Shown: positions 1 to 64,000 of the stretch, piece by piece
Layout: the number at the start of each line of letters is the position of its first letter
Position numbering within the stretch: position 1 is the stretch's first letter
DNA from: a virus
Reading direction: 5' to 3' (one strand)
DNA length: 64,000 nt
Virus record (IMG/VR): IMGVR_UViG_3300045988_183062
Span: 14,512-78,511 of that record
The notes under the pieces: model-generated
What the model saw: the letters and a program-made list of their open reading frames with translations, nothing else
Databases searched by the model: none
What the model was told of the DNA's origin: nothing
Made by a program: the position numbers and the translations under genes

Positions 1-1284
1 AACGCTACAGAAGAATCTGGAGCTCCCATTGCTACAGAAACACACGAGCTTGATAGCTCCGCCTTGACGAGTGAAACATCCAGCAACAGCTCTGACACTA
101 CTGACACTGTAGCTGATACAGTAGGTGACTCCACTTCCGATGATTCTGTTTATGAGCCGACGAACACTGGGGTTGCCAATAGTGTTGGTTCTGAGGGTGC
201 CTCTGATGATGGTATGGCTGCAACAAGTCCTGTGAACGATTCCAATGTGGCCGCATCTTCCAGTGATAGCGTCAACGATGGTGGTGATGAACCCGATTTT
301 GCATATACGCCCCATAGTTCTTCAGATGACGGCGATAATGACGAGACGGTTCACGATGCCAGCAGTGTTACGGATAAGCACTCTGATAACGCATCTTATA
401 ACGAAGATGCTGATGACGTAGACACCGCCACCTTTGAAGCAGATGATGCTCCGATTGCGGATGGCGCTGGATTCTACGGAGAAGGTACAGGCAATTCGTT
501 TAAGGAAAGCGAAACCAAATCCACAACGGATAGCAACGAGTCTCCAGCTGTAGAATCTGGAACGCAGAGTAACCCCACTGACGAACCTGACGCCACTGCT
601 GGTACAGTTACTGAAACGACGGCTGTACCTGATGCAAAACAAGACGTCGGCGAAGCAGCAAGTCAAGTTCAGGCTGAAGCCGTAACGCAGCAGAGTAGTG
701 AACAAGCTGAAACGGTATCCATTCCGTCCGTTCCTCAAGGCATTGTACTTTCCAATACCAGCGTCAACAAACTCAGCGACACCAATGGCACGATTCGTTC
801 TGCATCCGCAGGCGTATTCCAGTTGACGCGTGAGGGCCTTGACGAAGATACAGGTAAAACCGTATGGCGTGCAACGCTGAAACAGGATGCAGAAGGCAAT
901 CCCGTGACAGATTACAGTGCTAATACGTTTACCTTTGAACGCACTGCCAAGTGGAACGCACAGACAAGAAGCTATCAACCTGAGGGCTTCGATTCTGTTG
1001 CAAAAGAGGTTCGAGAAGCAGTAGATTTCCGCGACATCAGCCAAAGTGCAAATCAGGGCCGTGGCTCTCGCCGTTCGGATAAGCCTCAGAATCAACCGGA
1101 ACGCGAACGCTTCAAGCGTGAAAGGAATCCGAAAGCGTACACGGATGACGCACGACTGACTGAAGGACGTCGTACAACCTCGACAAGCCGTGGCGGAAAA
1201 CACCGCGCACAGCGCAAAAGCGATACGGCAAAGAAACGTGATAATCCGCTGAAAAATATGGATGGCTTCAAAACCAAAAGATAA
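1..1284 (+). CDS. 3'-part of a large acidic, Ser/Thr/Asp-rich low-complexity protein with a basic C-terminal tail (5' end outside window)
   Basis: Frame 1 is open from base 1, so the ORF continues upstream; strongly biased composition; C-terminal R/K-rich segment. Confidence 0.5.
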   Translation, partial: NATEESGAPIATETHELDSSALTSETSSNSSDTTDTVADTVGDSTSDDSVYEPTNTGVANSVGSEGASDDGMAATSPVNDSNVAASSSDSVNDGGDEPDFAYTPHSSSDDGDNDETVHDASSVTDKHSDNASYNEDADDVDTATFEADDAPIADGAGFYGEGTGNSFKESETKSTTDSNESPAVESGTQSNPTDEPDATAGTVTETTAVPDAKQDVGEAASQVQAEAVTQQSSEQAETVSIPSVPQGIVLSNTSVNKLSDTNGTIRSASAGVFQLTREGLDEDTGKTVWRATLKQDAEGNPVTDYSANTFTFERTAKWNAQTRSYQPEGFDSVAKEVREAVDFRDISQSANQGRGSRRSDKPQNQPERERFKRERNPKAYTDDARLTEGRRTTSTSRGGKHRAQRKSDTAKKRDNPLKNMDGFKTKR

Positions 1285-1427
1285 GGGATAACTCCCTTCT
1301 GGCAATCAGTAATGGTTGCCAGTGTCTTGCAATGGTCACCACCTCCACGTTGGTGCAAGACGGTAATGTACTGAAAAGCAGTATAGCTGAGAGTGACTCT
1401 GAAATATGTTCGCAAGGGAGTGACGTG

Positions 1428-3215
1428 ATGGCAGGATTTGGAAGCGGTAATAGCACTGACAACTTGGGCAATGAAGCTGTAAATGATGCAAAAAAGGCAA
1501 TGAGTGCGGCTTCCACAGGATACAAGGCGTATCAACAAGGCAAGAAAGATGCCAAAGCAGTTGCAAAAGCTGCTGGACAGCTTGCCTCTGGTAATGTTGC
1601 CGGAGCTGCGAAGACTGCTATTGAAAACCCGATGACAGCCTTGAAGGTCTTGCTTGTTGGCATCGTCATTTTGTCGATTCCGCTTATGGCTATCGTTGGA
1701 TGTGCAGTTTTTGTTCTTTCATTGCCTGGTAATATTGCAGAGGCCACGCAATCGGCTATCGGACAGTCTGTTGACAGTGTCGTTCTGGGCTGGGAAGACT
1801 ATAAGGCTCGTTTGAGCAATTCAATTGATGACTTCTTGACGCTTATCACCACTGGTAAAAGCGGCACGAAGATGGAAGCCTACAAGGATGACTTGGCGAT
1901 TGCAAACGACGATGTCTTTACCGGTTACATTGGCACATCAAATGTGATTGTTGCTGTTCTAAATAACTATTTCAAAGACGAGTATGAGGCTTTTGACGCT
2001 AAGGCTCGTGTGGCCGCAAATAACCGTTTGGAGCAACTGCAACAGCGTGCAGCAAATGAAGGTATTGCTTCAAGCGATGTAACGTACAGCGTTGACCCTG
2101 AAATCTACGAAGGCAAAAACTACCTGAACTGGACATTCTACATCATTGCCGGTGACAGCTATACCGCAAGAAACGAAGATGGCATTCACTTCCGTGTAAA
2201 GGAAATGATTGATGCCGCTAAAGCATTGGAAAAGTCCAATCTTTGGAAAGTTACGCTGAAATCAACTTATACGACAGAAAAGAAAACCAGAATGGTCACT
2301 CGCAGTGGTACTCGCGATAAGGAAGTTCCTGTTACCGATGAAAACGGGAATCAGTTATATGACGCCAAGGGGAATCCTCGTACTACAATCATCAAAGAAC
2401 CATATTCAGAAACAGTACCCGAAGAGTATACGGCAGCAAACATCACGGTGTCGTACAAGTATTCGCCTAAAGAAGGTGCCAAGCAGTACATTCTTGACCG
2501 CTTTGGAATTACTAACGATAAGGCCAATGATAAAGATATTTCGGATGAAGAGCTGTTTGACGAACAGGTTGCTCAGCTGCGTGAACTTTATCATGCTCGT
2601 GAAGCCGAATTCGATTACAACTCCGATTTGGTAATTGATGAAAACTATCCTGAAAACGGTGCAACCGGAACGGTCGTGACCAGTCCTGCAATCCGCACGT
2701 TGATTCAGCAGTTCTACGCCACACATTCCGCAGATTCATTGTTCGTTGCACCTTCTCCGGTAGGTGGCCCTTGGTCCGGCTGGAAATCCCGCGTCAACTC
2801 TCCTCTTGGTCAGATTCGCAATGGCGTTGCTCATAATGGCACCGACATTCTGGTTCCGTCAGTACAATACTCTTTGATTGCACCATCCCAAGGCATTATC
2901 GTTGGCATTCAAGATGGTTATGCAAATGGTGCCCTTCAAACGAGCGGTCAAGCTTCTCGTGGCAATTTCGTGTTTGTCTACTATGGCGAACAGGGGAGCG
3001 TAGGAGGGCAAAAGGGTGTATTTGTTCTGTATCAGCATCTAACGCCTGGTATTTCATGGCATGTCGGAGATACAATTCCAGCTGGCGCGGTAATTGGACG
3101 GACCGGATGGAGTGGCTACTGCGTTAGTTCTCATGGCGGTACTGGTGAGCATCTGCATCTTGAACAGTATATTGGCTTTGAGCAAGTTGACCCAGAATCT
3201 TATCTCGGCAATTAA
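1428..3215 (+). CDS. Membrane-anchored M23 (lysostaphin-like) peptidase, probable conjugation-associated cell-wall hydrolase
   Basis: RBS AAGGGAG 7 nt before ATG 1428; hydrophobic TM segment (VLLVGIVILSIPLMAIVGCAVFVLSL); C-terminal M23 motifs incl. HxH (GEHLHLE); sits in T4SS cluster. Confidence 0.7.
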   Translation: MAGFGSGNSTDNLGNEAVNDAKKAMSAASTGYKAYQQGKKDAKAVAKAAGQLASGNVAGAAKTAIENPMTALKVLLVGIVILSIPLMAIVGCAVFVLSLPGNIAEATQSAIGQSVDSVVLGWEDYKARLSNSIDDFLTLITTGKSGTKMEAYKDDLAIANDDVFTGYIGTSNVIVAVLNNYFKDEYEAFDAKARVAANNRLEQLQQRAANEGIASSDVTYSVDPEIYEGKNYLNWTFYIIAGDSYTARNEDGIHFRVKEMIDAAKALEKSNLWKVTLKSTYTTEKKTRMVTRSGTRDKEVPVTDENGNQLYDAKGNPRTTIIKEPYSETVPEEYTAANITVSYKYSPKEGAKQYILDRFGITNDKANDKDISDEELFDEQVAQLRELYHAREAEFDYNSDLVIDENYPENGATGTVVTSPAIRTLIQQFYATHSADSLFVAPSPVGGPWSGWKSRVNSPLGQIRNGVAHNGTDILVPSVQYSLIAPSQGIIVGIQDGYANGALQTSGQASRGNFVFVYYGEQGSVGGQKGVFVLYQHLTPGISWHVGDTIPAGAVIGRTGWSGYCVSSHGGTGEHLHLEQYIGFEQVDPESYLGN

Positions 3216-3232
3216 ACAGCAATGAAAGGAGC

Positions 3233-3260
3233 CCCACTCGCAATGAGTGGGGATTTTTAG
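3233..3260 (+). terminator. Stem-loop (ccccactc..gagtgggg) followed by T-run between peptidase and lipoprotein genes
   Basis: 8-bp GC-rich inverted repeat plus TTTTT. Confidence 0.5.
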
Positions 3261-3263
3261 TGT

Positions 3264-4601
3264 ATGAAATGTTTCTTGAAAAAGGCACTCGCGGTATGTC
3301 TCACGGCAACTACGCTATGTACATGCCTTGCAGGGTGCAAAAAGAAAGATGATGGCAGCGTATCGGACACTACGCCTATTCCGACACCGGCCATTGAAAG
3401 CACGCCTGAACCGTCTGCAAATCCGAACATTTACGGTGACGTTGACACATCAGGCGGCAACAAAATTCAAAACGGAAAGCTGGTTCTCACGAAGATTGAA
3501 CCTGCTGAGCCAAACAACTGCGCATCGAACGGCTATATGGAAGAAAAGAACCTGGATGGTACTTACCGCTATCAGGTCAAGGCGGAAACCGTTGCCGCCA
3601 AGAACCTTGTTCCGTATACGGATGCAAACGAAGCGGGTCTGAAAATCTTCTCTGGTCATACAGTCTATGTGCGTAAGACAGGCTTAGGCATTGGTGAGAT
3701 GCCTGAAGCTACGGTAGATGACTCCTCCAGTACAGAAGAAGTTATTACCGATACGACAACATCAACCGATACAAGTTCCGGCTACATTGACGAAAACGGC
3801 AATTATATTGAAGATGCCACTAATAGTAATGGAACAACATCTTCATCTACGCTTTCTGATACGGACCAGAAGTGCATTGTTTCCGGCGAGGAAGTATTTG
3901 ACCTTGACAACTACAGCGACGAAATCCAGTATCCTTCTGATTTCTCGCAGCTTCGCAAAGAGGGAACATGCGAGCGCCTTTACGTTTACCATTCGAAAGA
4001 GGAGTACGAACAAGCTCTCAAGAACCGCAAGAACGGTCAGGCTATTTTGACTGGCGAGATGGATGCGCCTATTAAAAGCGTCATCCTGAATGGTTCTCTG
4101 GTGCCCAAACTCAACTATACCATCAACAGCGACGGTCGCCTGTGTGTTTCTCTCCGTGCGCTGGCAGAGGCCTATGATTCCAATACACAGTATGACGATG
4201 TAGAGCATCTGCTTATTGTTCCTATCACATACGGTGAGCGCATCTATATCCCAGTCAAAGGCATTCTCCATAACGCCAGTGAGTATTACCAGATTGACAA
4301 TACAAACAACACCTTTGTGTTTACCAGCAAAAAACCGCCTGAGATTTGGACTGATACGTTCTCGCTCGCTACCACCAGTGATGTTGTGATGCCTGTCGAA
4401 GACATTGCCCGTATCCTTGGCTGGGATTTCTGGTATGGCGACAATGTCCTGAGCGTAGTTACTGATTCTCTCGACGACACGAAAGAAGAAAACATTCTGC
4501 TTCAGGAGCAGGATGTCGAAGAAATCGAAATTGATTTGAACGATTTACCTGATGTCGATAGTACGGCATCTGATTCAGAAAGTGAGGTGAGCGCATCGTG
4601 A
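3264..4601 (+). CDS. Surface lipoprotein (signal peptide with lipobox LAGC), Thr/Ser-rich linker
   Basis: N-terminus MKCFLKKALAVCLTATTLCTCLAGCKK; stop overlaps next gene start (ATGA at 4598). Confidence 0.65.
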   Translation: MKCFLKKALAVCLTATTLCTCLAGCKKKDDGSVSDTTPIPTPAIESTPEPSANPNIYGDVDTSGGNKIQNGKLVLTKIEPAEPNNCASNGYMEEKNLDGTYRYQVKAETVAAKNLVPYTDANEAGLKIFSGHTVYVRKTGLGIGEMPEATVDDSSSTEEVITDTTTSTDTSSGYIDENGNYIEDATNSNGTTSSSTLSDTDQKCIVSGEEVFDLDNYSDEIQYPSDFSQLRKEGTCERLYVYHSKEEYEQALKNRKNGQAILTGEMDAPIKSVILNGSLVPKLNYTINSDGRLCVSLRALAEAYDSNTQYDDVEHLLIVPITYGERIYIPVKGILHNASEYYQIDNTNNTFVFTSKKPPEIWTDTFSLATTSDVVMPVEDIARILGWDFWYGDNVLSVVTDSLDDTKEENILLQEQDVEEIEIDLNDLPDVDSTASDSESEVSAS

Positions 4602-6769
4602 CCAAATGGAACGAACTGAAGGTGAAGTTCTCTCTTCTTTCTAAAGAGGAGAAACTGGTCATCTTGTTCTGCTGCTCGTTTGTTGTTTCTCTTATCCCGG
4701 CGGGATTCATTGCGGCGGTATTTGCCGGAGAATGGGATGCGGGATTTTTCCGTAAGCTGTTTCTTAGCATTACAACCGGATATGGCATTATCTCGACTTT
4801 GATTTTCACTGCTGCCATTACATTTGTCATCGTGCTTCTTTCTCGGAAAAATACGGACCTCAACTCGGCAAAAGAAGTTGATGACCGTGGCATGATTACC
4901 TCCAATGCTGGTACTTACGGAACAGCAGAGTGGATGTCAGAGGACGAAGCCAAAAAGGTTTATGAGGTTGGCCCTGTTGAAGATGTGACGGGTACAATTC
5001 TTGGTCAGTTTACGACCGATGGCGAAGAAGTCATTGCTTTGCCGTATGAACCGACTGGCAACCGCAACCTTATCCTTATCGGACCTCCGGGCTCTGGCAA
5101 GTCGTTTGGCTATGTTCGTACTGCTGTGTTCCAGTCTATCGTACGCGGTGAGTCTGTAGTCGTTACTGACCCGAAGGGTGAAATTCACAATGATATGCGG
5201 AAATTACTCGAAGCAAACGGCTATAAGGTAAAGGTATTCAACCTCATCAACCTTGACCTTTCCAATGCCTGGGACTGCGTACAGGAAATCTATGACCCCA
5301 TTACGGGCAACATTGACGACCAGCGTGTTATTGCGTTCTGTAAGACCGTTATTGCCAATACAGGCGGTGGTGCAAACAGCAAGGGCGACCCGTTCTGGGA
5401 GAGTTCGGAAGAAAACTTGTTCCGTGTAGCCGTTTCTTACTGCGCCTATATGCGTGAGACGACCCTTATCAAAATCTATGAGCGCCGCACCAAAGAACTT
5501 CTTACGCAGCTGCCGTTCATTTCGGAAGAAGATGGCAAGGCACTGGTCGAAGCTGTTACAAATCCTGAATCTGCGATGGTGGACCGTCGCCGTGTTGTCG
5601 AGTACCTTGCCAAGAATCTCTATGGCGAGGAAGAAGGAGAGAAGAAGCTGCTGGCTTGGGAGGAAGACGCACCGACCAGCAACATTTCCGACATCTACAA
5701 CGCTCTGATGCACAATGACCTGAACTCTTGGGAAGAAAACTTCAAGAGCGTACCTATGAATCCCCCCGCCGCGTCTGCCTGGGCTGTATTCAAAGGCATG
5801 GGCGAGCGCGTACAGCCTAACATTGTCGGTGGCCTGAACACTCGTTTGCAGTTGTTTATGACCTTTAAGGTTCGCCGCGTTATCAGTAACGATGACATCC
5901 GCCTGGCAGACATTGGCGCTGAAAAGACCGCTCTGTTCCTGATTATCTCGGACGATAACGCATCCATGCAGCTGCTTTCTTCTCTGCTTCTGAGCTTCCT
6001 GTTTAAGGACCTGAAAGAGGCATTCGATGCCGTTGGCGGCGATGGTCGTATCCCTGTAAACGTCATTGCGGACGAGCTGGCAAATACCGGTGTCTGGCCC
6101 AACTTCGAGAAGACGATTGCTACCGCTCGTTCTCGCAAGATTGCAGTTTCCCTTATCTTGCAGAGCTTGCCGCAGTTGACGCAGTTGTATGGCGAGGAAA
6201 ACGCCGAAACCATCATTGGCTGCTGCAACACCATGCTTGTGCTGGGGTGCAACGATAAGTATACGGCCGAGTACATCTCCGACAAGAGCGGCATCGTTAC
6301 GATTCGTGCCAAGAGCGTGAGCGATTCCAGAGCAAATTCCGTTGGTTATCGCGGCGCTATGCAGGGATATTCTCTCAGTGAAGGCGATGGTAAACGCAAC
6401 TTGATGAACCCCGATGAAGTTCAGCACCTTGGCAAAGAAGAGATTCTGATTATGACAAACGGTCAGAACCTGCTGAAAGCCAAGCGCTTTGGCTTTATCC
6501 ATCATCCGCTGTTCTCCGACCCGCACTTTGTTCCGACACGCTGGTCCGAACTGCCTAAGACGGTTGACCTTTATCCCGATGCTCGTAAGCATGATGCTCT
6601 GGAGTCGCTGGTAGGTGACATCCAGCGCCAAAAGGAAGTCAATACGGAAATTGCGCAGAGACGTTCGGAAGTGCGTATGAATCCTCGTATGAGAAAGAGC
6701 GACCTTATCGGAAACGATAAAGTTCCTTCCAAGAAGAACGCTTTTGCAGACAAAGCTAAAAAGAAATAA
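4598..6769 (+). CDS. Type IV coupling protein, TraG/VirD4/TcpA-like ATPase
   Basis: N-terminal TM helices; Walker A LIGPPGSGKSF; Walker B-like hhhhDE (VIADELAN); size and context between T4SS genes. Confidence 0.8.
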   Translation: MTKWNELKVKFSLLSKEEKLVILFCCSFVVSLIPAGFIAAVFAGEWDAGFFRKLFLSITTGYGIISTLIFTAAITFVIVLLSRKNTDLNSAKEVDDRGMITSNAGTYGTAEWMSEDEAKKVYEVGPVEDVTGTILGQFTTDGEEVIALPYEPTGNRNLILIGPPGSGKSFGYVRTAVFQSIVRGESVVVTDPKGEIHNDMRKLLEANGYKVKVFNLINLDLSNAWDCVQEIYDPITGNIDDQRVIAFCKTVIANTGGGANSKGDPFWESSEENLFRVAVSYCAYMRETTLIKIYERRTKELLTQLPFISEEDGKALVEAVTNPESAMVDRRRVVEYLAKNLYGEEEGEKKLLAWEEDAPTSNISDIYNALMHNDLNSWEENFKSVPMNPPAASAWAVFKGMGERVQPNIVGGLNTRLQLFMTFKVRRVISNDDIRLADIGAEKTALFLIISDDNASMQLLSSLLLSFLFKDLKEAFDAVGGDGRIPVNVIADELANTGVWPNFEKTIATARSRKIAVSLILQSLPQLTQLYGEENAETIIGCCNTMLVLGCNDKYTAEYISDKSGIVTIRAKSVSDSRANSVGYRGAMQGYSLSEGDGKRNLMNPDEVQHLGKEEILIMTNGQNLLKAKRFGFIHHPLFSDPHFVPTRWSELPKTVDLYPDARKHDALESLVGDIQRQKEVNTEIAQRRSEVRMNPRMRKSDLIGNDKVPSKKNAFADKAKKK

Positions 6770-6781
6770 GCATCTACCCCA

Positions 6782-6815
6782 ATCCCGGTCTTGTGATAGG
6801 CCGGGATTTTTCTTT
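6782..6815 (+). terminator. Rho-independent terminator after coupling-protein gene
   Basis: atcccgg..ccgggat hairpin followed by TTTTTCTTTT. Confidence 0.7.
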
Positions 6816-6951
6816 TCCCCGATTCAGCAATGAGTCGGGAACTACGCACATCGACAGCCTCCGCGCGGCGCGTAGTGGTTAGTGCCCGTATCCTGCTATC
6901 GGGCAGCGAATGTCGATAACATACTACATCCCTACAAAGGAGACCAATACC

Positions 6952-8112
6952 ATGAACGAGAACGAAATGCTGAACCCCACCACCGTCGAAACCGACGAGG
7001 TGACCACCCCTGTTGCCCCTGCGGAGGAGGCTATGGAAAACGCTCAGAGCGTTGCTCCTGTTGCCGAGCCTGCTGAGGAAAAAGACTCCGTCGAGGCCGT
7101 TCCTGCCCCGGCTAACGACGTAGAGGACGAGGACGATGTCCCTGAAGCTCCCCGCGCTTCCCGCCGTTTCAATGACGACGATTTGCAGATTGGTGCCTTC
7201 ATTGACGATGGCAACGATATGCTGAAAGTCGATATGCCTGAAGACCGCCGCGCCCGTGACCTCGCTGAGATGCGCCGCTGCGTGGCTGACAACAAGCGCA
7301 GCCCTCGCCGCTTCCTGCAGGGTAAGGTCTTCGGTGTCCGTCCTGTTGGCAACGGCAGCGCGGTCGTCGAAGTCACCCGTGGTACGCTGCGCGTGATGAT
7401 TCAGGCTGAGGACTTCTTCCACTTCTCTCAGATGAAGGGCATCGAGAACGATGATGAAGCTACTCGTCAGCGCCGCTTCCTGCGCAAAGCTAAGCTGATG
7501 AATGGTGCTATCATCAACTTCTGCCCCTATCTGGAAGCCGAGTCTGAGGACGGCGAAGTTGTCTTCGCAGGCTCCCGCCAGGACGCCATGCAGCTCCAGC
7601 GCAATCGTCATTTCTTCGGCCGCAACGCCGATGTCAAGGAAGGCACCCGCGCTGCTGCATCTATCCTGTCTACCGGCCCTGATTACGTCATTGCTGAGGC
7701 TCTGGGCGTTGAGACCAGCATTGGTGCTGCTGCCCTGTCTGCTTACGAGTACATCGACAACGTGGCCGACAAGTTCCATGTTGGTGAAGGCATTCCCGTG
7801 GTCATCGAAGACCTGAACGTGGATGCTGAGAACGGCACTGTCAGCCTGCGTATGAACCGCGCTATCCTGGAGCGCCGTGCCAATCCTGCTATGAACATTC
7901 ATAGCCTGGCTCGTGGTGGCGCTTATGGTGCAACTGTTACATCTGTCAATGAGCGCTTCTACCGCCTCATTGTGGATGTCGGCAACATCCAGGCCCGCGT
8001 TGCACTGACTTCCTCTGATGAGCTGCTGACTCGTGGCGACCGCGTGACGCTGCTGGTCTACGGCTATGATGATAAGCGCAACTACGTCTGGGGCGCTTGC
8101 CACAAGGTCTAA
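6952..8112 (+). CDS. Acidic N-terminus protein with 2-3 S1/OB-like repeats (tentative), function unknown
   Basis: RBS AAGGAG upstream of ATG 6952; repeated G-x-V-x-G-x-V pattern reminiscent of S1 domains (GKVFGVRPVGNGSAVVEVTRG). Confidence 0.45.
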   Translation: MNENEMLNPTTVETDEVTTPVAPAEEAMENAQSVAPVAEPAEEKDSVEAVPAPANDVEDEDDVPEAPRASRRFNDDDLQIGAFIDDGNDMLKVDMPEDRRARDLAEMRRCVADNKRSPRRFLQGKVFGVRPVGNGSAVVEVTRGTLRVMIQAEDFFHFSQMKGIENDDEATRQRRFLRKAKLMNGAIINFCPYLEAESEDGEVVFAGSRQDAMQLQRNRHFFGRNADVKEGTRAAASILSTGPDYVIAEALGVETSIGAAALSAYEYIDNVADKFHVGEGIPVVIEDLNVDAENGTVSLRMNRAILERRANPAMNIHSLARGGAYGATVTSVNERFYRLIVDVGNIQARVALTSSDELLTRGDRVTLLVYGYDDKRNYVWGACHKV

Positions 8113-8251
8113 TTCTTACCGGCTGTCTACTGCTTACCCGGTTGACAGCCGGTTGCCATGCAAGATACCAGCCTTCGCGTGGCGCATGGTGAGCAACTGC
8201 TTAACCGCAGGCTGATGGTATCAGAATACAGATATTATGTGATAGGGGTGA

Positions 8252-8599
8252 ATGTTTGTGTGTCAAAATCACGGCGTTCGTTCGGGGCTGTTCTTCTCAC
8301 AGCTTGAAAACAGAGACGTGTTTGTTTCCTGTACTGTACGGAACAATGCGGTAGAGTTGACGGTTTCTGCTTTTCTCGAATTGAATGATGTGGATATGTC
8401 TGCCATTGAAGCGTCATGCAGAGAGAACCAAGCGTTTGTGTCATTGAACGTGAGTGAAAATGGCGTTGTTGCAAGTGTAAAAGAATCCGCACTTCTCTTG
8501 TCTGAGCTGGATAAGAATAAAGAGCTTGCAGTAAGTCTCTTCCACCAGTGCTGCACTGTGATGCTTGCAATCGTCCCGGAAGGGGAGGACAACCAGTAA
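8252..8599 (+). CDS. Small hypothetical protein, translationally coupled to downstream PrgI-like gene
   Basis: ORF ends TAATG overlap with next start; weak RBS. Confidence 0.35.
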   Translation: MFVCQNHGVRSGLFFSQLENRDVFVSCTVRNNAVELTVSAFLELNDVDMSAIEASCRENQAFVSLNVSENGVVASVKESALLLSELDKNKELAVSLFHQCCTVMLAIVPEGEDNQ

Positions 8600-9726
8600 T
8601 GAACAAAGAAGAAAAGCAGCCAAATGTTTACATGATTCCGAAGAACTCGTTCGATACCGGCTACGTCTTTGGTGGTGCGTTCAAAACCAAGAACTTCATC
8701 GAAGGTGTTGTGGTAGCGATTCCATTTCTTGGAATCTTTATTTACGGGTGGACACAACTTGGCTGGGATGTGGAGTCTACCGTAGCCTACGCCGCAATCG
8801 TGTGTGCCGGAGTATTCGTAGCGGTGTCGCACGGCGTAGGGGATGACAGCTTCTTTGAGTTCTTGGCTCACGTAATTCATTTCCGCAAAAGTCGTAGAAT
8901 TTCCAAGTATAATCCGCGTATTAAAACAGAGCTCGAACCCGACTACCTGATGAAGGAAAACGGAATGCTCCCGAAGGAAAAACTGAAAGAAGCATGGGAG
9001 AACTTCAAGAAGAAGGTTCTTGGCGGCGGAGACGGCCCGATTAGTGCAGACATCACCGCTGATGATTTACAGATTTACTACGATGACGATGAGGACTTCG
9101 TAGAAAAGCCTGATGAGCTCAAAACAAAAGCAGAACTCAAAGCAGAAGCAAAGCAACGTGCAAAGGAAGAAAAGGAGTTTATCAATTCCTTGCCGCGCAA
9201 CCAACGCCGTGCTGCGCGTGCTGCTTTGAGGCAGAAGCATAAGGAAGAAGCCGAAGCTAAGAAGCGTCAAGAGGAAGAGCACGAAAAGATGGTTCAGGAA
9301 CGCATTAAGCGCCGTATCGAAAAGGCTGAACGTATCAAAGCTGCTCAGTATCGCGCCAAGTTAGTCGCTATGCAGCAGATGCAGCAACAGACTGACCCCA
9401 ACTTTATTCCTGCTCAATCCGAAGAACAGACGATGGATGTTGTGCTGGACGAAGTCGAAACCATTACCGAGACTCCTGAAATGAGTCTTGATGATGTGAC
9501 GCTGTTGGATGATACGACCTCTGCTGAACCGGAAGAAATTGATGTCAGTTTTGATGAGGAAGCAGCTCCTAATGGACCGTTCGTGCCACGCATCATCACG
9601 AATGAACGCGTGAAGAATCAGGCGGGACCGGTTATTCGTCCTTTGAAAGCCAAGCCTCAAATCTATAACAGTCACAATGGAGACTTTTCCGCTGATTCGT
9701 TCTCCATCTTTGACGACGAGGAGTAA
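8599..9726 (+). CDS. PrgI/Orf17/TcpE-like small T4SS membrane protein fused to long charged coiled-coil tail
   Basis: Two TM helices at N-terminus (VVVAIPFLGIFIYGW..; YAAIVCAGVFVAVS) immediately upstream of VirB4 gene; K/E-rich repeat region. Confidence 0.6.
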   Translation: MNKEEKQPNVYMIPKNSFDTGYVFGGAFKTKNFIEGVVVAIPFLGIFIYGWTQLGWDVESTVAYAAIVCAGVFVAVSHGVGDDSFFEFLAHVIHFRKSRRISKYNPRIKTELEPDYLMKENGMLPKEKLKEAWENFKKKVLGGGDGPISADITADDLQIYYDDDEDFVEKPDELKTKAELKAEAKQRAKEEKEFINSLPRNQRRAARAALRQKHKEEAEAKKRQEEEHEKMVQERIKRRIEKAERIKAAQYRAKLVAMQQMQQQTDPNFIPAQSEEQTMDVVLDEVETITETPEMSLDDVTLLDDTTSAEPEEIDVSFDEEAAPNGPFVPRIITNERVKNQAGPVIRPLKAKPQIYNSHNGDFSADSFSIFDDEE

Positions 9727-9735
9727 CAAAGCAAT

Positions 9736-12444
9736 ATGTTTAGAAAGAAAAACAAACAGCAAGCTGTTCCGAATGGCGTTGTTGGGGACAGCTTGGAAAG
9801 CGTTCGTCTGACAAAGAAAGAGCGTGAAGAGATTGCCAACGCCGAACGTAAGCGTATCGACAAAGAGATGCAAGCCAATGCAGACCGGTATCAAATCGTT
9901 CGCAGTACACAACGCATCATTCCTGTTCAAGATATTTATAACGGCGTAATCATTACTAAAGACCACCGTTATGTGAAGATTCTTGAGTTTCGACCCATCA
10001 ACTTCGGTTACATGGATGCCGAGACACAGAACCGCATCATCTCACTCTTCTATCAGACTTTCAAGGCTGTTCCGGTCAACATCCAGTTCAAGACCTTCGC
10101 CCGTAAAGCAGATGTAGAGAAGACGATTGCTACAGTCACTTCCTATTATCGGGAAGAGACAAACATCAAACGCAAGCGGATGCTGAAAGCTTATATTGGG
10201 TTGCTTCGCAAGACGGCATTGTCCGTTGGCATCACGCGCCGCTTCTTTATCATCATCGAGTTTCAGCGCACCATCAGCAATGATGGCTCTAACTTTAATA
10301 TGGTTGTGGCGGACCTGAACGCAATGGCTGCCAACGTACGTTCCCACATGGAACAGTGTGGGAACATCTTTATCCCGGCGCTTGGTGACAGCAGCCGCAA
10401 CGAAGATGCCGGTATACACCAGCTGTTCTATCAGATGCTGAACCGTCGCAAGAGTGAGACGATTACGTTCCACGACCACGTTACGCCCATCATTGAACGC
10501 TATACCGAAGCGGATAAGAACGGCGTAAAGACCTCTCTGAATGCCACGGAATTGATTGCGCCCGACTGGATTGATTTTACCCATTATGACTATATTGTCA
10601 TTGATGGAAAGTTCTACACCTTCGCCTATATCCCGTCCACCGGCTATAATCAGCGTGTCTATGCTGGTTGGATTGCCACCTTCGTCAACGCTGGCGAGGG
10701 CGTTGATATGGATGTTTTCTTCGAACATCAGTCACGGGAAGCAGTCTACAACAAAATCAGTACGCAGCTTCGTTTGAGCCGTGCCAATGCAATGGATAGC
10801 CATGATACCGACTCGGATTATCATGCCCGCATGGAAAAGATTTCTTCCAGTGAATACATGCTGAAAGGTCTCTCCAGCGGTGAGGAATTCTATTACATGA
10901 GTATTCTTATCACCGTTGTTGGTGATAGTTTGGATGAGCTGGAATACAAATACAATTCCCTTGAAAAGCGCGTTAAAGGCCAGGGCATGAAGATTCGCCG
11001 TGCGAACTTTATGATGGAAGAGTGCTTTGAGTCTGCATTGCTTCCTCTTGGTAAGCTCCATAAGGACATCAAGCGCCGGGCACAGCGCAACGTACTGACC
11101 TCTGGTGTAGCATCTTGCTATCCGTTCATTTCCTTTGAAATGCAGGACCCTGATGGCGTTATGATTGGTACAAACCGTGCCAACAACTCCCTTGTCACTA
11201 TCGACATGTTCGATACAGACGTTCACGCCAATGCAAACGCTGTTATCCTCGGCTCTTCCGGTTATGGCAAGACCTTTACCGCACAGCTCTTTGCATTGCG
11301 TCTGTCTGAGATGGATACGCAAGTATTCGTCATCTCTCCGCTGAAGGGCTTGGAAGACTATGGCGGCGGATGTAAGGCGGTTGACGGTCAGTTCATCAGT
11401 ATGGACCCGTCTTCCATCAATAGCATCAACATCATGGACATCCGCGTGCCGGACGATGCGGATGCTAAAGAACTGGATGACTACGAGTCTACTGGTTCTC
11501 TGCTTACAAAGAAAATTCACACCATCAAGTCCTTCTTGCACTTGGTCGTTAAGGATATGACGCAGGAAGAGGAACAGCTTATTGATACGAGTCTTTACAG
11601 ATGCTATAAGGACTTCGGCATCACCAATGATAACGAATCGATTCTCGATAAAGAACACGGCGGTTATAAAAAGATGCCTCTGCTGGAAGACCTCCAAAAA
11701 GAGATGCAGAATGTTCCTGAACTCCATCGCATCTGCAATATCCTGAACCCGCTGATTACAGGTTCTATGGCATGCTACAACCGTCCCACGAATGTTGACC
11801 TGAAAGCAAAATACATCGTGTTTGACTTCAATGGCATGAAAGGCGCAATCCTTACAATGTCGATGTTTGTTGTTCTTGACTTTGTCTGGACCAAAATTAA
11901 AGAGGACCGTACGAAGCGCAAGGCCGTATTTATCGACGAGTGCTGGAAGCTGATTGGCACCGACTCGAACGAAATGGCAGCAGAGGACGTTGTAGAAATC
12001 TTCCGTACGATTCGTGCTTACGGTGGTTCGGCTTTCGCTATGACGCAGGACATCTCTCAGTTCTACGAGTATAAAGGCGGCAAGTATGGTAAGGCAATCA
12101 TCGGTAATGCTGACACCAAAATCATCATGCACCTTATCCCGTCTGAAGCGCAGGCATTGCAGTCGGCCATTCAGTTGACTGATGCGGAGATGGAAAATGT
12201 CTCCAACCTGCAACGTGGTCAAGGTCTGGTCTGTGCCGCTTCCGCCAAGCTGTTCGTTGACTTTGTTGCCGCACCTTATGAAAAGCAGGAAATCACGACA
12301 GATGCAAAGAGCTTCTATTTGCAAGAGAAAGCCCTCAAAGAGAAGCAGCACAGAGAAGAACAGGAACGCCTGGCTGCTGAAAACGCCAAAGGGGGGTCCG
12401 ACTCTAATAGCAATGACGAGGATTTGCTGAATGTGACATTCTGA
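9736..12444 (+). CDS. VirB4/TraE/PrgJ/TcpF-family conjugative ATPase
   Basis: Walker A ILGSSGYGKTF, Walker B AVFIDECWK, ~900 aa, follows PrgI-like gene as in Tn916/pCF10 layouts. Confidence 0.85.
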   Translation: MFRKKNKQQAVPNGVVGDSLESVRLTKKEREEIANAERKRIDKEMQANADRYQIVRSTQRIIPVQDIYNGVIITKDHRYVKILEFRPINFGYMDAETQNRIISLFYQTFKAVPVNIQFKTFARKADVEKTIATVTSYYREETNIKRKRMLKAYIGLLRKTALSVGITRRFFIIIEFQRTISNDGSNFNMVVADLNAMAANVRSHMEQCGNIFIPALGDSSRNEDAGIHQLFYQMLNRRKSETITFHDHVTPIIERYTEADKNGVKTSLNATELIAPDWIDFTHYDYIVIDGKFYTFAYIPSTGYNQRVYAGWIATFVNAGEGVDMDVFFEHQSREAVYNKISTQLRLSRANAMDSHDTDSDYHARMEKISSSEYMLKGLSSGEEFYYMSILITVVGDSLDELEYKYNSLEKRVKGQGMKIRRANFMMEECFESALLPLGKLHKDIKRRAQRNVLTSGVASCYPFISFEMQDPDGVMIGTNRANNSLVTIDMFDTDVHANANAVILGSSGYGKTFTAQLFALRLSEMDTQVFVISPLKGLEDYGGGCKAVDGQFISMDPSSINSINIMDIRVPDDADAKELDDYESTGSLLTKKIHTIKSFLHLVVKDMTQEEEQLIDTSLYRCYKDFGITNDNESILDKEHGGYKKMPLLEDLQKEMQNVPELHRICNILNPLITGSMACYNRPTNVDLKAKYIVFDFNGMKGAILTMSMFVVLDFVWTKIKEDRTKRKAVFIDECWKLIGTDSNEMAAEDVVEIFRTIRAYGGSAFAMTQDISQFYEYKGGKYGKAIIGNADTKIIMHLIPSEAQALQSAIQLTDAEMENVSNLQRGQGLVCAASAKLFVDFVAAPYEKQEITTDAKSFYLQEKALKEKQHREEQERLAAENAKGGSDSNSNDEDLLNVTF

Positions 12445-12467
12445 ACTGCAAAATATAACGATACATC

Positions 12468-12560
12468 ACCAATACCAACTGAAAACAGCACTTTTGAGAT
12501 ATGCAATGGCCCGGTACAAATAAAACGTGCTGCTTTTGTGTATCTCAAAAGTGCTTTTTC
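12468..12560 (+). terminator. Long inverted repeat (agcacttttgagata .. tatctcaaaagtgct) with T-run; end of T4SS operon
   Basis: 15-bp near-perfect arms, followed by TTTTTCTTTTT. Confidence 0.65.
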
Positions 12561-12691
12561 TTTTTGTCAAACCTCAAATTGCACATTTCTAAAAGCGCTG
12601 CATTTGAACGCTGCTATGTGTAAGATAGCACTCAACCAAACGCAAAATATGACAAATACACATTTTGCCAATACTGAAAGGAGACATTCTT

Positions 12692-13282
12692 ATGTCTGAA
12701 ATTCACAACACTGACATCCGCGAACTGCTCGATTCCATTCCGGTTATCCCTAATACGCTGATGGAAGAATATCTGACACGTCGGTACGAAATTACACCCA
12801 ACAAGGCTCGCGAAATCATCTACAACGCTTGCCGCAAAGGTTCAAACCGCCGTCCGGCCTGCTATGCTACCAATGACGGCCTTGCCAAAGCCGATTACAT
12901 TACTATGACGAGCCTGTATCGTAAGCGTTGCCGTGCATTCCGTGTTGCTTGCGAGTTCTTGCCGGAGAGCCGTCGTTTTTCGATTCCCGCCACCAGCCCT
13001 TGGTTGCTGAGCTTTTGCTTTGATAGCAGCGTCTATTATGTCTGTGAGTTTGAAAAAGGCAAGGAGCTCATTACGGCTGATATGATTCGCAACGCCGGTA
13101 TTCGCGAAGATATGATGTCCGTTACCTCTCGTATCGCTATTCTGCGCCCTGGCGCAAAGCGTGAGCTGTTGGATGGCTGCGGCATCCGCTTTTTCTGCAC
13201 GGTTGACGATGATTACAACCTCGATGTGACCGAGCAGGTTCCTGACGAGGAGGTTTGGGATGGCGTTCCCATCGTTGATTGA
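12692..13282 (+). CDS. Hypothetical protein
   Basis: RBS AAAGGAGA 8 nt before ATG; coding-like composition. Confidence 0.55.
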   Translation: MSEIHNTDIRELLDSIPVIPNTLMEEYLTRRYEITPNKAREIIYNACRKGSNRRPACYATNDGLAKADYITMTSLYRKRCRAFRVACEFLPESRRFSIPATSPWLLSFCFDSSVYYVCEFEKGKELITADMIRNAGIREDMMSVTSRIAILRPGAKRELLDGCGIRFFCTVDDDYNLDVTEQVPDEEVWDGVPIVD

Positions 13283-14033
13283 TTACAAACGATACATCGA
13301 AGAAAACAAGCCGAACGGAAAACCTGTTTCCAACCGTTCCGATTCACCATCTGAGAAGCCGGTTCTTTACCACGATACGGCAGGGTATGTAAAGAAACAC
13401 GTCCAAAATGCTTCTGCTATGATGAGCCAAATCCAAGATAATATGCCACTCAGCAAGATTTCAGCATCTATCCTGAATAGTGTTTCCATCGAACTTTTGA
13501 AGTCCGAACGCTCGATTTTAGCATCTTTCCAAGGACGAGAAAAGCCTGTTCCGTATAAAAAAGATGCTGGAATGGGTGCTATTCCAGATGATTTCTGTTC
13601 AGTATCAGCACCAAAACATGCGCTCCTGGCGGTACGCTATAAGTCGTTTTTGCCACCATTTCACTATGAGTGGTACAGCCGCAAAGCAAAAGAAAAAGAC
13701 GACGCCGGACAGTATTATTTGGATGCAGAATTCGACATTATTACCGAAGCAGCTGTGACAGAATACATCTCAAAGAATGGGCCTATCAACGTGCCATCAG
13801 GACTTGTGTATCTGGTATTTCGCAGAGGTATCCGACCAGGCGGTAAGATGCCGATAGACAACAATAACGTCTATACGGGGGCTATCACCAATGCTATCAG
13901 CCGCGTACTGCAACACGGTGATGGCTGGCAGCAAATGAGCTTCGTCTACACCGCCATAGAGGATACAGATGGGCCATATCTGGATGTGATTTTGTGCAAA
14001 AAATCAGACATCACAAGATGGATTGAAGCGTAG
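13260..14033 (+). CDS. Hypothetical protein
   Basis: RBS GGAGG 7 nt before ATG 13260, overlaps previous gene end. Confidence 0.55.
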   Translation: MAFPSLIDYKRYIEENKPNGKPVSNRSDSPSEKPVLYHDTAGYVKKHVQNASAMMSQIQDNMPLSKISASILNSVSIELLKSERSILASFQGREKPVPYKKDAGMGAIPDDFCSVSAPKHALLAVRYKSFLPPFHYEWYSRKAKEKDDAGQYYLDAEFDIITEAAVTEYISKNGPINVPSGLVYLVFRRGIRPGGKMPIDNNNVYTGAITNAISRVLQHGDGWQQMSFVYTAIEDTDGPYLDVILCKKSDITRWIEA

Positions 14034-14201
14034 CTCGGATACAACAATTTTGGGAACTGTAAAATACAACATTTTCAGGATGCTGTTTTTACGTCCCTGA
14101 AATTGTTGTATCTTTTCTTCGTTTTTAGGCGCAGTAATAGGCTTTCGGTGTATCATGTGGTACGGCATAGCGCTTCTTATATACAAATAGTAGGTGACAA
14201 A

Positions 14202-15467
14202 ATGACAAACGAGCAAAGGCTTCTGTGTTATCTCTACAGTGTGGATTCCATTCAGCGCAGACAGCTTGTGATTGCACTGTCGGATATGCCGTATCAGAGC
14301 GTTACGCTGGCAGTACGAAATGCAGTCAAGCACGGCTATGTAGAGGTATTTCGCAAGGATGAATCTAACCATCTGCGTATAACGCCAGACGGGGTAAAGT
14401 ACATCCGCTCTACGGCTCGTGATGCGCTGGATGGGCAAAAGCGAGCTACTATGAAGCGGAGGCTCAAGGGTGAAAATGGCAGGCGGCTGAACCGTATGGA
14501 AGTAGTAAGCTGCATGTGTCGAGCGGCAGGCATCAAACTCGCAAAGGAAGAACATATCCGTCTTGAAAATGTTCTGAATGCAGATGCGGATGACTACGCA
14601 AGATTCATGGACGACTACTTCTACGACAAAGGTCTGCTGTTTCTCTCTGACGAACTCTCTACAACCATCAAGGCTGAACAGACAGTTGGCGAGGAATACA
14701 CAACTGGCATGAGCCGTCTGGTAGGAGTGATAGTAAACTGCAAAGGAATCTTCTACGTTTACTGCACGCTGGACAGGTTGATGCGTTGGATTATCTCCTA
14801 TGAGCGCCGCAGAGTCGCAGCTATATCCAGGCTCTTTGAGAGCAGTGACGCAGCAAAAGCCAATGATGATTTTGCTGAAGTGTGTGCGTCTGTACCCAAA
14901 AGCGTCATCATTGGAAAGACTTGCGCCATGATTCCCAAAATCATCACAGGCAACAAGTACGGCAAGGTAGTCGAGAACGCAAGCAGAAGCACTATAACGG
15001 ATAAGCTGATGACTCTTGCGAATCTCGAACAGGTGTACGCATGCAACTACTTCGTTCCAACCAACACGCTCGGCGTAGAACTTCTCTCCAGAACAGTAAC
15101 GCTAACACGAAGCGACCTAAACAGTATGATTGAGATGTGGCTTTCAGAAATGACTGAACGATACACAACTGTTTCATCGCGAGAGTATGTAGAAGCCTAC
15201 ATCGAAGACCAAGAAGATAAGACGCTCATCTTTCCCATCATTGAGCTTGAAGAGCTTGTATTCCAAAAAGCAAGTAAAGAGCGCTATCACATTGTATGTG
15301 AAAGAGGAACGCAAGACGGAATCAGCCGAGTTATGGGCAAAAAACTCATTGACTTCAAAGATATGAACAACACGCCTATGCCTGCACACAAATATGACGA
15401 CTACGGAATCCGCCGTGATGGCATTAACCCGCTAACTCATTCTGGGTATTGGGAGGAAGAACAATGA
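14202..15467 (+). CDS. Hypothetical protein with N-terminal winged-helix-like segment (possible DNA-binding/replication-initiator-like)
   Basis: RBS AGGTGA before ATG 14202; N-terminal region resembles wHTH (LLCYLYS..QLVIALSDMPYQSVTLAVRNAVKHGYVEV). Confidence 0.5.
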   Translation: MTNEQRLLCYLYSVDSIQRRQLVIALSDMPYQSVTLAVRNAVKHGYVEVFRKDESNHLRITPDGVKYIRSTARDALDGQKRATMKRRLKGENGRRLNRMEVVSCMCRAAGIKLAKEEHIRLENVLNADADDYARFMDDYFYDKGLLFLSDELSTTIKAEQTVGEEYTTGMSRLVGVIVNCKGIFYVYCTLDRLMRWIISYERRRVAAISRLFESSDAAKANDDFAEVCASVPKSVIIGKTCAMIPKIITGNKYGKVVENASRSTITDKLMTLANLEQVYACNYFVPTNTLGVELLSRTVTLTRSDLNSMIEMWLSEMTERYTTVSSREYVEAYIEDQEDKTLIFPIIELEELVFQKASKERYHIVCERGTQDGISRVMGKKLIDFKDMNNTPMPAHKYDDYGIRRDGINPLTHSGYWEEEQ

Positions 15468-15739
15468 TAGCAATTCGAGTGTGCCCGATATGCAAGAAGA
15501 CGTTCGAGGGTAGAGTAGGCGTCCCGAAAGTCTATTGCGATGACTGCATGATAACGCAAGACCTTGCAGCAATGGACGAAGCCGTAAAGGAGTCAAGTTG
15601 GTTCTTTGACGGAGATGATGAGAAATTTGAAGAGATAGAAGACGAGAAAGACCCGATTCTCGTTCCATCACTTTTGCCGCCGCCTCCACGACAGAGTAAA
15701 GAGTCTCTTTTAAGTCTCATTCAAAAGAAGCGTAGCTGA
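15464..15739 (+). CDS. Small zinc-ribbon protein (CPICK...CDDC)
   Basis: RBS GGGAGGAAG before ATG; two CxxC pairs. Confidence 0.5.
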   Translation: MIAIRVCPICKKTFEGRVGVPKVYCDDCMITQDLAAMDEAVKESSWFFDGDDEKFEEIEDEKDPILVPSLLPPPPRQSKESLLSLIQKKRS

Positions 15740-15801
15740 TAGCGCACGTCCAAAACCTCAAAAGCAAATATTACTATTTTATGAACATCGAAGGACCACA
15801 A

Positions 15802-15830
15802 TTGAGACAATTACGAATTCGTGGTATAAT
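15802..15830 (+). promoter_or_regulatory. Sigma70-type promoter TTGAGA-17-TGgTATAAT
   Basis: Consensus -35, 17-bp spacer, extended -10. Confidence 0.6.
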
Positions 15831-15945
15831 GGCGATGAAAATAAAGAAGACGAAACACGGAAGGAGCGTAGCTGCCGAAGCGTAGCCGAAGAACTACAAA
15901 CCTCAAAGCGTAGCTCCTGACCGTAGGCACTTGAGGTTTTGAGAA

Positions 15946-16611
15946 ATGACTAAGAAGTTCATTGTTCCTTACGTAGTTGTATCGCTGGCAATGGCTGCTG
16001 CAATTAGCGTAGCCAGTAGTGATGGAGCCGTAGTTGCAAGAAGCTACTCTGGATACAACAACCAGAAGCCGAGCGTAGCTGCTGACTATACCTATCAAAC
16101 CGTAGGCATTCCCTGGAATAACACTTATGTTGAAGTGACTGCGACACAGGCGAGAGAAATCAAAGATGGCATCGTTATCTTTGCGTATCCTCGCTGCCCT
16201 TACTGCCGCAACCTGATTCCTGAACTTACCAGTATTGCCAAAGAAAAGAACCAGACCGTTTACTACTGCCAAATCGATGAGTACCGCGACATCTACGCAT
16301 ACGACGAGAATACTGGTGCTCCTGTGATGACAAAAGCAGCAGGGGAAGGGTATGATGAACTTCTCAATTGGCTGCAAGACTACCTGGCAGATTACACGAT
16401 AAGCGATAAGGATAAGAACAAGTACGAAATCGGAGAGAAGCGTATCGGCGCTCCTACCATTGTTCGCATCGAAGATGGTGAACCTGTTTCTACCTGGAAG
16501 CTAAGTTCGGTTGAAGATGTTTCGTACCCGGAGAACAAATACGACTCGTGGGATGATACTGTACGAGTTAAAGTCTCTGACTCGCTGAGAGACTACTTTG
16601 AGGAGGCATAA
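15946..16611 (+). CDS. Secreted thioredoxin-fold protein with CPYC active-site motif
   Basis: Signal-like N-terminus MTKKFIVPYVVVSLAMAAAISVASS; YPRCPYCRNLIPEL (CxxC). Confidence 0.65.
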   Translation: MTKKFIVPYVVVSLAMAAAISVASSDGAVVARSYSGYNNQKPSVAADYTYQTVGIPWNNTYVEVTATQAREIKDGIVIFAYPRCPYCRNLIPELTSIAKEKNQTVYYCQIDEYRDIYAYDENTGAPVMTKAAGEGYDELLNWLQDYLADYTISDKDKNKYEIGEKRIGAPTIVRIEDGEPVSTWKLSSVEDVSYPENKYDSWDDTVRVKVSDSLRDYFEEA

Positions 16612-16613
16612 AG

Positions 16614-16802
16614 ATGAAAGGCTTTAACATCGGATTGGTGCTGTACGTCGATTCGCAGTTTCTGGTAACGGCTTGTATTATGGCTGTTGTCTTCACGCTG
16701 ACCGGCGTGACTGAATACCTTCCCACTTGGGTTATTACGCTGTACTTCTTTGGCCTTTATGGGTTCTTTGCCTATAACGCACTCAAAGACGACGATAATT
16801 AA
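16614..16802 (+). CDS. Small membrane protein (2 predicted TM helices)
   Basis: ATG 4 nt after previous stop, hydrophobic. Confidence 0.45.
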   Translation: MKGFNIGLVLYVDSQFLVTACIMAVVFTLTGVTEYLPTWVITLYFFGLYGFFAYNALKDDDN

Positions 16803-16980
16803 AGCGTAGCCCGGCGGGTGAAACCGTAGGTGCGCGTGGAACGAACCGTAGGCAGAGGATGAAAGCATCGCTGCCAATAGCAAAGGAGCTTATGAACGAC
16901 GGAAGCGTAGCTGCCACCATGAAACTGGTTGCTGGTTGCGTAGCCGTCGTTCTTTTTCTTTTTAGGAGGCGTAACCAAAC

Positions 16981-17220
16981 ATGGTATATGAAGTGATAAG
17001 TCCGAGAGGACGCGGAACCGGAACTATCATTGGAGTTCATACGGAATCCGCACAGTGCATTGACTCTCTTGATATGCAAAAAGCGATGGTAGCAGGAGGT
17101 AGTAAAATCACCTTTGAGGGGACGACAGAAGAATATGAAGCTGTAAAGGATAAGCTGCATCCGAAGACGAAGGTGACTATTCTGAAAGAAGCCGGGAAGA
17201 AAATGAAAACGAAGAAGTAA
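16981..17220 (+). CDS. Small hypothetical protein
   Basis: RBS AGGAGG upstream; 79 aa. Confidence 0.45.
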   Translation: MVYEVISPRGRGTGTIIGVHTESAQCIDSLDMQKAMVAGGSKITFEGTTEEYEAVKDKLHPKTKVTILKEAGKKMKTKK

Positions 17221-17315
17221 GAGATAGGATGAAGCAGTTGCCTGATATAGAGCTATGAGACAACGCTTTGAAGCACACCGGAATTGGGCTGAAGTGAACA
17301 GCCGGAAAGGCAATT

Positions 17316-18074
17316 ATGACCACGAACTTTGAGAACACCTATCAGGCATTCATGCACTGCGACGTAGACAAGCTGGCTGCGGAGTTTGCAGCTATGTATC
17401 ACAGTGGCGGCGAGGAACGCGACCGGCTTACCGATGCGAAGGAAGAGGTCAATGCTGCATTCATGCGCATGAAGACACTCACCCTGAAAGTAGAGCCGGA
17501 ACAAAAACTGCTCTTCGTCTGCAAGGGCTTTGGCGATGTTGGAGATGACACCGTCTGCATCGAAGCCAATGACCTTCGCGAGTGGAAAGAGAAGCACAAA
17601 AAAGTGCCTGAAGCGGAAGCCATCAGCGATGAAATGCTTACCTTTATGAGCACCGACGACATCATGGCGGCCGTAATGAAGCAGGACCTGCCGACCCAAT
17701 ACGCCTTTGAATTTTGCAGCTGGGAAGAGATTCTCAGCTGGAAGCTGGCATCGTCCAGTATCTATATCTACGGCCTTGAGTGGTGCCTTTCCCGCGTGTT
17801 GTGGGAGATGACCTTTTTTGGCATCGAACCTGAAGGTATGGAGAACGCCAAAGCTGAAATCGACGCGAACCTTGAGGAAGCAAAGAAAGACCTCGCTGAA
17901 AACGGCGAACCCAGCAAAGGCATTCCGTTCGAGGAAGTCGTAAAGAAGCTGCTGGGCGACGACTATACCGAAGACTGGTATCCCGAAGAAGAGCAGGAGA
18001 GAGACCGGCGGAATATGGCGATTGCGGCCTACAAGGGAAACCATGAAGCAGAAAAACTGCTCGCGATGCTGTGA
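17316..18074 (+). CDS. Hypothetical acidic protein
   Basis: ORF with coding-like composition, RBS GAAAGG. Confidence 0.5.
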   Translation: MTTNFENTYQAFMHCDVDKLAAEFAAMYHSGGEERDRLTDAKEEVNAAFMRMKTLTLKVEPEQKLLFVCKGFGDVGDDTVCIEANDLREWKEKHKKVPEAEAISDEMLTFMSTDDIMAAVMKQDLPTQYAFEFCSWEEILSWKLASSSIYIYGLEWCLSRVLWEMTFFGIEPEGMENAKAEIDANLEEAKKDLAENGEPSKGIPFEEVVKKLLGDDYTEDWYPEEEQERDRRNMAIAAYKGNHEAEKLLAML

Positions 18075-18133
18075 GGCACCCGATAATCCATCCAGAACAA
18101 AATCAACGCAGAACAGAAAGGAGATGACGACGG

Positions 18134-18922
18134 ATGCTTCTTCATATTTTTGGCGATACACATGGACCGGATGAGATTTTCAAAATCAATCCGAAATGGT
18201 TCCTTAACCGTGACATCACAAAAGATGATGCGATTGTTGTTTGCGGAGACTTCGGATTCCCGTTCTTTCCGACAGACCGCATCCCGGCGGACGACCTCAA
18301 GACACTGGACATGCCGCAACACTGTATCAAGTCGGCGCGAGCGTACCAGATGTACACCGACTGGATGAAGTCTTTTCCTTGCAATATCCTCTTCATCGAT
18401 GGTAACCACGATAACCACACCTTCTGGGCAGAGCAGCCTACCGAACGGTGGAACGGTGGCATGATTCAACGCCTGCCGGAAGCACCGAATGTCATCCACC
18501 TGATGCGTGGCGAATACTACACGATTGATGGCATGACTGTATGGTGCATGGGCGGTGCAGAGTCTATCGACAAAGCATACCGTACGGAAGGCGTCACTTG
18601 GTGGAGGGAAGAAGTCCCATCTCAGAAAGAGATGTGGCACGGTCTTGATACGCTGGAATCTCACGGAAACGAAGTGGATGTTATCCTTACGCACATGCTT
18701 CCACAGATGCTCATGCCAATCTATTTCAGAGACATCAGTCCGATTCACGACCCAACGGGCGTATACCTTGATGAAATCTACCGCCGGGTGAAGTTCAAAC
18801 AATGGTATTGCGGCCACATGCACCAAGACATCGATAAACCGATGTACAAGCTCAGAGTGCTGTACAACCAGATTGCGGAAATAAACACGGACGCCTTTGG
18901 GAAAGAAGGTGATAACCAATGA
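18134..18922 (+). CDS. Calcineurin-like metallophosphoesterase
   Basis: Motifs GDTHG, GDFGFP, GNHDNH. Confidence 0.75.
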   Translation: MLLHIFGDTHGPDEIFKINPKWFLNRDITKDDAIVVCGDFGFPFFPTDRIPADDLKTLDMPQHCIKSARAYQMYTDWMKSFPCNILFIDGNHDNHTFWAEQPTERWNGGMIQRLPEAPNVIHLMRGEYYTIDGMTVWCMGGAESIDKAYRTEGVTWWREEVPSQKEMWHGLDTLESHGNEVDVILTHMLPQMLMPIYFRDISPIHDPTGVYLDEIYRRVKFKQWYCGHMHQDIDKPMYKLRVLYNQIAEINTDAFGKEGDNQ

Positions 18923-19761
18923 GCGACATCTATGTGGCAGGAGATGTGCATGGGAACTACAAAGGCCTCATCGAATCCCTCGTAGCAGCCGGATGGAATG
19001 AAGGAACCGACAAGCTCGTCTTCGTCGGTGATGTAGTAGACCGTGGAAAGGAAAACGCAAAGGTCGTCAACTTCATTACGGAACATCCAGATACAGTCCA
19101 TCTCGTTCTTGGTAACCACGAATACGAACATAGGCAGATGCTTCGATACTATAAAACACTCGCACAGTCTCTGACCGTCAGAAAGCTCGCAGCCTGGGTA
19201 TTTCTGCACTACAGACAGGGAGAGAACATCTTCAGAACAAAAGAAGAACTCGAAGCGCTCAGATGCGGCATGGAGGAGAGAAAGAATATTCTCGCCGCAA
19301 GACCTCATACATTCGCTGGGTGGCAAAAGCTCTTCATCACCTACACTCTCGCGTGGGAGAATGATGGGCTTTGGCAGATTGTCGTATACTTGCTTGACAA
19401 TATGTGTGGCACACCGTATGAAGCAGAGCATACCATCTACGAGTACCTGTCTGGTACGAAAAAGACGAGAGAGAACTTTGAAGTTATCTTCGAGAATCAG
19501 GCACAGGAACTCAACATCACACCTCTGCCTGGCTCTCGATTCAAACAAGTCGTAGTGACACACAACAATCCGTTCGGTCGAGTCTTTGATTATGATAAAG
19601 ACGAAATGCTGACCGGTCATCGGGATACGCTCTATATTTTTGGACACATCCCTCATAAAGAAATCACTCGCATGGACAGACCTAACTCCGGCTGCACATA
19701 CCTCGACATTGATACATCTCCATACGGAGTATCCGTCATTAAGCTATCTAACTATCTCTAA
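18919..19761 (+). CDS. Metallophosphoesterase of PPP/ApaH-like type
   Basis: Motifs GDVHGN, GDVVDRG, GNHE; start overlaps previous stop (ATGA). Confidence 0.75.
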   Translation: MSDIYVAGDVHGNYKGLIESLVAAGWNEGTDKLVFVGDVVDRGKENAKVVNFITEHPDTVHLVLGNHEYEHRQMLRYYKTLAQSLTVRKLAAWVFLHYRQGENIFRTKEELEALRCGMEERKNILAARPHTFAGWQKLFITYTLAWENDGLWQIVVYLLDNMCGTPYEAEHTIYEYLSGTKKTRENFEVIFENQAQELNITPLPGSRFKQVVVTHNNPFGRVFDYDKDEMLTGHRDTLYIFGHIPHKEITRMDRPNSGCTYLDIDTSPYGVSVIKLSNYL

Positions 19762-19771
19762 ATAACGATAC

Positions 19772-19815
19772 GCACGTCATAGGGGCCTACGGGCTTCTGT
19801 GACGTGCTTTTCTTG
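19772..19815 (+). terminator. Rho-independent terminator
   Basis: gcacgtcata..tgtgacgtgc hairpin followed by TTTTCTTG. Confidence 0.65.
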
Positions 19816-20232
19816 TTGTACGGGAAGAATGTCGGACTAAACGCTCGGAACCTCGTAGCAGGCAGCCTTGTGGCGCTGTGAAGGGAAACCAAAGGGAATA
19901 ATAATGCTGTGACTTACACGAATAGTTACACGCGTGTAAGCCATAGACGAATCCTGTTGCACGGCGTGTAAGTTCTCTTTGTGCTGGATGAACTACGGCA
20001 ATAGGCATGGTCCAGTACATCCGGCACGCGCTTCATAGCGTGCAAGCGCTGCCAGACATCATATCAGAGCAGCCAACCATGACACAGTTGGCAAGCAACT
20101 CTATGTGGGAGCCGAGTGCGGCGTTCACGCAAACCACAAACAGTAGAACGGAACTCGTTGTAAAAAGTGCCGGAATCAGCAAAAACTCGTCGGGAAAATG
20201 TGAAGCTTGCCGTACACGGAAAAGCGTGGCGA

Positions 20233-20261
20233 TTGATAAATACCGCAACATGTCGTATAAT
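20233..20261 (+). promoter_or_regulatory. Sigma70-type promoter TTGATA-17-TATAAT
   Basis: Consensus hexamers 46 nt upstream of ATG 20307. Confidence 0.55.
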
Positions 20262-20306
20262 GTTGTATTAGAGAAATCTGGCGCAACCCAGACAAAGGAG
20301 AACACG

Positions 20307-22451
20307 ATGGGCAAAAGCAAGGCAAAACACAATAGCAAGAAACCAACTGGCAGCTTCAAAGAACGATGCAAACAAGCGGTACTGAAGAACATAGCTGGAT
20401 TCGGCGGTGAGATTGAGAAGGACCCATCCCTTGCCTTTGAGTTTGACATCGACAACAAAACAATAGACCGGCGAGTGGAAGCTATTGCTGAAACACGAGA
20501 CATGGCAGTAGCTATTGCCAAAGAATATATACCGGAAGACCTTGAGGTACGATACGAGGCCGAATGGGTCCGCCTGAATATGGTGATGACACCTCCGTTC
20601 AACATAGGCGAGCGGCAGTTCAATTACTCGCTCGCTGCGGCCATCTGGATACTGGACACCATCAGAGCAAACCACAAGATGGATGAGGCCCTCGCTTTGC
20701 TGCCAAAGGACGAGGAAAAGCTCGCGTCTATCGAACTACCGTCTTGTGTATCGCCTTGTTATAGTGAAGCCGTAATTCGCAGTATGGTTTATGTCATCCT
20801 GCATCGAAACGAGGATTGTGTCGGCATCAACAACCCGGAGAAGCCTCCGCTCAAGTATCCTGTTACAGACAGCTATACCGTTGCGGGTAAGCAGCATCAG
20901 AATGTACTGTCCAGAAATGTGTTTGATACCATTATTGGCTTGCTCCCGGAAGACAAGGTCGATAATGCTGTAAATACGTATGCCATACAGGTAAGGGGAG
21001 CCATAAGTCGTTATTTCTGTTGCCGCTCCAAGTGGGTCAAGGAAGAAAAGAAATGCCTGGATGAAATCCATCGCCTTGATGACGAGCTTAATAAAGTGAG
21101 TGACGAGGCAAATGCTTTTTCCAAAAAGACGCATTCTATGGTCAAGGCAAAAGCCATGCCGCTTGCTAAAAATAATATGCCTGGAGTCGGCGCGAAAGCC
21201 GAAATGACCATCGGGCTCCATTCTATTGCAGAACGCGGAGAAACTATCGTTGCAAAGTTAGAGGCAATGCAAACCAAGCTCCAAAAGCTCAACGAGTTGG
21301 AAAGAGACTTTGCTTATGATAGTGCCGAATGCGCCTATTGGACAGAAGAAACATGGACAAAGAAATACTCGACGGCCGTAGCAAAACGTGCGGTGAAGTT
21401 TGAAGTCATGGACCCGTATGCAGTATGCTTCGCATTCTATTACATGATAGATAACGGCGATAATCTTCCGTGGCTTTACTATCCATCCTGTGTGCTTCTC
21501 TCCCACGCAGCGGCACAACTACCGTGGTGTGGAGGAGCAGTCAAACAATGCGTGGATGCAACAGGTCAAACCACTTTCTATATTGATGCCAATACAGCCA
21601 AGCTCCATCTGATGGAAGACAACCTAACAAGCGATAGTAGTGTTGTGCCAATCTGCTGGAATACGATGTCCTTGGTACAACAAGAAGGTGCAGACGCAAA
21701 TACTCCCGTGCGTATAACCCCGGCGGCCGCCGTATACACCTATACCGATGGAGTCCTCGTTCCACGTAACACAGCCAGCGCAGACCCGATAGAAGCAACA
21801 CTTGCCGATTTGGGTGTGACAGCGCCAGAAGGTAGAGCTGTATACGCCGCATACATATCTCTACTGTCCAACCTAAAAGGCCGCATCGATTTTCCCAACG
21901 ACGCAAAAGATGAGTGCGATGCTCTACGTGCCAAATGCGATGCGTATGAAGCAGAGATTGAGAATCTCAAGAGTAAGGATGAAAAGAATAAGCAGGCACT
22001 CTATAAAGCTGAAAAGACAATCGGTGAGCTGACTACTGCCATAGAGAAGGCTTCTGCAGAACACGAGAAAGAAAAGCAAGAGCTGAACGACCTTCGTGAG
22101 CTTGTGTTTGCGCTGACCAATGACGCAGACTCTGCCGCCAGGAAAGATTCCAAGACGCAGGTAGAGTTCCCGTACCACACCACCAAGAAGCACATCGTCT
22201 TTGGCGGACATCCTTCCTGGCTGAAGGCAATACGGCCGATGGTGCCGGATGTGAAATTCGTGGATGGAGTTCCGAGCACTGAACAAATCAAGGGCGCGGA
22301 CATCGTATGGCTGCAAACCAACTACCTCTCCCATAAGGCTTTCTACAAAATCATCGACATTGTCCGCAGCAAGAACATCCCGCTGCGCTATTTTACTTCC
22401 GCCTCCGCTGCAAAATGCGCAGAGCAGGTAGTCAATGCGGACCAGCAATAA
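20307..22451 (+). CDS. Large hypothetical protein: N-terminal unique region, coiled coil, C-terminal ~100 aa alpha/beta domain with VFGGHP motif (shared with 24043-25743 protein)
   Basis: RBS AAAGGAGAACACG before ATG 20307; heptad-like segment (EAEIENLKSKDEKNKQALYKAEKTIGEL..); C-terminal HIVFGGHPSWL..ADIVWLQTNYLSHKAFYKII. Confidence 0.6.
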   Translation: MGKSKAKHNSKKPTGSFKERCKQAVLKNIAGFGGEIEKDPSLAFEFDIDNKTIDRRVEAIAETRDMAVAIAKEYIPEDLEVRYEAEWVRLNMVMTPPFNIGERQFNYSLAAAIWILDTIRANHKMDEALALLPKDEEKLASIELPSCVSPCYSEAVIRSMVYVILHRNEDCVGINNPEKPPLKYPVTDSYTVAGKQHQNVLSRNVFDTIIGLLPEDKVDNAVNTYAIQVRGAISRYFCCRSKWVKEEKKCLDEIHRLDDELNKVSDEANAFSKKTHSMVKAKAMPLAKNNMPGVGAKAEMTIGLHSIAERGETIVAKLEAMQTKLQKLNELERDFAYDSAECAYWTEETWTKKYSTAVAKRAVKFEVMDPYAVCFAFYYMIDNGDNLPWLYYPSCVLLSHAAAQLPWCGGAVKQCVDATGQTTFYIDANTAKLHLMEDNLTSDSSVVPICWNTMSLVQQEGADANTPVRITPAAAVYTYTDGVLVPRNTASADPIEATLADLGVTAPEGRAVYAAYISLLSNLKGRIDFPNDAKDECDALRAKCDAYEAEIENLKSKDEKNKQALYKAEKTIGELTTAIEKASAEHEKEKQELNDLRELVFALTNDADSAARKDSKTQVEFPYHTTKKHIVFGGHPSWLKAIRPMVPDVKFVDGVPSTEQIKGADIVWLQTNYLSHKAFYKIIDIVRSKNIPLRYFTSASAAKCAEQVVNADQQ

Positions 22452-22589
22452 AAGCTGTTACTTGCTTCGGCTCAGAGCAAACTATCTACGCAGATTGCTA
22501 ATACTTGCTAAATATTTGCTACAAGTCACTTTCGCAATTTTGAAAATTTTCTCTGAAAAAGTCTCTGTTTTATAAAAGAGGGGATTGGT

Positions 22590-23396
22590 ATGAGCATCAT
22601 TCGAGCAGAAGTCTCAGGATACCGTCACATCGGATACTATGATTCAGAATTTGTCATAAAAGGCATCTTACACATTGATACCAGGCAATACAACTTCCTA
22701 CACTACGACGGAGCCTTTGGATTCTCTCGTCTTGAAATCAAAGCCGGAAAGGTGAAAGCATCCTACGACGAAGCAGAAGGCTTCCAGATGCAGCAGGGCA
22801 AAGAGGCCCCGGAAGGCGGGCTTCTGAATGTGAACCGAAAGGATGCTATCAAGCAAATACAGGAAGCAGCGACTTCCTATCTAACAACAGACCTCAATGC
22901 CTGGGCGGAATACTTCAACCTTGCAACTCGCAGCGCCGGGCCATTTGCCTACACCCTAACACAGTGCATTGCCTTTCCGACTGAAAAATACCGCTGCACG
23001 ATAACACCCGCATCACCTTACTGCGAACTGATTTATAATTTTGGCTTCGATGAAGAATGTCCGAAAGTCGAATCACCGTTGTTCCCAGGCGAAGAACTGT
23101 TCGACACAAAGATTGACCTTGACTTTATCGAAGGACCAGCCAGATGGCTCTATAGTATCCTGCTTTTGGATGACGAAGAGCACGAGCTTCCACTCAATAA
23201 GGACTATTCCCGTATCGTCAGCTTAGAGATGGCCCTCGACTGCAAACTGACCTTTGAGGGCTTCCAAGACGATGAACAGACAGGACAACGCAAGAACTTG
23301 ATTCTCTTCTCGGATGTTATGAGAGAAAAGAAGCAGAGAGAGTTTGACACTGCTTATCAGCGTGCGAAGGAAGGCGTTGAGAACCGCAAGCCATAA
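22590..23396 (+). CDS. Hypothetical protein
   Basis: RBS AGAGGGGA before ATG. Confidence 0.5.
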   Translation: MSIIRAEVSGYRHIGYYDSEFVIKGILHIDTRQYNFLHYDGAFGFSRLEIKAGKVKASYDEAEGFQMQQGKEAPEGGLLNVNRKDAIKQIQEAATSYLTTDLNAWAEYFNLATRSAGPFAYTLTQCIAFPTEKYRCTITPASPYCELIYNFGFDEECPKVESPLFPGEELFDTKIDLDFIEGPARWLYSILLLDDEEHELPLNKDYSRIVSLEMALDCKLTFEGFQDDEQTGQRKNLILFSDVMREKKQREFDTAYQRAKEGVENRKP

Positions 23397-23507
23397 AACG
23401 CGCTACACGCCATAAATTCAGGCATCGGCATGCAGAAAATGAAAACGAGTTGTGCATAGGGCGATAAACTATACAGAGACACATCGTACTCAGAAAGAGG
23501 CATCTTC

Positions 23508-23972
23508 ATGGAACTTGCAGACCATAACTCGAAGCAGTTCGAGGGAAACATCATCAGATTGCAGCTTCGTACCACTTGTACGAAACTAAGTCTCGATGCA
23601 GAACCAAACAAAGAATCAGAACAGCGACTTATTGTAGCAGAGCAGGGAGGTCATGTATATCTCGAACAGCTCGAATATCTGGATGGAGATGAACCAGTCC
23701 GAGACCACTACACCATCCATCATCTACCGGCCGATACAATACATTCCGTGCTCGCGAAAGTAAAACATCATTTGCCGATGCTCCTGCAAACAGATGAAGC
23801 GCAACACACCGACCGCTGGTATCTTACCCTGACAAACGATGTGGGGGAACAATATCTCTTCCGTGGCCGTATAGGTCTTGACCAGAACAAAGAGCTTTCA
23901 GATTACCTCCGCACGACTCTTCAATTGCCTAACTTATGGGCGTTTATCAAAGAAGAACTGAAAAATCTGTAA
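23508..23972 (+). CDS. Hypothetical protein
   Basis: RBS AAAGAGG before ATG. Confidence 0.5.
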   Translation: MELADHNSKQFEGNIIRLQLRTTCTKLSLDAEPNKESEQRLIVAEQGGHVYLEQLEYLDGDEPVRDHYTIHHLPADTIHSVLAKVKHHLPMLLQTDEAQHTDRWYLTLTNDVGEQYLFRGRIGLDQNKELSDYLRTTLQLPNLWAFIKEELKNL

Positions 23973-24042
23973 CATTCTTACCGCCAACATTGGTTGTTGA
24001 TACCGCTCTTGGTATAATACAGATAGAAAAGGAGTGAATGAC

Positions 24043-25743
24043 GTGGCAAAGAACAAAATTCCAAAAACCATGACAGTGGGCGCGTTGTACGATAAGTATG
24101 CCGAACGCATGGCGCTATTTGCGAGCCGAAGCAAAGCGTGCATAGAACTGTCCGACAAATACTACCGTGAACATCAAGACAAGGTAGATAAGCATATCAA
24201 AGCAATTTGCCACGGAGAGCATCCGCTTCAATACATATTAGGCTTAGATACAGTGCAGAGCCGCAATGCAGTCCTGTGCCTGGCATGTATTCTAAGCAGC
24301 GACGAAAAAGACAAGCCACAGTTTACCGAAGACCTCCTATCAACCTATCTGAAAAACACGAAGAAAGAAAAGTTGCCTCCGATTAACGAAAAAGCGCTCG
24401 AAGCAGTATACAGTAAGATAGAATCAACACCTGATAACGACAAGAATAAGCAAACCATAGCGTATGATGCTTTTACGGAGCATAAACTGAACCCTCCATC
24501 CAGGGCGTTCTTTGCGGTATATGCGTCTCGGTATAAGAACTTCGATTCTTGCAGCAATGACCTCTACACCAATGCACTCTTGGCGATGATGCTGCTTGGT
24601 AATATCAACACGACTGCCAAGGTCCGCTACATGGAACGCTACGACTATTTGTATCGAACCATAGTACGGCCGCGATTTGCTGCTAAAAGCTTCGGTGCCA
24701 CCTGGATTAACGACTCCAATACGATGCGCCGGAAAACAGGTATAGAGCGCGATGAAGAAAACGCTCTCCAGATGCCTCTTATCGCGACACTCACGGCCAG
24801 TGGCGTAATGAACCAGCAAAGAATGGATAAGAAGGTGCTGTCCAAGGAAATGCTGATGCACATGGCAGTCGCTGCTTATACGGCTGCCGGTATCGATAAA
24901 GTAGATGCACCGCTTGAGAAGGTATGGGAAGCGATTGACGCAGAAAACGAATCTGCTTACGATGACGAAACCATACAGATAGCAAAAGAGAAAGTAAAAA
25001 TATTTCGTACCGCACTCTTTAATGCTACTTACTATACGATGCTTTGCGAGCAAACGAAGAAAACTGTGCTGGAAGGATTGCAGGATTACTTCTTCAATCC
25101 GCAAGGCACACGTCTGAACAACGAGCTGAAGAAGTGCAAGCGACAGATGGAACGGGACGGTAAGCTGCTGAAACAGCAGAAAGAGTCTCTGAAGGAATAC
25201 AAGGTCCGCGCCGATGCGGCAGAACGTGCGGCCGAAGATGCCAGAAACCGTTATGCAGGTATCCAATCCAAGGTCGAGTCCCAGCAAAAGCAAATCACGG
25301 ACCTGGAGGAGCAGCTCAAGGCGCTGCAGGAAGAGAACGCCAGGCTGCGTCAGCAGCTTCCAGCTCAACCGACTGAAGAAAGAGCAGAGGCTGCCACGGC
25401 GGAACCAGACATCAACTATGAGGAGGAGCTTTCAGAAATCTTCTCGGCCAAGAAAATCGTCTTCATCGGCGGGCATCCAAACATCATGGGCAAATTTGCT
25501 CAGAAATACCCGGAAGCAGCTGTCGTCGAGAAAGATAAGGCAATGACGGCCGATAGGCAATTGGACGGTGCGGCCGCCGTACTCTTCAAGACTGACAGCA
25601 TGGGCCATAAAGAGTATACGCCAATCAAAGACCTTGCCGGACGAAAAGGCGTTCCGGTAGGCTACATCCGTGATGTCACATCGCTGAACCTTGTAGAGCA
25701 GAGCGTATACGAGGAACTCAAAAAACTGAATATCACAGAATAA
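24043..25743 (+). CDS. Large hypothetical protein with coiled coil and the same C-terminal VFIGGHP domain
   Basis: RBS AAAGGAG; probable GTG start 24034-24043; coiled coil (ESQQKQITDLEEQLKALQEENARLRQQL); C-terminal KIVFIGGHPNIMG..AAAVLFKTDSMGHKEYTPIKD. Confidence 0.6.
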   Translation: MAKNKIPKTMTVGALYDKYAERMALFASRSKACIELSDKYYREHQDKVDKHIKAICHGEHPLQYILGLDTVQSRNAVLCLACILSSDEKDKPQFTEDLLSTYLKNTKKEKLPPINEKALEAVYSKIESTPDNDKNKQTIAYDAFTEHKLNPPSRAFFAVYASRYKNFDSCSNDLYTNALLAMMLLGNINTTAKVRYMERYDYLYRTIVRPRFAAKSFGATWINDSNTMRRKTGIERDEENALQMPLIATLTASGVMNQQRMDKKVLSKEMLMHMAVAAYTAAGIDKVDAPLEKVWEAIDAENESAYDDETIQIAKEKVKIFRTALFNATYYTMLCEQTKKTVLEGLQDYFFNPQGTRLNNELKKCKRQMERDGKLLKQQKESLKEYKVRADAAERAAEDARNRYAGIQSKVESQQKQITDLEEQLKALQEENARLRQQLPAQPTEERAEAATAEPDINYEEELSEIFSAKKIVFIGGHPNIMGKFAQKYPEAAVVEKDKAMTADRQLDGAAAVLFKTDSMGHKEYTPIKDLAGRKGVPVGYIRDVTSLNLVEQSVYEELKKLNITE

Positions 25744-25938
25744 AGTAAAAGAGGGGAGCTAAACAAGCTCCTCTCTTTCTTTTGTCAAGGTCTTCCACAG
25801 TTGTAGAGTAACTAATGGGATTGCAAACGGCAAATTCTTCCATACCCCTTGCATCTCACCACTTGATAGGCTATAATAACAACAGTCAGTTGTTATATGC
25901 AAATTAGGAACCATCTGTACGAATTGAGGTTGTATATT

Positions 25939-27207
25939 ATGGCAAAAGAACGAGCCATCCTTCATTGCGATATGAACTGCTTCTATGCCAGCTGTGAGAT
26001 GGCCTACTATCCTGAATTACGGGACAAGCCGATTGCCGTGTGCGGTGACCCAGAACGGCGGAGTGGCATCGTATTGACCGCTTCATACCCGGCCAAGCGG
26101 ATGGGCGTGAAAACCGGTATGCCGCTTTGGGAGGCGCAGCAGCATTGCAGAGACATCACCTTTGTTCCGGCTCACTATGACCTATACACCCGATTCAGCG
26201 GCTACACCAGAGAAATCTTCCTGCGCTATACAGACCAAGTCGAACCGTTTGGCTTGGACGAGGCCTGGCTCGATTGTACCGCGAGTCAGTCTCTCTTTGG
26301 GACAGGGGAGGAGATAGCAAAGAAAATCTCCGACACCGTCAAGGACGAACTCGGCATTACCTGCTCGGTCGGAGTCAGTTGGAATAAAACGATGGCAAAA
26401 CTCGGCTCGGACTATAAAAAGCCGGATGCTATTACGGTCATCAACAGGCAGAACTTCGAGAAGATAGTTTTTCCGCTGCCTGCTTCGGATTTGCTATATG
26501 TAGGAAAGAAAACGGCTGCCAAGTTAGATAACTATGCTATACATACCATTGGAGACTTGGCAAAGACCAGACCTCAGTTTCTGCAGGAGAAGCTCGGCAA
26601 GGTGGGGCTCTTGCTCTGGAGGTTTGCCAACGGCCTGGATTCTGACCCGGTGGCAAAGTACGAGCAGCGGGAGGTGCTTGCTCCCATCAAGAGCATCGGA
26701 AATAGCTGGACGACACCACGGGACTTAAAGACCGACCAGGATGTTTGGATAGTGCTTTACCTGCTCGCAGAGAGTGTCGCGGCACGCCTCCGAGAGAACC
26801 ATTTCCGATGCCGAGGCGTGGAGGTGAGTTTGAGAGACTCCAACCTATTCAGCTTCGAGCGCCAGATGAAACTGTCCCTACCGACAATGCAGGAGCAGGA
26901 GATAGCGACGGCCGCGTTCACGTTATATAAAAAGCACTATCATTGGAGCGAGCATCTTCGTTCCATTGGCGTGCGGGCCATAGACCTACAGCCGGATACG
27001 GAGCCTTGCCAAATCTCGTTCGACTTCAGTGCCGAAAAGCAAGAAGAGATGGAACGCTTAGAATCTGCCATTGATGGGGTCAGAAACCGATTTGGATACT
27101 ATTCTGTACAGCGAACCGTGATGTATAAGGACCGACTCCTCTCGCATTGCGACGCGAGGGCAGACCATACGATTCACCCACACGGATACTTACAAGGGAG
27201 CATATAA
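25939..27207 (+). CDS. Y-family DNA polymerase (UmuC/DinB-like)
   Basis: N-terminal HCDMNCFYASCE motif (cf. DMDAFFASVE), typical length. Confidence 0.8.
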   Translation: MAKERAILHCDMNCFYASCEMAYYPELRDKPIAVCGDPERRSGIVLTASYPAKRMGVKTGMPLWEAQQHCRDITFVPAHYDLYTRFSGYTREIFLRYTDQVEPFGLDEAWLDCTASQSLFGTGEEIAKKISDTVKDELGITCSVGVSWNKTMAKLGSDYKKPDAITVINRQNFEKIVFPLPASDLLYVGKKTAAKLDNYAIHTIGDLAKTRPQFLQEKLGKVGLLLWRFANGLDSDPVAKYEQREVLAPIKSIGNSWTTPRDLKTDQDVWIVLYLLAESVAARLRENHFRCRGVEVSLRDSNLFSFERQMKLSLPTMQEQEIATAAFTLYKKHYHWSEHLRSIGVRAIDLQPDTEPCQISFDFSAEKQEEMERLESAIDGVRNRFGYYSVQRTVMYKDRLLSHCDARADHTIHPHGYLQGSI

Positions 27208-27210
27208 TCC

Positions 27211-27483
27211 ATGCCAGAACAGAGAATCAAGAAATATGTTGAGGTCATCGCTGACTTTCAGCCGGACGGAACACTCATACCACAGACCGTTATCTGGGAT
27301 ACGGGCCAACGCTTCGACATCACAAACATTTCGGAGGTGATGCCGCGCAAATACTCTAAGACCGGCGGTGTGGGGGTACGCTATACATGCCAGATTGGCA
27401 GAGCCAGCACATATCTCTATTATGAAGTAGATAAATGGTTCGTGGAAGCACGAAAAAGCGCCACAGCAGCAGACCCTTGTTAA
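27211..27483 (+). CDS. Small protein immediately downstream of Y-family polymerase (possible accessory subunit)
   Basis: ATG 4 nt after polymerase stop. Confidence 0.45.
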   Translation: MPEQRIKKYVEVIADFQPDGTLIPQTVIWDTGQRFDITNISEVMPRKYSKTGGVGVRYTCQIGRASTYLYYEVDKWFVEARKSATAADPC

Positions 27484-27505
27484 GGCCCACCACCGTGGCG
27501 TGCGG

Positions 27506-27814
27506 TTAGCATAATACCGCGTCTCTGACATCCATGTAATCCCAGATGATGTCGAGCACTTTCTTTTTAGGGGTATCCTCCTCAAGTTGAGAGGCGTTCC
27601 GCAGGAGTTCATGCACAGATAAGCCAAGATACTCAGCAATCTGCTTCATCTGCGGATACGTCGCAAGTACACGGCCGCATAAAAACCTTTCTGCCTCGAC
27701 TTCCTGGCATCCGAGCAGGGAAGCAACAGAGGACACTGAAACATTCCGCTCTTCCATTTTCTGCCTGATATAAGCACCCAGCATTCGTGCATTTGGCACA
27801 AGAATCACCTCCAA
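27506..27814 (-). CDS. XRE/Cro-C1-type helix-turn-helix transcriptional regulator
   Basis: HTH segment VSSVASLLGCQEVEAERF; minus strand. Confidence 0.65.
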   Translation of the reverse strand: MEVILVPNARMLGAYIRQKMEERNVSVSSVASLLGCQEVEAERFLCGRVLATYPQMKQIAEYLGLSVHELLRNASQLEEDTPKKKVLDIIWDYMDVRDAVLC

Positions 27815-27820
27815 ATGAGG

Positions 27821-28204
27821 TCAAGCCTCCTCGTCAGGAGACTCAGTGTCTTCACTCGCCAGCTGACGCATAGCACGGCGGAACTCGACCAGCTCCTTCT
27901 TTGTCAGAGCGCTTGTAACCATAGCAGCGTAGAACTCCGGACGGCTCATAGCTGCGACAAAGGTTCTCGCATAGGTCTTACCTGCGCGGACCATACCATC
28001 TTCCTTAATACAGCCTTTCTTCATCAAGGAATTGATGATGGCGAAGATGGAACGCTCTTTCCAGAACAGGTCACCATTCTCTTTCACATGGTCAAGGATA
28101 TCCTGCTGGCACAGCGGCTTTTTGCTGTTCCAGAAAGCCTTCATAACGGTTTCCTCTGCGGGAGTCAAATGATACGGACGGGGCGCATGGCTGGAAGCTG
28201 CCAT
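27821..28204 (-). CDS. BlaI/MecI/CopY-family winged-helix repressor
   Basis: LTPAEETVMKAFW...DILDHV.. pattern characteristic of penicillinase-repressor family; minus strand, co-oriented with XRE gene. Confidence 0.7.
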   Translation of the reverse strand: MAASSHAPRPYHLTPAEETVMKAFWNSKKPLCQQDILDHVKENGDLFWKERSIFAIINSLMKKGCIKEDGMVRAGKTYARTFVAAMSRPEFYAAMVTSALTKKELVEFRRAMRQLASEDTESPDEEA

Positions 28205-28346
28205 AACAAACACCAACTTTCATTGTTATTCTGTAATGCTGATTTCAATTATACGGAATTGCGCTAATTCGTCAATATCGTCACTTTAATTATGAACGAC
28301 ATTGACAAAAGATGATAAATTGTCCAATTGACAGAAAGGAGCCTGT

Positions 28347-28871
28347 ATGGGAAAATTTAAGAAGCAAACATGCTGCTTTACGGGGCATCGAGACATTCCG
28401 CCGGGCGAGCAGACAAAGATACTGACCAGGGTAAGGCACCGGCTTATCCCGCTTGTTCAGAGCGGAATCATCTACTATGGAGTGGGTGGTGCTTTAGGGT
28501 TCGATACCCTCGTAGCTGAGATGCTTATTGAGCTGAAGAAAGAAAACAGCCGCCTGCGTATCATCGAGGTGCTTCCCTTTGAAGGCTACCGCGACCGATG
28601 GACTCCAGAACAGCAGCTCCATGCCAAGAACTTAGACAAAAAGATGGACAAAATCGTCTATGTCAGTAAAGAACCGAGCAAGAGCGCTTACTTGACCCGT
28701 GACCGCCACCTGGTTGATTGCTCCGACTACTGCATCTCTTACTGCACGAAACAAACGGGAGGTACAGCCTATACTGTGAAATACGCTCTTGAGAAACAGT
28801 TGACGGTCTATAACGCATCATCGTTCGATGTGACATCATTACTCGGAGCAGCACCTCTTCATCACAAATAA
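28347..28871 (+). CDS. SLOG/DUF1273(YpsA)-like Rossmann-fold protein (tentative)
   Basis: N-terminal CCFTGHR motif and size ~170 aa; RBS AAAGGAG. Confidence 0.45.
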   Translation: MGKFKKQTCCFTGHRDIPPGEQTKILTRVRHRLIPLVQSGIIYYGVGGALGFDTLVAEMLIELKKENSRLRIIEVLPFEGYRDRWTPEQQLHAKNLDKKMDKIVYVSKEPSKSAYLTRDRHLVDCSDYCISYCTKQTGGTAYTVKYALEKQLTVYNASSFDVTSLLGAAPLHHK

Positions 28872-28872
28872 C

Positions 28873-28903
28873 AGCAGCCTCCAGAATTTCGGAGGCTTTT
28901 TGT
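28873..28903 (+). terminator. Rho-independent terminator
   Basis: agcctccagaatttcggaggct hairpin + TTTTTG. Confidence 0.7.
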
Positions 28904-29030
28904 GTATGGCGGTTTACATTTTCACAGAAAATATCTCTTTATAGAATGAACTTATAAAGAAAGGAGGCAAGGACTCGGCCAACTACCACAAACTTGGAAG
29001 AAACGCAAATAAAGAAAGGACCTGTAAAAG

Positions 29031-29420
29031 ATGACGGAAATGAACATGAACGGATACGAATACCTCTTTAACAGCAAGGAAGGCCAAGAGGCACTCAAAG
29101 GGCTCCAGCGTTACGGCGTGAACGACCTGACTCCGTACGAGGAATGGCAGCTTGAATTCTATCTTGACAACCCTCTGCCGTGGCCCAGATGCTGTGAGCT
29201 GTTTGGGCAGTATGCTAAATACATCGCAGGCCATGACGAAATGCCGTTCGATGCTTGGCTCGCAACGATTGAGTATGACCCGGCGCTGAGTGACGGCGAG
29301 AAGGAAGACTTCGATTATTCCGAATACGATAAGGACCCTCTTGTCATCAACTTCTCTGTGGGGCAGCGCCTTGACAGGGGAGAGAACTTTGATGGAGACC
29401 CGGAAACTCTCGAATGCTGA
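29031..29420 (+). CDS. Hypothetical acidic protein
   Basis: RBS before ATG. Confidence 0.5.
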   Translation: MTEMNMNGYEYLFNSKEGQEALKGLQRYGVNDLTPYEEWQLEFYLDNPLPWPRCCELFGQYAKYIAGHDEMPFDAWLATIEYDPALSDGEKEDFDYSEYDKDPLVINFSVGQRLDRGENFDGDPETLEC

Positions 29421-29426
29421 AAAAGT

Positions 29427-29840
29427 TCAGCTGTCAAGCATCAGGAAATAGTCACCAACCAGAACCTCCCCGGCTTGCATAGTCGTGTTCTTATCCGGCT
29501 CAATGTGTTGAGCATGACAAAACGCCTGCATCTCAGGAGTCAGAACAGACTGTATCACAATCTTGGGAACGCCGACCTCAGCACATATCTTCTTCAGCTC
29601 TTCCAGAACAGCAGTCATCGTGCCACGGTGCTTGTGATTGAAACCGACGCGGGATACGATGAGTTCGAAATCTCCAAGAAAAGAGACACGCAGCTCATTG
29701 AGTTCATCATCCGATGTAATCCATACAGTACCAAACGATACATCTGCCTGGCACTTGCAGTTTTGCTTTGACTCTATGATAGCTTGAAGCCGTTCAATCT
29801 GCTCGTTTGAAAGACACAGTCTCTGCATTGAGGTTTGCAT
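29427..29840 (-). CDS. Hypothetical protein, possible GNAT-like fold (weak)
   Basis: Minus-strand ORF; NHKHRGTMTAVLEEL resembles acetyl-CoA binding motif A loosely. Confidence 0.4.
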   Translation of the reverse strand: MQTSMQRLCLSNEQIERLQAIIESKQNCKCQADVSFGTVWITSDDELNELRVSFLGDFELIVSRVGFNHKHRGTMTAVLEELKKICAEVGVPKIVIQSVLTPEMQAFCHAQHIEPDKNTTMQAGEVLVGDYFLMLDS

Positions 29841-30077
29841 TGTACACCATTCCTCTCATTTTCTATCCTCATTATACCATATCAGAACAAAACATGACAG
29901 TACATAGTGATTTGTTTACAAATGCTTCACTATACCTGAAAGCGAACACAGCATTAAGCTCGTCCCATAGTGGTCGGGCTTTTTTGTTGCCAAAACGCGC
30001 GAATTGGCTACAATATCTATTGCAATGGTTGTTACATTATGACTTTTCGCAGAAAATGATAGCAAAGGGGTGATTGA

Positions 30078-30584
30078 GTGACAACCGCAAAAAGAGTCAC
30101 AAGCCTTTCTGCAGCACTGTTGCTGGCAGCTCAGTTATTTGCTCCTTTTCTGCCTGCTGCTTATGCCGATGACGCGAAAGAAGCGGCAGAGCCCTTCATC
30201 GCAACGGCAGAGACTGCGATACAAAGCAATTCATCAGCAGATGAAGAGGAAGACATCTCGATTGAAAACGAAGATGGGGCCACGGCAGATTTCTTTGCCT
30301 GCATTAACGGCGACTGGGTAAAGGTAGGAAGTACAACGGACCTGCAAGGGCCCGAACATCTGGCTGGGCGAGAACGCTACTATCTGTCGGCCGAGCAACT
30401 GGAAGAAGTCTACGCGCCGTTTGGCTTTGATGCCGAGTCATTCTCAGGCGAGGAATACATCAACCAGGATGTGCTGGCAGCCTACAAAAAAGATTCTGCG
30501 GCGTATAAAGTGCTGGCGCTGACTACCTGCGCTTCGGATTACTCAAATGCTCGAACGGTCATCATTACTCTAATTCAAGAATGA
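30078..30584 (+). CDS. Secreted hypothetical protein (signal peptide)
   Basis: N-terminus LSAALLLAAQLFAPFLPAAYA; GTG/ATG start; RBS AAAGGGGTG. Confidence 0.5.
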   Translation: MTTAKRVTSLSAALLLAAQLFAPFLPAAYADDAKEAAEPFIATAETAIQSNSSADEEEDISIENEDGATADFFACINGDWVKVGSTTDLQGPEHLAGRERYYLSAEQLEEVYAPFGFDAESFSGEEYINQDVLAAYKKDSAAYKVLALTTCASDYSNARTVIITLIQE

Positions 30585-30725
30585 GTTGAACTTAAAAGTG
30601 CATCTCATTTCCAAAAAGATAGGAAAGCAGGCACATTTTGGGGTTGAGTTCCACAAACTGGGGCCTAAAAGTTGAACTTGTAACGGAACCGGCATACTAA
30701 ATGTGCCATAATTTTGTATTATATC

Positions 30726-30754
30726 TTGATTTTATATACCACATGTGGTATAAT
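30726..30754 (+). promoter_or_regulatory. Strong sigma70 promoter TTGATT-17-TGgTATAAT with embedded perfect 16-bp palindrome ATACCACATGTGGTAT (operator)
   Basis: Consensus hexamers, extended -10, palindrome occupies the spacer/-10. Confidence 0.7.
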
Positions 30755-30760
30755 ACAATA

Positions 30761-30973
30761 TAGAGAGCAAGGACAAAGACCCGACGGTGCTGTCGATGGC
30801 AGCCACGTAAACCGGGGCAGGGTATAGTGCCTGAGTTCTCACAAACTTTGCCGTCCCTCTCCGACGGTTCTATCTGCTTCCATGCAGTCACCTCGTTCCT
30901 TACATCCTTTCTTTATCCTTTCTTACGGACCCCGCTGCTTTCCCCGCAAAGAGCAGCGGGGGTTCTTTTTTGT
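30761..30973 (+). ncRNA. Candidate ~210-nt small RNA of unknown class (own promoter and intrinsic terminator, no credible ORF)
   Basis: Promoter at 30726-30754; terminator hairpin ccccgctgc..gcagcgggg + TTCTTTTTTG at 30929-30973; CU-rich 3' half (UCACCUCGUUCCUUACAUCCUUUCUUUAUCCUUUCUU) resembling anti-SD-type sRNA seed. Confidence 0.5.
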
Positions 30974-30989
30974 TCATCGAAATAATGTC

Positions 30990-31030
30990 TTGTGCATTCG
31001 TGCGAATTGCGTAGAATTAAAATTGTACAA
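30990..31030 (+). promoter_or_regulatory. Conserved-family promoter copy a (TTGTGC-16[..GTGCGAATTGCG]-TAGAAT)
   Basis: Member of 8-copy element family, see findings. Confidence 0.6.
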
Positions 31031-31261
31031 GCGGAATTGGGTTCCGGTGGGTCTTAACCTCTTCCTGCCGGTGTTTACGGTGTTGTTTTCTCTCACTCTT
31101 ACATGTTGTGTGGTCCGCTTGTATTCACCCCATCGGCTTTTTCCTGGGCCGGTGGTTCATATAAAAGGCTGTGGTTGCTTTTGCTTCCGCAGCTTTTTTG
31201 TTTGTATTCGCGCCTGCACAAAAGACAGGCATTGGTTGTGATGAGCGAAAGGAGTATGAAT

Positions 31262-32947
31262 ATGGCGCTTATCATCGGGATTGTAGCAGTCCTTATTATC
31301 ATCTTCGGCTTTCTGTGCTACAAGAAGGCCCCTCCGACGGAGGCTATCGTCGTGACCGGCTTTGGGTTGTCAAAGCCCAAAGTAGTATCCGGTAAAGGCA
31401 CGTTTGTGCTTCCTGTCTTGCAACGAGCAGACAAACTGAACATGCGGCTTCTGAAGATTGATGTCAAGACCCCGGAAACAGGCGTTAAGACTCAGAATGG
31501 TGTCAGCCTTTGGATTGATTCTGTTGTGACGATTCAGGTTTACAGTGAGAACTCCACTGTGTTGGACGATGAGGTCAAAGCATCTGGTCTGAAGGACGCC
31601 AAGGCGTATATCATGTCCCGCCAGCAGGCAGCTATCTCGAACTTCTTGGGCATGAACGAGCAGGGCATCAACGACAAGGTCAATGACGTTCTGCAGGGCA
31701 ACCTGCGTGAGATTGTCTCCGACATGACCGTTGACCAGATTCTGACAAACCGCAAGCAGATGGCACTGAGCGTCATTGAGAACGCTCGTCCAGACCTCGC
31801 CAAGATGGGCCTTGAGGTCGTGACCTTCAATGTTCAAGACATTAGGGACGCGATTGATGCACAGGGCCACAATCACGGTGTCATCGAAGCTATCGGCATC
31901 GAGCAGGAAGAACTGGTGAAGAAGCAGGCTGAGATTGCTCGTGCCCAGGCTGCTCGCGATGTGGCATGTGCCAAAGCAGATGCTGAGATGGCAGCGAACG
32001 CCAAGGAAGTTGAAGCCCAGACCGCTATCGCACAGCGCAACAACGAGTTGCAGCTTGCCAAGGCAAAGCTGAAGGCAGAAGCTGACAAGGCTGCGGCCGA
32101 CGCAGATGCTGCCGGTCGTATCCAGATGAACCTCCGTGCCAAGGAAATCAAAGAAGCTGAGGCTGACGCAGAGATTGCCAAGCAGAAAAAGATGGTTGAC
32201 CTTGCTGCGCAGGAAGCAGAAGTTCAGCAGCGTAAGTTGGACGCAGAAGTTCGTAAACAGGCTGATGCAGACCTGTACCGCCGTCAGAAAGAGGCGGAGG
32301 CCAAGAAGTACGAGGCTGAGCGTGCGGCCGAGGCTACCAAGTTCGCCAAGCAGCAGGAGGCAGAAGGCATCGAGATGGTCGGTAAAGCTGAGGCTGAAGC
32401 CATTCGCCAGAAAGGTCTGGCAGAGGCCGAAGCCATGAAACAGAAAGCCGAAGCCTACAAACAGTACAACGATGCGGCCGTGGCTGAAATGCTCATTAAG
32501 GTTCTGCCCGACATCGCCAAGAGCGTGGCTCAGCCGCTGTCCAGCATCGACAAGGTCTCCATCATCGGCGGCGATGCCTCCGGCGTATCCGGCGTTTCCG
32601 GTAACGTCCCGGTGCTCATGGCACAGACCATGCAGACGGTGAAGGAAGCCACCGGCATTGATATGGGCGAGATTGTTCGCGCCAATAGCATCCAGGCCAA
32701 GACGGACCGCAACATCCATATCGATGGTGTGGAGTTGGACGAGCCGAAAACTCACATCACCTCCGAGCGTGTCGAAGATGGTTGGATGTTCCATGAGAAG
32801 GACCCCATCACCGGTGAGGACAAAACTTCTTTCCGTCCCGATTTTACGGACGAGGAAAAGGCCATCATAGATGCTCACGCCAAGGCAGCTGAGAATCATG
32901 CTACCACCAACAAAACCAATCCGTATAAAAAGGGCTTCAATAAATAA
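31262..32947 (+). CDS. Flotillin/SPFH (band-7) domain membrane protein with long Ala/Glu/Lys-rich coiled coil
   Basis: RBS AAAGGAG before ATG 31262; N-terminal TM then SPFH-like core; EA-repeat coiled-coil typical of FloT/YuaG. Confidence 0.7.
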   Translation: MALIIGIVAVLIIIFGFLCYKKAPPTEAIVVTGFGLSKPKVVSGKGTFVLPVLQRADKLNMRLLKIDVKTPETGVKTQNGVSLWIDSVVTIQVYSENSTVLDDEVKASGLKDAKAYIMSRQQAAISNFLGMNEQGINDKVNDVLQGNLREIVSDMTVDQILTNRKQMALSVIENARPDLAKMGLEVVTFNVQDIRDAIDAQGHNHGVIEAIGIEQEELVKKQAEIARAQAARDVACAKADAEMAANAKEVEAQTAIAQRNNELQLAKAKLKAEADKAAADADAAGRIQMNLRAKEIKEAEADAEIAKQKKMVDLAAQEAEVQQRKLDAEVRKQADADLYRRQKEAEAKKYEAERAAEATKFAKQQEAEGIEMVGKAEAEAIRQKGLAEAEAMKQKAEAYKQYNDAAVAEMLIKVLPDIAKSVAQPLSSIDKVSIIGGDASGVSGVSGNVPVLMAQTMQTVKEATGIDMGEIVRANSIQAKTDRNIHIDGVELDEPKTHITSERVEDGWMFHEKDPITGEDKTSFRPDFTDEEKAIIDAHAKAAENHATTNKTNPYKKGFNK

Positions 32948-32989
32948 CTGAAGTTCTTTCACACAGTCCCTGCGGGGGCTGTTGCCGCT

Positions 32990-33030
32990 TTAAGAAGACA
33001 GCCTCCACGGGGCGAGCGGCGGGCAACGGG
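32990..33030 (+). repeat. GC-rich structured intergenic repeat, copy 1 (GCCTCCACGGGGCGAGCGGCGGGCAACGG)
   Basis: About 80% identical to 35530-35570; embedded in inverted-repeat hairpins, no T-run. Confidence 0.5.
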
Positions 33031-33080
33031 AAAGGCTCCTGGCGAATAGTCTTCAGAACGAAAAAGAAGGGGAGAAAGCC

Positions 33081-33479
33081 ATGAAAACACAACAGGTCCC
33101 AAACTCTCCCTATTTCATCCATTACGACGATAACGGTTATTACAATGTATCCAAAGATAAGGATGGCAAAGAGCCAATTCCGGAGTCTGAGATGCAAGAG
33201 TTTCTCAGCGCGGTCGCCAATGGTTTGCTCTACATCGAGCAGGAACGAAAGAACAGATACCAGCGTATTGACGAAGCGGAAAAAGCTGCTTTTGCCAGAG
33301 GAGAAGCGAAAGGCAGAGAGGATAAACTCATTGCCACGGTCAAGACGTTGGAGGAAAAACAAGCATTAAGGGAAGAGCAAGAGCGTAAGGCAGACTACGA
33401 AGCGTATACTCATTCTCCGTATTACTGGGGGACAAGGACAGAGTGGGTTCGCCTTTCTCGTGGAGGATGGTGTGATTAA
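33081..33479 (+). CDS. Hypothetical protein
   Basis: RBS GAAGGGGAG. Confidence 0.5.
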   Translation: MKTQQVPNSPYFIHYDDNGYYNVSKDKDGKEPIPESEMQEFLSAVANGLLYIEQERKNRYQRIDEAEKAAFARGEAKGREDKLIATVKTLEEKQALREEQERKADYEAYTHSPYYWGTRTEWVRLSRGGWCD

Positions 33480-33480
33480 C

Positions 33481-33819
33481 ATGATGGGAAGCATTCCAAT
33501 TCCGAACACCAGATTTTATCTAACCAGCGTTGACGGTAAGAAATGGTTTATAACAGAATATTACAGGACTGCACCATTCAATCCTGCAAAAGAAACATAC
33601 GATTTATACAAAGCGTTTGCGGAAGCGTTCCGAGAAAACGAGAGAGAAGAGCAGAAATTTTCCGAGGAACTTAAAGAGGCAGCGAAGAAAGCCTACGCCA
33701 AAGGTTTGTCTGCAGGACGGCACAGCCATCTGTTAGCACCTGCGAGTTTGAGTGAAGGCAGACCGGGACGGGAGCAATATGATGGATTCTATGCGTGGTA
33801 TGCTGCGCATGGGAGGTAA
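33481..33819 (+). CDS. Hypothetical protein
   Basis: ATG 2 nt after previous stop. Confidence 0.45.
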   Translation: MMGSIPIPNTRFYLTSVDGKKWFITEYYRTAPFNPAKETYDLYKAFAEAFRENEREEQKFSEELKEAAKKAYAKGLSAGRHSHLLAPASLSEGRPGREQYDGFYAWYAAHGR

Positions 33820-33823
33820 CGAT

Positions 33824-34399
33824 ATGAAAAAGAAAACGAAAGCAGTGATGCAGATACTTCTCATGCTGGTGATGGCGATTCTGTTTGCATTCGTACCGAT
33901 TTCCTATATGCAGCAGGTTATCAGAACGAACCTGGCTACGGTTGAGCCTTCTCAATTGGAGCAATATGTGAAGAAGCCCATTGCGCTTGACTCTGAAGAC
34001 TATAACATTGTATCCAACATCATTATGTGGGAGCGGCATCAGGCTACAAGCGATGAGCTATCCGGCGATTACGTGACAGCTTTCTATCCGATAAAGGTAT
34101 ACACCAAAAGTGGTGATGATTACATCATCGCGGCCGAGTTTGATGATAGCGAAAAAGGCTCCTATATCTATAGTCATGCTCCTATTAAAGGCAATATCCT
34201 GGCAGTACCGGCAGAACACCTGGAGGAATATCAGGAAGCAATTGGAGACATGAACGCATATCCGTACTATATCAGCGTAGACAGCAGCTCAGACGCCGAG
34301 AATTTTTGGGCATCGTTTCTGTGCGGATTCCTTTCACTGCTGTCTGCAACAAGCGCAGTTCTGCTAATCAAAATGCAAATGGAGGGGGCAAACAACTAA
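33824..34399 (+). CDS. Membrane/secreted hypothetical protein
   Basis: RBS GGGAGG 7 nt before ATG; N-terminal hydrophobic helix, C-terminal TM. Confidence 0.55.
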   Translation: MKKKTKAVMQILLMLVMAILFAFVPISYMQQVIRTNLATVEPSQLEQYVKKPIALDSEDYNIVSNIIMWERHQATSDELSGDYVTAFYPIKVYTKSGDDYIIAAEFDDSEKGSYIYSHAPIKGNILAVPAEHLEEYQEAIGDMNAYPYYISVDSSSDAENFWASFLCGFLSLLSATSAVLLIKMQMEGANN

Positions 34400-34929
34400 T
34401 GGGGTGGTATCACGTAAACAACACCGGGAAAGGCATTACCCTTGGAGACGGTGAGGAAGTCCATTACAACGAGGATTATCTGGCAAAATACGCTCCGACA
34501 AAAGAAGAAGTTCTCGATTCAGTGCCATCTTTCAAAAATGAAGACCTCAAAGGGTATGAATCCTGGCCGCTGTACATGAAATTCGTTGCGGCAGCCGGTG
34601 ATTGGTACAATCTGCGCCGGGCCAAGGACTACGGAAGTGACTGCTTAAAAGAAGATGCACATATCATCTATGCGAATGCACTGTGCCGTGTTTTTGAAAA
34701 ATGCTACGGTTATCCCGCCGGGAGCTTTTACAGCACCTTTGACTACGATGGCAACACGATGATTTTCTGCGCCATTGATTGGCCGCCGAAAGAGTATAAC
34801 GAAAAGCTCGCCACTCTGACCGAGAAAAAGCTCGAAGCTGAACTACGCGAATTTCTGGTCAACGTCACGGGCAATAAGAGTTATGCAAGACGTAATCTGG
34901 AACTCTGTGAGGAATATATCAAGGAATGA
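34399..34929 (+). CDS. Hypothetical protein
   Basis: TAATG overlap with previous; RBS GGAGGGGG. Confidence 0.5.
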   Translation: MGWYHVNNTGKGITLGDGEEVHYNEDYLAKYAPTKEEVLDSVPSFKNEDLKGYESWPLYMKFVAAAGDWYNLRRAKDYGSDCLKEDAHIIYANALCRVFEKCYGYPAGSFYSTFDYDGNTMIFCAIDWPPKEYNEKLATLTEKKLEAELREFLVNVTGNKSYARRNLELCEEYIKE

Positions 34930-35501
34930 AAAGGATAGAACCTAATATCATTGAAACCAACTACTATACCCTCGTATCTGCCAATGAAGGGGTGGGGAAG
35001 ACGTTCTGGTGTAAGCGCCAGATTGCCAAGGTGCTGCGTACCACCTCAGACCGAATCATTGTCTTTGATGTGACAGGGGAGTACGCAGACTTTGTGTTGG
35101 ACCATGACCGTATCGTTCCAGGTCGTATCCCGATGATTCTGCATCAATATAAGATTACGGACGATAAGCCCGTTGTGGCGCATACCATCGAAGTCGATAT
35201 GGCGATGGGGAAGCAGCCCCAACTTATTGTCCATGATGTGAGCCGAACTATGACCTACACATGGCATAAGGGCGTGCTTGCCATTACCGCATCACTCATT
35301 CATTATCTGGCAGGCAGGGAACACACCAAGACCTGGCTATTTTTGAATCTTGACCCGTATTCCTTTAAGGATGAAAGCGAGCCGTCCTGGACGGTGCTCG
35401 AACGGTTTGTAAAGCAGCATGGGCAGGAGGTAATGCCTGTATTTACATCTCGGAAACTCGGCGTGAAAGAAATCAATCGACGACTAAACATCAAATCTTG
35501 A
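34926..35501 (+). CDS. Small P-loop NTPase (Walker A GVGKT)
   Basis: SANEGVGKTFW; ATGA overlap with previous gene. Confidence 0.5.
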   Translation: MKRIEPNIIETNYYTLVSANEGVGKTFWCKRQIAKVLRTTSDRIIVFDVTGEYADFVLDHDRIVPGRIPMILHQYKITDDKPVVAHTIEVDMAMGKQPQLIVHDVSRTMTYTWHKGVLAITASLIHYLAGREHTKTWLFLNLDPYSFKDESEPSWTVLERFVKQHGQEVMPVFTSRKLGVKEINRRLNIKS

Positions 35502-35529
35502 GCGGGGTTCTCCCCGCAGCTGCCTTTAC

Positions 35530-35570
35530 GCAAAGAGGCCTCCACGAGGCGGGCAGCGGGCAACAGCTAC
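35530..35570 (+). repeat. GC-rich structured intergenic repeat, copy 2 (GCCTCCACGAGGCGGGCAGCGGGCAACAG)
   Basis: See copy 1. Confidence 0.5.
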
Positions 35571-35644
35571 GGCTGGCAGACGACTTTGCACTCTAACAAT
35601 CTATCGGGAAACCGAAAACAAATAACATATTTTGGAGGATATTT

Positions 35645-36532
35645 ATGACTTCTGAACAGGTTCGTATCGCACTCACCGCCAACGCCGTTACCCGCTCGAC
35701 CCGTACCGGCTTCGATTTTGAGGACCCCTGCGGCAAGACGCTGGACGAGTTTACCAAGGGCGCTACGCTTCAGTGCCTGCGTGTTGCCCAGCAGATGCAG
35801 CAGCCGGGCTTTGAAAAGGTATTGGCTGCCCAGATTTTCCCGTGCTATACCATCGCCAACTGGAACCAGACCAAGGTCATCTATGATTTCGGCAAGGATT
35901 TTCTGGAGCTGCTGATGGATACCGATGACCTCACCATCCATCGCGAGGTGCTGGAGCGCCTGCCGTTCAAGAACTTCTATGTGCCTCTGTACAACAGCGT
36001 AGACTACTGCGGCATGTTCGTACATATCGAGTTTGATACAAAGACGGATGACACCTTCGTTGGCATCGTCCTCGTGGGCCCGGTCCAGAACGAAAAGGAG
36101 AACTTCGCGTTCCTGTCTCTGCCCGCTTGGATTAAGGAGGGTCAGAGCCTGACGGAGGCGACTCGCAGCACGAAACAGTACATCGAAAAAGCATCTTCGA
36201 CTCGCGATAAAGATGACATCACTATTCCTGAAACGCTGGACGCTATCCCGTCTGTTTACGGCGAAGGCACGCCCTATGTCCGCCTCGCAATGCTGTGTGC
36301 CTACTACCTTGCCAGCAAAGGCGCGGAGATTCGTCTGGACAGTCCGAAAAAGGACGAGCGTCCTGTCTTTACGTTCAAGGGCCAGACCAAGAAAGTCAAT
36401 ATCAAGACCTTCGTGGTGGGCCATTATCTGATGGAGCGTTACAAGAGGGAAGCAAACGGTAAGGCTCCCACCTGGCGGCACTATTGGTGCGGCAATGGCC
36501 GCGAGCGCCGTGAGTGCAAGTTCTCCTTCTGA
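35645..36532 (+). CDS. Hypothetical protein
   Basis: RBS GGAGGATATTT before ATG. Confidence 0.5.
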   Translation: MTSEQVRIALTANAVTRSTRTGFDFEDPCGKTLDEFTKGATLQCLRVAQQMQQPGFEKVLAAQIFPCYTIANWNQTKVIYDFGKDFLELLMDTDDLTIHREVLERLPFKNFYVPLYNSVDYCGMFVHIEFDTKTDDTFVGIVLVGPVQNEKENFAFLSLPAWIKEGQSLTEATRSTKQYIEKASSTRDKDDITIPETLDAIPSVYGEGTPYVRLAMLCAYYLASKGAEIRLDSPKKDERPVFTFKGQTKKVNIKTFVVGHYLMERYKREANGKAPTWRHYWCGNGRERRECKFSF

Positions 36533-37014
36533 TTCCTATGGGTATCGTTGATATTTGCAGAGTGGCGCTGTTCTCCATAACGGCTATCCTTTTCGCTGCA
36601 AATGGTGTTTATAACTTGTATTTTGGGCGTAAAGCCTTCCAAGAAGTAACCTATTGCTGCGGCAAAAGAAAATACCTATCACCCGAAGATACTCTGAACC
36701 ATACGGTACGAATCCTTGTCATTAGCTGTGTGATTTCAACGGCATTTGCTTTGTTGGCTTTGCGCTTAATTGAAGTCAATAAGGTCGAAGCTCAACTCAT
36801 GCTGAACTACTGTTTAACTGTGTTTGTTTGTTTAGCGTTTGACATTTCGCTGCTGATGGTATCCGCAATTCCTCTTGCATTCGGGAAATTGGCGTCGGTC
36901 CGAAAGGTATTACCCATCTATACAAAGGTTATCTGGGCTGGAAAAGCAGGATGGTGCTTTGTATCTGCTATCGGGTTTACAAAGATGGCGATTCACTATC
37001 TGGCTGCACTGTGA
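36514..37014 (+). CDS. Integral membrane protein (4 predicted TM helices)
   Basis: Hydrophobic segments throughout. Confidence 0.5.
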   Translation: MQVLLLIPMGIVDICRVALFSITAILFAANGVYNLYFGRKAFQEVTYCCGKRKYLSPEDTLNHTVRILVISCVISTAFALLALRLIEVNKVEAQLMLNYCLTVFVCLAFDISLLMVSAIPLAFGKLASVRKVLPIYTKVIWAGKAGWCFVSAIGFTKMAIHYLAAL

Positions 37015-37018
37015 GGGA

Positions 37019-37189
37019 ATGCCTATGGGTACTAAGAACTATGTCGTTGATGACCGCTGCATTGTTCCGCCGGAAATCAAAATGCTGAGCGCTGCCGAAC
37101 TGGCTGAAAAGATTGCGGAGTACGAGCAGGTCTTGCCACCTCTAAAGCATAACGAGGCGGAAATCAAACTACCTATCCATATAGAGTAA
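37019..37189 (+). CDS. Small hypothetical protein
   Basis: RBS GAGGGA before ATG. Confidence 0.35.
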   Translation: MPMGTKNYVVDDRCIVPPEIKMLSAAELAEKIAEYEQVLPPLKHNEAEIKLPIHIE

Positions 37190-37199
37190 AGGAGCTTTT

Positions 37200-38066
37200 A
37201 TGAGCACTGAACTTGTCGCTATTGAGCGCATCATTATCGGGAAAGGCGAGAAGGGTGCCGAGCAGGTACGTAAAGATTTGGCGCGATATTTGCGCCAGTT
37301 CCTCGATACCGCCAGCATCGAGTCCATGAGTCTTAGCGCAATGGTCATCAAACTTGACGGGAAAACTGTTCTGGACATTCACGACAAGACCGGCGGGAAG
37401 GGGCTTGATGGTCTCGATACCAGCTGGCAGCATACGTCCGAAACAGAAGAAGCTGTTTCTGGCATTCTCCGTGATGTGGACGTAGAAGCGTTTCTGTCTT
37501 ACGGCATGATTCACTACTTCAGCCACAGCATCTTCTACGGCTCTGCATTCTGGAGTGATGTCTTGCAGGATTGCGGGGCTGAATCGGTCCGGTATCAGGG
37601 CCTTGAATACTACGACGTGGACAGCCATGTGTCGATGCTGACCTTTGATGGCAAGACGCTGTGCGACAGTCCCGATTATGTGTCGGAAGAAGCGGTAAAG
37701 GACATTCCTTTCTGGTTCTGCTACACCTTCGAGATGGAGCTGGAAGCAGGGGAGACCTTCACCGTTCAGCAGGTCGATAAGATGCTGGCCGCAGTTCAGT
37801 CCGTCAAGAGCGTCTTCGGCCGCGAAGAAGGCGATGCGGCAGATGTAGATGAGGGTTGCCTCTCTATCTGTACAAGTGTCACCCTCAAACCTAACCAGAT
37901 TCAGGACTTTACAGCATTCCTCAAGACAATGCTTGACATTGCAGAAGAGTCCGGCGGCTCGCTCAGCTACACGGCTGAGTTCGTGCCGATTCAGATGGAT
38001 ATTTTCGCCGCCATGATTCTGGACATGGACAAAGATGGTATTATGCCTCGGTTCTTCAAGTTCTAA
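37200..38066 (+). CDS. Hypothetical acidic protein
   Basis: RBS AAAGGAG before ATG 37200. Confidence 0.5.
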   Translation: MSTELVAIERIIIGKGEKGAEQVRKDLARYLRQFLDTASIESMSLSAMVIKLDGKTVLDIHDKTGGKGLDGLDTSWQHTSETEEAVSGILRDVDVEAFLSYGMIHYFSHSIFYGSAFWSDVLQDCGAESVRYQGLEYYDVDSHVSMLTFDGKTLCDSPDYVSEEAVKDIPFWFCYTFEMELEAGETFTVQQVDKMLAAVQSVKSVFGREEGDAADVDEGCLSICTSVTLKPNQIQDFTAFLKTMLDIAEESGGSLSYTAEFVPIQMDIFAAMILDMDKDGIMPRFFKF

Positions 38067-38083
38067 TTCGGATTAGTGATACG

Positions 38084-38117
38084 CAGCCGCTTCCTTCGGG
38101 AGGTGGCTGCTTTTTTC
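38084..38117 (+). terminator. Hairpin + TTTTTTCG terminator
   Basis: gcagcc..ggctgc stem then T-run. Confidence 0.55.
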
Positions 38118-38131
38118 GTATCTGCGAAAAT

Positions 38132-38175
38132 TTGATGATTTGTGCGAATTGCAGATAATAAAAATCAGATACATA
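38132..38175 (+). promoter_or_regulatory. Conserved-family promoter copy b (TTGATG-16[..GTGCGAATTGCA]-GATAAT)
   Basis: See findings. Confidence 0.6.
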
Positions 38176-38194
38176 TTGGGAGGGAGGAAAGAAC

Positions 38195-39469
38195 ATGTTT
38201 CCGTTTTTCAAGAAAAAAGAGCCGGTCAAAGCACCTGAGCCCGACGTGATTCACGAAGATGGTGGCATTTGCATTGCCAATCGCTGGTGGTTTGAGCCAG
38301 AAATAGGAGAACTGTCCTTCAATATGACAGATTCTTCTAAGCACAGGAGCTCGGTCATTTCTATCGTGGGGAGCCACGGTACAGGCAAGAATTTCACCAG
38401 CAAGCTTATTCTCTATCGGCTTTGCAAAGAAGGGGCGCAGGCAACAGTTCTTGTGAGCGGGTTGAGCCGACAGAAATATGGATATATGTGCGACCTGTTG
38501 GGCGGTAAAACCGTTTTCCTTGGCGAAAACGCTCACATCAATTTGTTCGATATACGTAAACCAAACGAGGATAGATGTAAAGGTTCTGTGCTGGAGAGAA
38601 AAATTCGTGAATTGCTGGCTGTGTTTAAGACTCTGATGCCCGGCATTATACCAAAGCAAACTGCTCTTTTGGACATGATGCTGCATGAGGTTTACAAAAA
38701 GAAAGGCATTACGCTTGACAACGCGAGCCTGTTTGTAGAAGGGACAAACCAGTACAAAGAGTTTCCTACCATCGAAGACCTGTACATGACCATTAAACTT
38801 TCAAAAGTGAAAGAGCTTGAAGAATTTGCTGACCGGCTTTCGCTTTTCGTTGACGGTCCCTATGGCTGGTTCAACTACAAGACAGATATTGATTGGGACA
38901 GTCCATTCCTTGTTTTGGACTTTATGGAGTATAAAGGCAAAATCAACAAAGATAACAGCGCCAAAGAATTTATGATGGCTTACTGTTTTGAAATCCTGAG
39001 TGAACGGATGCAAAACGATGCAGACAAAAAAGCCATCTTGTTGTGCGATGTGTTTTTTGGCGAAAGTCAAGACGTTATGAAGTATGGCCCTTATATGCTG
39101 GAGCAAGACACCACGCTGGGCTGGAGTAAATATATTTGCCAGAACGCAATGCTGAACAACTGCACAGTAATTTCCGCAACCAGCGTCTTTAACTATGACG
39201 AGGACCTTGCGTTTCTTCACGAAATTATGCTTGATGCCGATGTTCAGGTATATCACCACATTTGGAGCCATCTAGTTCCAGAGGTGGCAAAAGCATGCCA
39301 TCTTACCAAGAAACAGGCGGAGCTCATTTCTGACCTTACTATTGCTCAAGTCTATATTTTGGCTGACGGTAAATTCATTTGGGGACGGGTAGATGCGAGC
39401 GAAGAAGAATACAAAACGCTTACCGAATATCCTCCTGATATCAGAGTTTATGGGAGAGACTGGCAATGA
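38195..39469 (+). CDS. VirB4/DUF87/HerA-like P-loop ATPase paralog with atypical Walker A (GTGKN) and Walker B (LLCDV)
   Basis: IVGSHGTGKNFTSKL aligns to VirB4 ILGSSGYGKTFTAQL in same window; Lys followed by Asn, DE replaced by DV. Confidence 0.55.
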   Translation: MFPFFKKKEPVKAPEPDVIHEDGGICIANRWWFEPEIGELSFNMTDSSKHRSSVISIVGSHGTGKNFTSKLILYRLCKEGAQATVLVSGLSRQKYGYMCDLLGGKTVFLGENAHINLFDIRKPNEDRCKGSVLERKIRELLAVFKTLMPGIIPKQTALLDMMLHEVYKKKGITLDNASLFVEGTNQYKEFPTIEDLYMTIKLSKVKELEEFADRLSLFVDGPYGWFNYKTDIDWDSPFLVLDFMEYKGKINKDNSAKEFMMAYCFEILSERMQNDADKKAILLCDVFFGESQDVMKYGPYMLEQDTTLGWSKYICQNAMLNNCTVISATSVFNYDEDLAFLHEIMLDADVQVYHHIWSHLVPEVAKACHLTKKQAELISDLTIAQVYILADGKFIWGRVDASEEEYKTLTEYPPDIRVYGRDWQ

Positions 39470-39891
39470 ATATCGCTTTATTCGCAATCTCAACATTTAT
39501 CGTCATCATCTGTATTGGTATTCCGGTTGCTACCCACCCTCGTTGGTTTAAAACCTATGAAGAGAAAATACATTCGGCAAAAGACAAAGGCTACTGCGCT
39601 ATGGCAACGCCTGTCAAAATCCAAGACCAGCCGTATAACTCCAATGAACCTGCCTATAAGAGCCACAACTATTCCGTCACATATCAATTTGAGTTTGCAG
39701 GCAGGATATATACAAAGCGCCGCCAACAGAATGACTACCCGGAGCCAAGGATGTTCTATTTTCCGAACGGGAACCCAAAAAGAGCATTTTGCTGCAGGGA
39801 AGACCAGCCCATGACATTCGGTAGCTGGATTCCGGTGCTTATGCTTGTTGCAGTCGGCATCGTATATCGAATTCTATCTATATTTGCATAA
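39466..39891 (+). CDS. Small two-TM membrane protein (DUF3592-like topology)
   Basis: TM at both termini; ATGA overlap. Confidence 0.45.
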   Translation: MNIALFAISTFIVIICIGIPVATHPRWFKTYEEKIHSAKDKGYCAMATPVKIQDQPYNSNEPAYKSHNYSVTYQFEFAGRIYTKRRQQNDYPEPRMFYFPNGNPKRAFCCREDQPMTFGSWIPVLMLVAVGIVYRILSIFA

Positions 39892-39993
39892 AGGACTTTT
39901 AGGCTATTCAACCTGCGGACTCTTTGCAGCATCTGTAATCTTGGCAAGAGCGACAAGTATGATGAAAATAGCTTGAACTGAAAGAGGTGAAAC

Positions 39994-40884
39994 ATGTACA
40001 ACTACGGTAAGCCAATTGACTTTGGTGATTGGCTGATTGACATGCCGGACGAGTTTTCGTTCTGGATTGAGGACCAAATGGCAATGATAACGCCCTTGGA
40101 TATTGTGCTGGTGGCCGCAGGCTTGCTGGGAATTATCGGGCTCATCTGGTTTCTGGTCACACGTCATGCCAAGAAGAATGTAGAACAGACGAGTAACATC
40201 CTCGATGGGCTACGAGAAATCAATCAAGGCTATGAGTTCTATGATGTCGATGCGGAAATCACGCTGGAGTATCCTCAAGATACGAAGGAAGACTATGAAA
40301 ACGCTTCTTTTGACCGGCTCTTTATGAGCACCGTCCAGAAGAAAATTGATGCGTTTGAAGAGGTCTTCGGTTGGGCCAATAGCAACAACATTCAGTTTGG
40401 AATGTACAAAAAAGAACTCGAAGGCCTGCCAAACTGGACGGAGAAAGATGACGATTGCGGCCGCCGGGTGCCGTTCCGCCTCTATCACAAGTGGGAACAG
40501 AAGCTCGTGAACGATGCGGTGTATGGCACACCTGTCACACAGCCTGTCTTCCATGTGGTCAAACAGTATACTCCCGCAAGGGGAAAATCACTCGCTGAGA
40601 CCCGTACATATTCTATGGCAGAGGCTAAGGAGTTTGTGAAGCTTGCAAAGGAACATGAGGCAGAGAAGCAAAAACGAGCAGCAGCTCGCAAGGCTGCATC
40701 TGCCGAACTTCGTTACTCGGTCTTGCAGCGTGATGAGTTCCACTGCACTCTCTGCGGCCGCTCACCAGCGGAGGGTGTGAGCCTTCATGTCCAGCCCATC
40801 ATGCCGCTTCCTAAAGGCGAGCAGCCTACGGCAGATTATTACCGCACTGTCTGTAATGAATGCCTGGAGGTGAACCATGTATAA
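39994..40884 (+). CDS. N-terminally membrane-anchored HNH-family nuclease
   Basis: TM (IVLVAAGLLGIIGLIWFLV); C-terminal CTLC...LHV...CNECLEVNH HNH-type zinc/His motif. Confidence 0.6.
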   Translation: MYNYGKPIDFGDWLIDMPDEFSFWIEDQMAMITPLDIVLVAAGLLGIIGLIWFLVTRHAKKNVEQTSNILDGLREINQGYEFYDVDAEITLEYPQDTKEDYENASFDRLFMSTVQKKIDAFEEVFGWANSNNIQFGMYKKELEGLPNWTEKDDDCGRRVPFRLYHKWEQKLVNDAVYGTPVTQPVFHVVKQYTPARGKSLAETRTYSMAEAKEFVKLAKEHEAEKQKRAAARKAASAELRYSVLQRDEFHCTLCGRSPAEGVSLHVQPIMPLPKGEQPTADYYRTVCNECLEVNHV

Positions 40885-41077
40885 AATCTGCCCTACATGC
40901 TTTGAAATGCTAAATAGAGCAAATGCCAATCGAGTCAGAGCTTATACACCTAAACAAAGTGCTATTGTTAGTCATAAACGCAATTCGTTCCAGTTGGAAC
41001 ACAATGTTTCGGAAATGGGACGTATTGTAGCAAAAGCAACTCCTAAAAAGTTATAAGTGGAGGAGGCGTAATTTGTT

Positions 41078-41278
41078 ATGATTGAAACGAAATCAGGCGT
41101 CAGCCTTCGTATCAATGGTACGGTCATCTTTGCTTCCAATAATGTATCCTACTGGTTCATCAATGGCCGCCTAATTCGGAGTGATGGCGAAATCGAAGGA
41201 GAAGCCACAACCATGAAAGACGCAGTCGCTATTGTGCTTGAAAAGTACGGCGGCAGAAAGGAGCCAATCAATGGATGA
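41078..41278 (+). CDS. Small protein, paralog of the next gene
   Basis: RBS GGAGGAGG; SGVSLRINGTVI.. similar to SGVTLRVSNGSTI.. downstream. Confidence 0.45.
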   Translation: MIETKSGVSLRINGTVIFASNNVSYWFINGRLIRSDGEIEGEATTMKDAVAIVLEKYGGRKEPING

Positions 41279-41468
41279 AATCAGGACCAATAGCGGAGTA
41301 ACTCTCCGGGTATCCAATGGAAGCACAATCTACACCTCTGACGGTAAAGCATTCTGGTGCTGCGGCTCGATGCTCGTAGGTAACGGAACCGTCATCAGCT
41401 ATAAATGTAAATCGGCAGAAGAAGCGCTGGATATGGTTGCGGCACTTTATAACGGCCGTGCCAAATAA
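41271..41468 (+). CDS. Small protein, tandem paralog
   Basis: RBS AAAGGAG; overlaps previous by 8 nt. Confidence 0.45.
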   Translation: MDEIRTNSGVTLRVSNGSTIYTSDGKAFWCCGSMLVGNGTVISYKCKSAEEALDMVAALYNGRAK

Positions 41469-41469
41469 A

Positions 41470-41513
41470 ATAGGCTGTCACCTCAAACTCCGGGGTGGCA
41501 GCCTTCTTTTTTG
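41470..41513. terminator. Bidirectional terminator between convergent genes
   Basis: ggctgtcacc..ggtggcagcc hairpin with flanking A/T runs. Confidence 0.65.
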
Positions 41514-41515
41514 TT

Positions 41516-41983
41516 TTACAGGGCATGATGGCATACATGCTCAAAATCGACGAGCAGTTCTTTCGCAGCTTTCTGCATATACGCCGCAGCCGACTCATCA
41601 TGGTCTTTTTCAGATAAAAGTATCAGGCACGGGCGGTTCATGGCGGTCGAACCACTACAGTGGCAGGAGAGCAATTCTTCTCCAAATTCGTGATTAAGGA
41701 TAGCAGTAAGGCATTCGCCCATCAAGGCACAATCGTCATCCTTTGCCAAAAGCCTATCCGCATCATCGTAGTTAATGCGGCCGTTATCGAGACATACACG
41801 GTCAAGAAACGCCCGAACAGTGTCAGATACAATCATAGCGTCTATAGTCTGGCGATGATTCTCAAGAAAAACATAAAATATAATCTTTTCAATTTCATCC
41901 AGGTAAAAGCCAAAGCCTGTAATGCGAGTCTTGGTATCGGTTTGTGTCATAGGGAACACCTCATCCATCTTTTCTATTTGCAT
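41516..41983 (-). CDS. Hypothetical protein (minus strand)
   Basis: Clean ORF opposite orientation, convergent with upstream genes. Confidence 0.5.
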   Translation of the reverse strand: MQIEKMDEVFPMTQTDTKTRITGFGFYLDEIEKIIFYVFLENHRQTIDAMIVSDTVRAFLDRVCLDNGRINYDDADRLLAKDDDCALMGECLTAILNHEFGEELLSCHCSGSTAMNRPCLILLSEKDHDESAAAYMQKAAKELLVDFEHVCHHAL

Positions 41984-42079
41984 TATAACACATAAAACAC
42001 AAAAATGCGAGATTTGACGCTATTTATTAAAAGCGTGATAACAATTTCTAAAGAAACCATGTACATGTCGTAAGGTTCC

Positions 42080-42120
42080 TTGTTCATCCGTGCGAATCGA
42101 GTATCATTGTAGGTAAACTG
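42080..42120 (+). promoter_or_regulatory. Conserved-family promoter copy c (TTGTTC-16-TATCAT; spacer GTGCGAATCGAG variant)
   Basis: See findings. Confidence 0.5.
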
Positions 42121-42147
42121 ATAAAGAGATGAAAAGGAGATGTGTAT

Positions 42148-42759
42148 ATGAGTGATTTCAACCCGAAAAACGACCCGCAAGTCCAGGCATACATTGCCTT
42201 CGTGGAAGACTTCAAAGAGTTTATTCGCAGAGAGGATAGAGTCGGCAAAGACCAGTACAAGCTGGTCAATCTCTATGGTGAGAAGGGGCTGGATGACCCC
42301 GATGCCAAGATTGTGACTTTGCAGGACGAAAAGGCTCAGCTGCTTGCCGCAGCCAGCTGTGACCTTGCAAAAGCAACGCTCTGGCTGTATTACTTCCGCG
42401 ACAAGTTCACAGACATCGAGCTCGTTGACATCAGAGGGGAAGACTACACTTCCTATCTGAAGCAAATCATCCATAAACTGAACGATAATACGAGTCCGCT
42501 CTACCTGGATGCGTGGGATATGCTTATCCGCCTTGTGGCAGAAGACTGTATGCCGGATGCTTATGTCGGCGACAAGAAGAAATGGCAGCTGGTATACACC
42601 AACATGTACTGGAATGTCCACCTGGCGATGAAATCTCTCAAGACGGGTGGCTCCATCAAACGCATGGTGGACAAGCTGCCGAAGGATGCCGATAAAATCG
42701 GGAACCTGGCTTTCAAGTATTTCAACGACGCGCTGATTGCTTACGAGATGAATCCGTGA
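42148..42759 (+). CDS. Hypothetical protein, paralog A1 (pairs with 43987-44598)
   Basis: RBS AAAGGAG 7 nt upstream; ~35% identity to A2 incl. C-terminal DADKIGNLAFKYF/DADKITNLAFVLF. Confidence 0.55.
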   Translation: MSDFNPKNDPQVQAYIAFVEDFKEFIRREDRVGKDQYKLVNLYGEKGLDDPDAKIVTLQDEKAQLLAAASCDLAKATLWLYYFRDKFTDIELVDIRGEDYTSYLKQIIHKLNDNTSPLYLDAWDMLIRLVAEDCMPDAYVGDKKKWQLVYTNMYWNVHLAMKSLKTGGSIKRMVDKLPKDADKIGNLAFKYFNDALIAYEMNP

Positions 42760-42776
42760 GGTGTCGCGATTTCGCC

Positions 42777-42825
42777 TTGCGTGTCTGTGCGAATTGCATA
42801 AAATGAAAATTGTAAGCTAAATAAG
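42777..42825 (+). promoter_or_regulatory. Conserved-family promoter copy d (TTGCGT-16-TAAAAT)
   Basis: See findings. Confidence 0.6.
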
Positions 42826-42885
42826 TGTCTTGAGGAGAACGGCTCGACCGCTCTTTCTTTTTACTATGCAGAAAGAGGTTTCAGC

Positions 42886-43548
42886 ATGAACAAAAACATC
42901 CATTATACCGCAACGCGCATCACCTGCGAGTTGGAGAACGACATCTACAATTACATCGAGAGCCAGCTGGCAAAGAAGCTCGTACAGAAAGCTACCGCCG
43001 GGCGCAAGCAGTATTTCTATTATGGCAACGACTCGGACAGCACGGCCATGCAGGTTGCGATGACCGATGAGGAAGCAAAGCACCTGGCTGAGTGTTCTGT
43101 CCTGCTTGCCGAGCGGCTTATGGTGATGTACAACATGACGGCTGGCTTCAAAAACATCGAGATGCAGGCAACTACAGGCAAGCCGAAAGAAGCTACCTGG
43201 CCCAAGGTCTACAATACGATGGTTGCGAAAGGTTCGCCCTTGTATGATGAGCCGCTCCTTGGCCGCGTTTACAACCTGCCGAGCTACTATGCTTTGAAGA
43301 AGTACGACCGCCAGCTGATGTCCGACATGTATGAAGCCATGCTGATGGTGGTCTACGATACGGCCGCCGAGCTCAAAGGTCAGTGGGATACTAACGGCAA
43401 GATGACCTTGCAGAATCCTCTGTTCACACATATCGCTGTGACCATCTTCAACGGTCTCCTGGGTGCCACGACGATGCGCTACAAGGTTCTCAAAGATACG
43501 CCCGCCGGGGTTATGGAGGGAATGCACATTGAATCTGCTGCGGTTTAA
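42886..43548 (+). CDS. Hypothetical protein Q1, paralog of 49721-50320 protein; upstream partner of NADAR gene
   Basis: RBS AGAGG; region AKHLAECSVLLAERLMVMYNMTAGF ~ AKSLAYAATKMAERLIELSNKTDGFF. Confidence 0.55.
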   Translation: MNKNIHYTATRITCELENDIYNYIESQLAKKLVQKATAGRKQYFYYGNDSDSTAMQVAMTDEEAKHLAECSVLLAERLMVMYNMTAGFKNIEMQATTGKPKEATWPKVYNTMVAKGSPLYDEPLLGRVYNLPSYYALKKYDRQLMSDMYEAMLMVVYDTAAELKGQWDTNGKMTLQNPLFTHIAVTIFNGLLGATTMRYKVLKDTPAGVMEGMHIESAAV

Positions 43549-43972
43549 GAAAGACGACCCGACCTACGGGTTTCTGAGCAATTATTATCCTTGCTCCTTT
43601 GTGCTGGATGGAATCTACTACCTCAACGCGGAAGCAGCATTCCAAGCCCAGAAGGTCCCGCCGGAGGAAAGACGCCAGTTTGCCTGCCTCATGCCGAACG
43701 AGGCGAAGAAACTCGGCCGCCGGGTCCAACTTTCTCCAGATTGGGACGAAGTTCGAGACGAAGCGATGCGCCGGGTGCTGTATGCCAAGTTCAGCCAGAA
43801 CGAGGAGTTCAAACAGCGACTGCTCGCTACAGGCGACCGGCACATTATCGAAGACACGACCGGCTGGCACGATAACTATTGGGGGAAATGCCAGTGTCCC
43901 AGATGCAAGGGCGTTCACGGTCAGAACAAACTGGGCATGATGCTCGAAGAAATCAGGACCAAATTAAGATAA
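43529..43972 (+). CDS. NADAR (YbiA/DUF1768) domain protein, predicted ADP-ribose N-glycosidase
   Basis: TTG start with RBS GGAGGG; motifs GFLSNYYP..F..DGIYYLNAEAAFQAQK and GWHDNYWG; overlaps Q1 gene end by 20 nt. Confidence 0.7.
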   Translation: MNLLRFKKDDPTYGFLSNYYPCSFVLDGIYYLNAEAAFQAQKVPPEERRQFACLMPNEAKKLGRRVQLSPDWDEVRDEAMRRVLYAKFSQNEEFKQRLLATGDRHIIEDTTGWHDNYWGKCQCPRCKGVHGQNKLGMMLEEIRTKLR

Positions 43973-43986
43973 AAGGAGAACTCAAC

Positions 43987-44598
43987 ATGAGCGAACAGAA
44001 TACGATTGCCGAAGAGCAGCAGAAAGCCTATGAGGCCTTGGCGCACGACTTTATCGACTTCATCAAGAAGAAGGTACGCGCAGGGGAGAACAGCTACAAG
44101 CTGGTGAACATTTACAAGCAGTATGACATCGATGCTGACAGCTTCGATACGGTTCAGCTGGATGATGCCAAAGCCGAAAAGCTGGCACTTATCTGCATGG
44201 ACCTTGCCAACGCTATCCTGTGGCTTCACTGCCACCGCGATGAGTTCAAAGATACCGAGTTCATTGAGGTCGTGAACGGTAACTACCCGAAGTATCAGGT
44301 CAAGATTCAGCAGGCGATGAACGATGAGGGTGGTGCTTTGTACCTTTCCTGTTGGTATCCGCTCATCAAGTCACTTTCCGTGGATTGCATGCCGGAGCAC
44401 ATTACCAAGGACCGCGTGATGCAGCAGGCCATCTACGTCAACACCTACATGCTCGTCTACCAGGCGGCTAAGAGCCTCAAGGACGGCGGTGCGGTCAAGG
44501 AACTTGTCGGGCATCTCGATACGGATGCCGATAAAATCACCAACCTGGCCTTCGTACTTTTCTGTATGGAGTTGGATATGGTGAATTCTATTGCGTAA
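43987..44598 (+). CDS. Hypothetical protein, paralog A2
   Basis: RBS AAAGGAG; similarity to 42148 protein. Confidence 0.55.
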   Translation: MSEQNTIAEEQQKAYEALAHDFIDFIKKKVRAGENSYKLVNIYKQYDIDADSFDTVQLDDAKAEKLALICMDLANAILWLHCHRDEFKDTEFIEVVNGNYPKYQVKIQQAMNDEGGALYLSCWYPLIKSLSVDCMPEHITKDRVMQQAIYVNTYMLVYQAAKSLKDGGAVKELVGHLDTDADKITNLAFVLFCMELDMVNSIA

Positions 44599-44609
44599 CG
44601 GAGGCATCT

Positions 44610-45227
44610 ATGAAGTGCAATTACAAGAATCGCAATAGCGAAGGGGATAAAGGCTTTCAAGCCCTTGAAAGCTATACAAAAAGTCTGATGCCTGCAGTTC
44701 GAGCTATCGAGACGACGATGAAGCAGCAGTACATTGTAGATAGTACGACCTGTTACAATCCAGAAACCGAGCAGCGTGTAAAGGCAAACGATTTTACGCG
44801 AACCAGACTTGCTTTCATGTCGGCAAAATATGCTGACGGCATCCTTAAAGCTTGGGATGCCACAAAAGAGTCTGACAAGCTCGAATCGCCGAAAGATGAC
44901 GAGGACCTTTACAAACTGGCACTTGCAGCTTTCGCACCCGGCGGGAAGCTGGCCTTTGAAGGAGAAGACGAAAAGTTTTCAGAACTCATGTGCGTCTGCA
45001 CCTGGGCATCGAAAGACATCGTGGCTGTACTCAAAGAAGATGCAGACCTCCGAAAGACCATCTATGGAGCCATCTATAAGGCGCTGCTTCAAATTCAGGA
45101 AAGCGGCTGCCTACAAGTAGAAGGAAGAACAAAAACAGAGAGGTTCTGCCTGGTAGCTGTAGCAATCTTCCAAAAGCTGTTTACTGCTACTACGAGTGGC
45201 ATCTACCCGAAAAAAGAAACAGCATAA
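44610..45227 (+). CDS. Hypothetical protein
   Basis: RBS ACGGAGG. Confidence 0.5.
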   Translation: MKCNYKNRNSEGDKGFQALESYTKSLMPAVRAIETTMKQQYIVDSTTCYNPETEQRVKANDFTRTRLAFMSAKYADGILKAWDATKESDKLESPKDDEDLYKLALAAFAPGGKLAFEGEDEKFSELMCVCTWASKDIVAVLKEDADLRKTIYGAIYKALLQIQESGCLQVEGRTKTERFCLVAVAIFQKLFTATTSGIYPKKETA

Positions 45228-45235
45228 CCGAAACT

Positions 45236-45282
45236 GCACGCATGTGATTCGTAAACGCATGTGTGCAGTTTTTGCTCTATTT
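45236..45282 (+). terminator. Rho-independent terminator
   Basis: aactgcacgcatgtg..cgcatgtgtgcagtt hairpin + TTTTTG. Confidence 0.65.
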
Positions 45283-45302
45283 CGTGCAATGCAAGAAAAT
45301 TT

Positions 45303-46736
45303 ATGAGCAATGCAAACAAGCCAATCATAGCAATCCAAATCTATTACGAACAGCGAATCGGAGCAGAACGAGAAGTCCTGAAAACATTTTTTACCTTCAT
45401 TGGCTGCTTGGTCAGGACGACCCCAATGTCTGCAGAAGATATGCTGAAACAGCATAAGACTCTGGTGCATCCAGAGAATAAGCAGACTACGTATCTGTTT
45501 CTCACTGACCGCTATCCCGGCGATGCAGAACCGGCTGAGAATGAATTGTGGTGCGCTTTTAGTATTAAGAAACAGGAACTGATTATCAATAACGCTGCGG
45601 CTATACAGAGCCATTCTTCCGTAATGCAGTTTGGGAAGGAAGCGCTCGACAACATCATCTTCCACATCTGGCGAGAAGATTCGATGGCAGTAGCGAGTCT
45701 CCAGCACATCAATGAGGCCTTCTGGCAGTTTGACATGTTCGCGCACCTGGAAATCAAGAGTACGTTTCAGGTCCTGAAAATGAGCGAGTTGAAGACTCTT
45801 AGCCCAAAGAACGATTACAAGCTGCCGGATAACAGCTACTTCAACGAGATAGCTGATTCCTTCATTGGGCTGGAAAAGCATTGCCGAACAGGGCTTCAAA
45901 GCGTTTATTCCGTGTACACCTGTGTGAACGCCCAGAGGCATCTGAGAGAGCTTACGGCCACGTTGGAGACATTTTCATCGTTGAGAATAAGGCTACTTTC
46001 GGTTCTTGAGTCGGTAGAGAAGCTGCTTTCAGAGCTGAACAAAATCTACCGCGTAGACCCTGGCTTCGTGCCTATGTACAGCCTGGCTGCTGCACTGTGC
46101 GATGGGCAGCCTCAATTTGCCCTCGATGCCCGGCCATACCTGCGCGAAGCCATAGAGCACGCCACGAAAGAGACAACGCCTTTTACGGCCGAGATATTCC
46201 TGCAATACGGCATCTCCGAGAAGCAAATGTATTCTGACAAGGAAAGAGCCTTGCAATGCTTCCAGAAAGTGCTGCAACTGGATGATTCCTCTTACAAGGC
46301 AATGTTTCAAATTGCTTGCCTGGATGCGGCCGACAGGAAGTACCAGCAGGCAAAGGCAGGCTTCAAGGAGGTAATCGTCACCATCCAAGGCGGCGACGCC
46401 AATCCCGATTGGGGCCTTCTATCTCTGGAGGAGATGCTCTATGTGTACCGTGCTTACATCTGGCTTGCAAAGCTTGCATTGGTCTCAGATGGTGAATTTG
46501 CCATTGGAGCGCCCATTGCGATGGCGCTTAACGCAGCGGATGCGTTTAGGCAAGCAACGATGCTGCATGATTGTTGCGACTATGAAAAGTACCAGCATGT
46601 TGGGAGCTATTATGGCTCCGGCATTGTTGTGAGAGCTATGTTTGTAGTGCTGAGAGATATGGTGGGAGATGCGGAGATAAATAGGGAGTTAGGGGAAGAG
46701 ATTGAAAACAATATTAAATGCTATGGAATCAAATGA
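45303..46736 (+). CDS. Hypothetical protein with TPR-like helical repeats in C-terminal half
   Basis: Long ORF; start uncertain (45261-45303). Confidence 0.5.
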   Translation: MSNANKPIIAIQIYYEQRIGAEREVLKTFFTFIGCLVRTTPMSAEDMLKQHKTLVHPENKQTTYLFLTDRYPGDAEPAENELWCAFSIKKQELIINNAAAIQSHSSVMQFGKEALDNIIFHIWREDSMAVASLQHINEAFWQFDMFAHLEIKSTFQVLKMSELKTLSPKNDYKLPDNSYFNEIADSFIGLEKHCRTGLQSVYSVYTCVNAQRHLRELTATLETFSSLRIRLLSVLESVEKLLSELNKIYRVDPGFVPMYSLAAALCDGQPQFALDARPYLREAIEHATKETTPFTAEIFLQYGISEKQMYSDKERALQCFQKVLQLDDSSYKAMFQIACLDAADRKYQQAKAGFKEVIVTIQGGDANPDWGLLSLEEMLYVYRAYIWLAKLALVSDGEFAIGAPIAMALNAADAFRQATMLHDCCDYEKYQHVGSYYGSGIVVRAMFVVLRDMVGDAEINRELGEEIENNIKCYGIK

Positions 46737-46917
46737 TAAGCACTTCAAAAGAAAAGTAAAGCCTGTTTACGTTTGGAGCATTTCCGCAATCATTATACTA
46801 ATAGTCAGGGTAGCTCTGTATTGTCTGAAAATCAATGATGCGTGGGAAATTATAGCAAGCGTCGTTGAAACGCTTAATTTAGTCAGCATTATAATCCTCA
46901 CACAAAAAAACAGCTGA
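46702..46917 (+). CDS. Small membrane protein (tentative)
   Basis: 71 aa with 2 hydrophobic helices, overlaps upstream gene end. Confidence 0.3.
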   Translation: MKTILNAMESNDKHFKRKVKPVYVWSISAIIILIVRVALYCLKINDAWEIIASVVETLNLVSIIILTQKNS

Positions 46918-46975
46918 TATAGAAGAAAAGCAATATTGTTTACAAGCAAGCAAAAGTGCAAATGTAATCGCGAGA

Positions 46976-47320
46976 ATGAACGCCAATGACTTTGAAGAAG
47001 CGCTGCTCGACCACGCCCAAAAATTTGCAATCAAACTTGATATATATAACAAAGGAAATGATGTTGCAACTGACATAGAAATTGTTGTCAACGAACAGAA
47101 ATTTGTTACAATCGAATTTATCGCGCCAAGTGAGACAAAGCAAATTCTGCTTGGAATTGTTGATTATGAAAATAATAGTATAGAGCTTCTAACAGGAGAA
47201 AAAATAGCATTAGACAAAACGAACAAGGCGCGGGTAATATATCATAAGGTAGAATGTAGGAGTGGTCACTGGTTCTTAGCTGTCAAAATTGGGACACCGT
47301 TAACAATAACACCCAAATAA
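46976..47320 (+). CDS. Hypothetical protein
   Basis: 114 aa ORF. Confidence 0.4.
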   Translation: MNANDFEEALLDHAQKFAIKLDIYNKGNDVATDIEIVVNEQKFVTIEFIAPSETKQILLGIVDYENNSIELLTGEKIALDKTNKARVIYHKVECRSGHWFLAVKIGTPLTITPK

Positions 47321-47335
47321 GCGCCTTATATAGTC

Positions 47336-47363
47336 TTGCGCAATTCTCAAAACATGCTATAAT
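47336..47363 (+). promoter_or_regulatory. Sigma70 promoter TTGCGC-16-TGcTATAAT followed by leader hairpin
   Basis: Consensus hexamers; hairpin cagcctcc..ggaggct + TTTTTATTTTT at 47390-47442 before RBS. Confidence 0.55.
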
Positions 47364-47455
47364 ACAGACATCACAACAGGTTCACAGCCTCCTATCGTAA
47401 TCAGTATCACACTGACTGCGGTGGGAGGCTTTTTATTTTTAGGAGGTAAAATACT

Positions 47456-47938
47456 ATGGAAAAGCCGATTGAGTACAAGGAAATGGCAGCACGACACATT
47501 TACGCGTATCATAATACTGCTGGAAAAAGGAGCATTTCACGCAGTGAGAAAGTGAAAGTATCCGCCGAAGAAGCTACAAAATGGCTTGACGCGCAATACG
47601 GAAAAGAAGCACTGCTCATTTTAAAGAAAATCCTTGAAATATCCGATGGAAAAGATAGCTGTGACATCAAACTGCATGGTAATGGAGAATTACGAATGCT
47701 CTTTATGACCGGAGACGGCATCGATTACAAAAGCGGCAACATGTCAGATGAACAAGCACAAGCTACCAAACGAGCATATAAGCGTTTTGAAGATTTAAAG
47801 CGACGTGGATACCTTGATGGGAACGGAAGCGTTCTGTATATTACGCTTAAAGGCAAAGAATATTTCTATCAAAGCACTAAAAATGCAGAAAAAGTAATGA
47901 CGGGAAACAAAAGAGCCGCACAAGAACCGCAAAATTAA
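47456..47938 (+). CDS. Hypothetical basic protein
   Basis: RBS AGGAGGT 8 nt before ATG. Confidence 0.55.
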   Translation: MEKPIEYKEMAARHIYAYHNTAGKRSISRSEKVKVSAEEATKWLDAQYGKEALLILKKILEISDGKDSCDIKLHGNGELRMLFMTGDGIDYKSGNMSDEQAQATKRAYKRFEDLKRRGYLDGNGSVLYITLKGKEYFYQSTKNAEKVMTGNKRAAQEPQN

Positions 47939-47991
47939 AGAAATCACGAATTTAATTCAAATATGCCGGATTCGATTAAGTAAATTTTATA

Positions 47992-48040
47992 TTGCTGTAT
48001 CGTGCGATTTGCGTACAATTAAAGGTGCAAGAAGACCCCC
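47992..48040 (+). promoter_or_regulatory. Conserved-family promoter copy e (TTGCTG-16[..GTGCGATTTGCG]-TACAAT)
   Basis: See findings. Confidence 0.55.
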
Positions 48041-48066
48041 AATAACATATACAAAGGAGATTTCCC

Positions 48067-48387
48067 ATGAATACTTGCACTCTGAAATTTGAAGCTACCG
48101 TATTCCGCAATGATGACGACAACAACCTCGAGAGTTTTTCGGCATCCATCAGCGTTCCCGTGGAGAACGATGACGAAGTGATTGGGAACATGCTGGGCGA
48201 TGAGAAGCTGATTGTTCATGCTGTTGCAGCACTGTACAACCTTATCAGCGACCTGCACCCCAACTGGCTGGACGGCGAGGATACCAGCCTGACGCTGGAT
48301 ATTTCCATCGACGGCAGCGAGGCCCAGTCACGCGGCGGTCTCGTCGCTATGAAAGGGAACGGCTTCACTTTCGACCTCGAAGATTAA
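48067..48387 (+). CDS. Small acidic protein, duplicated cassette copy 1
   Basis: RBS AAAGGAGA; ~45% identity to 48572-48899 protein. Confidence 0.55.
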   Translation: MNTCTLKFEATVFRNDDDNNLESFSASISVPVENDDEVIGNMLGDEKLIVHAVAALYNLISDLHPNWLDGEDTSLTLDISIDGSEAQSRGGLVAMKGNGFTFDLED

Positions 48388-48400
48388 GCTGAGACAATTC

Positions 48401-48439
48401 GGAGCCTTGCCTGCAGCAGCGGGTGAGGCTCCTTTTTTG
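48401..48439 (+). terminator. Terminator ggagcc..ggctcc + TTTTTTG
   Basis: Near-identical to terminator at 48912-48951. Confidence 0.7.
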
Positions 48440-48571
48440 TTGCGTAGCTGCTAAACGGATAAGAGAGCGTAGCTGCAAAAACCGTAGGCGCGACGGTTGA
48501 CGCGATATGCGAACCGCATACAATAATAAGTACCACAGGAAACCAATAACACATACAAAGGAGAATACCAC

Positions 48572-48899
48572 TATGAACACCAACCCAAACCTGATTGAGT
48601 TCAGCGCCACCGCTTTTCGTCCCAAGGATGACAACACCCTTGACAGCCTCACCGCTTCTATCAGCTTTCCCGCCGACAAGGAAAACGACGTGATTGCTCA
48701 GACTCTGGACGATGAGGACCTGGTTGCCTATGTCATTGGTGCGCTGCATGACCTCGTTGTTTACATGCGTCCCAACTGGCTGGACAACGAAGATTCCAGC
48801 CTGACTCTCGATGTCAGTCTGGACGGCGTAAAGTGCAAGTCTTGCGGCGGCCTGGTCACCATGACGCAGAAGGGCTACACCTTCGACGTGGAAGGCTAA
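48572..48899 (+). CDS. Small acidic protein, duplicated cassette copy 2
   Basis: Same RBS context (ccaataacacatacaaaggaga). Confidence 0.55.
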
Positions 48900-48911
48900 A
48901 CCGAACGAATG

Positions 48912-48951
48912 AGGAGTCTTGCCTGCAGAAGCGGGTGAGGCTCCTTTTTTC
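48912..48951 (+). terminator. Terminator ggagtc..ggctcc + TTTTTTC
   Basis: Hairpin + T-run. Confidence 0.7.
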
Positions 48952-49256
48952 TGCTGCATGGCCGCGATATGCAGTTGACACGATATGCGACCACCATATA
49001 CTAATAGATATTGAACAGCGCTGATAGTGTTGCTTCGGTAAAGACGAATAGGGTCTTGAGCGGACCTTAAACGCTCACTGCGAGAACGGCCTGCCTGCTG
49101 CTAACAGGCGGGTCTTTTCTTTTTATACGATGGCAAAGACTCTCTTTCAAAATGTGTACAGAAGATTAAAAACAAACTACTATCGTTGTATTTCGCCACA
49201 TTTACAGGTAAAATTATAGATAGAGAAAGCAAAAAAAGCACATTGCATCCACAAAA

Positions 49257-49682
49257 ATGGTGGTGATTCATTTGAAGCAGATTATTCGATTTGCAAAGAA
49301 AGCATTGGTCGTGTGCGTGATTCTGGTCGTTGCGGTAGCCTTTGAGGGCTGCGGTGAAGTAGCAGACCAGACGCTGGAAGAGCTGAAAGGCATTCCGTCG
49401 CAGCTGTTCGCAACGAGTGAGACGGCTGAACCGGGAACGGCCGAGTCTGCAGAGCCTGATTATGATTACATCTACTACCGGCACAACAACCAGTGGGTCA
49501 TAGCCAGGCTCGTAAAGTACGAGATTGTCGATGGTGGTCTGAACATCAAGTTCGAGGTCGAAGACACTATGAGCGGAGACAAAGACTACTATACCAGCAT
49601 GGCGAACGTGATGCTGATACATAGTGAATCGAGAACATCCCGTAACGACTATGCGCTTTATCCGGGAAATAAACTGAATTGA
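49257..49682 (+). CDS. Lipoprotein (lipobox AFEGC)
   Basis: N-terminal hydrophobic signal, Cys after EG. Confidence 0.5.
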   Translation: MVVIHLKQIIRFAKKALVVCVILVVAVAFEGCGEVADQTLEELKGIPSQLFATSETAEPGTAESAEPDYDYIYYRHNNQWVIARLVKYEIVDGGLNIKFEVEDTMSGDKDYYTSMANVMLIHSESRTSRNDYALYPGNKLN

Positions 49683-49720
49683 GTTGAGGCATTTATCATT
49701 TGAACTGAAAGGAACACAAC

Positions 49721-50320
49721 ATGGCAAACAGCGGTTACATTGAAAAAGCGAAGGCTGGTGCAAGCAAGGCTATTCTGGATGCTATGCCCCGTATCCTGCG
49801 AGAAAGCGCTGCCATCGGCAAGAACAAGTATAAATACATCAAGCCTGATGGGGAAGAGCTGCCCATCGAAATAGATGATACCGACGCCAAGTCTCTGGCC
49901 TACGCTGCCACCAAGATGGCAGAACGGCTCATAGAACTCAGCAACAAAACGGACGGCTTCTTTGGTCCTTCCATCGACAATGTCACTGGCAAGAGCTACG
50001 CGAACGCCTGGCGCATCATGCGACCGTTGATGGGCAACGAAAACGCTCGCTTCTGGGATGCGGACCTGTGGGCCATTTCGGTTCGCGCCGCTGTGTGGGT
50101 CGCAAAGCCGGACTGTGCCCAAATGCGGAATGTGTCTTTTGCCCACTTGCAGAAGAAGGTTTTTGCCATTCCGTTTAACATGGCATCTATGATGCAGCAG
50201 GACAATCGATTCCTGCGCAGGATAAGCCCTTGCAGCGAGACATTCATTGAAATTGCTGCGGAACTTTACAACAAGCTGCTGGGCTTTGCCACGGGCAACT
50301 ATACCGTCATAAAGGAGTGA
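49721..50320 (+). CDS. Hypothetical protein Q2, paralog of Q1; upstream partner of macro-domain gene
   Basis: RBS GAAAGGAACACAAC; similarity to 42886 protein. Confidence 0.55.
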   Translation: MANSGYIEKAKAGASKAILDAMPRILRESAAIGKNKYKYIKPDGEELPIEIDDTDAKSLAYAATKMAERLIELSNKTDGFFGPSIDNVTGKSYANAWRIMRPLMGNENARFWDADLWAISVRAAVWVAKPDCAQMRNVSFAHLQKKVFAIPFNMASMMQQDNRFLRRISPCSETFIEIAAELYNKLLGFATGNYTVIKE

Positions 50321-50324
50321 GGAC

Positions 50325-50804
50325 ATGAGCATCAAGATTATCTCCGGCAACATCCTGACGAATCTTCCTACTAACAAGGATGTCTACATCTGTCAACAGG
50401 TGAATTGTCGAGGCGTGATGGGCGCGGGGCTTGCTCTCAAAATTCGCCGTAAGTGGCCCGTTGTGTACCAGCAATATATGGAAATTCCGGCATGGAAGGA
50501 GTTCCTTGGCAGTTACCAGAAAGTCCGGGTTGAGCCGAACATTCATGTTGTGAACCTGTTCGGGCAAAATAACTATGGACTTGGTGAACGTCAGACGAAC
50601 TATGCTGCCTTTGCAACGGCACTGTTTACGTTTATGCGAGATTGTTCGAAAATTGCCCCGGAAGCAACCATCCGTATTCCGAGCAGCATCGGCTGCGGCC
50701 TGGCGGGCGGTGATTGGGACACGGTCTTTTCTCTCATTGCCGAAGCTGCTGAGGCGTGGAACGCTAATGTTGAGATTTGGGTGTTGTCGCCCAATAAGAG
50801 ATAA
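50325..50804 (+). CDS. Macro domain protein (ADP-ribose binding/hydrolase)
   Basis: Motifs GNILTNL..DVYICQQVNCRGVMGAGLAL and SIGCGLAGGDW; RBS AAGGAG. Confidence 0.7.
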   Translation: MSIKIISGNILTNLPTNKDVYICQQVNCRGVMGAGLALKIRRKWPVVYQQYMEIPAWKEFLGSYQKVRVEPNIHVVNLFGQNNYGLGERQTNYAAFATALFTFMRDCSKIAPEATIRIPSSIGCGLAGGDWDTVFSLIAEAAEAWNANVEIWVLSPNKR

Positions 50805-50855
50805 GACAAATAAATACGGGTTGGAGAATCCACCAACAAAAAAGCAAGGAGCAAT

Positions 50856-51068
50856 ATGTATAATACAAACTACAAATGTGTCAAGCCTCTGACATTATGG
50901 TACGATGGTCCAGATGGCAAAAAGAAACCGTACCGTGTCGAACGCGGGACCATCTGGCATCTGGTATGGTGCGGCGGGCAATATAGCTTCAAAGAATTTA
51001 CCGGACCGGACAAGATGCGTATGGAGCTGCCGGATGAATATGTTAGGGAATATTTTAAAAAGGTATAA
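50856..51068 (+). CDS. Small hypothetical protein
   Basis: RBS AAGGAG. Confidence 0.45.
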   Translation: MYNTNYKCVKPLTLWYDGPDGKKKPYRVERGTIWHLVWCGGQYSFKEFTGPDKMRMELPDEYVREYFKKV

Positions 51069-51162
51069 CAAGCATAAACTATATAAGATTAAAACGGCGA
51101 TTACGGAATAACAGTTAGTTCCGAAACGAATTGCAGCTTGAAAGACTGCGTAAGATTAAGAA

Positions 51163-51201
51163 CACCCCACCACTTGTTAAAGCGATGGGGGGGTTCTTTT
51201 T
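51163..51201 (+). terminator. Terminator ccccacc..gggggggt + TTCTTTTTG preceded by conserved GACTGCGTAAGATTAAGAACA box
   Basis: Hairpin + T-run. Confidence 0.65.
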
Positions 51202-51320
51202 GCCACAAACCGGAATGTGTACAATCCGTAAACAAATAGAACATACAATCGCTATTTCTTTTCGATTGTGAGAGAATACAGGTAGTAAATAAATCGTGTC
51301 TAAAGGTGTGATGGTGTCAA

Positions 51321-51593
51321 ATGAGTAGCTACTGTCCCTATACGAACAGCAACGTGGTATATCTTCAGTGCAAAGAATGCGATGCCAAAATCTGCGAGAA
51401 GGATTGGTTCTTTTGTGGTGTCGCTGCCACACAGCAGCCGATGGTGAAGTACCGCAAGCAGGTGGCTGAATATCTCGACAAGATGCTGGCTTGGCCGCAA
51501 TGTACGCCAGTGAGCGTGGATACCTATTTGTGCCTGTCGCAAACGATGATTTGCCTACATACCTTTACAAACAGCAGCAAAAAGGATGTGTAA
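51321..51593 (+). CDS. Small Cys-rich protein; possible frameshift/overlap with ORF 51491-51685
   Basis: CPYTNS..CKECDAKICEKDWFFC; two overlapping frames both look coding. Confidence 0.35.
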   Translation: MSSYCPYTNSNVVYLQCKECDAKICEKDWFFCGVAATQQPMVKYRKQVAEYLDKMLAWPQCTPVSVDTYLCLSQTMICLHTFTNSSKKDV

Positions 51594-51689
51594 TGTTTGA
51601 TGAAGCCGAAAACGGACAAGAAATCGAAAGTGCCTACCGTAAGCTGTGCATACCGCTGCGGCACTGTAAATTGGAGGGAAAATAAACCT

Positions 51690-52025
51690 ATGATGCACCA
51701 GAAACTGGTTCGGGATAATATCCCGGCTATTATTGAGAAAAACGGAGAAACTTGCGTGACTCGCAAGCTGACCGACAAAGAATACGAGACTGCTTTGGCC
51801 GAAAAGTTGCAAGAAGAAGTCAAAGAGCTGCTGGAAGCCTACACAGCAAAACAGCGGAGTGTTCTGGACTGTGCCGAGGAAATGGCGGATGTTATGGAGG
51901 TCATGTACGCTATGGGTAAGACTTGCGCTGTTTCCAAGCGAGAAATTGAACAGGTCAGAAGTCAGAAGGCGGCGGAGAAGGGGACTTTCTCTAAGAAAAT
52001 CTTCTTGGTTTCGACTGAAAAGTGA
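51690..52025 (+). CDS. MazG/HisE-like all-alpha NTP pyrophosphohydrolase
   Basis: N-terminal KLVRDNIPAIIEKNG and EE-rich helices typical of house-cleaning NTP-PPases. Confidence 0.55.
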   Translation: MMHQKLVRDNIPAIIEKNGETCVTRKLTDKEYETALAEKLQEEVKELLEAYTAKQRSVLDCAEEMADVMEVMYAMGKTCAVSKREIEQVRSQKAAEKGTFSKKIFLVSTEK

Positions 52026-52037
52026 AAGGAGCGTGCT

Positions 52038-52461
52038 TGTGACACAGCAAGACGCAGCGCGGTTAATCCGAAAGCTGATTTTCGCCAAAAACAGTCAAGA
52101 CCTCACGCATTTTTGCCGGTGTGTGGAGGAGATGGCGCAAGACTTTGAGCAACGCGGTGAGAGAGAAAATGCCCACGCTATTCGTAATGCCCTTTACAAC
52201 GGGTACGTTAGGTCACGCTTTGAGCTTAGTCGTCAGACGCAACCTGAAGGCTCTCCATTTGTTTGCTACGAACCCGCATACACAGTTGAGAACAGAGATG
52301 CAGCACTAAGGATAGCACAGGATGCAAAACGTCCCATGCGTGTGCGGCAAATTCTTAAATATATCGAAGGAAGCACCGTGGTTGCGAAGGATGTGCTGGA
52401 GTATGACAGAGGTACGGAGAAGTGGGTCCGGGTTGAAAGCGAATGTATGCCATTAACATAA
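52038..52461 (+). CDS. Hypothetical protein (GTG start)
   Basis: RBS AAAGGAG 7 nt before GTG. Confidence 0.5.
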
Positions 52462-52478
52462 AATAAGGAAGTGATTTA

Positions 52479-53486
52479 GTGACAAACGCAGAATTTAAAG
52501 CAATCCTCCAGCGTGAAGAATACGATTTTTTACGTACCAACAAGCATCTGGGAGATAACATCCTGTTTTTGACCATCGGCGGCAGCCACGCCTACGGCAC
52601 GAATGTTGAGGGTTCAGATGTTGACATCCGTGGTGCAGCCGGTTCGCCTGAAATCTTGGGGGTTAACCGCTTTGAGCAGGTAATCAACAACCAGACGGAC
52701 ACCGTCATCTACGCCATCAATAAGTTCGTAAACTTACTTGTCCAATGCAATCCCAATGTCATCGAGCTTCTTGGCAATGACCTGGAGCTGTATGTGAACA
52801 TGACTCCTGAAGGGCAGATGCTGCTCGACAACAAAGAACTTTTCCTGTCCAAGCGCGTTGCATACAGCTATGGTGGCTTTGCGAACGACCAGCTCAGACG
52901 CTTGCAGATGGGGCTACTGCGGAACGGCGCTTCTCCTGAGCCGCTCAAAAACAAGTTTGAAAAGAGAAGCCTCGAACGACTGATTGCAGGTCAGGGTAAA
53001 GATGATGTCTTTGAAATCAGCATCAGTGAAGATGTCGATTCTGAAGGCAAACATCCTCTCTTGATTTCTGGAAATCTGAGTAACTATCCTGTCAACTCTC
53101 TCAAGTCCCTGCTTCGAGGTCTGACAACGACTATCGACCAGTATGAACAGCCGCAGCATCCGAAAGCGCAAAAGGATGCTGCCCATATCAATAAGCACGC
53201 CATGCACCTTGTGAGACTGTATTACACAGCATTTGACATTCTGGAGCAAGGACGCATCATCACCCGCCGGGACAAGGAGCACGAAGAACTGCTGGCTATC
53301 CGCAACGGCAAGTATATGCGTGAGGATGGGTCGTATGCACCCGAATTCTTCGAGTCTGTGGACCAGCTCGAAACGAAATTCCAGCGTGACGTGAAGAAAA
53401 CTGAACTCCCGACAAAACCCGATTTTGCGAAAATCGAGGAGTTGCTCGTAGAAATCAACAAATCCTATCTGCATCGAATTATGTAA
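52479..53486 (+). CDS. Pol-beta-superfamily nucleotidyltransferase (GS-x9-DxD), cGAS/DncV-like or minimal NTase class undetermined
   Basis: GGSHAYGTNVEGSDVDIRG motif; GTG start with RBS AAGGAAGTGA. Confidence 0.6.
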   Translation: MTNAEFKAILQREEYDFLRTNKHLGDNILFLTIGGSHAYGTNVEGSDVDIRGAAGSPEILGVNRFEQVINNQTDTVIYAINKFVNLLVQCNPNVIELLGNDLELYVNMTPEGQMLLDNKELFLSKRVAYSYGGFANDQLRRLQMGLLRNGASPEPLKNKFEKRSLERLIAGQGKDDVFEISISEDVDSEGKHPLLISGNLSNYPVNSLKSLLRGLTTTIDQYEQPQHPKAQKDAAHINKHAMHLVRLYYTAFDILEQGRIITRRDKEHEELLAIRNGKYMREDGSYAPEFFESVDQLETKFQRDVKKTELPTKPDFAKIEELLVEINKSYLHRIM

Positions 53487-53765
53487 AACCGCAAAGAGAT
53501 GCGGTGATAGCAAACAAAAATAACGTAGAACCAATAGTGGCAGAATATACAATGCTGAATATATGCAAAATTCTTTGTTATGTAATTTTGCCGTAGCAGC
53601 CCGTGTGACTGCGTAAGATTGAAACGAGGACGGTATCGACTACATGTCGTCCGAAAGCATCGTAGCAGCCCATGTGGCTGCGTAAGGTTGAACGTCCATC
53701 CGTAAATCACGGGTGGGCGTTATTTTTGTACCCGCAAAACTCAAAACAAAATACGATAAAAAGTG

Positions 53766-53815
53766 CTTGACCATCTGTGCGAATTGCCTACAATTGATAT
53801 TGTAAGATAAATAAT
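53766..53815 (+). promoter_or_regulatory. Conserved-family promoter copy f (TTGACC-16[..GTGCGAATTGCC]-TACAAT) followed by leader terminator hairpin 53822-53862
   Basis: See findings. Confidence 0.65.
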
Positions 53816-53893
53816 TGTACCCCGGTAGAACGCTTTACGTGTTTGCCGGGGTATTCTTTTTGTGTTGATACGTATTCTTGGAGGATTCAAACC

Positions 53894-56722
53894 ATGACTC
53901 TCGCTAACCTGTCTACTGAGCAACAGGACCTTGTACGCCTGGCTCTCGCAGGCAGAAATATACTCTGTGACGCTTGCATCGGCAGCGGTAAAACATCGAC
54001 CATCAACGTGTTGTGTAACGAGTTTGATGCCTCCAAACAGATTCTGTATCTGACCTATAACCGTCTGCTAAAACTTGATGCACAGGAGAAAATCCTGAAC
54101 GATAACGTCACCGTGCAGAACTACCACGGCTATGCTTCTAAACTCCTCTATCGACACGGAATCCGTAACATCGGACAGGGCGAACAAATTAAAAAAGCGC
54201 TCGACTTGCATGTCCCGGTCGGTCGCTATGACGTGCTCATCATCGATGAGTACCAAGATATTAACGAAGAAATCTCACGTTTGCTTGAATACATCAAGGA
54301 AGAAAACCCCACCATGCAAATTATTGCGGTGGGGGATATGGCGCAGAAAATCTACGACACCACGTCCTTGGACATTTGGAAATTCATCCACGGTTTCCTT
54401 GGCGCACACACGCAGGTCAATTTCACACAATGTTTCCGTCTATCCCACAACTTGGCCGAGCGACTTGGCACTATCTGGAATAAGGAAATCAATGGTGTAA
54501 ATGAGAACTGCGAAGTCAAGTCCATGACGAAAGACGAGGTTATCGAGTACCTGAACGACTTGGACCCCAAGAATGTCCTTTGCCTTGGCGCTCGTACCGG
54601 CCAGATGGCCGCAGTTTTGAATGCCTTGGAAGAGCGCCCCGATAATCTTTACGACAAAAAACATGTTTATGCCAGCATCAAAGACAACGACGGCGAAAAA
54701 AGCGTGGCTCCGAACAGCAATGTGGGCATCTTCACGACATTCGATGGCAGCAAGGGCATGGAGCGCCCTATCTGCGTAGTCTTTGATTTTACCGAGGATT
54801 ACTGGGCGACCCGTATGCGCCAGCCTCTGACTCGCTACGAAATCATGCGCAACCTCTTTTGCGTAGCTGCGAGCCGTGGCAAGCAGGAGGTCATCTTCGT
54901 CAAACCCGATAAGCGTAGCCTCGTGAGCGACAAGACACTAATGACCCCTGTCAAGACTCGCACCACCTTTAAGGACAAATTCGACATCAGTGAAATGTTC
55001 GATTTCAAGTTCGATGAAGATGTGGATGCGTGCTACAACCTTATCACGGCCAAGCAGGTATTCCAACAAGACCAGACGGAAATCGAAATCAAGCACTCCG
55101 ATGCGATGATTGACCTGTCTCCCTGCATTGGCATCTACCAGCAGGCAAACTTCTTCGATTTTTACGACATCGACAGCGCCATCGCCTTCTTCATGTACCT
55201 ACACAAGGACAAGATGGCGAAGGTTCCAACCACTTGGAAGTCAGTTGAGCAAAAAGTTCTGTTTCTTACAATGCTGATGACGAGCCAGGACCGTTATATC
55301 AAGCAGGTAGAACTGCCTTTCATCACGCCGGAGCAGGCTAAAGCACTGACCGACCGTCTTTCTACTATGTTCACGCATGACGAAGAGGTTCAGGAACGCG
55401 CCGAGTTGAAACTTGTTGTGGAGCAGGATGAATTGAAACAGCCTGTCACTTCTCTTATCGTCAGTGGCATGGCCGATGTAGTCAAAGATAATAAAGTTTA
55501 TTGCCTTAAATTTGTGTCGAACCTCGCGCACAAGCATTTCATCCAGTGCGCCTGCTATATGCTCGCTACAGGCCTGCCTACCGGTGTACTTTGGAACATT
55601 CGGGATAACACGATGTATGAAGTCGAAATTCCGGACCGCACGGCGTTTTTGAACGCAGTGGTGAAGTGTATCACAAAGGGCGTCTATACGGAAGCTCTCT
55701 CCTACAATCTGGAGAAAGACTACTCCCAAAGCCTCGATACGATTCTTGACCGAGTTATGTCCGACACTTCGCTGCCTGAATTTGATACCGGCGGCAACAT
55801 TGTAGAGGAAACGCCGCAGGACGAAGGTGTTGCTATTATCAAGCAGGGTGAGCAGTATGTCATCCTGGATGCCGGAACCCGCTCTATCGTGGATGGCACA
55901 GCAGTAAACGGCTACGACACGATTCTGGCCGCCTGCGAAGCATACGTAAAGCAGAACAAGAAAGCCACGGAGGAATCGGTGAACAAAAAAGAACTTCTCC
56001 ATATCATCGAACAGTGGCTTGATGACCATGCAGAGTTTGAGCATCAGATGTCTTGCGTGGCAGTCGATATTGAGAACCATGTCGGCCCGTATTCAGGCTA
56101 TTCAACCTTCTCTACCTATGTAGTTCGCAAGATGCTCAAAGACTGCGGCTTGGTCATCGACTTCAACGAACGTCAGCTTCTCAAGGTCTGGAAAGTCCGC
56201 GAGAAGAAGCGCCCGAAGCCTGTCACCCAGTACAGCACGGCTCAAGCCCCGAAACAGGTAGTTTTGAATCCAGCTGACAGCTTTGAGCAGATGCTGAACA
56301 GCTTGCAGAGCATGGGCGTGGATGTCAAAGTCGCGGAAGAGACCGCAACGGAACCTTACGACTTCTCCCAGTACAAGCGTTTGCCGCCGGAGCGTAAGAC
56401 GTATGATTCTGAGCCCGTCGGCTGGTGGAAGGATGGGGAAGAGCAGTATAAAAAAGAGAAAGAAGCTCTTCCGGCCGACTATCGAGTTATTCGCTCCTCT
56501 AAGCTGTCTAAACCCGGTGATGTACGCTACGTTATCATGGAAGAGGATTCCAACACTGTGCTGGACGACGCAAACGGGTATGGGTACAAATCCGTTCAGG
56601 CTGCGCACAAGGGCTATGGCTATAAGCGGCGCAACGGTGGCAGTTTTGGTTCCAAGAAGAAAGAAAAGAGTGAAGCAAAGCCTCAGACCACGGGCGAGCA
56701 GCTTTCGTTTGGAGGTCTGTGA
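53894..56722 (+). CDS. UvrD/PcrA-like superfamily-1 DNA helicase with long C-terminal extension
   Basis: Motif I CIGSGKTST, motif II VLIIDEYQDI; RBS GGAGGA. Confidence 0.75.
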   Translation: MTLANLSTEQQDLVRLALAGRNILCDACIGSGKTSTINVLCNEFDASKQILYLTYNRLLKLDAQEKILNDNVTVQNYHGYASKLLYRHGIRNIGQGEQIKKALDLHVPVGRYDVLIIDEYQDINEEISRLLEYIKEENPTMQIIAVGDMAQKIYDTTSLDIWKFIHGFLGAHTQVNFTQCFRLSHNLAERLGTIWNKEINGVNENCEVKSMTKDEVIEYLNDLDPKNVLCLGARTGQMAAVLNALEERPDNLYDKKHVYASIKDNDGEKSVAPNSNVGIFTTFDGSKGMERPICVVFDFTEDYWATRMRQPLTRYEIMRNLFCVAASRGKQEVIFVKPDKRSLVSDKTLMTPVKTRTTFKDKFDISEMFDFKFDEDVDACYNLITAKQVFQQDQTEIEIKHSDAMIDLSPCIGIYQQANFFDFYDIDSAIAFFMYLHKDKMAKVPTTWKSVEQKVLFLTMLMTSQDRYIKQVELPFITPEQAKALTDRLSTMFTHDEEVQERAELKLVVEQDELKQPVTSLIVSGMADVVKDNKVYCLKFVSNLAHKHFIQCACYMLATGLPTGVLWNIRDNTMYEVEIPDRTAFLNAVVKCITKGVYTEALSYNLEKDYSQSLDTILDRVMSDTSLPEFDTGGNIVEETPQDEGVAIIKQGEQYVILDAGTRSIVDGTAVNGYDTILAACEAYVKQNKKATEESVNKKELLHIIEQWLDDHAEFEHQMSCVAVDIENHVGPYSGYSTFSTYVVRKMLKDCGLVIDFNERQLLKVWKVREKKRPKPVTQYSTAQAPKQVVLNPADSFEQMLNSLQSMGVDVKVAEETATEPYDFSQYKRLPPERKTYDSEPVGWWKDGEEQYKKEKEALPADYRVIRSSKLSKPGDVRYVIMEEDSNTVLDDANGYGYKSVQAAHKGYGYKRRNGGSFGSKKKEKSEAKPQTTGEQLSFGGL

Positions 56723-57342
56723 TGGGAAATAGCGATACTAAGATGAAGCCAAGACATAACGGCGTCCATGAATCCTTGAAAGAACGTAATGACGCGATTT
56801 ACCGAGATTATATGGATGGCGTGTGTGTCGTGGATTTGGCCGATAAATATGGCGTGTCTGGCTATAGGATTGTACAAATCCTTCGTTCAGACTCTGAATA
56901 CGGCTTGGAAAAGACACGCCTTAACTGGCAAAGAAACACACAGGCAAAGCGTGCCAGAAACAAGGAAATCTACGAAGATTACATAAATGGTGTGCCCTAT
57001 AATACCATCGCCGAAAAGTGGGGCATGACCAGCAGCGGCATTCAGGCAATCGCGAAGAAGTACCAAAAAGACCTCGAAATCAACTTCGAGAGAACCGTTC
57101 GCTCTGCACCCAAAACAAAGAAATCCGAAATCGATTGGGCCGAGAGGAAAAGACGATTGATTGCCCAAGCCAGAGCTATTCCAAATCAGTCTCTATCGAA
57201 TCTTGCCAAGCAATATGGATTAACGCCAAATGAAGCAAGAAAAATTTTAAGAGAAGCGGGTATTATCAAGTGCCCGCGCAACGACTTGAGTGATGAAGCT
57301 CTTTGGGCCGGAATCGGAGGCAGCTATGACGACATCTATTGA
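56719..57342 (+). CDS. DNA-binding protein with three tandem HTH (sigma-70 region-4-like) repeats
   Basis: Three ~45-aa repeats (IYRDYMDGVCVVDLADKYGVS..; IYEDYINGVPYNTIAEKWGMT..; SLSNLAKQYGLTPNEARKIL). Confidence 0.55.
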   Translation: MMGNSDTKMKPRHNGVHESLKERNDAIYRDYMDGVCVVDLADKYGVSGYRIVQILRSDSEYGLEKTRLNWQRNTQAKRARNKEIYEDYINGVPYNTIAEKWGMTSSGIQAIAKKYQKDLEINFERTVRSAPKTKKSEIDWAERKRRLIAQARAIPNQSLSNLAKQYGLTPNEARKILREAGIIKCPRNDLSDEALWAGIGGSYDDIY

Positions 57343-57610
57343 GTTTGCCAAGACTGTAACCGAGTCTAATCTTCAAGGAGGTACAGATAGGGACTTCTCG
57401 CATGAGGAAACCGCCAGCATCCAACACACAAACGCAGCTATCCGCCAGGCGGTCAGGCAGCATGCCGTTTCACGTGCAAAGCGGAAACAGCACACCTCAA
57501 TGCAGGCAGTGCTTCAGCTTGAGCAGGATGCTCTGCTGGTGGAAGCCAAAAGTCATGCTCGGCAGTACGCAGAGGCAGAAGCTGCGGTAAAAGACCGCAT
57601 CGTGAAGTAA
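57326..57610 (+). CDS. Small hypothetical protein
   Basis: RBS GGAGG 6 nt before ATG. Confidence 0.45.
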   Translation: MTTSIEFAKTVTESNLQGGTDRDFSHEETASIQHTNAAIRQAVRQHAVSRAKRKQHTSMQAVLQLEQDALLVEAKSHARQYAEAEAAVKDRIVK

Positions 57611-57623
57611 AGCAGGAAGGTAT

Positions 57624-57911
57624 ATGATGGTCAAAATCTACGGTTCGAGTGACGACCTCGTCTGCTTGGACAATTCAAATTATACAGAGGATGAAATCGG
57701 CTGCTATGATGTGGCTGGTGTCTGGCTCTTTCTGGAAGATGACACGGTTTTGTTCGTCCACTACACCGACGGTATCTGGCGCATCGATGTGGAGCAAGAA
57801 GGCTCCATGCCGTATGAACACCGGGTCTGCGCCGGAACGGATGATGACGACTACAGTGATGTCTTTCTGACAGAATCAGATGTTGTGAGCCATGAAATCA
57901 GCTATAAGTAA
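57624..57911 (+). CDS. Small hypothetical acidic protein
   Basis: RBS AGGAAGG. Confidence 0.45.
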   Translation: MMVKIYGSSDDLVCLDNSNYTEDEIGCYDVAGVWLFLEDDTVLFVHYTDGIWRIDVEQEGSMPYEHRVCAGTDDDDYSDVFLTESDVVSHEISYK

Positions 57912-57924
57912 AGGAGAAAGCAAC

Positions 57925-58431
57925 ATGAACCTTTCCAAAATCAAGATGATGTTCTTCGATTTTGATGACACCTTGCTCATCCATTATCGGGAACATCGGC
58001 TCGACGCTACGGGAGAAGCACATAGAGAACGGCTCCTGCGCCGGGAAAAAGAAACGAAGGACGGCTACCGAATCTTTGATGAAATCGGTGAGCCAAATGA
58101 CCTCATCCAGCACTTCCTTGAGAGCTGCCCCGACATTCCGAAATACTGCATCTCTTTTGTGCAGGACAGCATCACGCTGCCGTTCAAAAAGCAGTGGCTT
58201 GAGATGCACTTTCCGGGTCAGTTCCATGACATGCTGGGCACATCCAGCCCGGAACGCAAAGTGACCGTTATGCAGATGTTTGCTAAAGTCTATGGCTTGG
58301 AGCCTTCCCAAATTCTCTTTGTGGATGACTACTTCAAGGCGGTTGACGCGGCCGCTGATGCAGGGCTCTGCGCCATGAGTACACAGGAACTGGTCAATCG
58401 GCAGTATTCTGCGGAAAAGCCCGTCATCTAA
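57925..58431 (+). CDS. HAD-superfamily hydrolase (DxDxT motif)
   Basis: MFFDFDDTLL; C-terminal VDD motif; RBS AAAGGAG. Confidence 0.65.
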   Translation: MNLSKIKMMFFDFDDTLLIHYREHRLDATGEAHRERLLRREKETKDGYRIFDEIGEPNDLIQHFLESCPDIPKYCISFVQDSITLPFKKQWLEMHFPGQFHDMLGTSSPERKVTVMQMFAKVYGLEPSQILFVDDYFKAVDAAADAGLCAMSTQELVNRQYSAEKPVI

Positions 58432-58508
58432 TCCATCTCATTCATCGACAAATCACAGTAAATATAAATCAGTCATATTACATGCCTATAAGGCAGGAAG
58501 GAATCACA

Positions 58509-59375
58509 ATGGGACGTTATAATTTTGAACAGCATACTCGTGACGGCTATGTCGTTACGCCCGCACTGGCAAAGCAGTGGCTGGAGAAGAACACCAATAA
58601 CCGCAACGTGAACTTTGCCAAGGTCAAGAAAATGGCAAAGGATATGCGCGAGGGTCACTGGGACACGACTCATCAGGGCATTGCGATTGCCACCGATGGC
58701 ACGTTGGTCGATGGTCAGCACCGTCTGATGGCGGTGGTAGAATCCGGTGTCACTGTGCGCATGAACGTGACCTTCAATGCGCCCAAGTCTCAGCACATCG
58801 ATTCCGGCAACAGCCGCTCGATGGCGAACCGTGTCCAGATGTCAGACTACGACATGAGTTGGACCGACAAAACAATTCTCTCGGCAGCCAACCTTATCGG
58901 CCGTATGTTTTCCGGCTCCAATTTAAGCCATGAGGAAGACCTGACCGAGTGGCTCGCCAAGTATCGGCCTCAGATTGAGATGGTCACGAGCCATATCAAG
59001 CGTGGCTCGATGCGCGGCCTGTCTTCCGCCGGTATCACTGCCGCAATGATTGTGGCAGCGATGAACGATGTGCCCGAAGCCTATATTGCCAAGTTCCTCG
59101 AAGTATTCTATAGCGGTTTCACGACCAATGAAGCCGAGCACTATGCCGTCATGCTGCGTGATGACCTGATTCGCAACAACACTTCCAAAACCGGCACACA
59201 GTATGCAAAGTATGCCTTCTACCGTACTGCGAACCGACTGAACCAGTATTATAAGACTGCCACCGGCCAGCGTGTCGCAAAGCGCATCAATGACGGTGAT
59301 TTTCCGTACAACATCTACGATGCCACGGGACGTATCGTAAAGCCTGAAACCAAAAAGGCCAAGAAAAAGTCGTAA
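58509..59375 (+). CDS. ParB/Srx-like N-terminal domain protein
   Basis: GQHRLMA motif (ParB GxxR box); RBS GGAAGG. Confidence 0.6.
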   Translation: MGRYNFEQHTRDGYVVTPALAKQWLEKNTNNRNVNFAKVKKMAKDMREGHWDTTHQGIAIATDGTLVDGQHRLMAVVESGVTVRMNVTFNAPKSQHIDSGNSRSMANRVQMSDYDMSWTDKTILSAANLIGRMFSGSNLSHEEDLTEWLAKYRPQIEMVTSHIKRGSMRGLSSAGITAAMIVAAMNDVPEAYIAKFLEVFYSGFTTNEAEHYAVMLRDDLIRNNTSKTGTQYAKYAFYRTANRLNQYYKTATGQRVAKRINDGDFPYNIYDATGRIVKPETKKAKKKS

Positions 59376-59392
59376 CCTGAAAGGAGAACCCC

Positions 59393-59512
59393 ATGAAGAA
59401 GTTTCTGAAAATCGTAATGGTAGCCGGTATCGCAGCTGCCGTTGCGCATCTTGTCTCTTTGCACAAAAAGCGTAAAAAGATGATTCAGCTGGGCCATGAT
59501 ATTCTGAGGTAA
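59393..59512 (+). CDS. 39-aa hydrophobic/basic peptide
   Basis: RBS AAAGGAG 7 nt before ATG; TM then KKRKK. Confidence 0.35.
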   Translation: MKKFLKIVMVAGIAAAVAHLVSLHKKRKKMIQLGHDILR

Positions 59513-59518
59513 ACACAA

Positions 59519-60184
59519 GTGGCTAAAACACAATTGACCCGCGAAATTGAGGTGGCGCTCCATAACTGGAATCCAACCAACTACGGCGGGTATAGAACGG
59601 ATACATTCCGCCAGGGCTTCGATGCTCTTGAAGTGCCTGTGGAGTGCGGCACGACACGCTCTGGGCTTGTAGATTTCGTCCGTGTGCAGGAGTGTTTTAC
59701 TTCTGAGACAAAGTGTGGAACTTGCAAATTGTCGATGTACTCCGACGAGGATAAAGACCTCGTTATGCCGTCTATCGAACAATGGACGCAGGAAGTGAAT
59801 TGCCCGAAGGACATCTCCAACTGGAATTTTCGCAACGAACCTTGCACCGAGCGGTTCTGTAGGTTGTATAAGACACAGCATCTCTACACGATTGATACCG
59901 TCATCACCTGTGTAGAAATAAAAGTCTCATTAGGGGACTTTCACTCTGACCACGGGCATAACTTTGTAGGGCATTGCAACTACTATGCTATGCCGACGGC
60001 TCTCTATAAAAAAGTGAAAGGCGAAATTCCCGATGGCATCGGTGTCCTGATTTACTATGACGGTGAAAGCACCTATGGTATCCGCAAGAAGGTAGAGTGC
60101 AAACCGCACCAACTCTCAGAAGAAACGCAAAAATGGCTTATCATGTCCGTTGCCAAAAAGCTGCCTCGATTCGTTAAGCATTGA
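59519..60184 (+). CDS. Hypothetical Cys-rich protein, possible PD-(D/E)xK-like nuclease fold (weak)
   Basis: D..E.K-like spacing VDFVRV..CVEIKVS. Confidence 0.4.
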   Translation: MAKTQLTREIEVALHNWNPTNYGGYRTDTFRQGFDALEVPVECGTTRSGLVDFVRVQECFTSETKCGTCKLSMYSDEDKDLVMPSIEQWTQEVNCPKDISNWNFRNEPCTERFCRLYKTQHLYTIDTVITCVEIKVSLGDFHSDHGHNFVGHCNYYAMPTALYKKVKGEIPDGIGVLIYYDGESTYGIRKKVECKPHQLSEETQKWLIMSVAKKLPRFVKH

Positions 60185-60226
60185 GGCAGCTTTGATTTTT
60201 ACTAACGACCAGAAAGGACTTGTTAT

Positions 60227-61000
60227 ATGAGACGGACAAAAGCAGTGATAACTGCTGTGGCAGTAGGCGTACTGACCTTTGCCACAGCTTGCGCGAGTAG
60301 TGCATCTACTCCCGTATCAGTACCACCAGACTCTTTTGCCAGCATAACGGAATCAGCGGCAACGGTTGAGACAGCGAATGATGCGATTTATCTAAGCACC
60401 GACAGCATCCCGGAACCCACACCTCATGCTCCTTTGTCGAAGCCAACAGCTGCACCAGAGCCTACTCCTACACAGACTCCTGAACCAACCGAAGCGCCAA
60501 CGCCGGTCCCTACAGATACTCCTGCTCCACTCACGACTAGCGTATGGGGTGATGTGGTGCCAGCAGCATACGGTTCGTCCTACGGGACCATCTCATGTAA
60601 CAGCGCAGGTATCAACGCTTCCCTTATCTGGGGCGATGACCAAGCTCTCCTCGACAGCCGCAGTGGTGTATATCAGTACACAGGCTCCTATCAGGTAGGC
60701 TACGGTGGTTGCCATCTTCTTTGCTCTCATAACGACAGCACTTTGGCTTTGCTTCAATACGTGAGTATTGGAGACGAATTTGTGGTCACTACAGACTACG
60801 GACAATACGTATATACGATAGATTCCGCTAGGCCCGGAACCGTAACGGAAGATGCAAGCACTGTAGTGGCAGATGATGGGACAATTCTCGTAGACCTGTC
60901 GGACAGCACGGACAGACTTGTAATGTATACTTGCTATCCGTTCGGATACTACCAAACCACAAACCAACGCTATGTCGTTAGAGCCACGCTGTCTGCTTAG
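60227..61000 (+). CDS. Lipoprotein with Pro/Thr-rich linker and sortase-like C-terminal domain
   Basis: Signal LTFATAC; C-terminal His..Cys pattern and LVMYTCYP resembling sortase TLxTC. Confidence 0.5.
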   Translation: MRRTKAVITAVAVGVLTFATACASSASTPVSVPPDSFASITESAATVETANDAIYLSTDSIPEPTPHAPLSKPTAAPEPTPTQTPEPTEAPTPVPTDTPAPLTTSVWGDVVPAAYGSSYGTISCNSAGINASLIWGDDQALLDSRSGVYQYTGSYQVGYGGCHLLCSHNDSTLALLQYVSIGDEFVVTTDYGQYVYTIDSARPGTVTEDASTVVADDGTILVDLSDSTDRLVMYTCYPFGYYQTTNQRYVVRATLSA

Positions 61001-61012
61001 GAGTGCCAAAAG

Positions 61013-61234
61013 ATGTCAAAGGAAAAACTACTGAAAATCTGGAAGGTCACAAAGACCATTATCATTCCGCTCACCATTGCTTTGGCGGACGTTCTTTTTT
61101 GGGCAAAGGCGATGACTGACCCCACTTGGCTTATTCTTTATCCTCGCCATATAGCACTTGGATGTATCTGCAGCCTGGGTCTTATTGGGTGCTGCATTTA
61201 TGCTGACCTTAAAGTGTCCCATAACCAAAAGTGA
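61013..61234 (+). CDS. Small membrane protein
   Basis: 2 TM helices, RBS weak. Confidence 0.4.
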   Translation: MSKEKLLKIWKVTKTIIIPLTIALADVLFWAKAMTDPTWLILYPRHIALGCICSLGLIGCCIYADLKVSHNQK

Positions 61235-61239
61235 AGGCC

Positions 61240-61300
61240 TTGCCATTCCTTTCGAATTGACTACAATATTGATTGTACGATAGATACCAAACACATAAAG
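61240..61300 (+). promoter_or_regulatory. Conserved-family promoter copy h (TTGCCA-16[..CGAATTGAC]-TACAAT) with leader hairpin 61337-61376
   Basis: See findings. Confidence 0.55.
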
Positions 61301-61398
61301 ATGTTACGATTTTCTATCGTTCACAATCTGTTTTAAGAGCGGACTTATCCCATTCCGGGGTAGGCCCGCTCTTTTTTATTTGAAAGGAGAAATTTCCA

Positions 61399-62556
61399 AT
61401 GCAAAGCAAAAACACATTCTTGCGGAGAGCAGCGGCAGCGATTGCGGCACTCTTCATCCTCAGCTTCGCAGGCTGCGGTCAGACCCCGATTGATTCGGGT
61501 AGTCTTCCTGTATCCGGGGTCGTCTCAGAAAGTCCTGTCTCTGACAGCGAGCAGACGGCTGGCGTAACGGAAGACGGCAGCTTTACTATCCACTTCATTG
61601 ATGTGGGGCAGGCGGACTCTGCTCTCGTTACCTGTGATGGGCATTCTATGCTTATTGATGGCGGCAATGTAGATGATTCCAACCTCGTGTATTCTGTTCT
61701 GGGACGTGAGACAGACGGGCATCTGGATTACGTTATCGGCACACATGCCCATGAGGACCATATTGGAGGTCTTTCCGGTGCATTCGAAGCCGTGACGGCC
61801 GACGTCACTTATTGCCCTGTTACAGAGTATGACAGCAAAGCCTTTCGGAGCTTTAAGCAGCGAGCGGAAGAAAAAGGCAACGGCCTTACGATTCCGTCGG
61901 TAGGGGATACATTCTCCCTTGGCGATGCCGAAGTGACTGTTATCGCTGTAAACTCAGTTCCGGACGATACCAACAATACCTCCATTGTCCTACGCATCGT
62001 TTATGGAGAAACCTCATTCCTGTTTACAGGTGATGCAGAAGAGCCAGCCGAAGATGTTATCCTGCAGTCTGGTCAGGACATCCAGTCCACTGTTCTGAAG
62101 GTAGGCCATCATGGTTCTCGAACCTCCACATCCGAAGCGTTCCTTGACACTGTGAACCCTGCCTATGCTGTTATTTCCTGCGGCAAGGGTAACAGCTATG
62201 GACACCCCCATGATGTGACGCTGGCAAAACTCCAGAGCAAGGATATTGAAGTTTTCAGGACCGACGAGATGGGAGACATCTACTGCACCTCAGATGGTAA
62301 AGACGTAACTTTCACCTATGGCGAATATCACCAGGCAGCAGAAAGCACTACCACCGATACAGTCGAAGTTGAGGAGTCACAGCAAAAGGATACGACGGTC
62401 AGCACCTATGTTCTGAACACAAGTTCTATGAAGTTTCATAAGCCTAACTGCTCCGCTGTAGCTCAAATGAGCGATGCAAACCGCAAAGACTATACCGGTT
62501 CCCGCGATGACCTAATCGAACAGGGCTATACACCTTGCGGGTATTGCAATCCGTAA
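61399..62556 (+). CDS. Lipoprotein with ComEC/Rec2-type metallo-beta-lactamase domain (predicted secreted hydrolase/nuclease)
   Basis: Lipobox SFAGC; HFIDVGQADS, THAHEDHIGG, VGHHGS motifs; C-terminal Cys pairs. Confidence 0.65.
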   Translation: MQSKNTFLRRAAAAIAALFILSFAGCGQTPIDSGSLPVSGVVSESPVSDSEQTAGVTEDGSFTIHFIDVGQADSALVTCDGHSMLIDGGNVDDSNLVYSVLGRETDGHLDYVIGTHAHEDHIGGLSGAFEAVTADVTYCPVTEYDSKAFRSFKQRAEEKGNGLTIPSVGDTFSLGDAEVTVIAVNSVPDDTNNTSIVLRIVYGETSFLFTGDAEEPAEDVILQSGQDIQSTVLKVGHHGSRTSTSEAFLDTVNPAYAVISCGKGNSYGHPHDVTLAKLQSKDIEVFRTDEMGDIYCTSDGKDVTFTYGEYHQAAESTTTDTVEVEESQQKDTTVSTYVLNTSSMKFHKPNCSAVAQMSDANRKDYTGSRDDLIEQGYTPCGYCNP

Positions 62557-62728
62557 ATGGTATCAACTGTTCCGTTCTTGATTAGATATTAACTCATAGC
62601 AATACAAAATCTATCCAATTCTATCCAATAACCAATCCAATCTATTACTAATATGGTAAACGCGACCCTTCATCTCAAATATGACGATGCCACTCGTATC
62701 CAGTCATTCATCCAACAAAAGCTCTTGG

Positions 62729-62790
62729 TTGTCAAAATATGCGAATTGCGTAAGATAAAAGTGTACGATAGATAACATTATCGAAAAGGC
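62729..62790 (+). promoter_or_regulatory. Conserved-family promoter copy g (TTGTCA-16[..TGCGAATTGCG]-TAAGAT) with leader hairpin 62828-62866
   Basis: See findings. Confidence 0.6.
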
Positions 62791-62885
62791 GTCTTGCCCT
62801 TCGTATTCACAATTTCGCTTGAAGAGCGGACTTCCCACGCGGGAGGCCCGCTCTTTTTGTGTCAAAACAAAGGAGTGTATTTACC

Positions 62886-63218
62886 ATGACTAAAATTTTT
62901 ACTATCGCAGCAAACGAAATCATCGGCCCATTCAGCACCGAGACGACCATGTTGCAGTTTGAGTATGACTCTGAAAAAGCGTATGACGTTCTCACGCAAG
63001 TACGCAACGCCGTAAAGTCTTATCTGGATACCGAAGAAGGCAAAAAGACGCTGCGACTCAACAGTGGCTACTTCAACTGGGGTGATGCGGCCGAGATTCC
63101 TGATGGCTTCTATGAGTCGTTCGGCCTTAAAAAGCTGGACGCGCCGGTTGCTGATTTGACCGTGGACTTCAACGAAGACCTGACGGCAGATGAAATTTCC
63201 GATGAGGAGGACTACTGA
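62886..63218 (+). CDS. Small acidic hypothetical protein
   Basis: RBS AAAGGAG. Confidence 0.5.
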   Translation: MTKIFTIAANEIIGPFSTETTMLQFEYDSEKAYDVLTQVRNAVKSYLDTEEGKKTLRLNSGYFNWGDAAEIPDGFYESFGLKKLDAPVADLTVDFNEDLTADEISDEEDY

Positions 63219-64000
63219 TGGCTCAGTTCAATGACATGCTTGCTCAAATCGGTGCAATGCTATCTAAGAAAGAAAATGAGCCGTTTTCCTATGAAGAGCT
63301 TGCATCGATGCTGAAAACGAGCCCTGATGTTCTCAAGACCTTTGAGGATGTCTACAAGACCCAAGTGCTGGAAAGCAGCACGTTATCTGACAATCTTCTC
63401 CAGTGGGATACGGCAACCGTAAAGGCAATGCTCGATAAGAGCGTGCCTTTTACGAAAGAGCTGGACAATCTCATTGACCAAATCGTTGCCGAGCTGATGG
63501 ATGGCACCAGAATGTACATCTATGAGCCGGAGCGTGGTGGATATTACGTGCGGTATTCTACTAACCAGCACATTCTCCCGCCTGTAACGAACGGAGACCT
63601 CCAGAAGTTCCCGGAAGAGCTTCGGCCACAGCTGACCGGCAATCTGATGAAGATTGACATTTCGGAACCGTCTTATAAGGTGCTGCTCAGCCACTACAAA
63701 GCGTATCTCGATGCGAGAAATGACCGAAACAAGGCGATGCAGTATCACATGTTCCGCCAGGGCCTCGACATTCTGGACCTCGATGACATCACATATCAAA
63801 TGCTTGAAATGAATCCGAACACGATGAGCTACTGGCTGCCGCCACTGGTTGCCGCCTTGGACGGCAACAAGTTCTTCAAGGTGCCGGAGACAAAACTCTT
63901 GCATGTGCCCATCACGATGCTCCAACTCACGAGACTCGGCTTTGAGACGCTTAATCCCGTGACGAAAGCGATTGTGAATCGTTACTGCAAGAGAATCTTC
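63218..64000 (+). CDS. Hypothetical protein, 5' part (continues past window end)
   Basis: ATG overlaps previous stop (TGATG); open to end of window. Confidence 0.5.
   Translation, partial: MAQFNDMLAQIGAMLSKKENEPFSYEELASMLKTSPDVLKTFEDVYKTQVLESSTLSDNLLQWDTATVKAMLDKSVPFTKELDNLIDQIVAELMDGTRMYIYEPERGGYYVRYSTNQHILPPVTNGDLQKFPEELRPQLTGNLMKIDISEPSYKVLLSHYKAYLDARNDRNKAMQYHMFRQGLDILDLDDITYQMLEMNPNTMSYWLPPLVAALDGNKFFKVPETKLLHVPITMLQLTRLGFETLNPVTKAIVNRYCKRIF

Follow-up and report, generated by a model that had tools for sequence, protein, structure and literature searches.

What is the cluster of short inverted repeats in the largest non-coding gap found in a gut conjugative element, and does it answer to the BlaI-family repressor encoded 8 kb away, as a preliminary description of this DNA had proposed? 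The stretch that we analyzed, 64,000 nucleotides in length and called the window throughout, belongs to a conjugative element of about 235-270 kb (~245 kb) from human-gut Clostridia, whose VirD4-like and VirB4-like genes lie at 4598-12444 of the window. Of the 82 related loci, nearly all were found in human-gut metagenomes. One element protein is indexed in 407 blocks of a public assembly collection, and IMG/VR lists related contigs as viral too.

The gap lies between the terminator of an upstream operon and the promoter of a conserved downstream operon (Table 1), with a spacer of ~420 bp from terminator to promoter. Every open reading frame in it is broken in relatives by 1-nt indels together with indels of 28-48 nt or 41 nt. 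The downstream gene starts with ATG at 20307, preceded by the ribosome-binding site AAGGAG at 20295-20300, and because its homologues are 709-718 aa long, the in-frame extension of its reading frame back to 20007 is non-coding. Homologue lengths and indels thus bear out the earlier description of the gap as non-coding, and the terminator and promoter that it had placed at the two ends were both found there. Segment A carries a 28-48-nt deletion in three relatives (L007, L010, and L089) and a 41-nt insertion in two others (L001 and L088). Segment D is 54-64% identical to its counterparts in L013, L008, and L001, and segment C holds a third copy in degenerate form, GCGTGCAAG (20038-20046), which is not conserved. 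The cluster precedes the -35 element at 20233 by 262-321 bp, a distance that is not free of indels among relatives; possible partner sites nearer the promoter, GTACACG (20212) and CGTGCAA (20039), are not conserved.

Table 1. Features of the gap, its flanking operons, and the BlaI-like locus, in window coordinates
Feature	Coordinates	Strand	Properties
Upstream operon	18134-19761		Two calcineurin-like phosphoesterase genes
Intrinsic terminator of upstream operon	19772-19815 (19772-19807 plus T-run)	+	16-pair stem; 96-98% identity in all relatives
Segment A, variable	19816-19905		Alternative alleles, large indels, approximately neutral evolution; 58-99% identity to relatives
H0, single forward half-site	19912-19920	+	ACTTACACG; TTACACG type; kept in 10/10 relatives
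P1, perfect 14-bp palindrome	19926-19939		TTACACGCGTGTAA (TTACACG-CGTGTAA)
P1-P2 spacer	19940-19956		17 nt; free sequence, fixed length
P2, imperfect palindrome	19957-19971		TTGCACG-G-CGTGTAA
Segments C and D	19976-20150		C, moderate conservation; D, alternative alleles
Promoter-upstream block, conserved	20151-20232	+	A-tracts; direct repeats AACTCGT at 20152 and 20184, 32 bp apart
Sigma-70-type promoter of downstream operon	20233-20261	+	TTGATA-17-TATAAT; matches 11/12 positions; invariant in all relatives
First gene of downstream operon	20307-22451	+	714-aa coiled-coil protein with C-terminal DUF2325-like domain
XRE-type HTH regulator	27506-27814	-	HTH_31, E=1.4e-6; co-transcribed downstream of BlaI-like gene
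BlaI/MecI/CopY-family (Penicillinase_R) regulator	27821-28204	-	PF03965, 40.7 bits against a cut-off of 22.6, E=3.4e-10, residues 17-130
Promoter of BlaI-like gene	28275-28248 (region 28248-28306)	-	TTGACG-16-TATAAT; local inverted repeat GTCAATATCGT / ACGACATTGAC

Within the gap, heptads with the half-site consensus T-Y-R-C-A-C-G are clustered at 19912-19971. The perfect 14-bp palindrome reported earlier, P1, is present together with its flanking half-sites, and its sequence is unique within the window, even at up to two mismatches. The last half-site, CGTGTAAGT at 19965-19973, is part of a second, imperfect palindrome, P2, which we add to that description, so that the cluster totals five heptads. 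H0 sits 12 bp upstream of P1, and the centers of P1 and P2 are 31.5 bp apart. Four of the seven copies of TTACACG in the 64 kb fall inside one 58-bp stretch, and CACG-N0-2-CGTG does not occur again in the window outside the cluster. To keep a post hoc test fair, we counted any 7-mer rather than TTACACG alone: one in 60 dinucleotide shuffles contained a 7-mer that, with its reverse complement, was present at least four times in 60 bp. Chance alone is an unlikely but not negligible source of such a cluster, and conservation among relatives makes a stronger case for a real feature than these statistics. Our literature search for the palindrome found no occurrence. An exact scan of IMG/VR with GTTACACGCGTGTAAGC returned one further member of the lineage and two unrelated high-GC contigs that we read as chance matches, one of them within an open reading frame.

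We set the cluster beside ten related elements that share the spacer, a comparison that the preliminary description had also suggested, and found all five heptads kept in 10/10. Changes within heptads are transitions at positions 2 and 3 only, with CACG/CGTG invariant: H0 reads TCACACG in L001 alone, the left arm of P1 occurs as TCACACG, TTGCACG, and TCGCACG with an invariant right arm, and the right arm of P2 is CGTGTGA in L001 and L088. Half-sites vary at 4/35 columns and the spacers within the cluster at 10/23 (Fisher p=0.010). In the P1-P2 spacer, 8/17 columns are variable, including by transversion, with zero indels in any relative; both this spacer and the 5-nt one are free in sequence and constant in length, and the flanks are rich in indels. 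In L001, the cluster segment is 76% identical to that of the window, compared with 62% at the four-fold sites of the adjacent gene.

Searching the 1.37 Mb of related loci with the spacer (nhmmer) recovered the window lineage and no remote homologue, and blastn against phage and plasmid collections gave no similarity to the spacer. Across the same loci, clusters of TTACACG lie solely upstream of the 714-aa gene family, including in a second lineage (L033), where the arrangement AGTTACACG-N14-CGTGTAAGC precedes the orthologue by 140-165 bp; the proteins are 51% identical, and the flanks cannot be aligned. This second site is decayed in L031 and partly decayed in L079, and its 14-nt arm gap is incompatible with the dimer geometry of P1. 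The 714-aa gene is the sole neighbor common to both motif-carrying lineages. It heads a conserved operon with three more open reading frames and a Y-family polymerase, and two long coiled-coil proteins are encoded there. Comparing the 714-aa protein with Pfam, NCBIfam, PHROGs, and PDB sequences gave only coiled-coil noise and DUF2325; its AlphaFold model has a pLDDT of 55, and Foldseek returned no match below E=0.09. A paralogous DUF2325 gene upstream of the type IV secretion system (T4SS) in a related element is without such palindromes.

The preliminary description had also paired a BlaI-family repressor lacking BlaR1 with an XRE regulator, and here PF03965, HTH_31, and the list of neighbors agree with it. 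The neighbors, in this and sister lineages, are the XRE regulator, a 90-aa open reading frame, the Y-family polymerase, and YpsA; BlaR1/MecR1 is not among the adjacent genes, and the C terminus, ending in RQLASEDTESPDEEA, is without the CxC metal site of CopY type. The XRE gene is limited to the window lineage (L011, L009, L007, L010, and L001). Operators of the CopY/BlaI family have the form KACA-NN-TGTM, with a 2-nt spacer (PMC7253601). That the dyads serve this repressor, as a variant tolerating wider dyad spacing, is highly improbable on the evidence that we gathered. Such a gene does exist in the lineage, the sites contain TACA...TGTA, and the dyads come as a pair, as do those of bla/cop control regions (PMC7253601); however, the dyad spacing is not 2 nt, with P1 reading TACA-CGCG-TGTA (4 nt) and P2 TGCA-CGGCG-TGTA (5 nt). 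KACANNTGTM is absent from the whole window, and a scan of the 64 kb for TACA-N0-8-TGTA found six sites against 4.97 expected, none with a 2-nt spacer. Moreover, the T and A of TACA drift among the ten relatives (CACA, TGCA, CGCA) around the fixed CACG/CGTG, and the promoter region of the regulator itself (28205-28346), although conserved across lineages, contains neither TYRCACG nor TACANNTGTA. The distributions do not match either: more than 25 loci without the motif carry BlaI-like genes (50-58% identity) at the same syntenic place, whereas the motif-bearing L033, L042, L044, L045, and L060 lack one within the at most 10 kb examined per side. L008 keeps the cluster intact despite a 2-kb deletion of the BlaI and XRE genes, but that loss may have happened recently and so counts for little. 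The tests run give no link between the cluster and the repressor 8 kb away, and the BlaI-like gene probably does not belong to the palindrome system. Of the proposed CopY/BlaI-type cluster, the resemblance of the palindromes to protein-binding sites stands, but spacing, drift, and distribution leave the assignment to the BlaI repressor unsupported. This case shows TACA...TGTA to be a poor predictor of BlaI/CopY operators, as the CopY literature likewise finds (PMC7253601).

Readings in which the region acts through its secondary structure have to be weighed against the folding data. It could be a cis site that is used single-stranded or extruded, either an origin of transfer with inverted repeats and a nick site or a single-strand origin priming synthesis of the complementary strand after transfer, and we judge this unlikely. 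The element is conjugative, the gap is the longest non-coding one of the window and is insulated by terminator and promoter, and the inverted repeats were found once in the sampled DNA. The plus strand of the window region folds better than shuffles (RNA z -3.5, DNA z -2.5), and the minus strand does not (z -0.7). There is also a precedent in ICEBs1, whose single-strand origin lies in an intergenic gap and is defined by structure, not sequence (PMC4595007). Yet the fold excess is not conserved, being near zero in L001 (z ~0) and equal on both strands in L007; the long stems join segments A and D, whose alleles do not co-vary, consistent with independent recombination, and local hairpins are not unusually stable. 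ATCCTG (19951-19956, in the P1-P2 spacer), which resembles the MOBP nick core, is the only nick-like string and counts for an origin of transfer, but it becomes ATGATG in L001 and L088. No relaxase or Rep domain was detected in the ~70 window open reading frames that were scanned, or in those called or scanned over ~16 kb upstream of the left end of the window in L083 and the more distant L090 (upstream of the T4SS), although a divergent relaxase could escape Pfam. The ssoA elements RSB (TTATGCCGAGAAAATTT) and CS-6 (TAGCGT) (PMC4598088) are of no help: the region contains no RSB even with three mismatches allowed, and relatives read TAGCGA, TGGCGG, or TAGTGG in place of the TAGCGT at 20034-20039. 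The region has no blastn similarity to any PLSDB plasmid, a repeat search within it gave direct-repeat families of only short two-copy matches, and cumulative GC skew is flat over 18-30 kb, with no extremum and no Rep domain nearby. The suggestion of an oriT or replication origin in the preliminary description therefore gained no support, with no relaxase, Rep protein, or GC-skew inflection found. The same plus-strand fold (z = -3.5; range -2.2 to -3.5 across fold tests) might instead reflect a structured RNA, either a small RNA or a second terminator in which the U-rich TTCTCTTTGT comes after a P1:P2 hairpin, which we consider very unlikely. RNAalifold pairs P1 with P2 in a 14-bp stem, one pair between H0 and the right arm of P2 goes from U-A through U-G to C-G in L088 and L001, and a sister lineage has a clear promoter-plus-terminator cassette at the same intergenic position. 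Against this, the covariation term is only -1.94 kcal/mol, two-sided changes occur at 10 pairs against 6.6 +/- 1.6 in shuffles under a structure derived from the same sequence, and the key P1/P2 pair shows all four base combinations. Fold excess is lacking in L001 and local folds reach only z ~-1; the stretch 19816-19910 is without a promoter-like site and is deleted in L007, L010, and L089. The region has no Rfam match (best 16.8 bits against a cut-off of 36.5), and two sister spacers gave none either.

Two further readings were weighed. That the ~245-kb element uses the cluster as a centromere-like or recombination site (a parS/parC-type array, or res/dif-type) seems a poor prospect. Its attractions are a repeat array found once in the sampled DNA, with mixed heptad orientations and arm spacings of 0, 1, and 14 nt, and a downstream operon with two long coiled-coil proteins. 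The heptads are similar to those of P1 parS box A and the omega repressor as well as to resolvase res subsites, and the half-site GTTACAC is similar to the chromosomal parS half-site GTTTCAC; the parS likeness, however, requires a 2-3-bp insertion at the dyad center, the heptads are non-contiguous, and no ParA, ParB, ParM, TubZ, RHH, or recombinase domain was found beside the cluster or in the window. The cluster might also be without present function, arising by chance or as the relic of a lost divergent promoter and kept through the close kinship of the relatives, which we regard as unlikely. A four-copy cluster does appear in about one in 60 shuffles, conservation is tested by one deep branch only (L001/L088), and the site of the second lineage has decayed in L031; on the other hand, the half-sites are significantly less variable than the intervening spacers, and the same arms are found again ahead of the orthologue in a lineage whose flanks cannot be aligned.

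The reading that we favor, though tentatively, is that the cluster is a phased array of predicted binding sites for a dimeric DNA-binding protein, upstream of the conserved operon. As single strands, the cluster of both the window and L001 folds no better than shuffles on either strand (z ~-1), so sequence and not stem stability is its special feature. A dimeric, probably cooperative protein would recognize the T-Y-R-C-A-C-G half-sites in double-stranded DNA. P1 and P2 are three helical turns apart and so lie on the same face of the helix, with H0 offering an extra half-site upstream of P1. Placed in an insulated spacer of ~420 bp between a terminator and the strong promoter of a conserved operon, the array would most likely be a distal control module of that promoter, working through cooperative binding, through looping, or as a roadblock against read-through. 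Binding, the identity of the binder, and any transcriptional output are predictions here. A phylogenetic profile of the sampled loci contained no DNA-binding gene exclusive to motif-bearing lineages and yielded no binder. None of the open reading frames of the window was confined to motif-bearing lineages, and the one that came near to this, at 49257-49682, looks like a lipoprotein. The window encodes no full-length homologue of an HTH_3 protein found beside the site of the second lineage, and its XRE regulator is not similar to that protein.

Some features sit less easily with a phased operator. The nearest promoter, 270-300 bp away, is more distant than a simple bacterial operator would lead one to expect, a hairpin or cruciform could equally show conserved arms around variable spacers, and a single array in the sampled DNA is as typical of origins, centromeres, and recombination sites as of operators. 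Because the 714-aa gene is the only neighbor of the motif in both carrying lineages, the array could conceivably be a cis-acting handle (centromere-, oriT-, or loading-site-like) of its own operon, recognized by machinery that would consist of this coiled-coil/DUF2325 protein together with its partners, in ~245-kb conjugative elements widespread in the human gut; we hold this highly doubtful. The result is a modest one, a conserved motif of protein-binding type in a regulatory spacer, and its value lies in the host element, for which a cis site under selection, found once in the sampled DNA, offers an entry point to the first regulator or DNA-processing protein of the family.

Set against known systems, the cluster resembles the bla/mec operators and the cop box in its A/T-flanked short dyads with TACA...TGTA and in having two dyads per control region. 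Those operators overlap the -35/-10 elements, whereas the heptad cluster lies 262-321 bp from the promoter; their core is TACA/TGTA with 2-nt spacing, here CACG/CGTG with 4-5 nt; and such sites normally stand at the promoter of their own regulator and co-occur with it, neither of which holds here. With the oriT and single-strand origins of Gram-positive conjugative elements, such as sso1 of ICEBs1 (PMC4595007), it shares an intergenic region of a few hundred base pairs, rich in inverted repeats and among co-oriented genes. Unlike them, it has no recognized relaxase beside it, its one nick-like string varies among relatives, and its strand-specific fold is not conserved. P1 parS box A and the omega heptads of pSM19035, which are WATCACW, offer a 7-bp unit with a CAC core, mixed orientations, and a single occurrence in the DNA examined; here, by contrast, the heptads stand apart and no partition ATPase or RHH/ParB gene was found nearby. 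Operators with several sites and phased dyads include lambda OR/OL, the heptamers bound by RcoLS20 of pLS20, which form two clusters and loop, and NrdR boxes ~31 bp apart. The array differs from these in having no conserved second cluster near the promoter and no adjacent cognate repressor gene. It shares with them a 7-8-bp motif that is present several times and oriented both ways, integral helical turns between dyads, and a position upstream of a strong promoter that serves a long co-oriented operon of a mobile element.

The longest gene-free gap of the window (19762-20306) holds five TYRCACG heptads, one in a half-site (H0) and four in two palindromes (P1 and P2). The strings claimed for the gap in the preliminary description are in the sequence exactly as given, and its observation of a palindrome cluster in a non-coding gap was confirmed. 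The open reading frame of the downstream 714-aa gene, which encodes a coiled-coil protein with a C-terminal DUF2325-like domain, extends upstream to 20007, adding 100 codons that run through the promoter; homologues measure 709-718 aa, indicating that the reading from 20307 is correct, and the extra open codons account for over-extended public gene calls of close homologues (733 aa, P0001; 791 aa, P0002). Every ORF in the gap is disrupted in relatives by 1-nt indels or larger insertions or deletions, so the region is non-coding.

Features of the window and of related loci (L numbers), with their coordinates
Feature	Position	Remarks
H0, ACTTACACG	19912-19920	half-site
P1, TTACACG/CGTGTAA	19926-19939	palindrome
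P2, TTGCACG-G-CGTGTAA	19957-19971	imperfect palindrome
Strong intrinsic terminator	19772-19807 + T-run	3' of two calcineurin-like phosphoesterase genes; gap start
Near-consensus promoter TTGATA-17-TATAAT	20233-20261	gap end
RBS AAGGAG, then ATG	20307 (ATG)	downstream of the 20233-20261 promoter
VirD4-type coupling protein	4598-6769	
VirB4-like ATPase	9736-12444	
Flotillin/SPFH-like gene	31103-32947	
HDV-like ribozyme, Rfam RF02682 (HDV-F-prausnitzii)	32984-33055	+ strand; next ORF at 33081
NADAR	43463-43972	accessory gene; E=1.6e-28
RlaP-type nucleotidyltransferase	52479-53486	accessory gene; domain match
Mor-family activator	56719-57342	accessory gene; domain match
Metallo-beta-lactamase-fold protein	61399-62556	accessory gene; weak match to anti-Pycsar Apyc1
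Sister site AGTTACACG-N14-CGTGTAAGC	L033 9831-9858	
Terminator-like hairpin GAGGTCACC-N6-GGTGGCCTC + T-run	L033 9891-9922	conserved; also in ~40 other loci
sRNA-like cassette	L034 9650-9807	
Cassette promoter, consensus TTGACA-17-TATAAT	L034 9650-9678	
Cassette terminator, strong intrinsic	L034 9768-9807	~90 nt after promoter
Second DUF2325-containing protein	L090 7557-9275	572 aa

The centres of P1 and P2 are 31.5 bp, or three helical turns, apart. The cluster accounts for four of the seven occurrences of TTACACG in the 64 kb, the P1 14-mer is unique in the window with up to 2 mismatches allowed, and CACG-N0-2-CGTG occurs nowhere else in it. Using a chance test that is fair to a post-hoc observation (four or more copies of any 7-mer, complement included, within 60 bp), we found such a cluster in 1 of 60 shuffles. 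Together, the copy counts, the uniqueness and the shuffle test make a chance origin unlikely, though not negligible for the cluster taken alone.

The family of the 714-aa protein is known from metagenome assemblies only; our set of 82 related loci derives almost entirely from human-gut metagenomes; one is a MAG labelled Clostridiales, and the longest contig measures 375 kb. By blastn and nhmmer, the spacer can be aligned solely with members of the window lineage (L011, 100%; L006, L009, L013, L008, L010, L007, L089 and L086; more distantly L001 and L088). It is a mosaic in which segments A (19816-19905) and D (20046-20150) each have alternative alleles of 54-77% identity, assorting independently of one another and of the flanking genes: L013 matches the window at 99.7% of four-fold sites of the gene but at only 64% in segment D. 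Such shuffling, between elements with 98-99% identity in their flanking genes, indicates frequent recombination within the spacer. All five heptads are kept in every relative sharing the spacer, changing only by transitions at positions 2 and 3 (TTACACG, TCACACG, TTGCACG, TCGCACG), which yields the consensus TYRCACG with an invariant CACG. Variable columns number 4 of 35 in the half-sites versus 10 of 23 in the spacers of the cluster (p=0.010); the 5-nt and 17-nt spacers vary in sequence, transversions included, at constant length, and the flanks of the cluster are rich in indels. In L001 the cluster segment is 76% identical, against 62% at four-fold sites of the adjacent gene. Read from these alignments, the pattern is the signature of a putative sequence-specific, spacing-sensitive site; that the cluster has no present function is rather unlikely.

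The best-supported reading, which we take tentatively, is that the cluster forms a phased array of putative dsDNA binding sites for a dimeric protein and would serve as a distal control module for the operon starting at 20307. Over 1.37 Mb of related loci, TTACACG clusters occur in one place besides the window lineage, the L033-type loci, 140-165 bp upstream of the 714-aa gene's orthologue (51% identity); this gene is the sole neighbour common to both motif-bearing lineages. The arms of the L033-type site are those of P1, flanking bases included, and the 14-nt insert between them argues against a single fixed dimer geometry. Five loci (L033, L042, L044, L045, L060) carry a perfect copy of the site; the L079 copy differs by one change, and in L031 the site has decayed. 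Upstream of a divergent promoter, TTGCAA-17-TATAAT, the site is set ~55 nt from the -35; this promoter serves a 626-aa protein that has HTH_3 as its central domain, and the region is otherwise unalignable to the window spacer.

The conserved hairpin of L033 directly precedes the orthologous gene's promoter (TGGTATAAT, extended -10) and, being present whatever lies upstream, looks like an insulator for the operon, a role that the window terminator (19772-19815) may fill. The sRNA-like cassette upstream of the orthologue in the sister lineage of L034 recurs in L032, L036, L038, L039, L043, L046, L053, L055, L061, L063 and L076, and an Rfam search of it gave no match. The second DUF2325 gene, in the more distant relative L090, is located a short way 5' of a RecD2-like helicase gene and the T4SS genes, with DUF3854, signal peptidase S26 and YqaJ-like exonuclease among its neighbours; two terminators and one promoter occupy the spacer in front of it, and no TYRCACG dyads were found there.

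In the window, the + strand of the spacer folds better than shuffles (z -3.5 as RNA, -2.5 as DNA) and the - strand shows no excess (z -0.7), which hinted at a structured RNA, at an oriT or at a single-strand origin like the one in ICEBs1 (PMC4595007). This signal was lost on comparison with relatives: z is ~0 in the homologous region of L001 and in analogous spacers of the 56% lineage, and equal on both strands in L007. Segments A and D, which pair in the long stems, show no co-variation of their alleles. RNAalifold gives a covariation term of -1.94 kcal/mol, the key P1/P2 pair shows all four base combinations among relatives, and neither strand of the 80-nt cluster folds better than shuffles. 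An Rfam search of the spacer matched no family, no promoter-like site was found ahead of the cluster, and three relatives have a deletion of the stretch in which one would be expected; a structured RNA is quite improbable. We also consider it unlikely that the spacer acts in cis as ssDNA or as a cruciform, for example as an sso or an oriT, the latter raised in the preliminary description together with a replication origin. The ssoA hallmarks are absent from the spacer or non-conserved, and the sole nick-like string, ATCCTG, is not conserved in relatives. The single occurrence of the array in the sampled DNA would suit an oriT, a replication origin or a centromere, and a relaxase could go unrecognised by domain search. 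The cumulative GC skew has no extremum at the spacer, and relaxase, Rep, ParA/ParB and recombinase domains were found neither in the ~70 window ORFs scanned nor in the ~16 kb upstream of its left end, covered by ORFs called or scanned in the relatives L083 and, more distantly, L090. No observation speaks positively for an oriT, a replication origin or a centromere. We hold a centromere or recombination site to be as improbable as a structured RNA.

The window is a piece of a conjugative element that also encodes an M23 peptidase, and its + strand carries almost all of its genes. In a public assembly collection, 407 blocks index one T4SS/transfer-region protein, often on contigs of ~245 kb; the element family measures ~235-270 kb, with contigs of 245,646, 246,236, 234,952 and 252,531 bp carrying the T4SS-region protein. 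This family (L083, L084, L011, L008, L090-L094) is common in human-gut metagenomes. IMG/VR lists some related contigs among its viral genomes, the species-level genome set holds only one MAG (Clostridiales) from the family, and most genes of these elements lack a family assignment. Four accessory genes of the window are tabulated. The window's sole Rfam gathering-level match is the HDV-like ribozyme, which scores 47 bits where 44 is the gathering score and lies in the 130 nt that separate the flotillin/SPFH-like gene from the next ORF.

The cluster had been described as a CopY/BlaI-type operator served by a BlaI-family repressor without BlaR1. The repressor part stands: the BlaI-like gene at 27821-28204 encodes a Penicillinase_R member with no BlaR1/MecR1 neighbour, and the XRE gene paired with it is indeed next in order. 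The operator assignment failed every test run, on spacing, drifting TACA bases, the gene's own promoter and co-occurrence. A scan of the window for TACA-NN-TGTA returned zero sites, and variation among relatives falls on the TACA bases, with the inner CACG constant. The BlaI-like gene's own upstream region (28205-28346) holds a promoter, TTGACG-16-TATAAT (minus strand, 28248-28306 region), kept in lineages whose BlaI-like proteins share only 50-58% identity, and no TYRCACG was found in this promoter region. More than 25 loci without the motif carry the BlaI-like gene in the same syntenic slot, before YpsA, and no BlaI-like gene lies within 10 kb of the motif in L033-type loci. L008 retains the cluster despite a 2-kb deletion (window 26520-28538) that runs from within the Y-family polymerase gene, whose 3' part is lost, through a 90-aa ORF and both the XRE and the BlaI-like gene into YpsA, which loses its 5' part; this is weak evidence because the deletion may be recent. 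The XRE gene is confined to the window lineage, making its co-occurrence with the cluster trivial, and its comparison with the L033-lineage HTH_3 protein showed no similarity. Specific binding of the cluster by the BlaI-like repressor is very unlikely. An inverted repeat flanks the BlaI-like gene's promoter both in the window lineage (GTCAATATCGT / ACGACATTGAC, 28248-28306, - strand) and in L004-type lineages (AACAATAT / ATATTGTT), and these repeats are better candidates than the cluster for a BlaI-like or XRE operator. The cluster is a feature of familiar kind in an uncharacterised host element. The BlaI/CopY operator is KACA-NN-TGTM, and TACANNTGTA by itself is an unreliable predictor of it (PMC7253601); the family's half-sites are spaced by 2 nt, whereas the dyads of the cluster are spaced by 4 and 5 nt.

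Follow-up and report, generated by a model that had tools for sequence, protein, structure and literature searches.

The plus strand of the window (the whole stretch of 64,000 nucleotides that was analysed) carries, between a promoter (P1) and an intrinsic terminator (T1), a conserved, structured, and non-coding unit, here called RNA1, which has a probability of about 0.8 of being a real RNA gene outside any described family. From the geometry of P1 and T1, with a start that we infer at 6–8 nt past the -10 element, the predicted transcript spans positions 30760–30972 (∼210 nt, plus strand) and would consist of a folded 5′ domain, two variable hairpins, and an unpaired pyrimidine-rich tail with the core CAUCCUUUCUUU. 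That RNA1 would act alone and in trans as a small RNA (sRNA) of the anti-Shine-Dalgarno type, as its sequence features suggest, is the preferred but tentative reading, to which slightly less than an even chance is given.

RNA1 was compared across 45 loci with 28 distinct sequences, which fall into two clades. The window clade includes near-identical copies (L019–L028) and variants of ∼90% identity (L031, L039, and L040), and the second clade, which is ∼70% identical and was reached by way of a flotillin homologue together with a single degenerate DNA pattern, includes L045, L046, and 20 or so metagenome loci. Among the window-clade variants, identity rises from 68–74% in the spacer just before the -35 hexamer to 92–95% from the promoter on. 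Between the clades, identity reaches 80% in the promoter, 87% in a 45-nt core, and 79% in the terminator, with 52% in the upstream spacer and 43% in the middle of RNA1. Each metagenome contig has one RNA1 locus, contigs of 170–390 kb included, and a covariance model of the 5′ domain found no further copy either in the window or in the related loci L042 and L044. Chromosomal flotillin homologues (Gemmiger, Subdoligranulum, Oribacterium, and Parolsenella) match in the gene alone and not in the region upstream of it, and RNA1 therefore appears to be specific to the element that carries it. Exact-pattern matches in viral contigs, with the exception of L031 and L167, were chance matches inside unrelated genes.

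The region is no better conserved within the window clade than the adjacent flotillin gene, the carrier is a conjugative element, and structured regulatory DNA precedes establishment genes on other plasmids (EGeRS1, pLS20; PMC8708921), all of which would suit a reading in which the RNA has no function and the conservation comes from a recombination boundary or from a signal at the DNA level, for example a site bound by a protein or a structure that transferred single-stranded DNA adopts. This reading is very improbable, as the promoter and the terminator are kept in place in a clade that is 43–52% identical in the neighboring non-functional segments, and as the compensatory changes described below keep plus-strand helices and tolerate G-U intermediates, a G-U pair being valid in RNA and not in the complementary strand.

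P1 comprises the -35 hexamer TTGATT (30726–30731), a 17-nt spacer, and the extended -10 element TGTG-G-TATAAT (30744–30754) of the TRTGnTATAAT type, so that 10 of the 12 hexamer positions fit the consensus and the TG extension is present as well. The near-consensus extended -10 promoter proposed in the sequence-only reading (TTGATT-17-TGgTATAAT) is thus present, and its signals are kept in the diverged clade, which has TTGCAT as the -35 hexamer and TATGGTATAAT at the -10 and retains the 17-nt spacing and the TRTGnTATAAT element. Promoter-like matches are frequent in the region (6 seen vs. 2.5 expected), so that the consensus match of P1 alone is little proof of a promoter.

The spacer and the extended -10 of P1 are covered by a perfect palindrome, TATACCACATGTGGTATA (30735–30752), which is a candidate operator. 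A perfect palindrome of 16 bp had been reported at this site; it is present, but its length is 18 bp and it is perfect in the window clade only. The dyad symmetry holds at 9/9 positions in most window-clade members, at 8/9 in L040, and at 6/9 in the L045 clade, in which one symmetric double change is seen (C:G → T:A at positions 8 and 11), and the dyad core common to both clades is TAC-N8-GTA. TATACCACATGTGGTATA is the sole perfect palindrome of at least 16 bp in the 64-kb window and has no further copy there, and block shuffles of the window lead to an expectation of 0.87 perfect 16-bp and 0.17 perfect 18-bp palindromes; it is therefore just mildly unusual window-wide and notable chiefly for its position. 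The right arm is the TRTGnTATAAT promoter consensus, with the left arm creating the dyad, and as the right arm coincides with the Gram-positive extended -10, it is constrained regardless of any operator. Matches to the palindrome in an exact-pattern scan of viral contigs were unrelated. A BlaI/CopY-family gene (27821–28216, minus strand) is located 2.5 kb upstream of P1 and is syntenic in the second clade (60% identity), but the boxes of this family are of the TACAnnTGTA type, the TAC-N8-GTA spacing of the dyad is unlike them, and nothing ties the gene to the site. An XRE-type gene near P1 (called in homologous loci and taken as 27506–27799) is missing from the second clade. An operator over the -10 is plausible from the sequence, as a candidate only, and a dimeric repressor bound to the dyad may gate P1.

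At the other end of the unit, T1 (30930–30972) has a 12-bp stem with 8 GC pairs (30930–30961) followed by UUCUUUUUU. It is the textbook intrinsic terminator that had been described, and it is kept in the second clade (79% identity, with a U-G replacement). A promoter of its own and a Rho-independent terminator delimit a short unit, and both are conserved in position in the two clades in a consensus scan. The fold of the whole of RNA1 has an energy of -74.5 kcal/mol, which is better than that of shuffled sequences (z = -3.56).

A small-protein gene on either strand is ruled out by the comparison of open reading frames (ORFs) between the clades. The only sizeable plus-strand ORF of the window clade, a 47-aa ORF starting with GTG, is gone from the second clade, in which RNA1 contains no plus-strand ORF of at least 20 aa. 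No ORF within RNA1 is common to both clades, and no conserved small hydrophobic ORF is found at RNA1 on either strand. In addition, indels break the reading frame in RNA1: L026 has duplicated 11 nt, and there are indels of a single nucleotide in L031 and L039. The transcript had been thought to have no credible ORF, and this holds in the homologues, which have no conserved ORF and disrupt the frame by indels, and which therefore do not show the region as protein-coding.

RNA1 had also been left unmatched to any known RNA family, and the Rfam check that was proposed at the time places no family at RNA1. With Rfam 15 over the whole window at the gathering threshold, the sole match is an HDV-like ribozyme (32984–33055); a permissive scan of positions 30500–31350 gave noise only (E-values of at least 0.07, eukaryotic or viral families), and a scan of the second-clade copy L045 with an E-value limit of 0.5 gave no match at RNA1. 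A 6S-like RNA was rejected because the Rfam 6S model has no match and the consensus fold lacks the form of a 6S-type hairpin.

The 5′ domain (30763–30840) is ∼80 nt long and contains four stacked helices supported by covariation. It is closed by helix P0 (30763–30768 with 30835–30840), within which lie P1a (30779–30782 with 30820–30823), P1b (30785–30788 with 30811–30814), and the hairpin P1c (30789–30794 with 30798–30803, loop GAU); P1a, P1b, and P1c, together with a 7-nt 3′ bulge and the internal loop GGGCA, form the conserved core (30779–30823). Three pairs of P0 are changed on both sides (GC/AU, AU/GC, and CG/UA), pair 37-77 of P1a switches between CG and UA from one clade to the other, and pair 49-55 of P1c, which changes within both clades, is found as UG, UA, and CG. 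Within the window clade, P0 also shows A-U → G-U in L031 and L039 and G-U → A-U in L040. A covariation analysis of the homologous intergenic regions, which had been suggested as a check, bears the fold out, with five pairs changed on both sides and 96.3% of cells pairing in the alignment of the 5′ domain (A5), compared with 33–46% when the 3′ partners are slid by 1–3 columns, and with none of 500 shuffles attaining a covariation score as high as that observed. As there are just two clades and most double changes represent one split, these statistics are weak in independent events, and the covariation in the aligned sequences gives the structure of the 5′ domain good but not overwhelming support.

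The unconstrained minimum-energy fold of L045 is exactly the covariation-supported 5′ structure. The minimum-energy fold of the window sequence differs from it and is 6.6 kcal/mol more stable, but this long-range fold was rejected as the biological structure, since two of its pairs are disrupted in L040 and the second-clade sequences are unable to adopt it; its apparent compensatory pair 42-123 is better explained by the P1c pair plus a loop change. Several short helices had been picked out by eye in the 5′ half, and these fared differently: GCUG/CAGC is P1c and has covariation support, CCGUC/GACGG occurs in the window clade only, and GGCA/UGCC is not kept, with GGCA...UACC in the other clade.

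Between the clades, the internal loop GA/GGGCA and the upstream AAAG are invariant, and the 7-nt bulge is only partly conserved. The 5′ domain might itself be the functional part of RNA1, by binding a protein or small ligand or acting as its decoy (an RNA-binding protein or a regulator encoded by the element would be examples), with the tail being secondary, since the 45-nt core is the most conserved part of the RNA and its invariant loop and AAAG are typical of a recognition surface. A common pyrimidine-binding factor is also conceivable, because the downstream leader RNA2, described below, shows conserved pyrimidine loops as well. Such a role is quite unlikely, given that no Rfam riboswitch or protein-binding RNA is similar, that no RNA-binding protein is recognizable among the neighboring genes scanned, and that there are no repeated protein-binding motifs like the GGA loops of CsrB-type sponges.

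The linker between the 5′ domain and T1 is 90–125 nt long and 43% identical between the clades, and contains the variable hairpins and the tail. Hairpin 2 (30850–30868), with a CCGUC/GACGG stem (30851–30867) and the loop CCUCUCC, belongs to the window clade only; the second clade has at this site an 8-bp hairpin of different sequence with a CUCC-containing loop, which shows its own compensatory change, C-G → U-A, in L056, L057, L058, and L080. Hairpin 3 (30874–30887; CUGC/GCAG, loop UUCCAU), which is predicted in a constrained fold, changes from G-C to G-U in L040 and is longer in the second clade.

The pyrimidine-rich tail, UCACCUCGUUCCUUACAUCCUUUCUUUAUCCUUUCUUACGGA (30888–30929), lies directly before T1 and corresponds to the CU-rich 3′ half that had drawn attention in the unaided sequence; this pyrimidine stretch is conserved between the clades and predicted to be unpaired in the consensus fold. 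A 12-mer within it, CAUCCUUUCUUU (30903–30914), is identical in both clades, as is CACCU. The probability that the 12-mer is unpaired is 0.96 in the consensus fold, 0.87 in the unconstrained fold of L045, and 0.39 in that of the window sequence, in whose minimum-energy structure the tail is sequestered by the purine-rich 5′ end. The 3′ end of 16S rRNA (GAUCACCUCCUUUCU) has UCACCUC as one half and UCCUUUCU as the other, and the tail therefore resembles an anti-Shine-Dalgarno mimic.

An 11-nt unit, AUCCUUUCUUU, occurs twice in the tail, with a third unit in L026, and is not repeated in the second clade. Together with the promoter and the terminator, this short tandem repeat is loosely ToxI-like, and toxin-antitoxin systems are common on plasmids, but it is extremely improbable that RNA1 is an antitoxin RNA, whether of type I, acting as antisense against the mRNA of a small toxin, or of type III, as a repeat RNA neutralizing a toxin protein. 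ToxIN-like type III systems have tandem repeats of about 35 nt and a ToxN gene, whereas RNA1 has an 11-nt unit in two or three copies in one clade only and is followed by a variable gene (flotillin or others) that is not a ToxN/AbiE-type toxin; a conserved small hydrophobic ORF is lacking on either strand.

In the anti-Shine-Dalgarno reading, P1 would be a strong, constitutive-type sigma-A promoter producing an RNA1 of ∼210 nt that ends at T1, and the 80-nt four-helix 5′ domain would probably give stability or a handle for a protein. The tail would base-pair in trans with mRNAs of the element or the host at purine-rich ribosome-binding regions of the GAAAGGA/GGAGG type, and this pairing would block the initiation of translation. 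By mechanism, the closest analogues would be the C/CU-rich anti-Shine-Dalgarno sRNAs of Firmicutes (RoxS/RsaE, FsrA, and the 3′ hairpins of Staphylococcus aureus RNAIII), which have their own promoter and terminator, are 100–500 nt long, and present unpaired pyrimidine motifs from a structured body to ribosome-binding sites. RNA1 is like these sRNAs in having an independent promoter, an intrinsic terminator, and a pyrimidine-rich stretch predicted to be unpaired in the consensus fold, but it has no similarity in sequence or structure to RoxS/RsaE, FsrA, or RNAIII, in keeping with the negative Rfam result. In place of CCCC motifs in hairpin loops, it has a long linear tract of U and C ahead of the terminator, and it is located on a conjugative element, whereas they are encoded in the core genome.

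Two ATAAAGAAAGGA sites in the 5′ UTR of a 129-aa gene (28954–28965 and 29009–29020) each match the tail by perfect 12-nt complementarity; the second site adjoins the start codon of this gene and is invariant in the window-clade homologues. This 5′ UTR has an unexceptional rank, about 17th, in a window-wide duplex scan, and none of the second-clade loci fetched showed the 129-aa gene, though the seed is identical in them. The gene is thus suggestive as a target in the window clade and was rejected on account of its ordinary duplex rank and its lack of conservation in the second clade, and the prediction of targets among the ribosome-binding sites of the island, which had been recommended, did not yield a convincing one. 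Pairing of the tail with the ribosome-binding site GAAAGGAG of the downstream cassette is limited to 7 bp and is generic. Similarly, pairing between RNA1 and RNA2 was rejected, as its top-scoring duplexes (-23.8 and -23.5 kcal/mol) come close to the shuffled mean best (-22.5 and -21.1 kcal/mol), with the strongest shuffles reaching -28.6 and -30.2 kcal/mol, and the sites of the best duplexes are not conserved. No target with complementarity conserved across the clades was found in the window duplex scan and the fetched loci. The interpretation of RNA1 as a regulatory sRNA, put forward in the sequence-only reading, is consequently upheld in part, with a conserved, structured, non-coding unit and a pyrimidine stretch predicted to be unpaired in the consensus fold on one side and no target conserved across clades on the other.

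Downstream of T1, a second promoter, P2 (30990–31017, plus strand), is conserved in both clades and consists of TTGTGC, a 16-nt spacer with the motif GTGCGAATTGCG, and TAGAAT, in agreement with the earlier view that the next gene has its own promoter. The motif GTGCGAATTGCGTANAAT has eight same-strand matches in the window, P2 among them, vs. 0.16 expected, and several other P2-type promoters in the window also precede leader terminators. The P2 leader, RNA2 (31023–31200, plus strand), is structured (fold z = -3.48) and comprises a 10-bp closing helix, two hairpins, and a terminator, T2 (31168–31200), which is placed before the ribosome-binding site. The RNA2 consensus structure includes the compensatory pairs 24-47, 123-144, and 129-138, and its conserved pyrimidine loops are CCUCUUCC and UCCUG. 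The ribosome-binding site GAAAGGAG, which with the flotillin start occupies 31247–31264, is invariant in both clades. In the window, the first gene of this cassette encodes flotillin (SPFH; 31262–32947, plus strand); in other loci it is a 276-aa gene (L045) or a 130-aa gene (L167), and L046 has an IscB insertion. As the first gene is variable and the cassette is constant, RNA1 travels with a portable promoter-leader module and not with a particular protein. RNA1 is always directly upstream of P2, RNA2, T2, and GAAAGGAG and was never seen apart from them; the earlier description of a stand-alone unit is right in that a discrete, non-coding, conserved, and structured unit runs from P1 to T1, but this unit always comes with the downstream cassette of P2, leader, and terminator. 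RNA1 and RNA2 are not tandem duplicates, their alignment score being under the shuffled mean.

Because RNA1 was never seen without the P2-leader cassette, it may have a role in cis as a regulator of the flotillin operon, with P1 as an upstream tandem promoter and RNA1 plus T1 as an attenuator or insulator that controls the amount of transcription entering P2, the leader, and the operon from P1 or from genes further upstream. The stretch between the -35 of P1 and the ribosome-binding site is conserved as a single block, with RNA1 always directly before P2; the region clearly uses termination control, since RNA2 is structured and has a terminator before the ribosome-binding site, and several other P2-type promoters likewise precede leader terminators. 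RNA1 is also like riboswitch and leader-attenuator units in that a conserved folded 5′ domain is followed by an intrinsic terminator, but unlike these, it has no mutually exclusive antiterminator, has a long variable linker, is separated from the gene by a full promoter, and matches no Rfam aptamer. In both clades, inspection shows an alternative pairing of 6 bp at most (with GGCAGC of P1c) to set against the 11–12-bp stem of T1, and as no antiterminator is able to compete with this stem, a discrete RNA is favored over an attenuator. In addition, the 90–125 nt between the 5′ domain and T1 are poorly conserved, P2 is a complete promoter between T1 and the gene, and the distance from T1 to P2 varies from 17 to about 80 nt between the clades. 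A cis-acting RNA1 is therefore rather unlikely. It is decidedly unlikely, in turn, that RNA1 and the P2-leader-terminator make up a new type of portable cassette in which two RNAs control the cargo or establishment operons of conjugative elements in Gram-positive bacteria. Here the 5′ domain would act as a sensor of a protein or metabolite, or the tail, as an anti-Shine-Dalgarno mimic, would work with the leader pyrimidine loops, in either case setting termination at T2 or translation of whichever gene follows GAAAGGAG.

The window is part of a conjugative element, with genes for a VirD4-type coupling protein (4598–6769), a VirB4/TraG-like ATPase (9736–12444), and an M23 peptidase. The conjugation genes are followed by a long run of same-strand genes, nearly all without Pfam matches, and the genes upstream of RNA1 encode ImpB/UmuC, BlaI/CopY-family repressor, XRE-type, YpsA/SLOG, and 168-aa secreted proteins. 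A retron was rejected, as there is no reverse transcriptase among the scanned neighbors, and a CRISPR-repeat mimic was rejected, as there is no array or handle-like motif.

Small RNAs of other conjugative plasmids include Anti-Q/Qs of pCF10, RNAIII of pIP501, and RNA II of pAD1 par, which control plasmid genes and are counter-transcripts of their target or have long repeats in common with it. RNA1 is like these in being a small RNA unit on a conjugative element with its own promoter and terminator beside a terminator-containing leader, but it lies upstream of this leader on the same strand, and its complementarity to it is no better than that of shuffled sequences. EGeRS1 is a structured regulatory sequence upstream of establishment genes in pLS20-family plasmids, which is present in multiple copies per plasmid and has no strong sigma-A promoter (PMC8708921). 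RNA1 and its cassette are similar to EGeRS1 as a conserved, highly structured non-coding block of 400–600 bp before accessory or establishment genes of a Gram-positive conjugative element, and the promoter family across the element with one common conserved motif is similar to EGeRS2 (PMC8708921). In contrast to EGeRS1, RNA1 is single-copy, has a near-consensus promoter and its own terminator, and shows no sequence similarity. By genomic setting, the regulatory RNAs and EGeRS sequences of Gram-positive conjugative plasmids may be regarded as the closest analogues (PMC8708921), and RNA1 belongs to none of these specific families.

Nearly all genes of the element are of unknown function, and RNA1 is among its few directly studiable parts and a candidate for a new Rfam family. 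If it is a true anti-Shine-Dalgarno sRNA, it would be a rare sRNA of a conjugative element in gut Clostridia and an entry to how the element tunes its own or host translation. RNA1, the eight-member promoter family, and the leader terminators together outline the regulatory architecture of this element family, which consists of conjugative elements of 200–390 kb from gut metagenomes. Element DNA had no match in PLSDB or phage collections, and the coupling protein of the element shares no more than 33% identity with its counterparts on Clostridium plasmids. The carrier hosts are human-gut Clostridia, and the element is widespread and very common in human-gut assemblies; the neighboring 168-aa protein has entries in 854 blocks of the collection, typically on contigs of 209–577 kb.

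The motif GTGCGAATTGCGTAnAAT is common to eight promoters in the window, all on the + strand (29997, 31000, 38142, 42090, 42787, 48002, 53777, and 62739), against 0.16 matches expected. Five of these eight start their transcripts with a sequence resembling UUGUA(C)AAG or GUGUAC (31000, 42787, 53777, and 62739, with a looser match at 48002). The set looks like an element-wide regulon that would be governed by a single repressor or sigma factor, with a logic similar to that of the EGeRS2 promoters, which share a motif upstream of establishment genes in pLS20-family plasmids (PMC8708921). The 8-mer GAATTGCG also occurs at 28254-28264, in the interval between the BlaI-like gene and the YpsA gene.

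Downstream of several of the GTGCGAATTGCGTAnAAT promoters, and still ahead of the first gene's ribosome-binding site, lies a terminator-like hairpin with a T-run (31168-31200, about 42826-42862, about 53822-53862, and about 62822-62850), and this arrangement suggests that many cargo operons are controlled by attenuation or antitermination. In the flotillin operon, the leader RNA2 (31023-31200, + strand) is itself a conserved structured RNA: a 10-bp helix closes it, its two hairpins have a CCUCUUCC loop and a UCCUG loop, respectively, and it includes terminator T2. Three of its base pairs show compensatory changes between the clades, and RNA2 has no match in Rfam. Downstream in the same operon, an HDV-like self-cleaving ribozyme lies on the + strand between flotillin and the following ORF, directly 3' of the flotillin stop (32984-33055; Rfam RF02682, score 47 bits, threshold 44). 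The HDV-like element is a conserved intra-operon ribozyme, because the equivalent position in homologous loci also scores (L019, 47 bits; L040, 43.5 bits; L045, 29.4 bits).

The pyrimidine-rich tail of RNA1, the predicted ∼210-nt non-coding RNA, has 12 nt whose only complementary + strand sites in the window are two exact copies of ATAAAGAAAGGA in the 5' UTR of the 129-aa gene (28954-28965 and 29009-29020, + strand); in homologues the start-proximal copy is invariant and the distal copy variable. The 11-nt unit ATCCTTTCTTT of the tail (window about 30903-30925) has a third tandem copy in the natural variant L026 (3800-3830), which means that the tail tolerates changes in the copy number of this unit, or exploits them. 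Upstream of the RNA1 promoter, a direct repeat of GTTGAACTT (30585-30593 and 30670-30678, + strand) bounds a stretch (GCATCTCATTTCC...) that is partially conserved even in the second clade, L042, and L044.

The leader region 5' of the first gene is also an insertion site of mobile elements in homologues. An IS110-family transposase lies directly 3' of T2 in L039 (5181-6538), and an IscB-like RRXRR+HNH gene occupies the same position in L046 (1214-2476). Similarly, L042, a related element without RNA1, carries a stand-alone HEARO/omega RNA (2683-2943; 88.7 bits) within the leader 5' of flotillin. In L027, which is otherwise an identical copy of the element, an AcrVA2-like gene (anti-CRISPR family; 6031-6507) takes the place of the gene 3' of flotillin. 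This substitution is in keeping with a view of the region as a variable anti-defence or establishment island.

Follow-up and report, generated by a model that had tools for sequence, protein, structure and literature searches.

Copies of a promoter-like motif in the cargo region

The window (the whole 64,000-nucleotide stretch analyzed here) encodes a VirB4-like ATPase and a T4SS coupling protein together with an M23 peptidase; genes for a Y-family polymerase and for AcrVA2-like and NADAR proteins are also present. Immediately to the left, outside the window, are a T4SS pilin gene and a RecD2-type helicase gene that is truncated at the end of the locus. The element, frequent in human-gut metagenomes, is most likely a conjugative megaplasmid of gut Clostridia with a size of about 245 kb, and its cargo is most likely variable, in part anti-defense-like, and mostly of unknown function. 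In the approximately one-third of the element that was inspected, no oriT and no recognizable relaxase domain could be located, and its assignment as a "leading region/establishment" setting is thus putative.

The window carries nine strong and two degenerate copies of a promoter-like motif, all of which are + strand and fall within 29987-62756. No copy was detected by position weight matrix (PWM) scanning in positions 1-29900. The motif marks nearly every transcription unit in the co-directional cargo region, and nearly all long intergenic gaps in 29.9-64 kb carry a copy oriented with the downstream gene. The predicted features are as follows.

29987..30014, +, box promoter copy, TTGCCA-N4-GCGCGAATTGG-C-TACAAT (PWM 34.1, leave-one-out 26.5); downstream gene 30078-30584 (168 aa)
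30990..31017, +, box promoter heading the flotillin/SPFH ... AcrVA2-like operon; upstream terminator 30930-30961; structured 237-nt leader with terminator-like hairpin 31167-31199
38132..38159, +, box promoter, -10 GATAAT; leader short, 28 nt; upstream terminator 38083-38110; downstream gene 38195-39469 (P-loop protein, 424 aa)
42080..42107, +, box promoter with box variant GTGCGAATCGA and -10 TATCAT; downstream gene 42148-42759; divergent minus-strand gene 41516-41950
42777..42804, +, box promoter heading an operon with a NADAR-domain gene; leader begins GTAAGCTAAATAAG; terminator-like hairpin 42834-42862
47992..48019, +, box promoter, GTGCGATTTGC, upstream of a 106-aa gene (48067-48387)
48497..48524, +, degenerate copy with unchanged geometry, TTGACG-N4-ATGCGAACCGC-A-TACAAT, directly after terminator 48401-48432
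48975..49002, +, degenerate copy, TTGACA-N4-ATGCGACCACC-A-TATACT; long leader with terminator 49088-49114
53767..53794, +, top-scoring box promoter (PWM 40.4), upstream of UvrD-like helicase (53893-56721) and triple-HTH genes; upstream terminator 53691-53721; leader begins GTAAGATAAATAA, then hairpin and T-run 53819-53861
56722..57342, +, triple-HTH protein of 206 aa, encoded by the second gene in the 53767 operon
61240..61267, +, box promoter, TTTCGAATTGA, upstream of a metallo-beta-lactamase-fold gene (61399-62556)
61275..61377, +, leader RNA, class GUACGAUAGAUA(A/C)C, with 5' box, hairpins, conserved linker TTCACAATCTG, and terminator 61335-61377
62729..62756, +, box promoter, ATGCGAATTGC, -10 TAAGAT, upstream of a 110-aa gene (62886-63218)
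62763..62858, +, leader RNA of the 61275..61377 class (covariance-model match, 66.4 bits), with P1 GUACG/CGUAU, box hairpin, variable P3, linker AUUCACAAUUUCGC, and terminator 62822-62858

The original prediction listed eight copies. All eight are present, with the TTG of the "53766" copy beginning at 53767, but that count was too low: it missed the strong copy at 29987, the degenerate copies at 48497 and 48975, and four more copies in the 8.5 kb beyond the right edge of the window. The copies at 30990, 38132, 48497, 48975, and 53767 sit just after terminators, as had been proposed.

A rigidly positioned, asymmetric box between the -35 and -10 elements

Each copy conforms to TTGC-N7-(G)TGCGAAyyG(C)-N-TAnAAT. 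The gap from TTGC (-35) to TAnAAT (-10) is always 16 bp, and the asymmetric box (G)TGCGAAyyG lies between them at about -25 to -16, at constant distances from both in all copies. The TTGnnn and 16-bp spacer of the original prediction were found in all eight of its copies, whereas the -10 hexamers at 38132, 42080, and 62729 depart from TAnAAT. Scored with a 28-nt PWM, the strong copies reached 32-40, whereas no shuffled sequence exceeded 21 (leave-one-out scores, 25-37). The spacer box GTGCGAATTGC occurred seven times with at most one mismatch, against a shuffle mean of 1.7 and maximum of 5, confirming that the spacer is conserved. The degenerate 48497 copy scored 17.9, under the shuffle maximum; box variants AACCG/AACTG are seen in relatives.

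The same geometry emerged from 632 distinct TGCGAA contexts, with TAnnnT exactly 11 nt downstream in 131 (2-13 for other offsets) and TTG exactly 11 nt upstream in 146 (1-24 for other offsets). Among 71 non-redundant copies, T12, G13, C14, G15, and A16 were each conserved in 69-71. Motif positions 5-6 and 9 and the flanks were random, the three bases following the -35 TTG varied as freely as the box flanks, and position 22 was partly variable while TGCGAA was invariant in 69-71 copies. This position-specific conservation favors constraint over recent duplication.

No dyad or convincing repeat was found in the box. Three AATTG motifs phased at about 10 bp, described previously as recurring, occur only at 53767 (AATTG at motif positions 16 and 26, ATTG at 33); what recurs instead, in 5 of 11 copies, is a pair of (A)ATTG motifs at 16/17 and 32/33, 16 bp apart. 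To read CGAAT as a sigma-H/ComX-like or ECF-like element would require a conserved -35 at the appropriate distance, and none is present.

Distribution in relatives

More than 130 distinct motif copies were found in related large gut elements, where they precede at least 52 unrelated first genes. At least 119 IMG/VR stretches carry the motif, and only one true relative was identified among 185,579 species-representative genomes. In 62 of 64 multi-copy loci every copy lies on one strand, and the median distance between copies is 2.6 kb. Neither the motif nor the triple-HTH protein is present in the related Subdoligranulum variabile plasmid, and 247 kb of sequence from a related Oscillospiraceae plasmid contain no box. 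Across 596 Gb of genomes, the box occurred at chance level. By these searches, the box is specific to this element lineage.

Promoter cores double as recombination junctions at which cassettes are exchanged. In the mosaic locus L085, the switch falls inside the promoter core: the 300 bp before it match the L057 type (99% identity), and the 300 bp after it match the L084 type (92%). In several further combinations one flank is common and the other is not, with the break at the box edge. About 60 bp upstream of the 47992 copy lies the end of a cassette replaced in a relative (L006). The other cassette borders that were seen are non-promoter: two are HDV-like ribozyme copies, and one, at 45260, is the left end of the replaced segment.

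A triple-HTH protein as candidate reader of the box

Several regulators encoded in the window had been put forward as readers of the box. The BlaI-like and XRE candidates have no homolog in any motif-centered relative, and the "wHTH 14202" candidate (protein 14103-15467) has no Pfam or PHROG match and no tie to the box. The triple-HTH protein (56722-57342), in contrast, is encoded inside the regulon. Its gene is the commonest first gene after the motif (54 of 245 instances), and of 80 loci in relatives that were ascertained through its 174/175-aa paralogs/orthologs, 79 have a box promoter at a distance of 116-169 nt before the gene. This link spans three ortholog groups that share only 32-43% identity.

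The protein consists of three Mor/HTH_23/sigma-r4-like units, with Pfam and PHROG "late transcriptional activator" matches, and its AlphaFold model shows three 3-helix units. One unit matches Sigma70_r4 (E = 3.6e-5); the top fold matches of the model are weak and include sigma factors, none significant. It is the best candidate for the box reader. The box is invariant even though the orthologs diverge to 32% identity, with recognition helices only partly conserved; protein and DNA thus do not co-vary, and another factor could be the reader.

Leader RNAs with intrinsic terminators

The first transcribed bases had been described as conserved. Conservation extends to only about half of the copies, with variants GTACGATAGATAAC, GTAAGATAAATAA, and GTACAAGCGG, and these bases are not a box-phased DNA operator but the predicted 5' end of structured leader RNAs with an intrinsic terminator. 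In the conserved leader RNA, the P1 helix starts at G36, 8 nt past the -10, so that the predicted transcription start agrees with the RNA. A search of Rfam with this leader gave no match. A strong intrinsic terminator lies between promoter and ribosome-binding site in 30 of 52 leader types, in 6 of the 11 window copies, and ahead of all three triple-HTH ortholog groups. The leader terminators would constitute a regulatory layer absent from the original prediction.

Regulatory interpretation

Because the box is position-specific, rigidly placed, lineage-specific, and present on nearly every cargo unit, a shared element-encoded reader is the parsimonious explanation. The earlier proposal of a shared regulator agrees with these features. 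Our preferred reading, tentative and at slightly less than even chances, is an element-specific class of sigma-A promoters whose box is read by a plasmid protein, with the triple-HTH protein as best candidate and repression as favored mode. Each copy would act as a sigma-A-type promoter, starting at G36 and driving one co-directional unit of variable cargo genes, and a plasmid-encoded protein bound to the box would control all of these promoters jointly. Under autoregulated repression, the promoters would fire without the factor, for example right after transfer to a new cell, and be damped as it accumulates. In many units, the leader RNA and its terminator before the ribosome-binding site may add a second layer. 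Mor-family proteins of phage Mu are activators rather than repressors, which counts against repression by the triple-HTH protein, and simple repression offers no explanation for the terminators found in 30 of 52 leader types, among them the leaders of the triple-HTH genes.

The terminators would be accounted for if the box instead served to load an antitermination or activation factor coupled to the promoter, in the manner of lambda Q. A plasmid protein, possibly the triple-HTH protein, would bind the box and engage RNA polymerase during initiation or directly afterward, such that only transcripts begun at box promoters pass the leader and intra-operon terminators. The box occupies the same place as the lambda Q-binding element, and its rigid geometry to both hexamers is expected of a factor that must contact polymerase. 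A -10-like TAnnAT (TACGAT or TAAGAT) at +2..+7 in 20 of 71 copies (background, 1-5 per position) and the similarity of the HTH units to Mor/C-type "late transcriptional activator" families point the same way, and processive antitermination is frequent in Gram-positive conjugative elements, as with conAn (PMC8191782) and canT (PMC11658703). However, only 28% of copies, mostly from one leader class, have the pause-like element; no Q, NusG-paralog, or ConAn1-like protein was recognized; and at the short-leader copies 38132, 42080, and 47992 there is no terminator to read through. In known Q systems a single promoter per genome is served, and a factor gene behind such a terminator would require leaky read-through at the start. 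We consider this explanation rather unlikely.

Still less probable is a mobile promoter cassette whose approximately 28-bp core is kept by recombination, with no trans factor reading the spacer. The mosaic junctions at promoter cores, the flank combinations that break at the box edge, and the position of copies between terminators, bounding variable genes, would fit. Recombination alone, however, predicts a homogenized core, yet positions 5-6, 9, and partly 22 vary while TGCGAA does not; moreover, the ribozyme and 45260 borders are not promoters, and shuffling is better viewed as a consequence of many similar promoters. A tripartite promoter for a dedicated element-encoded sigma factor, a modified polymerase, or a host-specific factor appears very unlikely. 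TTGC, TGCGAA, and TAnAAT are spaced rigidly enough to be read by one multi-domain protein, box invariance over divergent elements suggests a very conserved reader, and the sigma-like matches of the triple-HTH protein are compatible with this idea. Nevertheless, TTG and TAnAAT are canonical sigma-A elements, and the approximately 79 kb for which Pfam calls were available showed neither a sigma factor, which the original prediction had considered, nor a sigma-70 region 2 domain. The box is absent from the Oscillospiraceae plasmid, and its chance-level frequency in genomes at large argues against a general host factor.

Comparison with known systems

In plasmid p576, a number of variable establishment operons, the repressor's own among them, are headed by conserved strong promoters that carry Reg operators (PMC8708921). 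As in that Bacillus system (EGeRS2 promoters, Reg576), highly variable "establishment"/anti-defense operons, mostly of unknown function, here each have a conserved sigma-A promoter module, the candidate regulator gene itself lies behind one promoter copy, and the carrier is probably a Gram-positive conjugative plasmid. Dual heptamers (TTATCCCnnTTATCCC) form the operators of p576, lying upstream of the -35 and sometimes after +1, whereas the present box is asymmetric and inside the spacer. The p576 regulator is a ribbon-helix-helix protein rather than a triple-HTH protein, and p576 has four copies without leader terminators, against at least 15 in this element. Binding and transient expression have been demonstrated for p576.

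Lambda PR'/qut combines a Q-binding element in the promoter spacer with a sigma-dependent pause and a downstream terminator. Shared features are a DNA element of fixed geometry between -35 and -10, a -10-like hexamer at +2..+7 (TACGAT in one leader class, AACGAT in lambda), and an intrinsic terminator separating promoter from genes. Lambda differs in having a single promoter per phage, against dozens on this element, and a Q protein, of which no homolog was found here, where the pause-like element is confined to a minority of copies. In the PeSL (promoter-early stem-loop) cassettes of T4-type phages, a conserved promoter and stem-loop terminators flank hypervariable genes. Promoter copies here likewise coincide with recombination junctions, but on a plasmid instead of a phage, with unrelated sequence and with a discrete spacer box constrained more strongly than its surroundings.

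IncP KorA/KorB, IncW R388 ArdK/StbA/KorA, and Aca-controlled anti-CRISPR promoters use short operators overlapping the core promoter. They resemble the proposed regulon in that one small plasmid regulator serves many promoters with negative feedback, but their operators are palindromes read by dimers in Proteobacteria hosts, whereas the present box is asymmetric and its candidate reader monomer-like, with three tandem HTH units. Finally, structured RNAs also head terminator-containing units in conAn2 of pLS20 (PMC8191782) and canT of Tn916 (PMC11658703), likewise on conjugative elements. Those RNAs are large and occur once per element, heading the conjugation operon, whereas the leader described here is a three-way junction of roughly 45 nt with a linker and its own terminator, repeated before many unrelated cargo genes.

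An element-specific promoter class with a box in the spacer

All eight sigma70-like promoters of the original prediction (TTG starts at 30990, 38132, 42080, 42777, 47992, 53767, 61240, and 62729) were present and, when aligned on the TTG, read TTGnnn-N4-GTGCGAATTGC-N-TAnAAT. The unusual conservation claimed for their spacers was borne out: GTGCGAATTGC was found seven times in the window with at most one mismatch, compared with 1.7 on average and never more than 5 in shuffled sequences. A 28-nt position weight matrix (PWM) gave the copies scores of 32-40 (25-37 when each was left out in turn) versus a maximum of 21 in 100 shuffles. The scan also identified a ninth strong copy at 29987, and degenerate copies with the same geometry were located at 48497 and 48975. 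Every copy lies on the + strand, within 29987-62756, and the PWM scan of window positions 1-29900 gave none. A metagenome contig that is identical across this region carries four further copies in the next 8.5 kb rightward. With 11 copies in the window and 4 beyond, the module fronts several variable-gene operons. All 11 window copies combine sigma-70/sigma-A hexamers with a 16-bp spacer, and all are intergenic and on the gene strand.

Terminators stand directly 5' of 30990, 38132, 48497, 48975, and 53767, in agreement with the claim that several copies follow terminators. The three AATTG motifs said to recur at 10-bp phasing are found in 53767 and in none of the other copies; what recurs is an (A)ATTG pair at motif positions 16/17 and 32/33 (numbered from the TTG), in 5 of 11 copies. 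Judged by sequence, these results show an element-specific promoter class with an additional, rigidly positioned box, (G)TGCGAAyyG. They likewise show predicted transcription units that are co-directional, many of them insulated by putative terminators at both ends, with a regulator-like core gene among them.

Known operators and promoter types were compared by eye through their consensus sequences. An extended -10 (TGn) was rejected: C21 and n22 separate T19 and G20 from T23, and no copy has a TG one base 5' of the -10. A sigma-H/ComX "CGAAT" or ECF "CGAA" -10 calls for a conserved -35 located 11-17 bp 5' of it and would have none here, positions -29 to 0 upstream of the TTG carrying no information. 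MerR-type spacer sites do not fit a 16-bp spacer (rather than 19-20 bp) and a box that is no palindrome. For a Frpo-type single-strand leading-region promoter, in which the stem of a long imperfect hairpin recreates the two hexamers, no conserved partner arm was seen in the conservation profile; beyond the 28-bp core, conservation extends over no more than some 15 bases of the transcribed start, and upstream positions are without information. The Spo0A box, TGNCGAA, is one base off, and the second half of the Firmicute LexA box, CGAAC-N4-GTTCG, is missing. Most copies lack the BlaI/CopY TACA-TGTA dyad. Copies 53767 and 61240 have a perfect TACAAT-N4-ATTGTA dyad and three more copies of the window a near-perfect one; the remainder lack it, and it is not conserved in relatives.

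Distribution of the promoter in related loci

The strict pattern TTG-N8-TGCGAATTGC-N-TANAAT was used for database scans. With one genome per species (185,579 species-representative genomes, 596 Gb) it matched 11 stretches, only one of them a true relative, a 224-kb contig of a Clostridiales MAG; the other ~10 of 11 were rejected as chance matches in unrelated phyla. IMG/VR contained at least 119 stretches, and a PWM scan of the IMG/VR loci listed gave at least 249 instances, at least 132 of them distinct. Among the matches listed, 71 copies were nonredundant; T12, G13, C14, G15, and A16 were each conserved in 69-71 of these, G20 in 66, and TTG and TA..AT nearly always, whereas positions 5-6, 9, and all upstream of -7 were random. 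Because this set was PWM-ascertained, the geometry was retested starting from the TGCGAA hexamer alone. In 632 distinct contexts among the matches listed, TAnnnT stood exactly 11 nt 3' of the hexamer in 131 (2-13 at any other offset) and TTG exactly 11 nt 5' of it in 146 (1-24 at any other offset). Multi-copy loci had co-directional copies in 62 of 64 cases, with a median spacing of 2.6 kb (among the matches listed).

No close DNA relative turned up when 30-50 kb were compared by megablast with phage and plasmid collections. The whole sequence of the Subdoligranulum variabile plasmid OY725878.1 contained no motif, no TGCGAA-N5-TAnnnT, and no analogous over-represented spacer word, indicating that promoters in this bacterial group do not carry the box as a rule. 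Outside the window, ~4.4 kb to its left, locus L147 has a degenerate member at 2282-2309 (TTGCTATAAGATACGAAGTGAGTACAAT, PWM score 18.7); it is followed by GGGTATTGTAG and sits just 5' of the T4SS pilin gene. The conjugation genes may carry a variant of the same promoter.

First genes downstream of the promoters form at least 52 unrelated clusters, mostly without known family, and include PLD-type nuclease and TnpB-like proteins. Directly behind the box promoter of one IMG/VR locus (L120) lies a TnpB/Cas12f-like 521-aa protein (Pfam Cas12f1-like_TNB, E = 1.7e-4), and the 581-aa first gene of another (L024) had no family hit and is TnpB-like by eye. A 250-aa protein of five tandem HTH-like repeats is found behind a GUACGAUAGAUAGC leader in IMG/VR loci.

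Leader RNA and leader terminators

In copies 61240 and 62729, GUACGAUAGAUA(A/C)C begins 8 nt past the -10, and at least 20 distinct relatives have it in the same place. These conserved bases of the predicted transcribed start are read as RNA, the beginning of the following leader class.

61275-61377 and 62763-62858, and related loci L018-L136: leader RNA class GUACGAUAGAUAAC, with a three-way junction, a linker, and an intrinsic terminator

This class is always fused to the box promoter, ahead of many unrelated cargo genes. In the predicted fold, helix P1 (GUACG pairing with CGUAC) begins at G36, the predicted transcription start 8 nt 3' of the -10 (sigma-A promoters start 6-9 nt from it), and is followed by a box-derived hairpin in varying registers and by a variable hairpin, P3. 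The 3' part runs from the conserved linker AAUUCACAAUUYYGC through a strong intrinsic terminator to a ribosome-binding site. A covariance model of the leader gave 34 hits, 20 of them distinct. In the alignment fitted to this model, pairing was found in 92% of cells and both-side changes in three of the four P3 pairs; compensatory changes were confined to P3, and P1 is invariant and thus uninformative on covariation. RNAalifold on a MAFFT alignment recovered the terminator only, the upstream helices requiring the covariance-model alignment. Rfam held no match for the GUACGAUAGAUAAC leader, giving chance-level sub-threshold hits only (L20_leader, 23 bits versus a gathering score of 58.7). The linker word CAATTTCGC is similar to the box in reverse complement, but no co-variation links them, and the similarity was treated as coincidence. 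By eye, the linker also holds TTCACAA, which is only a half-site for Rex.

A leader terminator was defined as a hairpin of -8 kcal/mol or below with a T-run, lying behind the promoter and ahead of the start codon. Such terminators were present in 30 of 52 first-gene clusters among the matches listed and behind 6 of the 11 window copies (30990, 42777, 48975, 53767, 61240, and 62729). A -10-like TAnnnT at +2 was enriched without being universal (20 of the 71 nonredundant copies among the matches listed).

Promoters and ribozyme matches at probable cassette borders

Promoter cores coincide with mosaic-block junctions. In the related locus L085, the 300 bp on the upstream side match those of one promoter (99% identity) and the 300 bp on the downstream side those of another (92%), with the switch inside the core, and several more promoter pairs share one flank and not the other. 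The many similar promoters at mosaic junctions thus appear to serve also as crossover points for cassette exchange. Similar promoters reportedly play this part in the PeSL cassettes of T4-type phages, which the promoter copies at mosaic junctions resemble here.

Two HDV-like ribozyme matches bracket a five-gene block, 33081-35501, within the operon that runs from the flotillin to the AcrVA2-like gene.

32984-33055 (+), HDV-like ribozyme match (Rfam RF02682, 47 bits, gathering score 44)
35519-35587 (+), HDV-like ribozyme match (Rfam RF02682, 37.9 bits, E = 1e-3)

In relative L004 (99.9% identity), precisely 33028-35537 is missing, and a 27-bp overlap falls within the ribozyme copies. The ribozymes thus seem to act as processing sites within the operon and also as recombination borders of a cassette. 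In another relative (L006), 45260-47929 (2.7 kb) is replaced by a DUF4238 gene (17066-18144 of that locus), the right breakpoint lying ~60 bp 5' of copy 47992.

Short repeats containing CGTAGC occur at 53592-53700, 51117-51163, 48443-48473, and 15731-16944, with clusters also in intergenic regions of the conjugation part. Two copies of the hairpin GTAGCAGCCC(G/A)TGTG(A/G)CTGCGTAAG(A/G)TTGAA stand upstream of promoter 53767; a similar repeat, ending in CTGCGTAAGATTAA, is found at 51146. A promoter-like TTGAGA-N17-TATAAT with a TG extension at 15802-15830 (+), whose spacer holds the perfect palindrome ACGAATTCGT, precedes the thioredoxin-like gene 15946-16611.

A candidate reader of the box

The first gene most often found behind the promoter (54 of 245 instances among the matches listed) encodes a 175-aa protein of three Mor/HTH_23/HTH_28/sigma-r4-like units. 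The window's element has two such triple-HTH paralogs.

56722-57342 (+), triple-HTH paralog 1, 206 aa, second gene of the 53767 operon
3 kb right of the window, triple-HTH paralog 2, 174 aa, directly behind a box promoter copy

An AlphaFold model of the triple-HTH protein (pLDDT 69) has three 3-helix units linked by long helices; neither a PDB sequence search nor Foldseek with this model returned anything significant, and a homolog search found close relatives only. In loci ascertained by the protein, a box promoter lies 116-169 nt 5' of the triple-HTH gene in 79 of 80, the single exception being cut by a contig end. This association spans three ortholog groups with a mutual identity of only 32-43%, each with a leader terminator, and it represents the strongest link of the box to a putative reader. 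The recognition helices are only partially conserved, compared with an invariant box. By association, the triple-HTH protein is the best candidate reader.

The original prediction had proposed this protein among several possible regulators, and both the 79 of 80 loci and the S. variabile plasmid, which lacks motif and protein alike, support that choice. The BlaI-like and XRE genes (27.5-28.2 kb), also proposed, are discounted: no motif-centred locus has a homolog of either, and the pair's own promoter is different and consensus-like. Minus-strand genes 29427-29840 and 41516-41950, mutually unrelated and without a domain hit, were rejected as regulators. Two other promoters with 16-bp spacers, 28248-28275 (-) and 47336-47363 (+), contain GCGCAATTC, similar to part of the box in reverse complement (GAATTGCG), perhaps by chance; the former drives the BlaI-like/XRE pair (TTGACGAATTAGCGCAATTCCGTATAAT), and the latter precedes gene 47456-47938.

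The carrier element and its cargo

Genes with conjugation functions and neighboring landmarks were located as follows.

left part of the window, M23 peptidase gene, conjugation function
4598-6769, type IV coupling protein, conjugation function
9736-12444, VirB4-like ATPase, conjugation function
just left of the window, T4SS pilin gene and RecD2-type helicase
25897-27207, Y-family polymerase gene, just upstream of the promoter-rich region

The promoter-rich region encodes flotillin/SPFH, AcrVA2-like, NADAR, RlaP nucleotidyltransferase, and sortase proteins, a UvrD-like helicase with a PD-(D/E)XK signature, and a secreted protein of metallo-beta-lactamase fold, along with many genes without any family; for nearly all cargo genes of the element, function is unassigned. 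A PHROGs search with 10 large proteins gave no reliable phage structural-gene match, the sole one being to a tape-measure protein (E = 8.8e-4); IMG/VR classes these contigs as viral all the same. An index of public metagenome assemblies lists exact window proteins in 280-509 blocks, and the longest contigs carrying them are repeatedly 228-249 kb. The nearest annotated replicons are large gut Oscillospiraceae plasmids with 37-39% VirB4 identity, namely the S. variabile plasmid (247.5 kb, 37%) and a Vescimonas fastidiosa plasmid (142 kb). The ~79 kb seen yielded no oriT and no recognizable relaxase domain, so a "leading region" setting is one that we infer.

Mechanism and comparison with known systems

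We favour, at a little below an even chance, a reading in which a plasmid regulator uses the box as its operator and governs the whole cargo region with negative feedback. The promoters would burst without the factor, for example on entering a new host, and the spacer location would suit occlusion of polymerase. The main rival, which we regard as rather unlikely, is that the factor loads on polymerase at the promoter, as lambda Q does, and licenses read-through of the leader terminators. Such loading would account for those terminators, for geometry this rigid, and for HTH units of activator ancestry, but it lacks a universal pause element and a Q-like protein; Pfam gave no Q-family hit among the genes of the ~79 kb scanned or with precomputed calls. 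Less likely are a dedicated sigma or host factor reading a promoter whose hexamers are of the sigma-70/sigma-A kind, and pure recombinational homogenisation of copies whose cores lie at mosaic junctions. Most ambitious, and in our estimate improbable, is the combination in which box, triple-HTH protein, and leader terminators would form an undescribed promoter-coupled antitermination system at dozens of promoters of a megaplasmid widespread in the human gut, the three-HTH protein reading a fixed tripartite promoter and licensing terminator crossing and the GUACGAUAGAUAAC three-way-junction leader being a new cis-regulatory RNA class that gates cargo/anti-defence genes.

In a full-text literature search, no relevant paper contained the box or the leader sequence, and a 2026 preprint on gut conjugative megaplasmids ("Hodors", >300 kb) makes no mention of promoters. 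One recognisable promoter signature allows the regulon of the element to be delimited by sequence alone, candidate establishment/anti-defence genes to be listed in gut Clostridia, and a regulator-operator pair to be chosen for testing. The promoter copies also show how plasmids swap cargo cassettes. Should the box prove to be where a polymerase-coupled factor docks, it would represent a new type of promoter-embedded control.

In gene content, the promoter-rich region is like the establishment/anti-defence regions of conjugative plasmids. For lambda Q, the factor's DNA element lies in or near the core promoter; the box, at -25 to -16, fits in position, its binding being putative. Lambda also has a -10-like, sigma-dependent pause element in the initial transcribed region, to which TAnnnT at +2 corresponds in only 20 of 71 copies among the matches listed, and a terminator between promoter and genes, as here in 30 of 52 leader types among the matches listed and 6 of 11 window copies. 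Plasmid regulons in which one promoter-operator module recurs are already known as a concept. On the Bacillus plasmid p576, with its Reg576-controlled establishment promoters, a promoter burst in the factor's absence was demonstrated (PMC8708921). Establishment regulons of this type are expressed transiently after transfer, from a leading region beside oriT. Its module precedes several variable-gene operons, as does the one described here (52 first-gene clusters in relatives, among the matches listed), and its regulator gene lies inside its own regulon. Here the triple-HTH genes, whose products are putative binders of the box, carry the promoter in 79 of 80 loci. Relative to such systems, the apparently new features are the asymmetric box at an invariant spacer position, the three-HTH candidate reader, the scale of dozens of units, and the predicted coupling to leader terminators and a repeated leader RNA.
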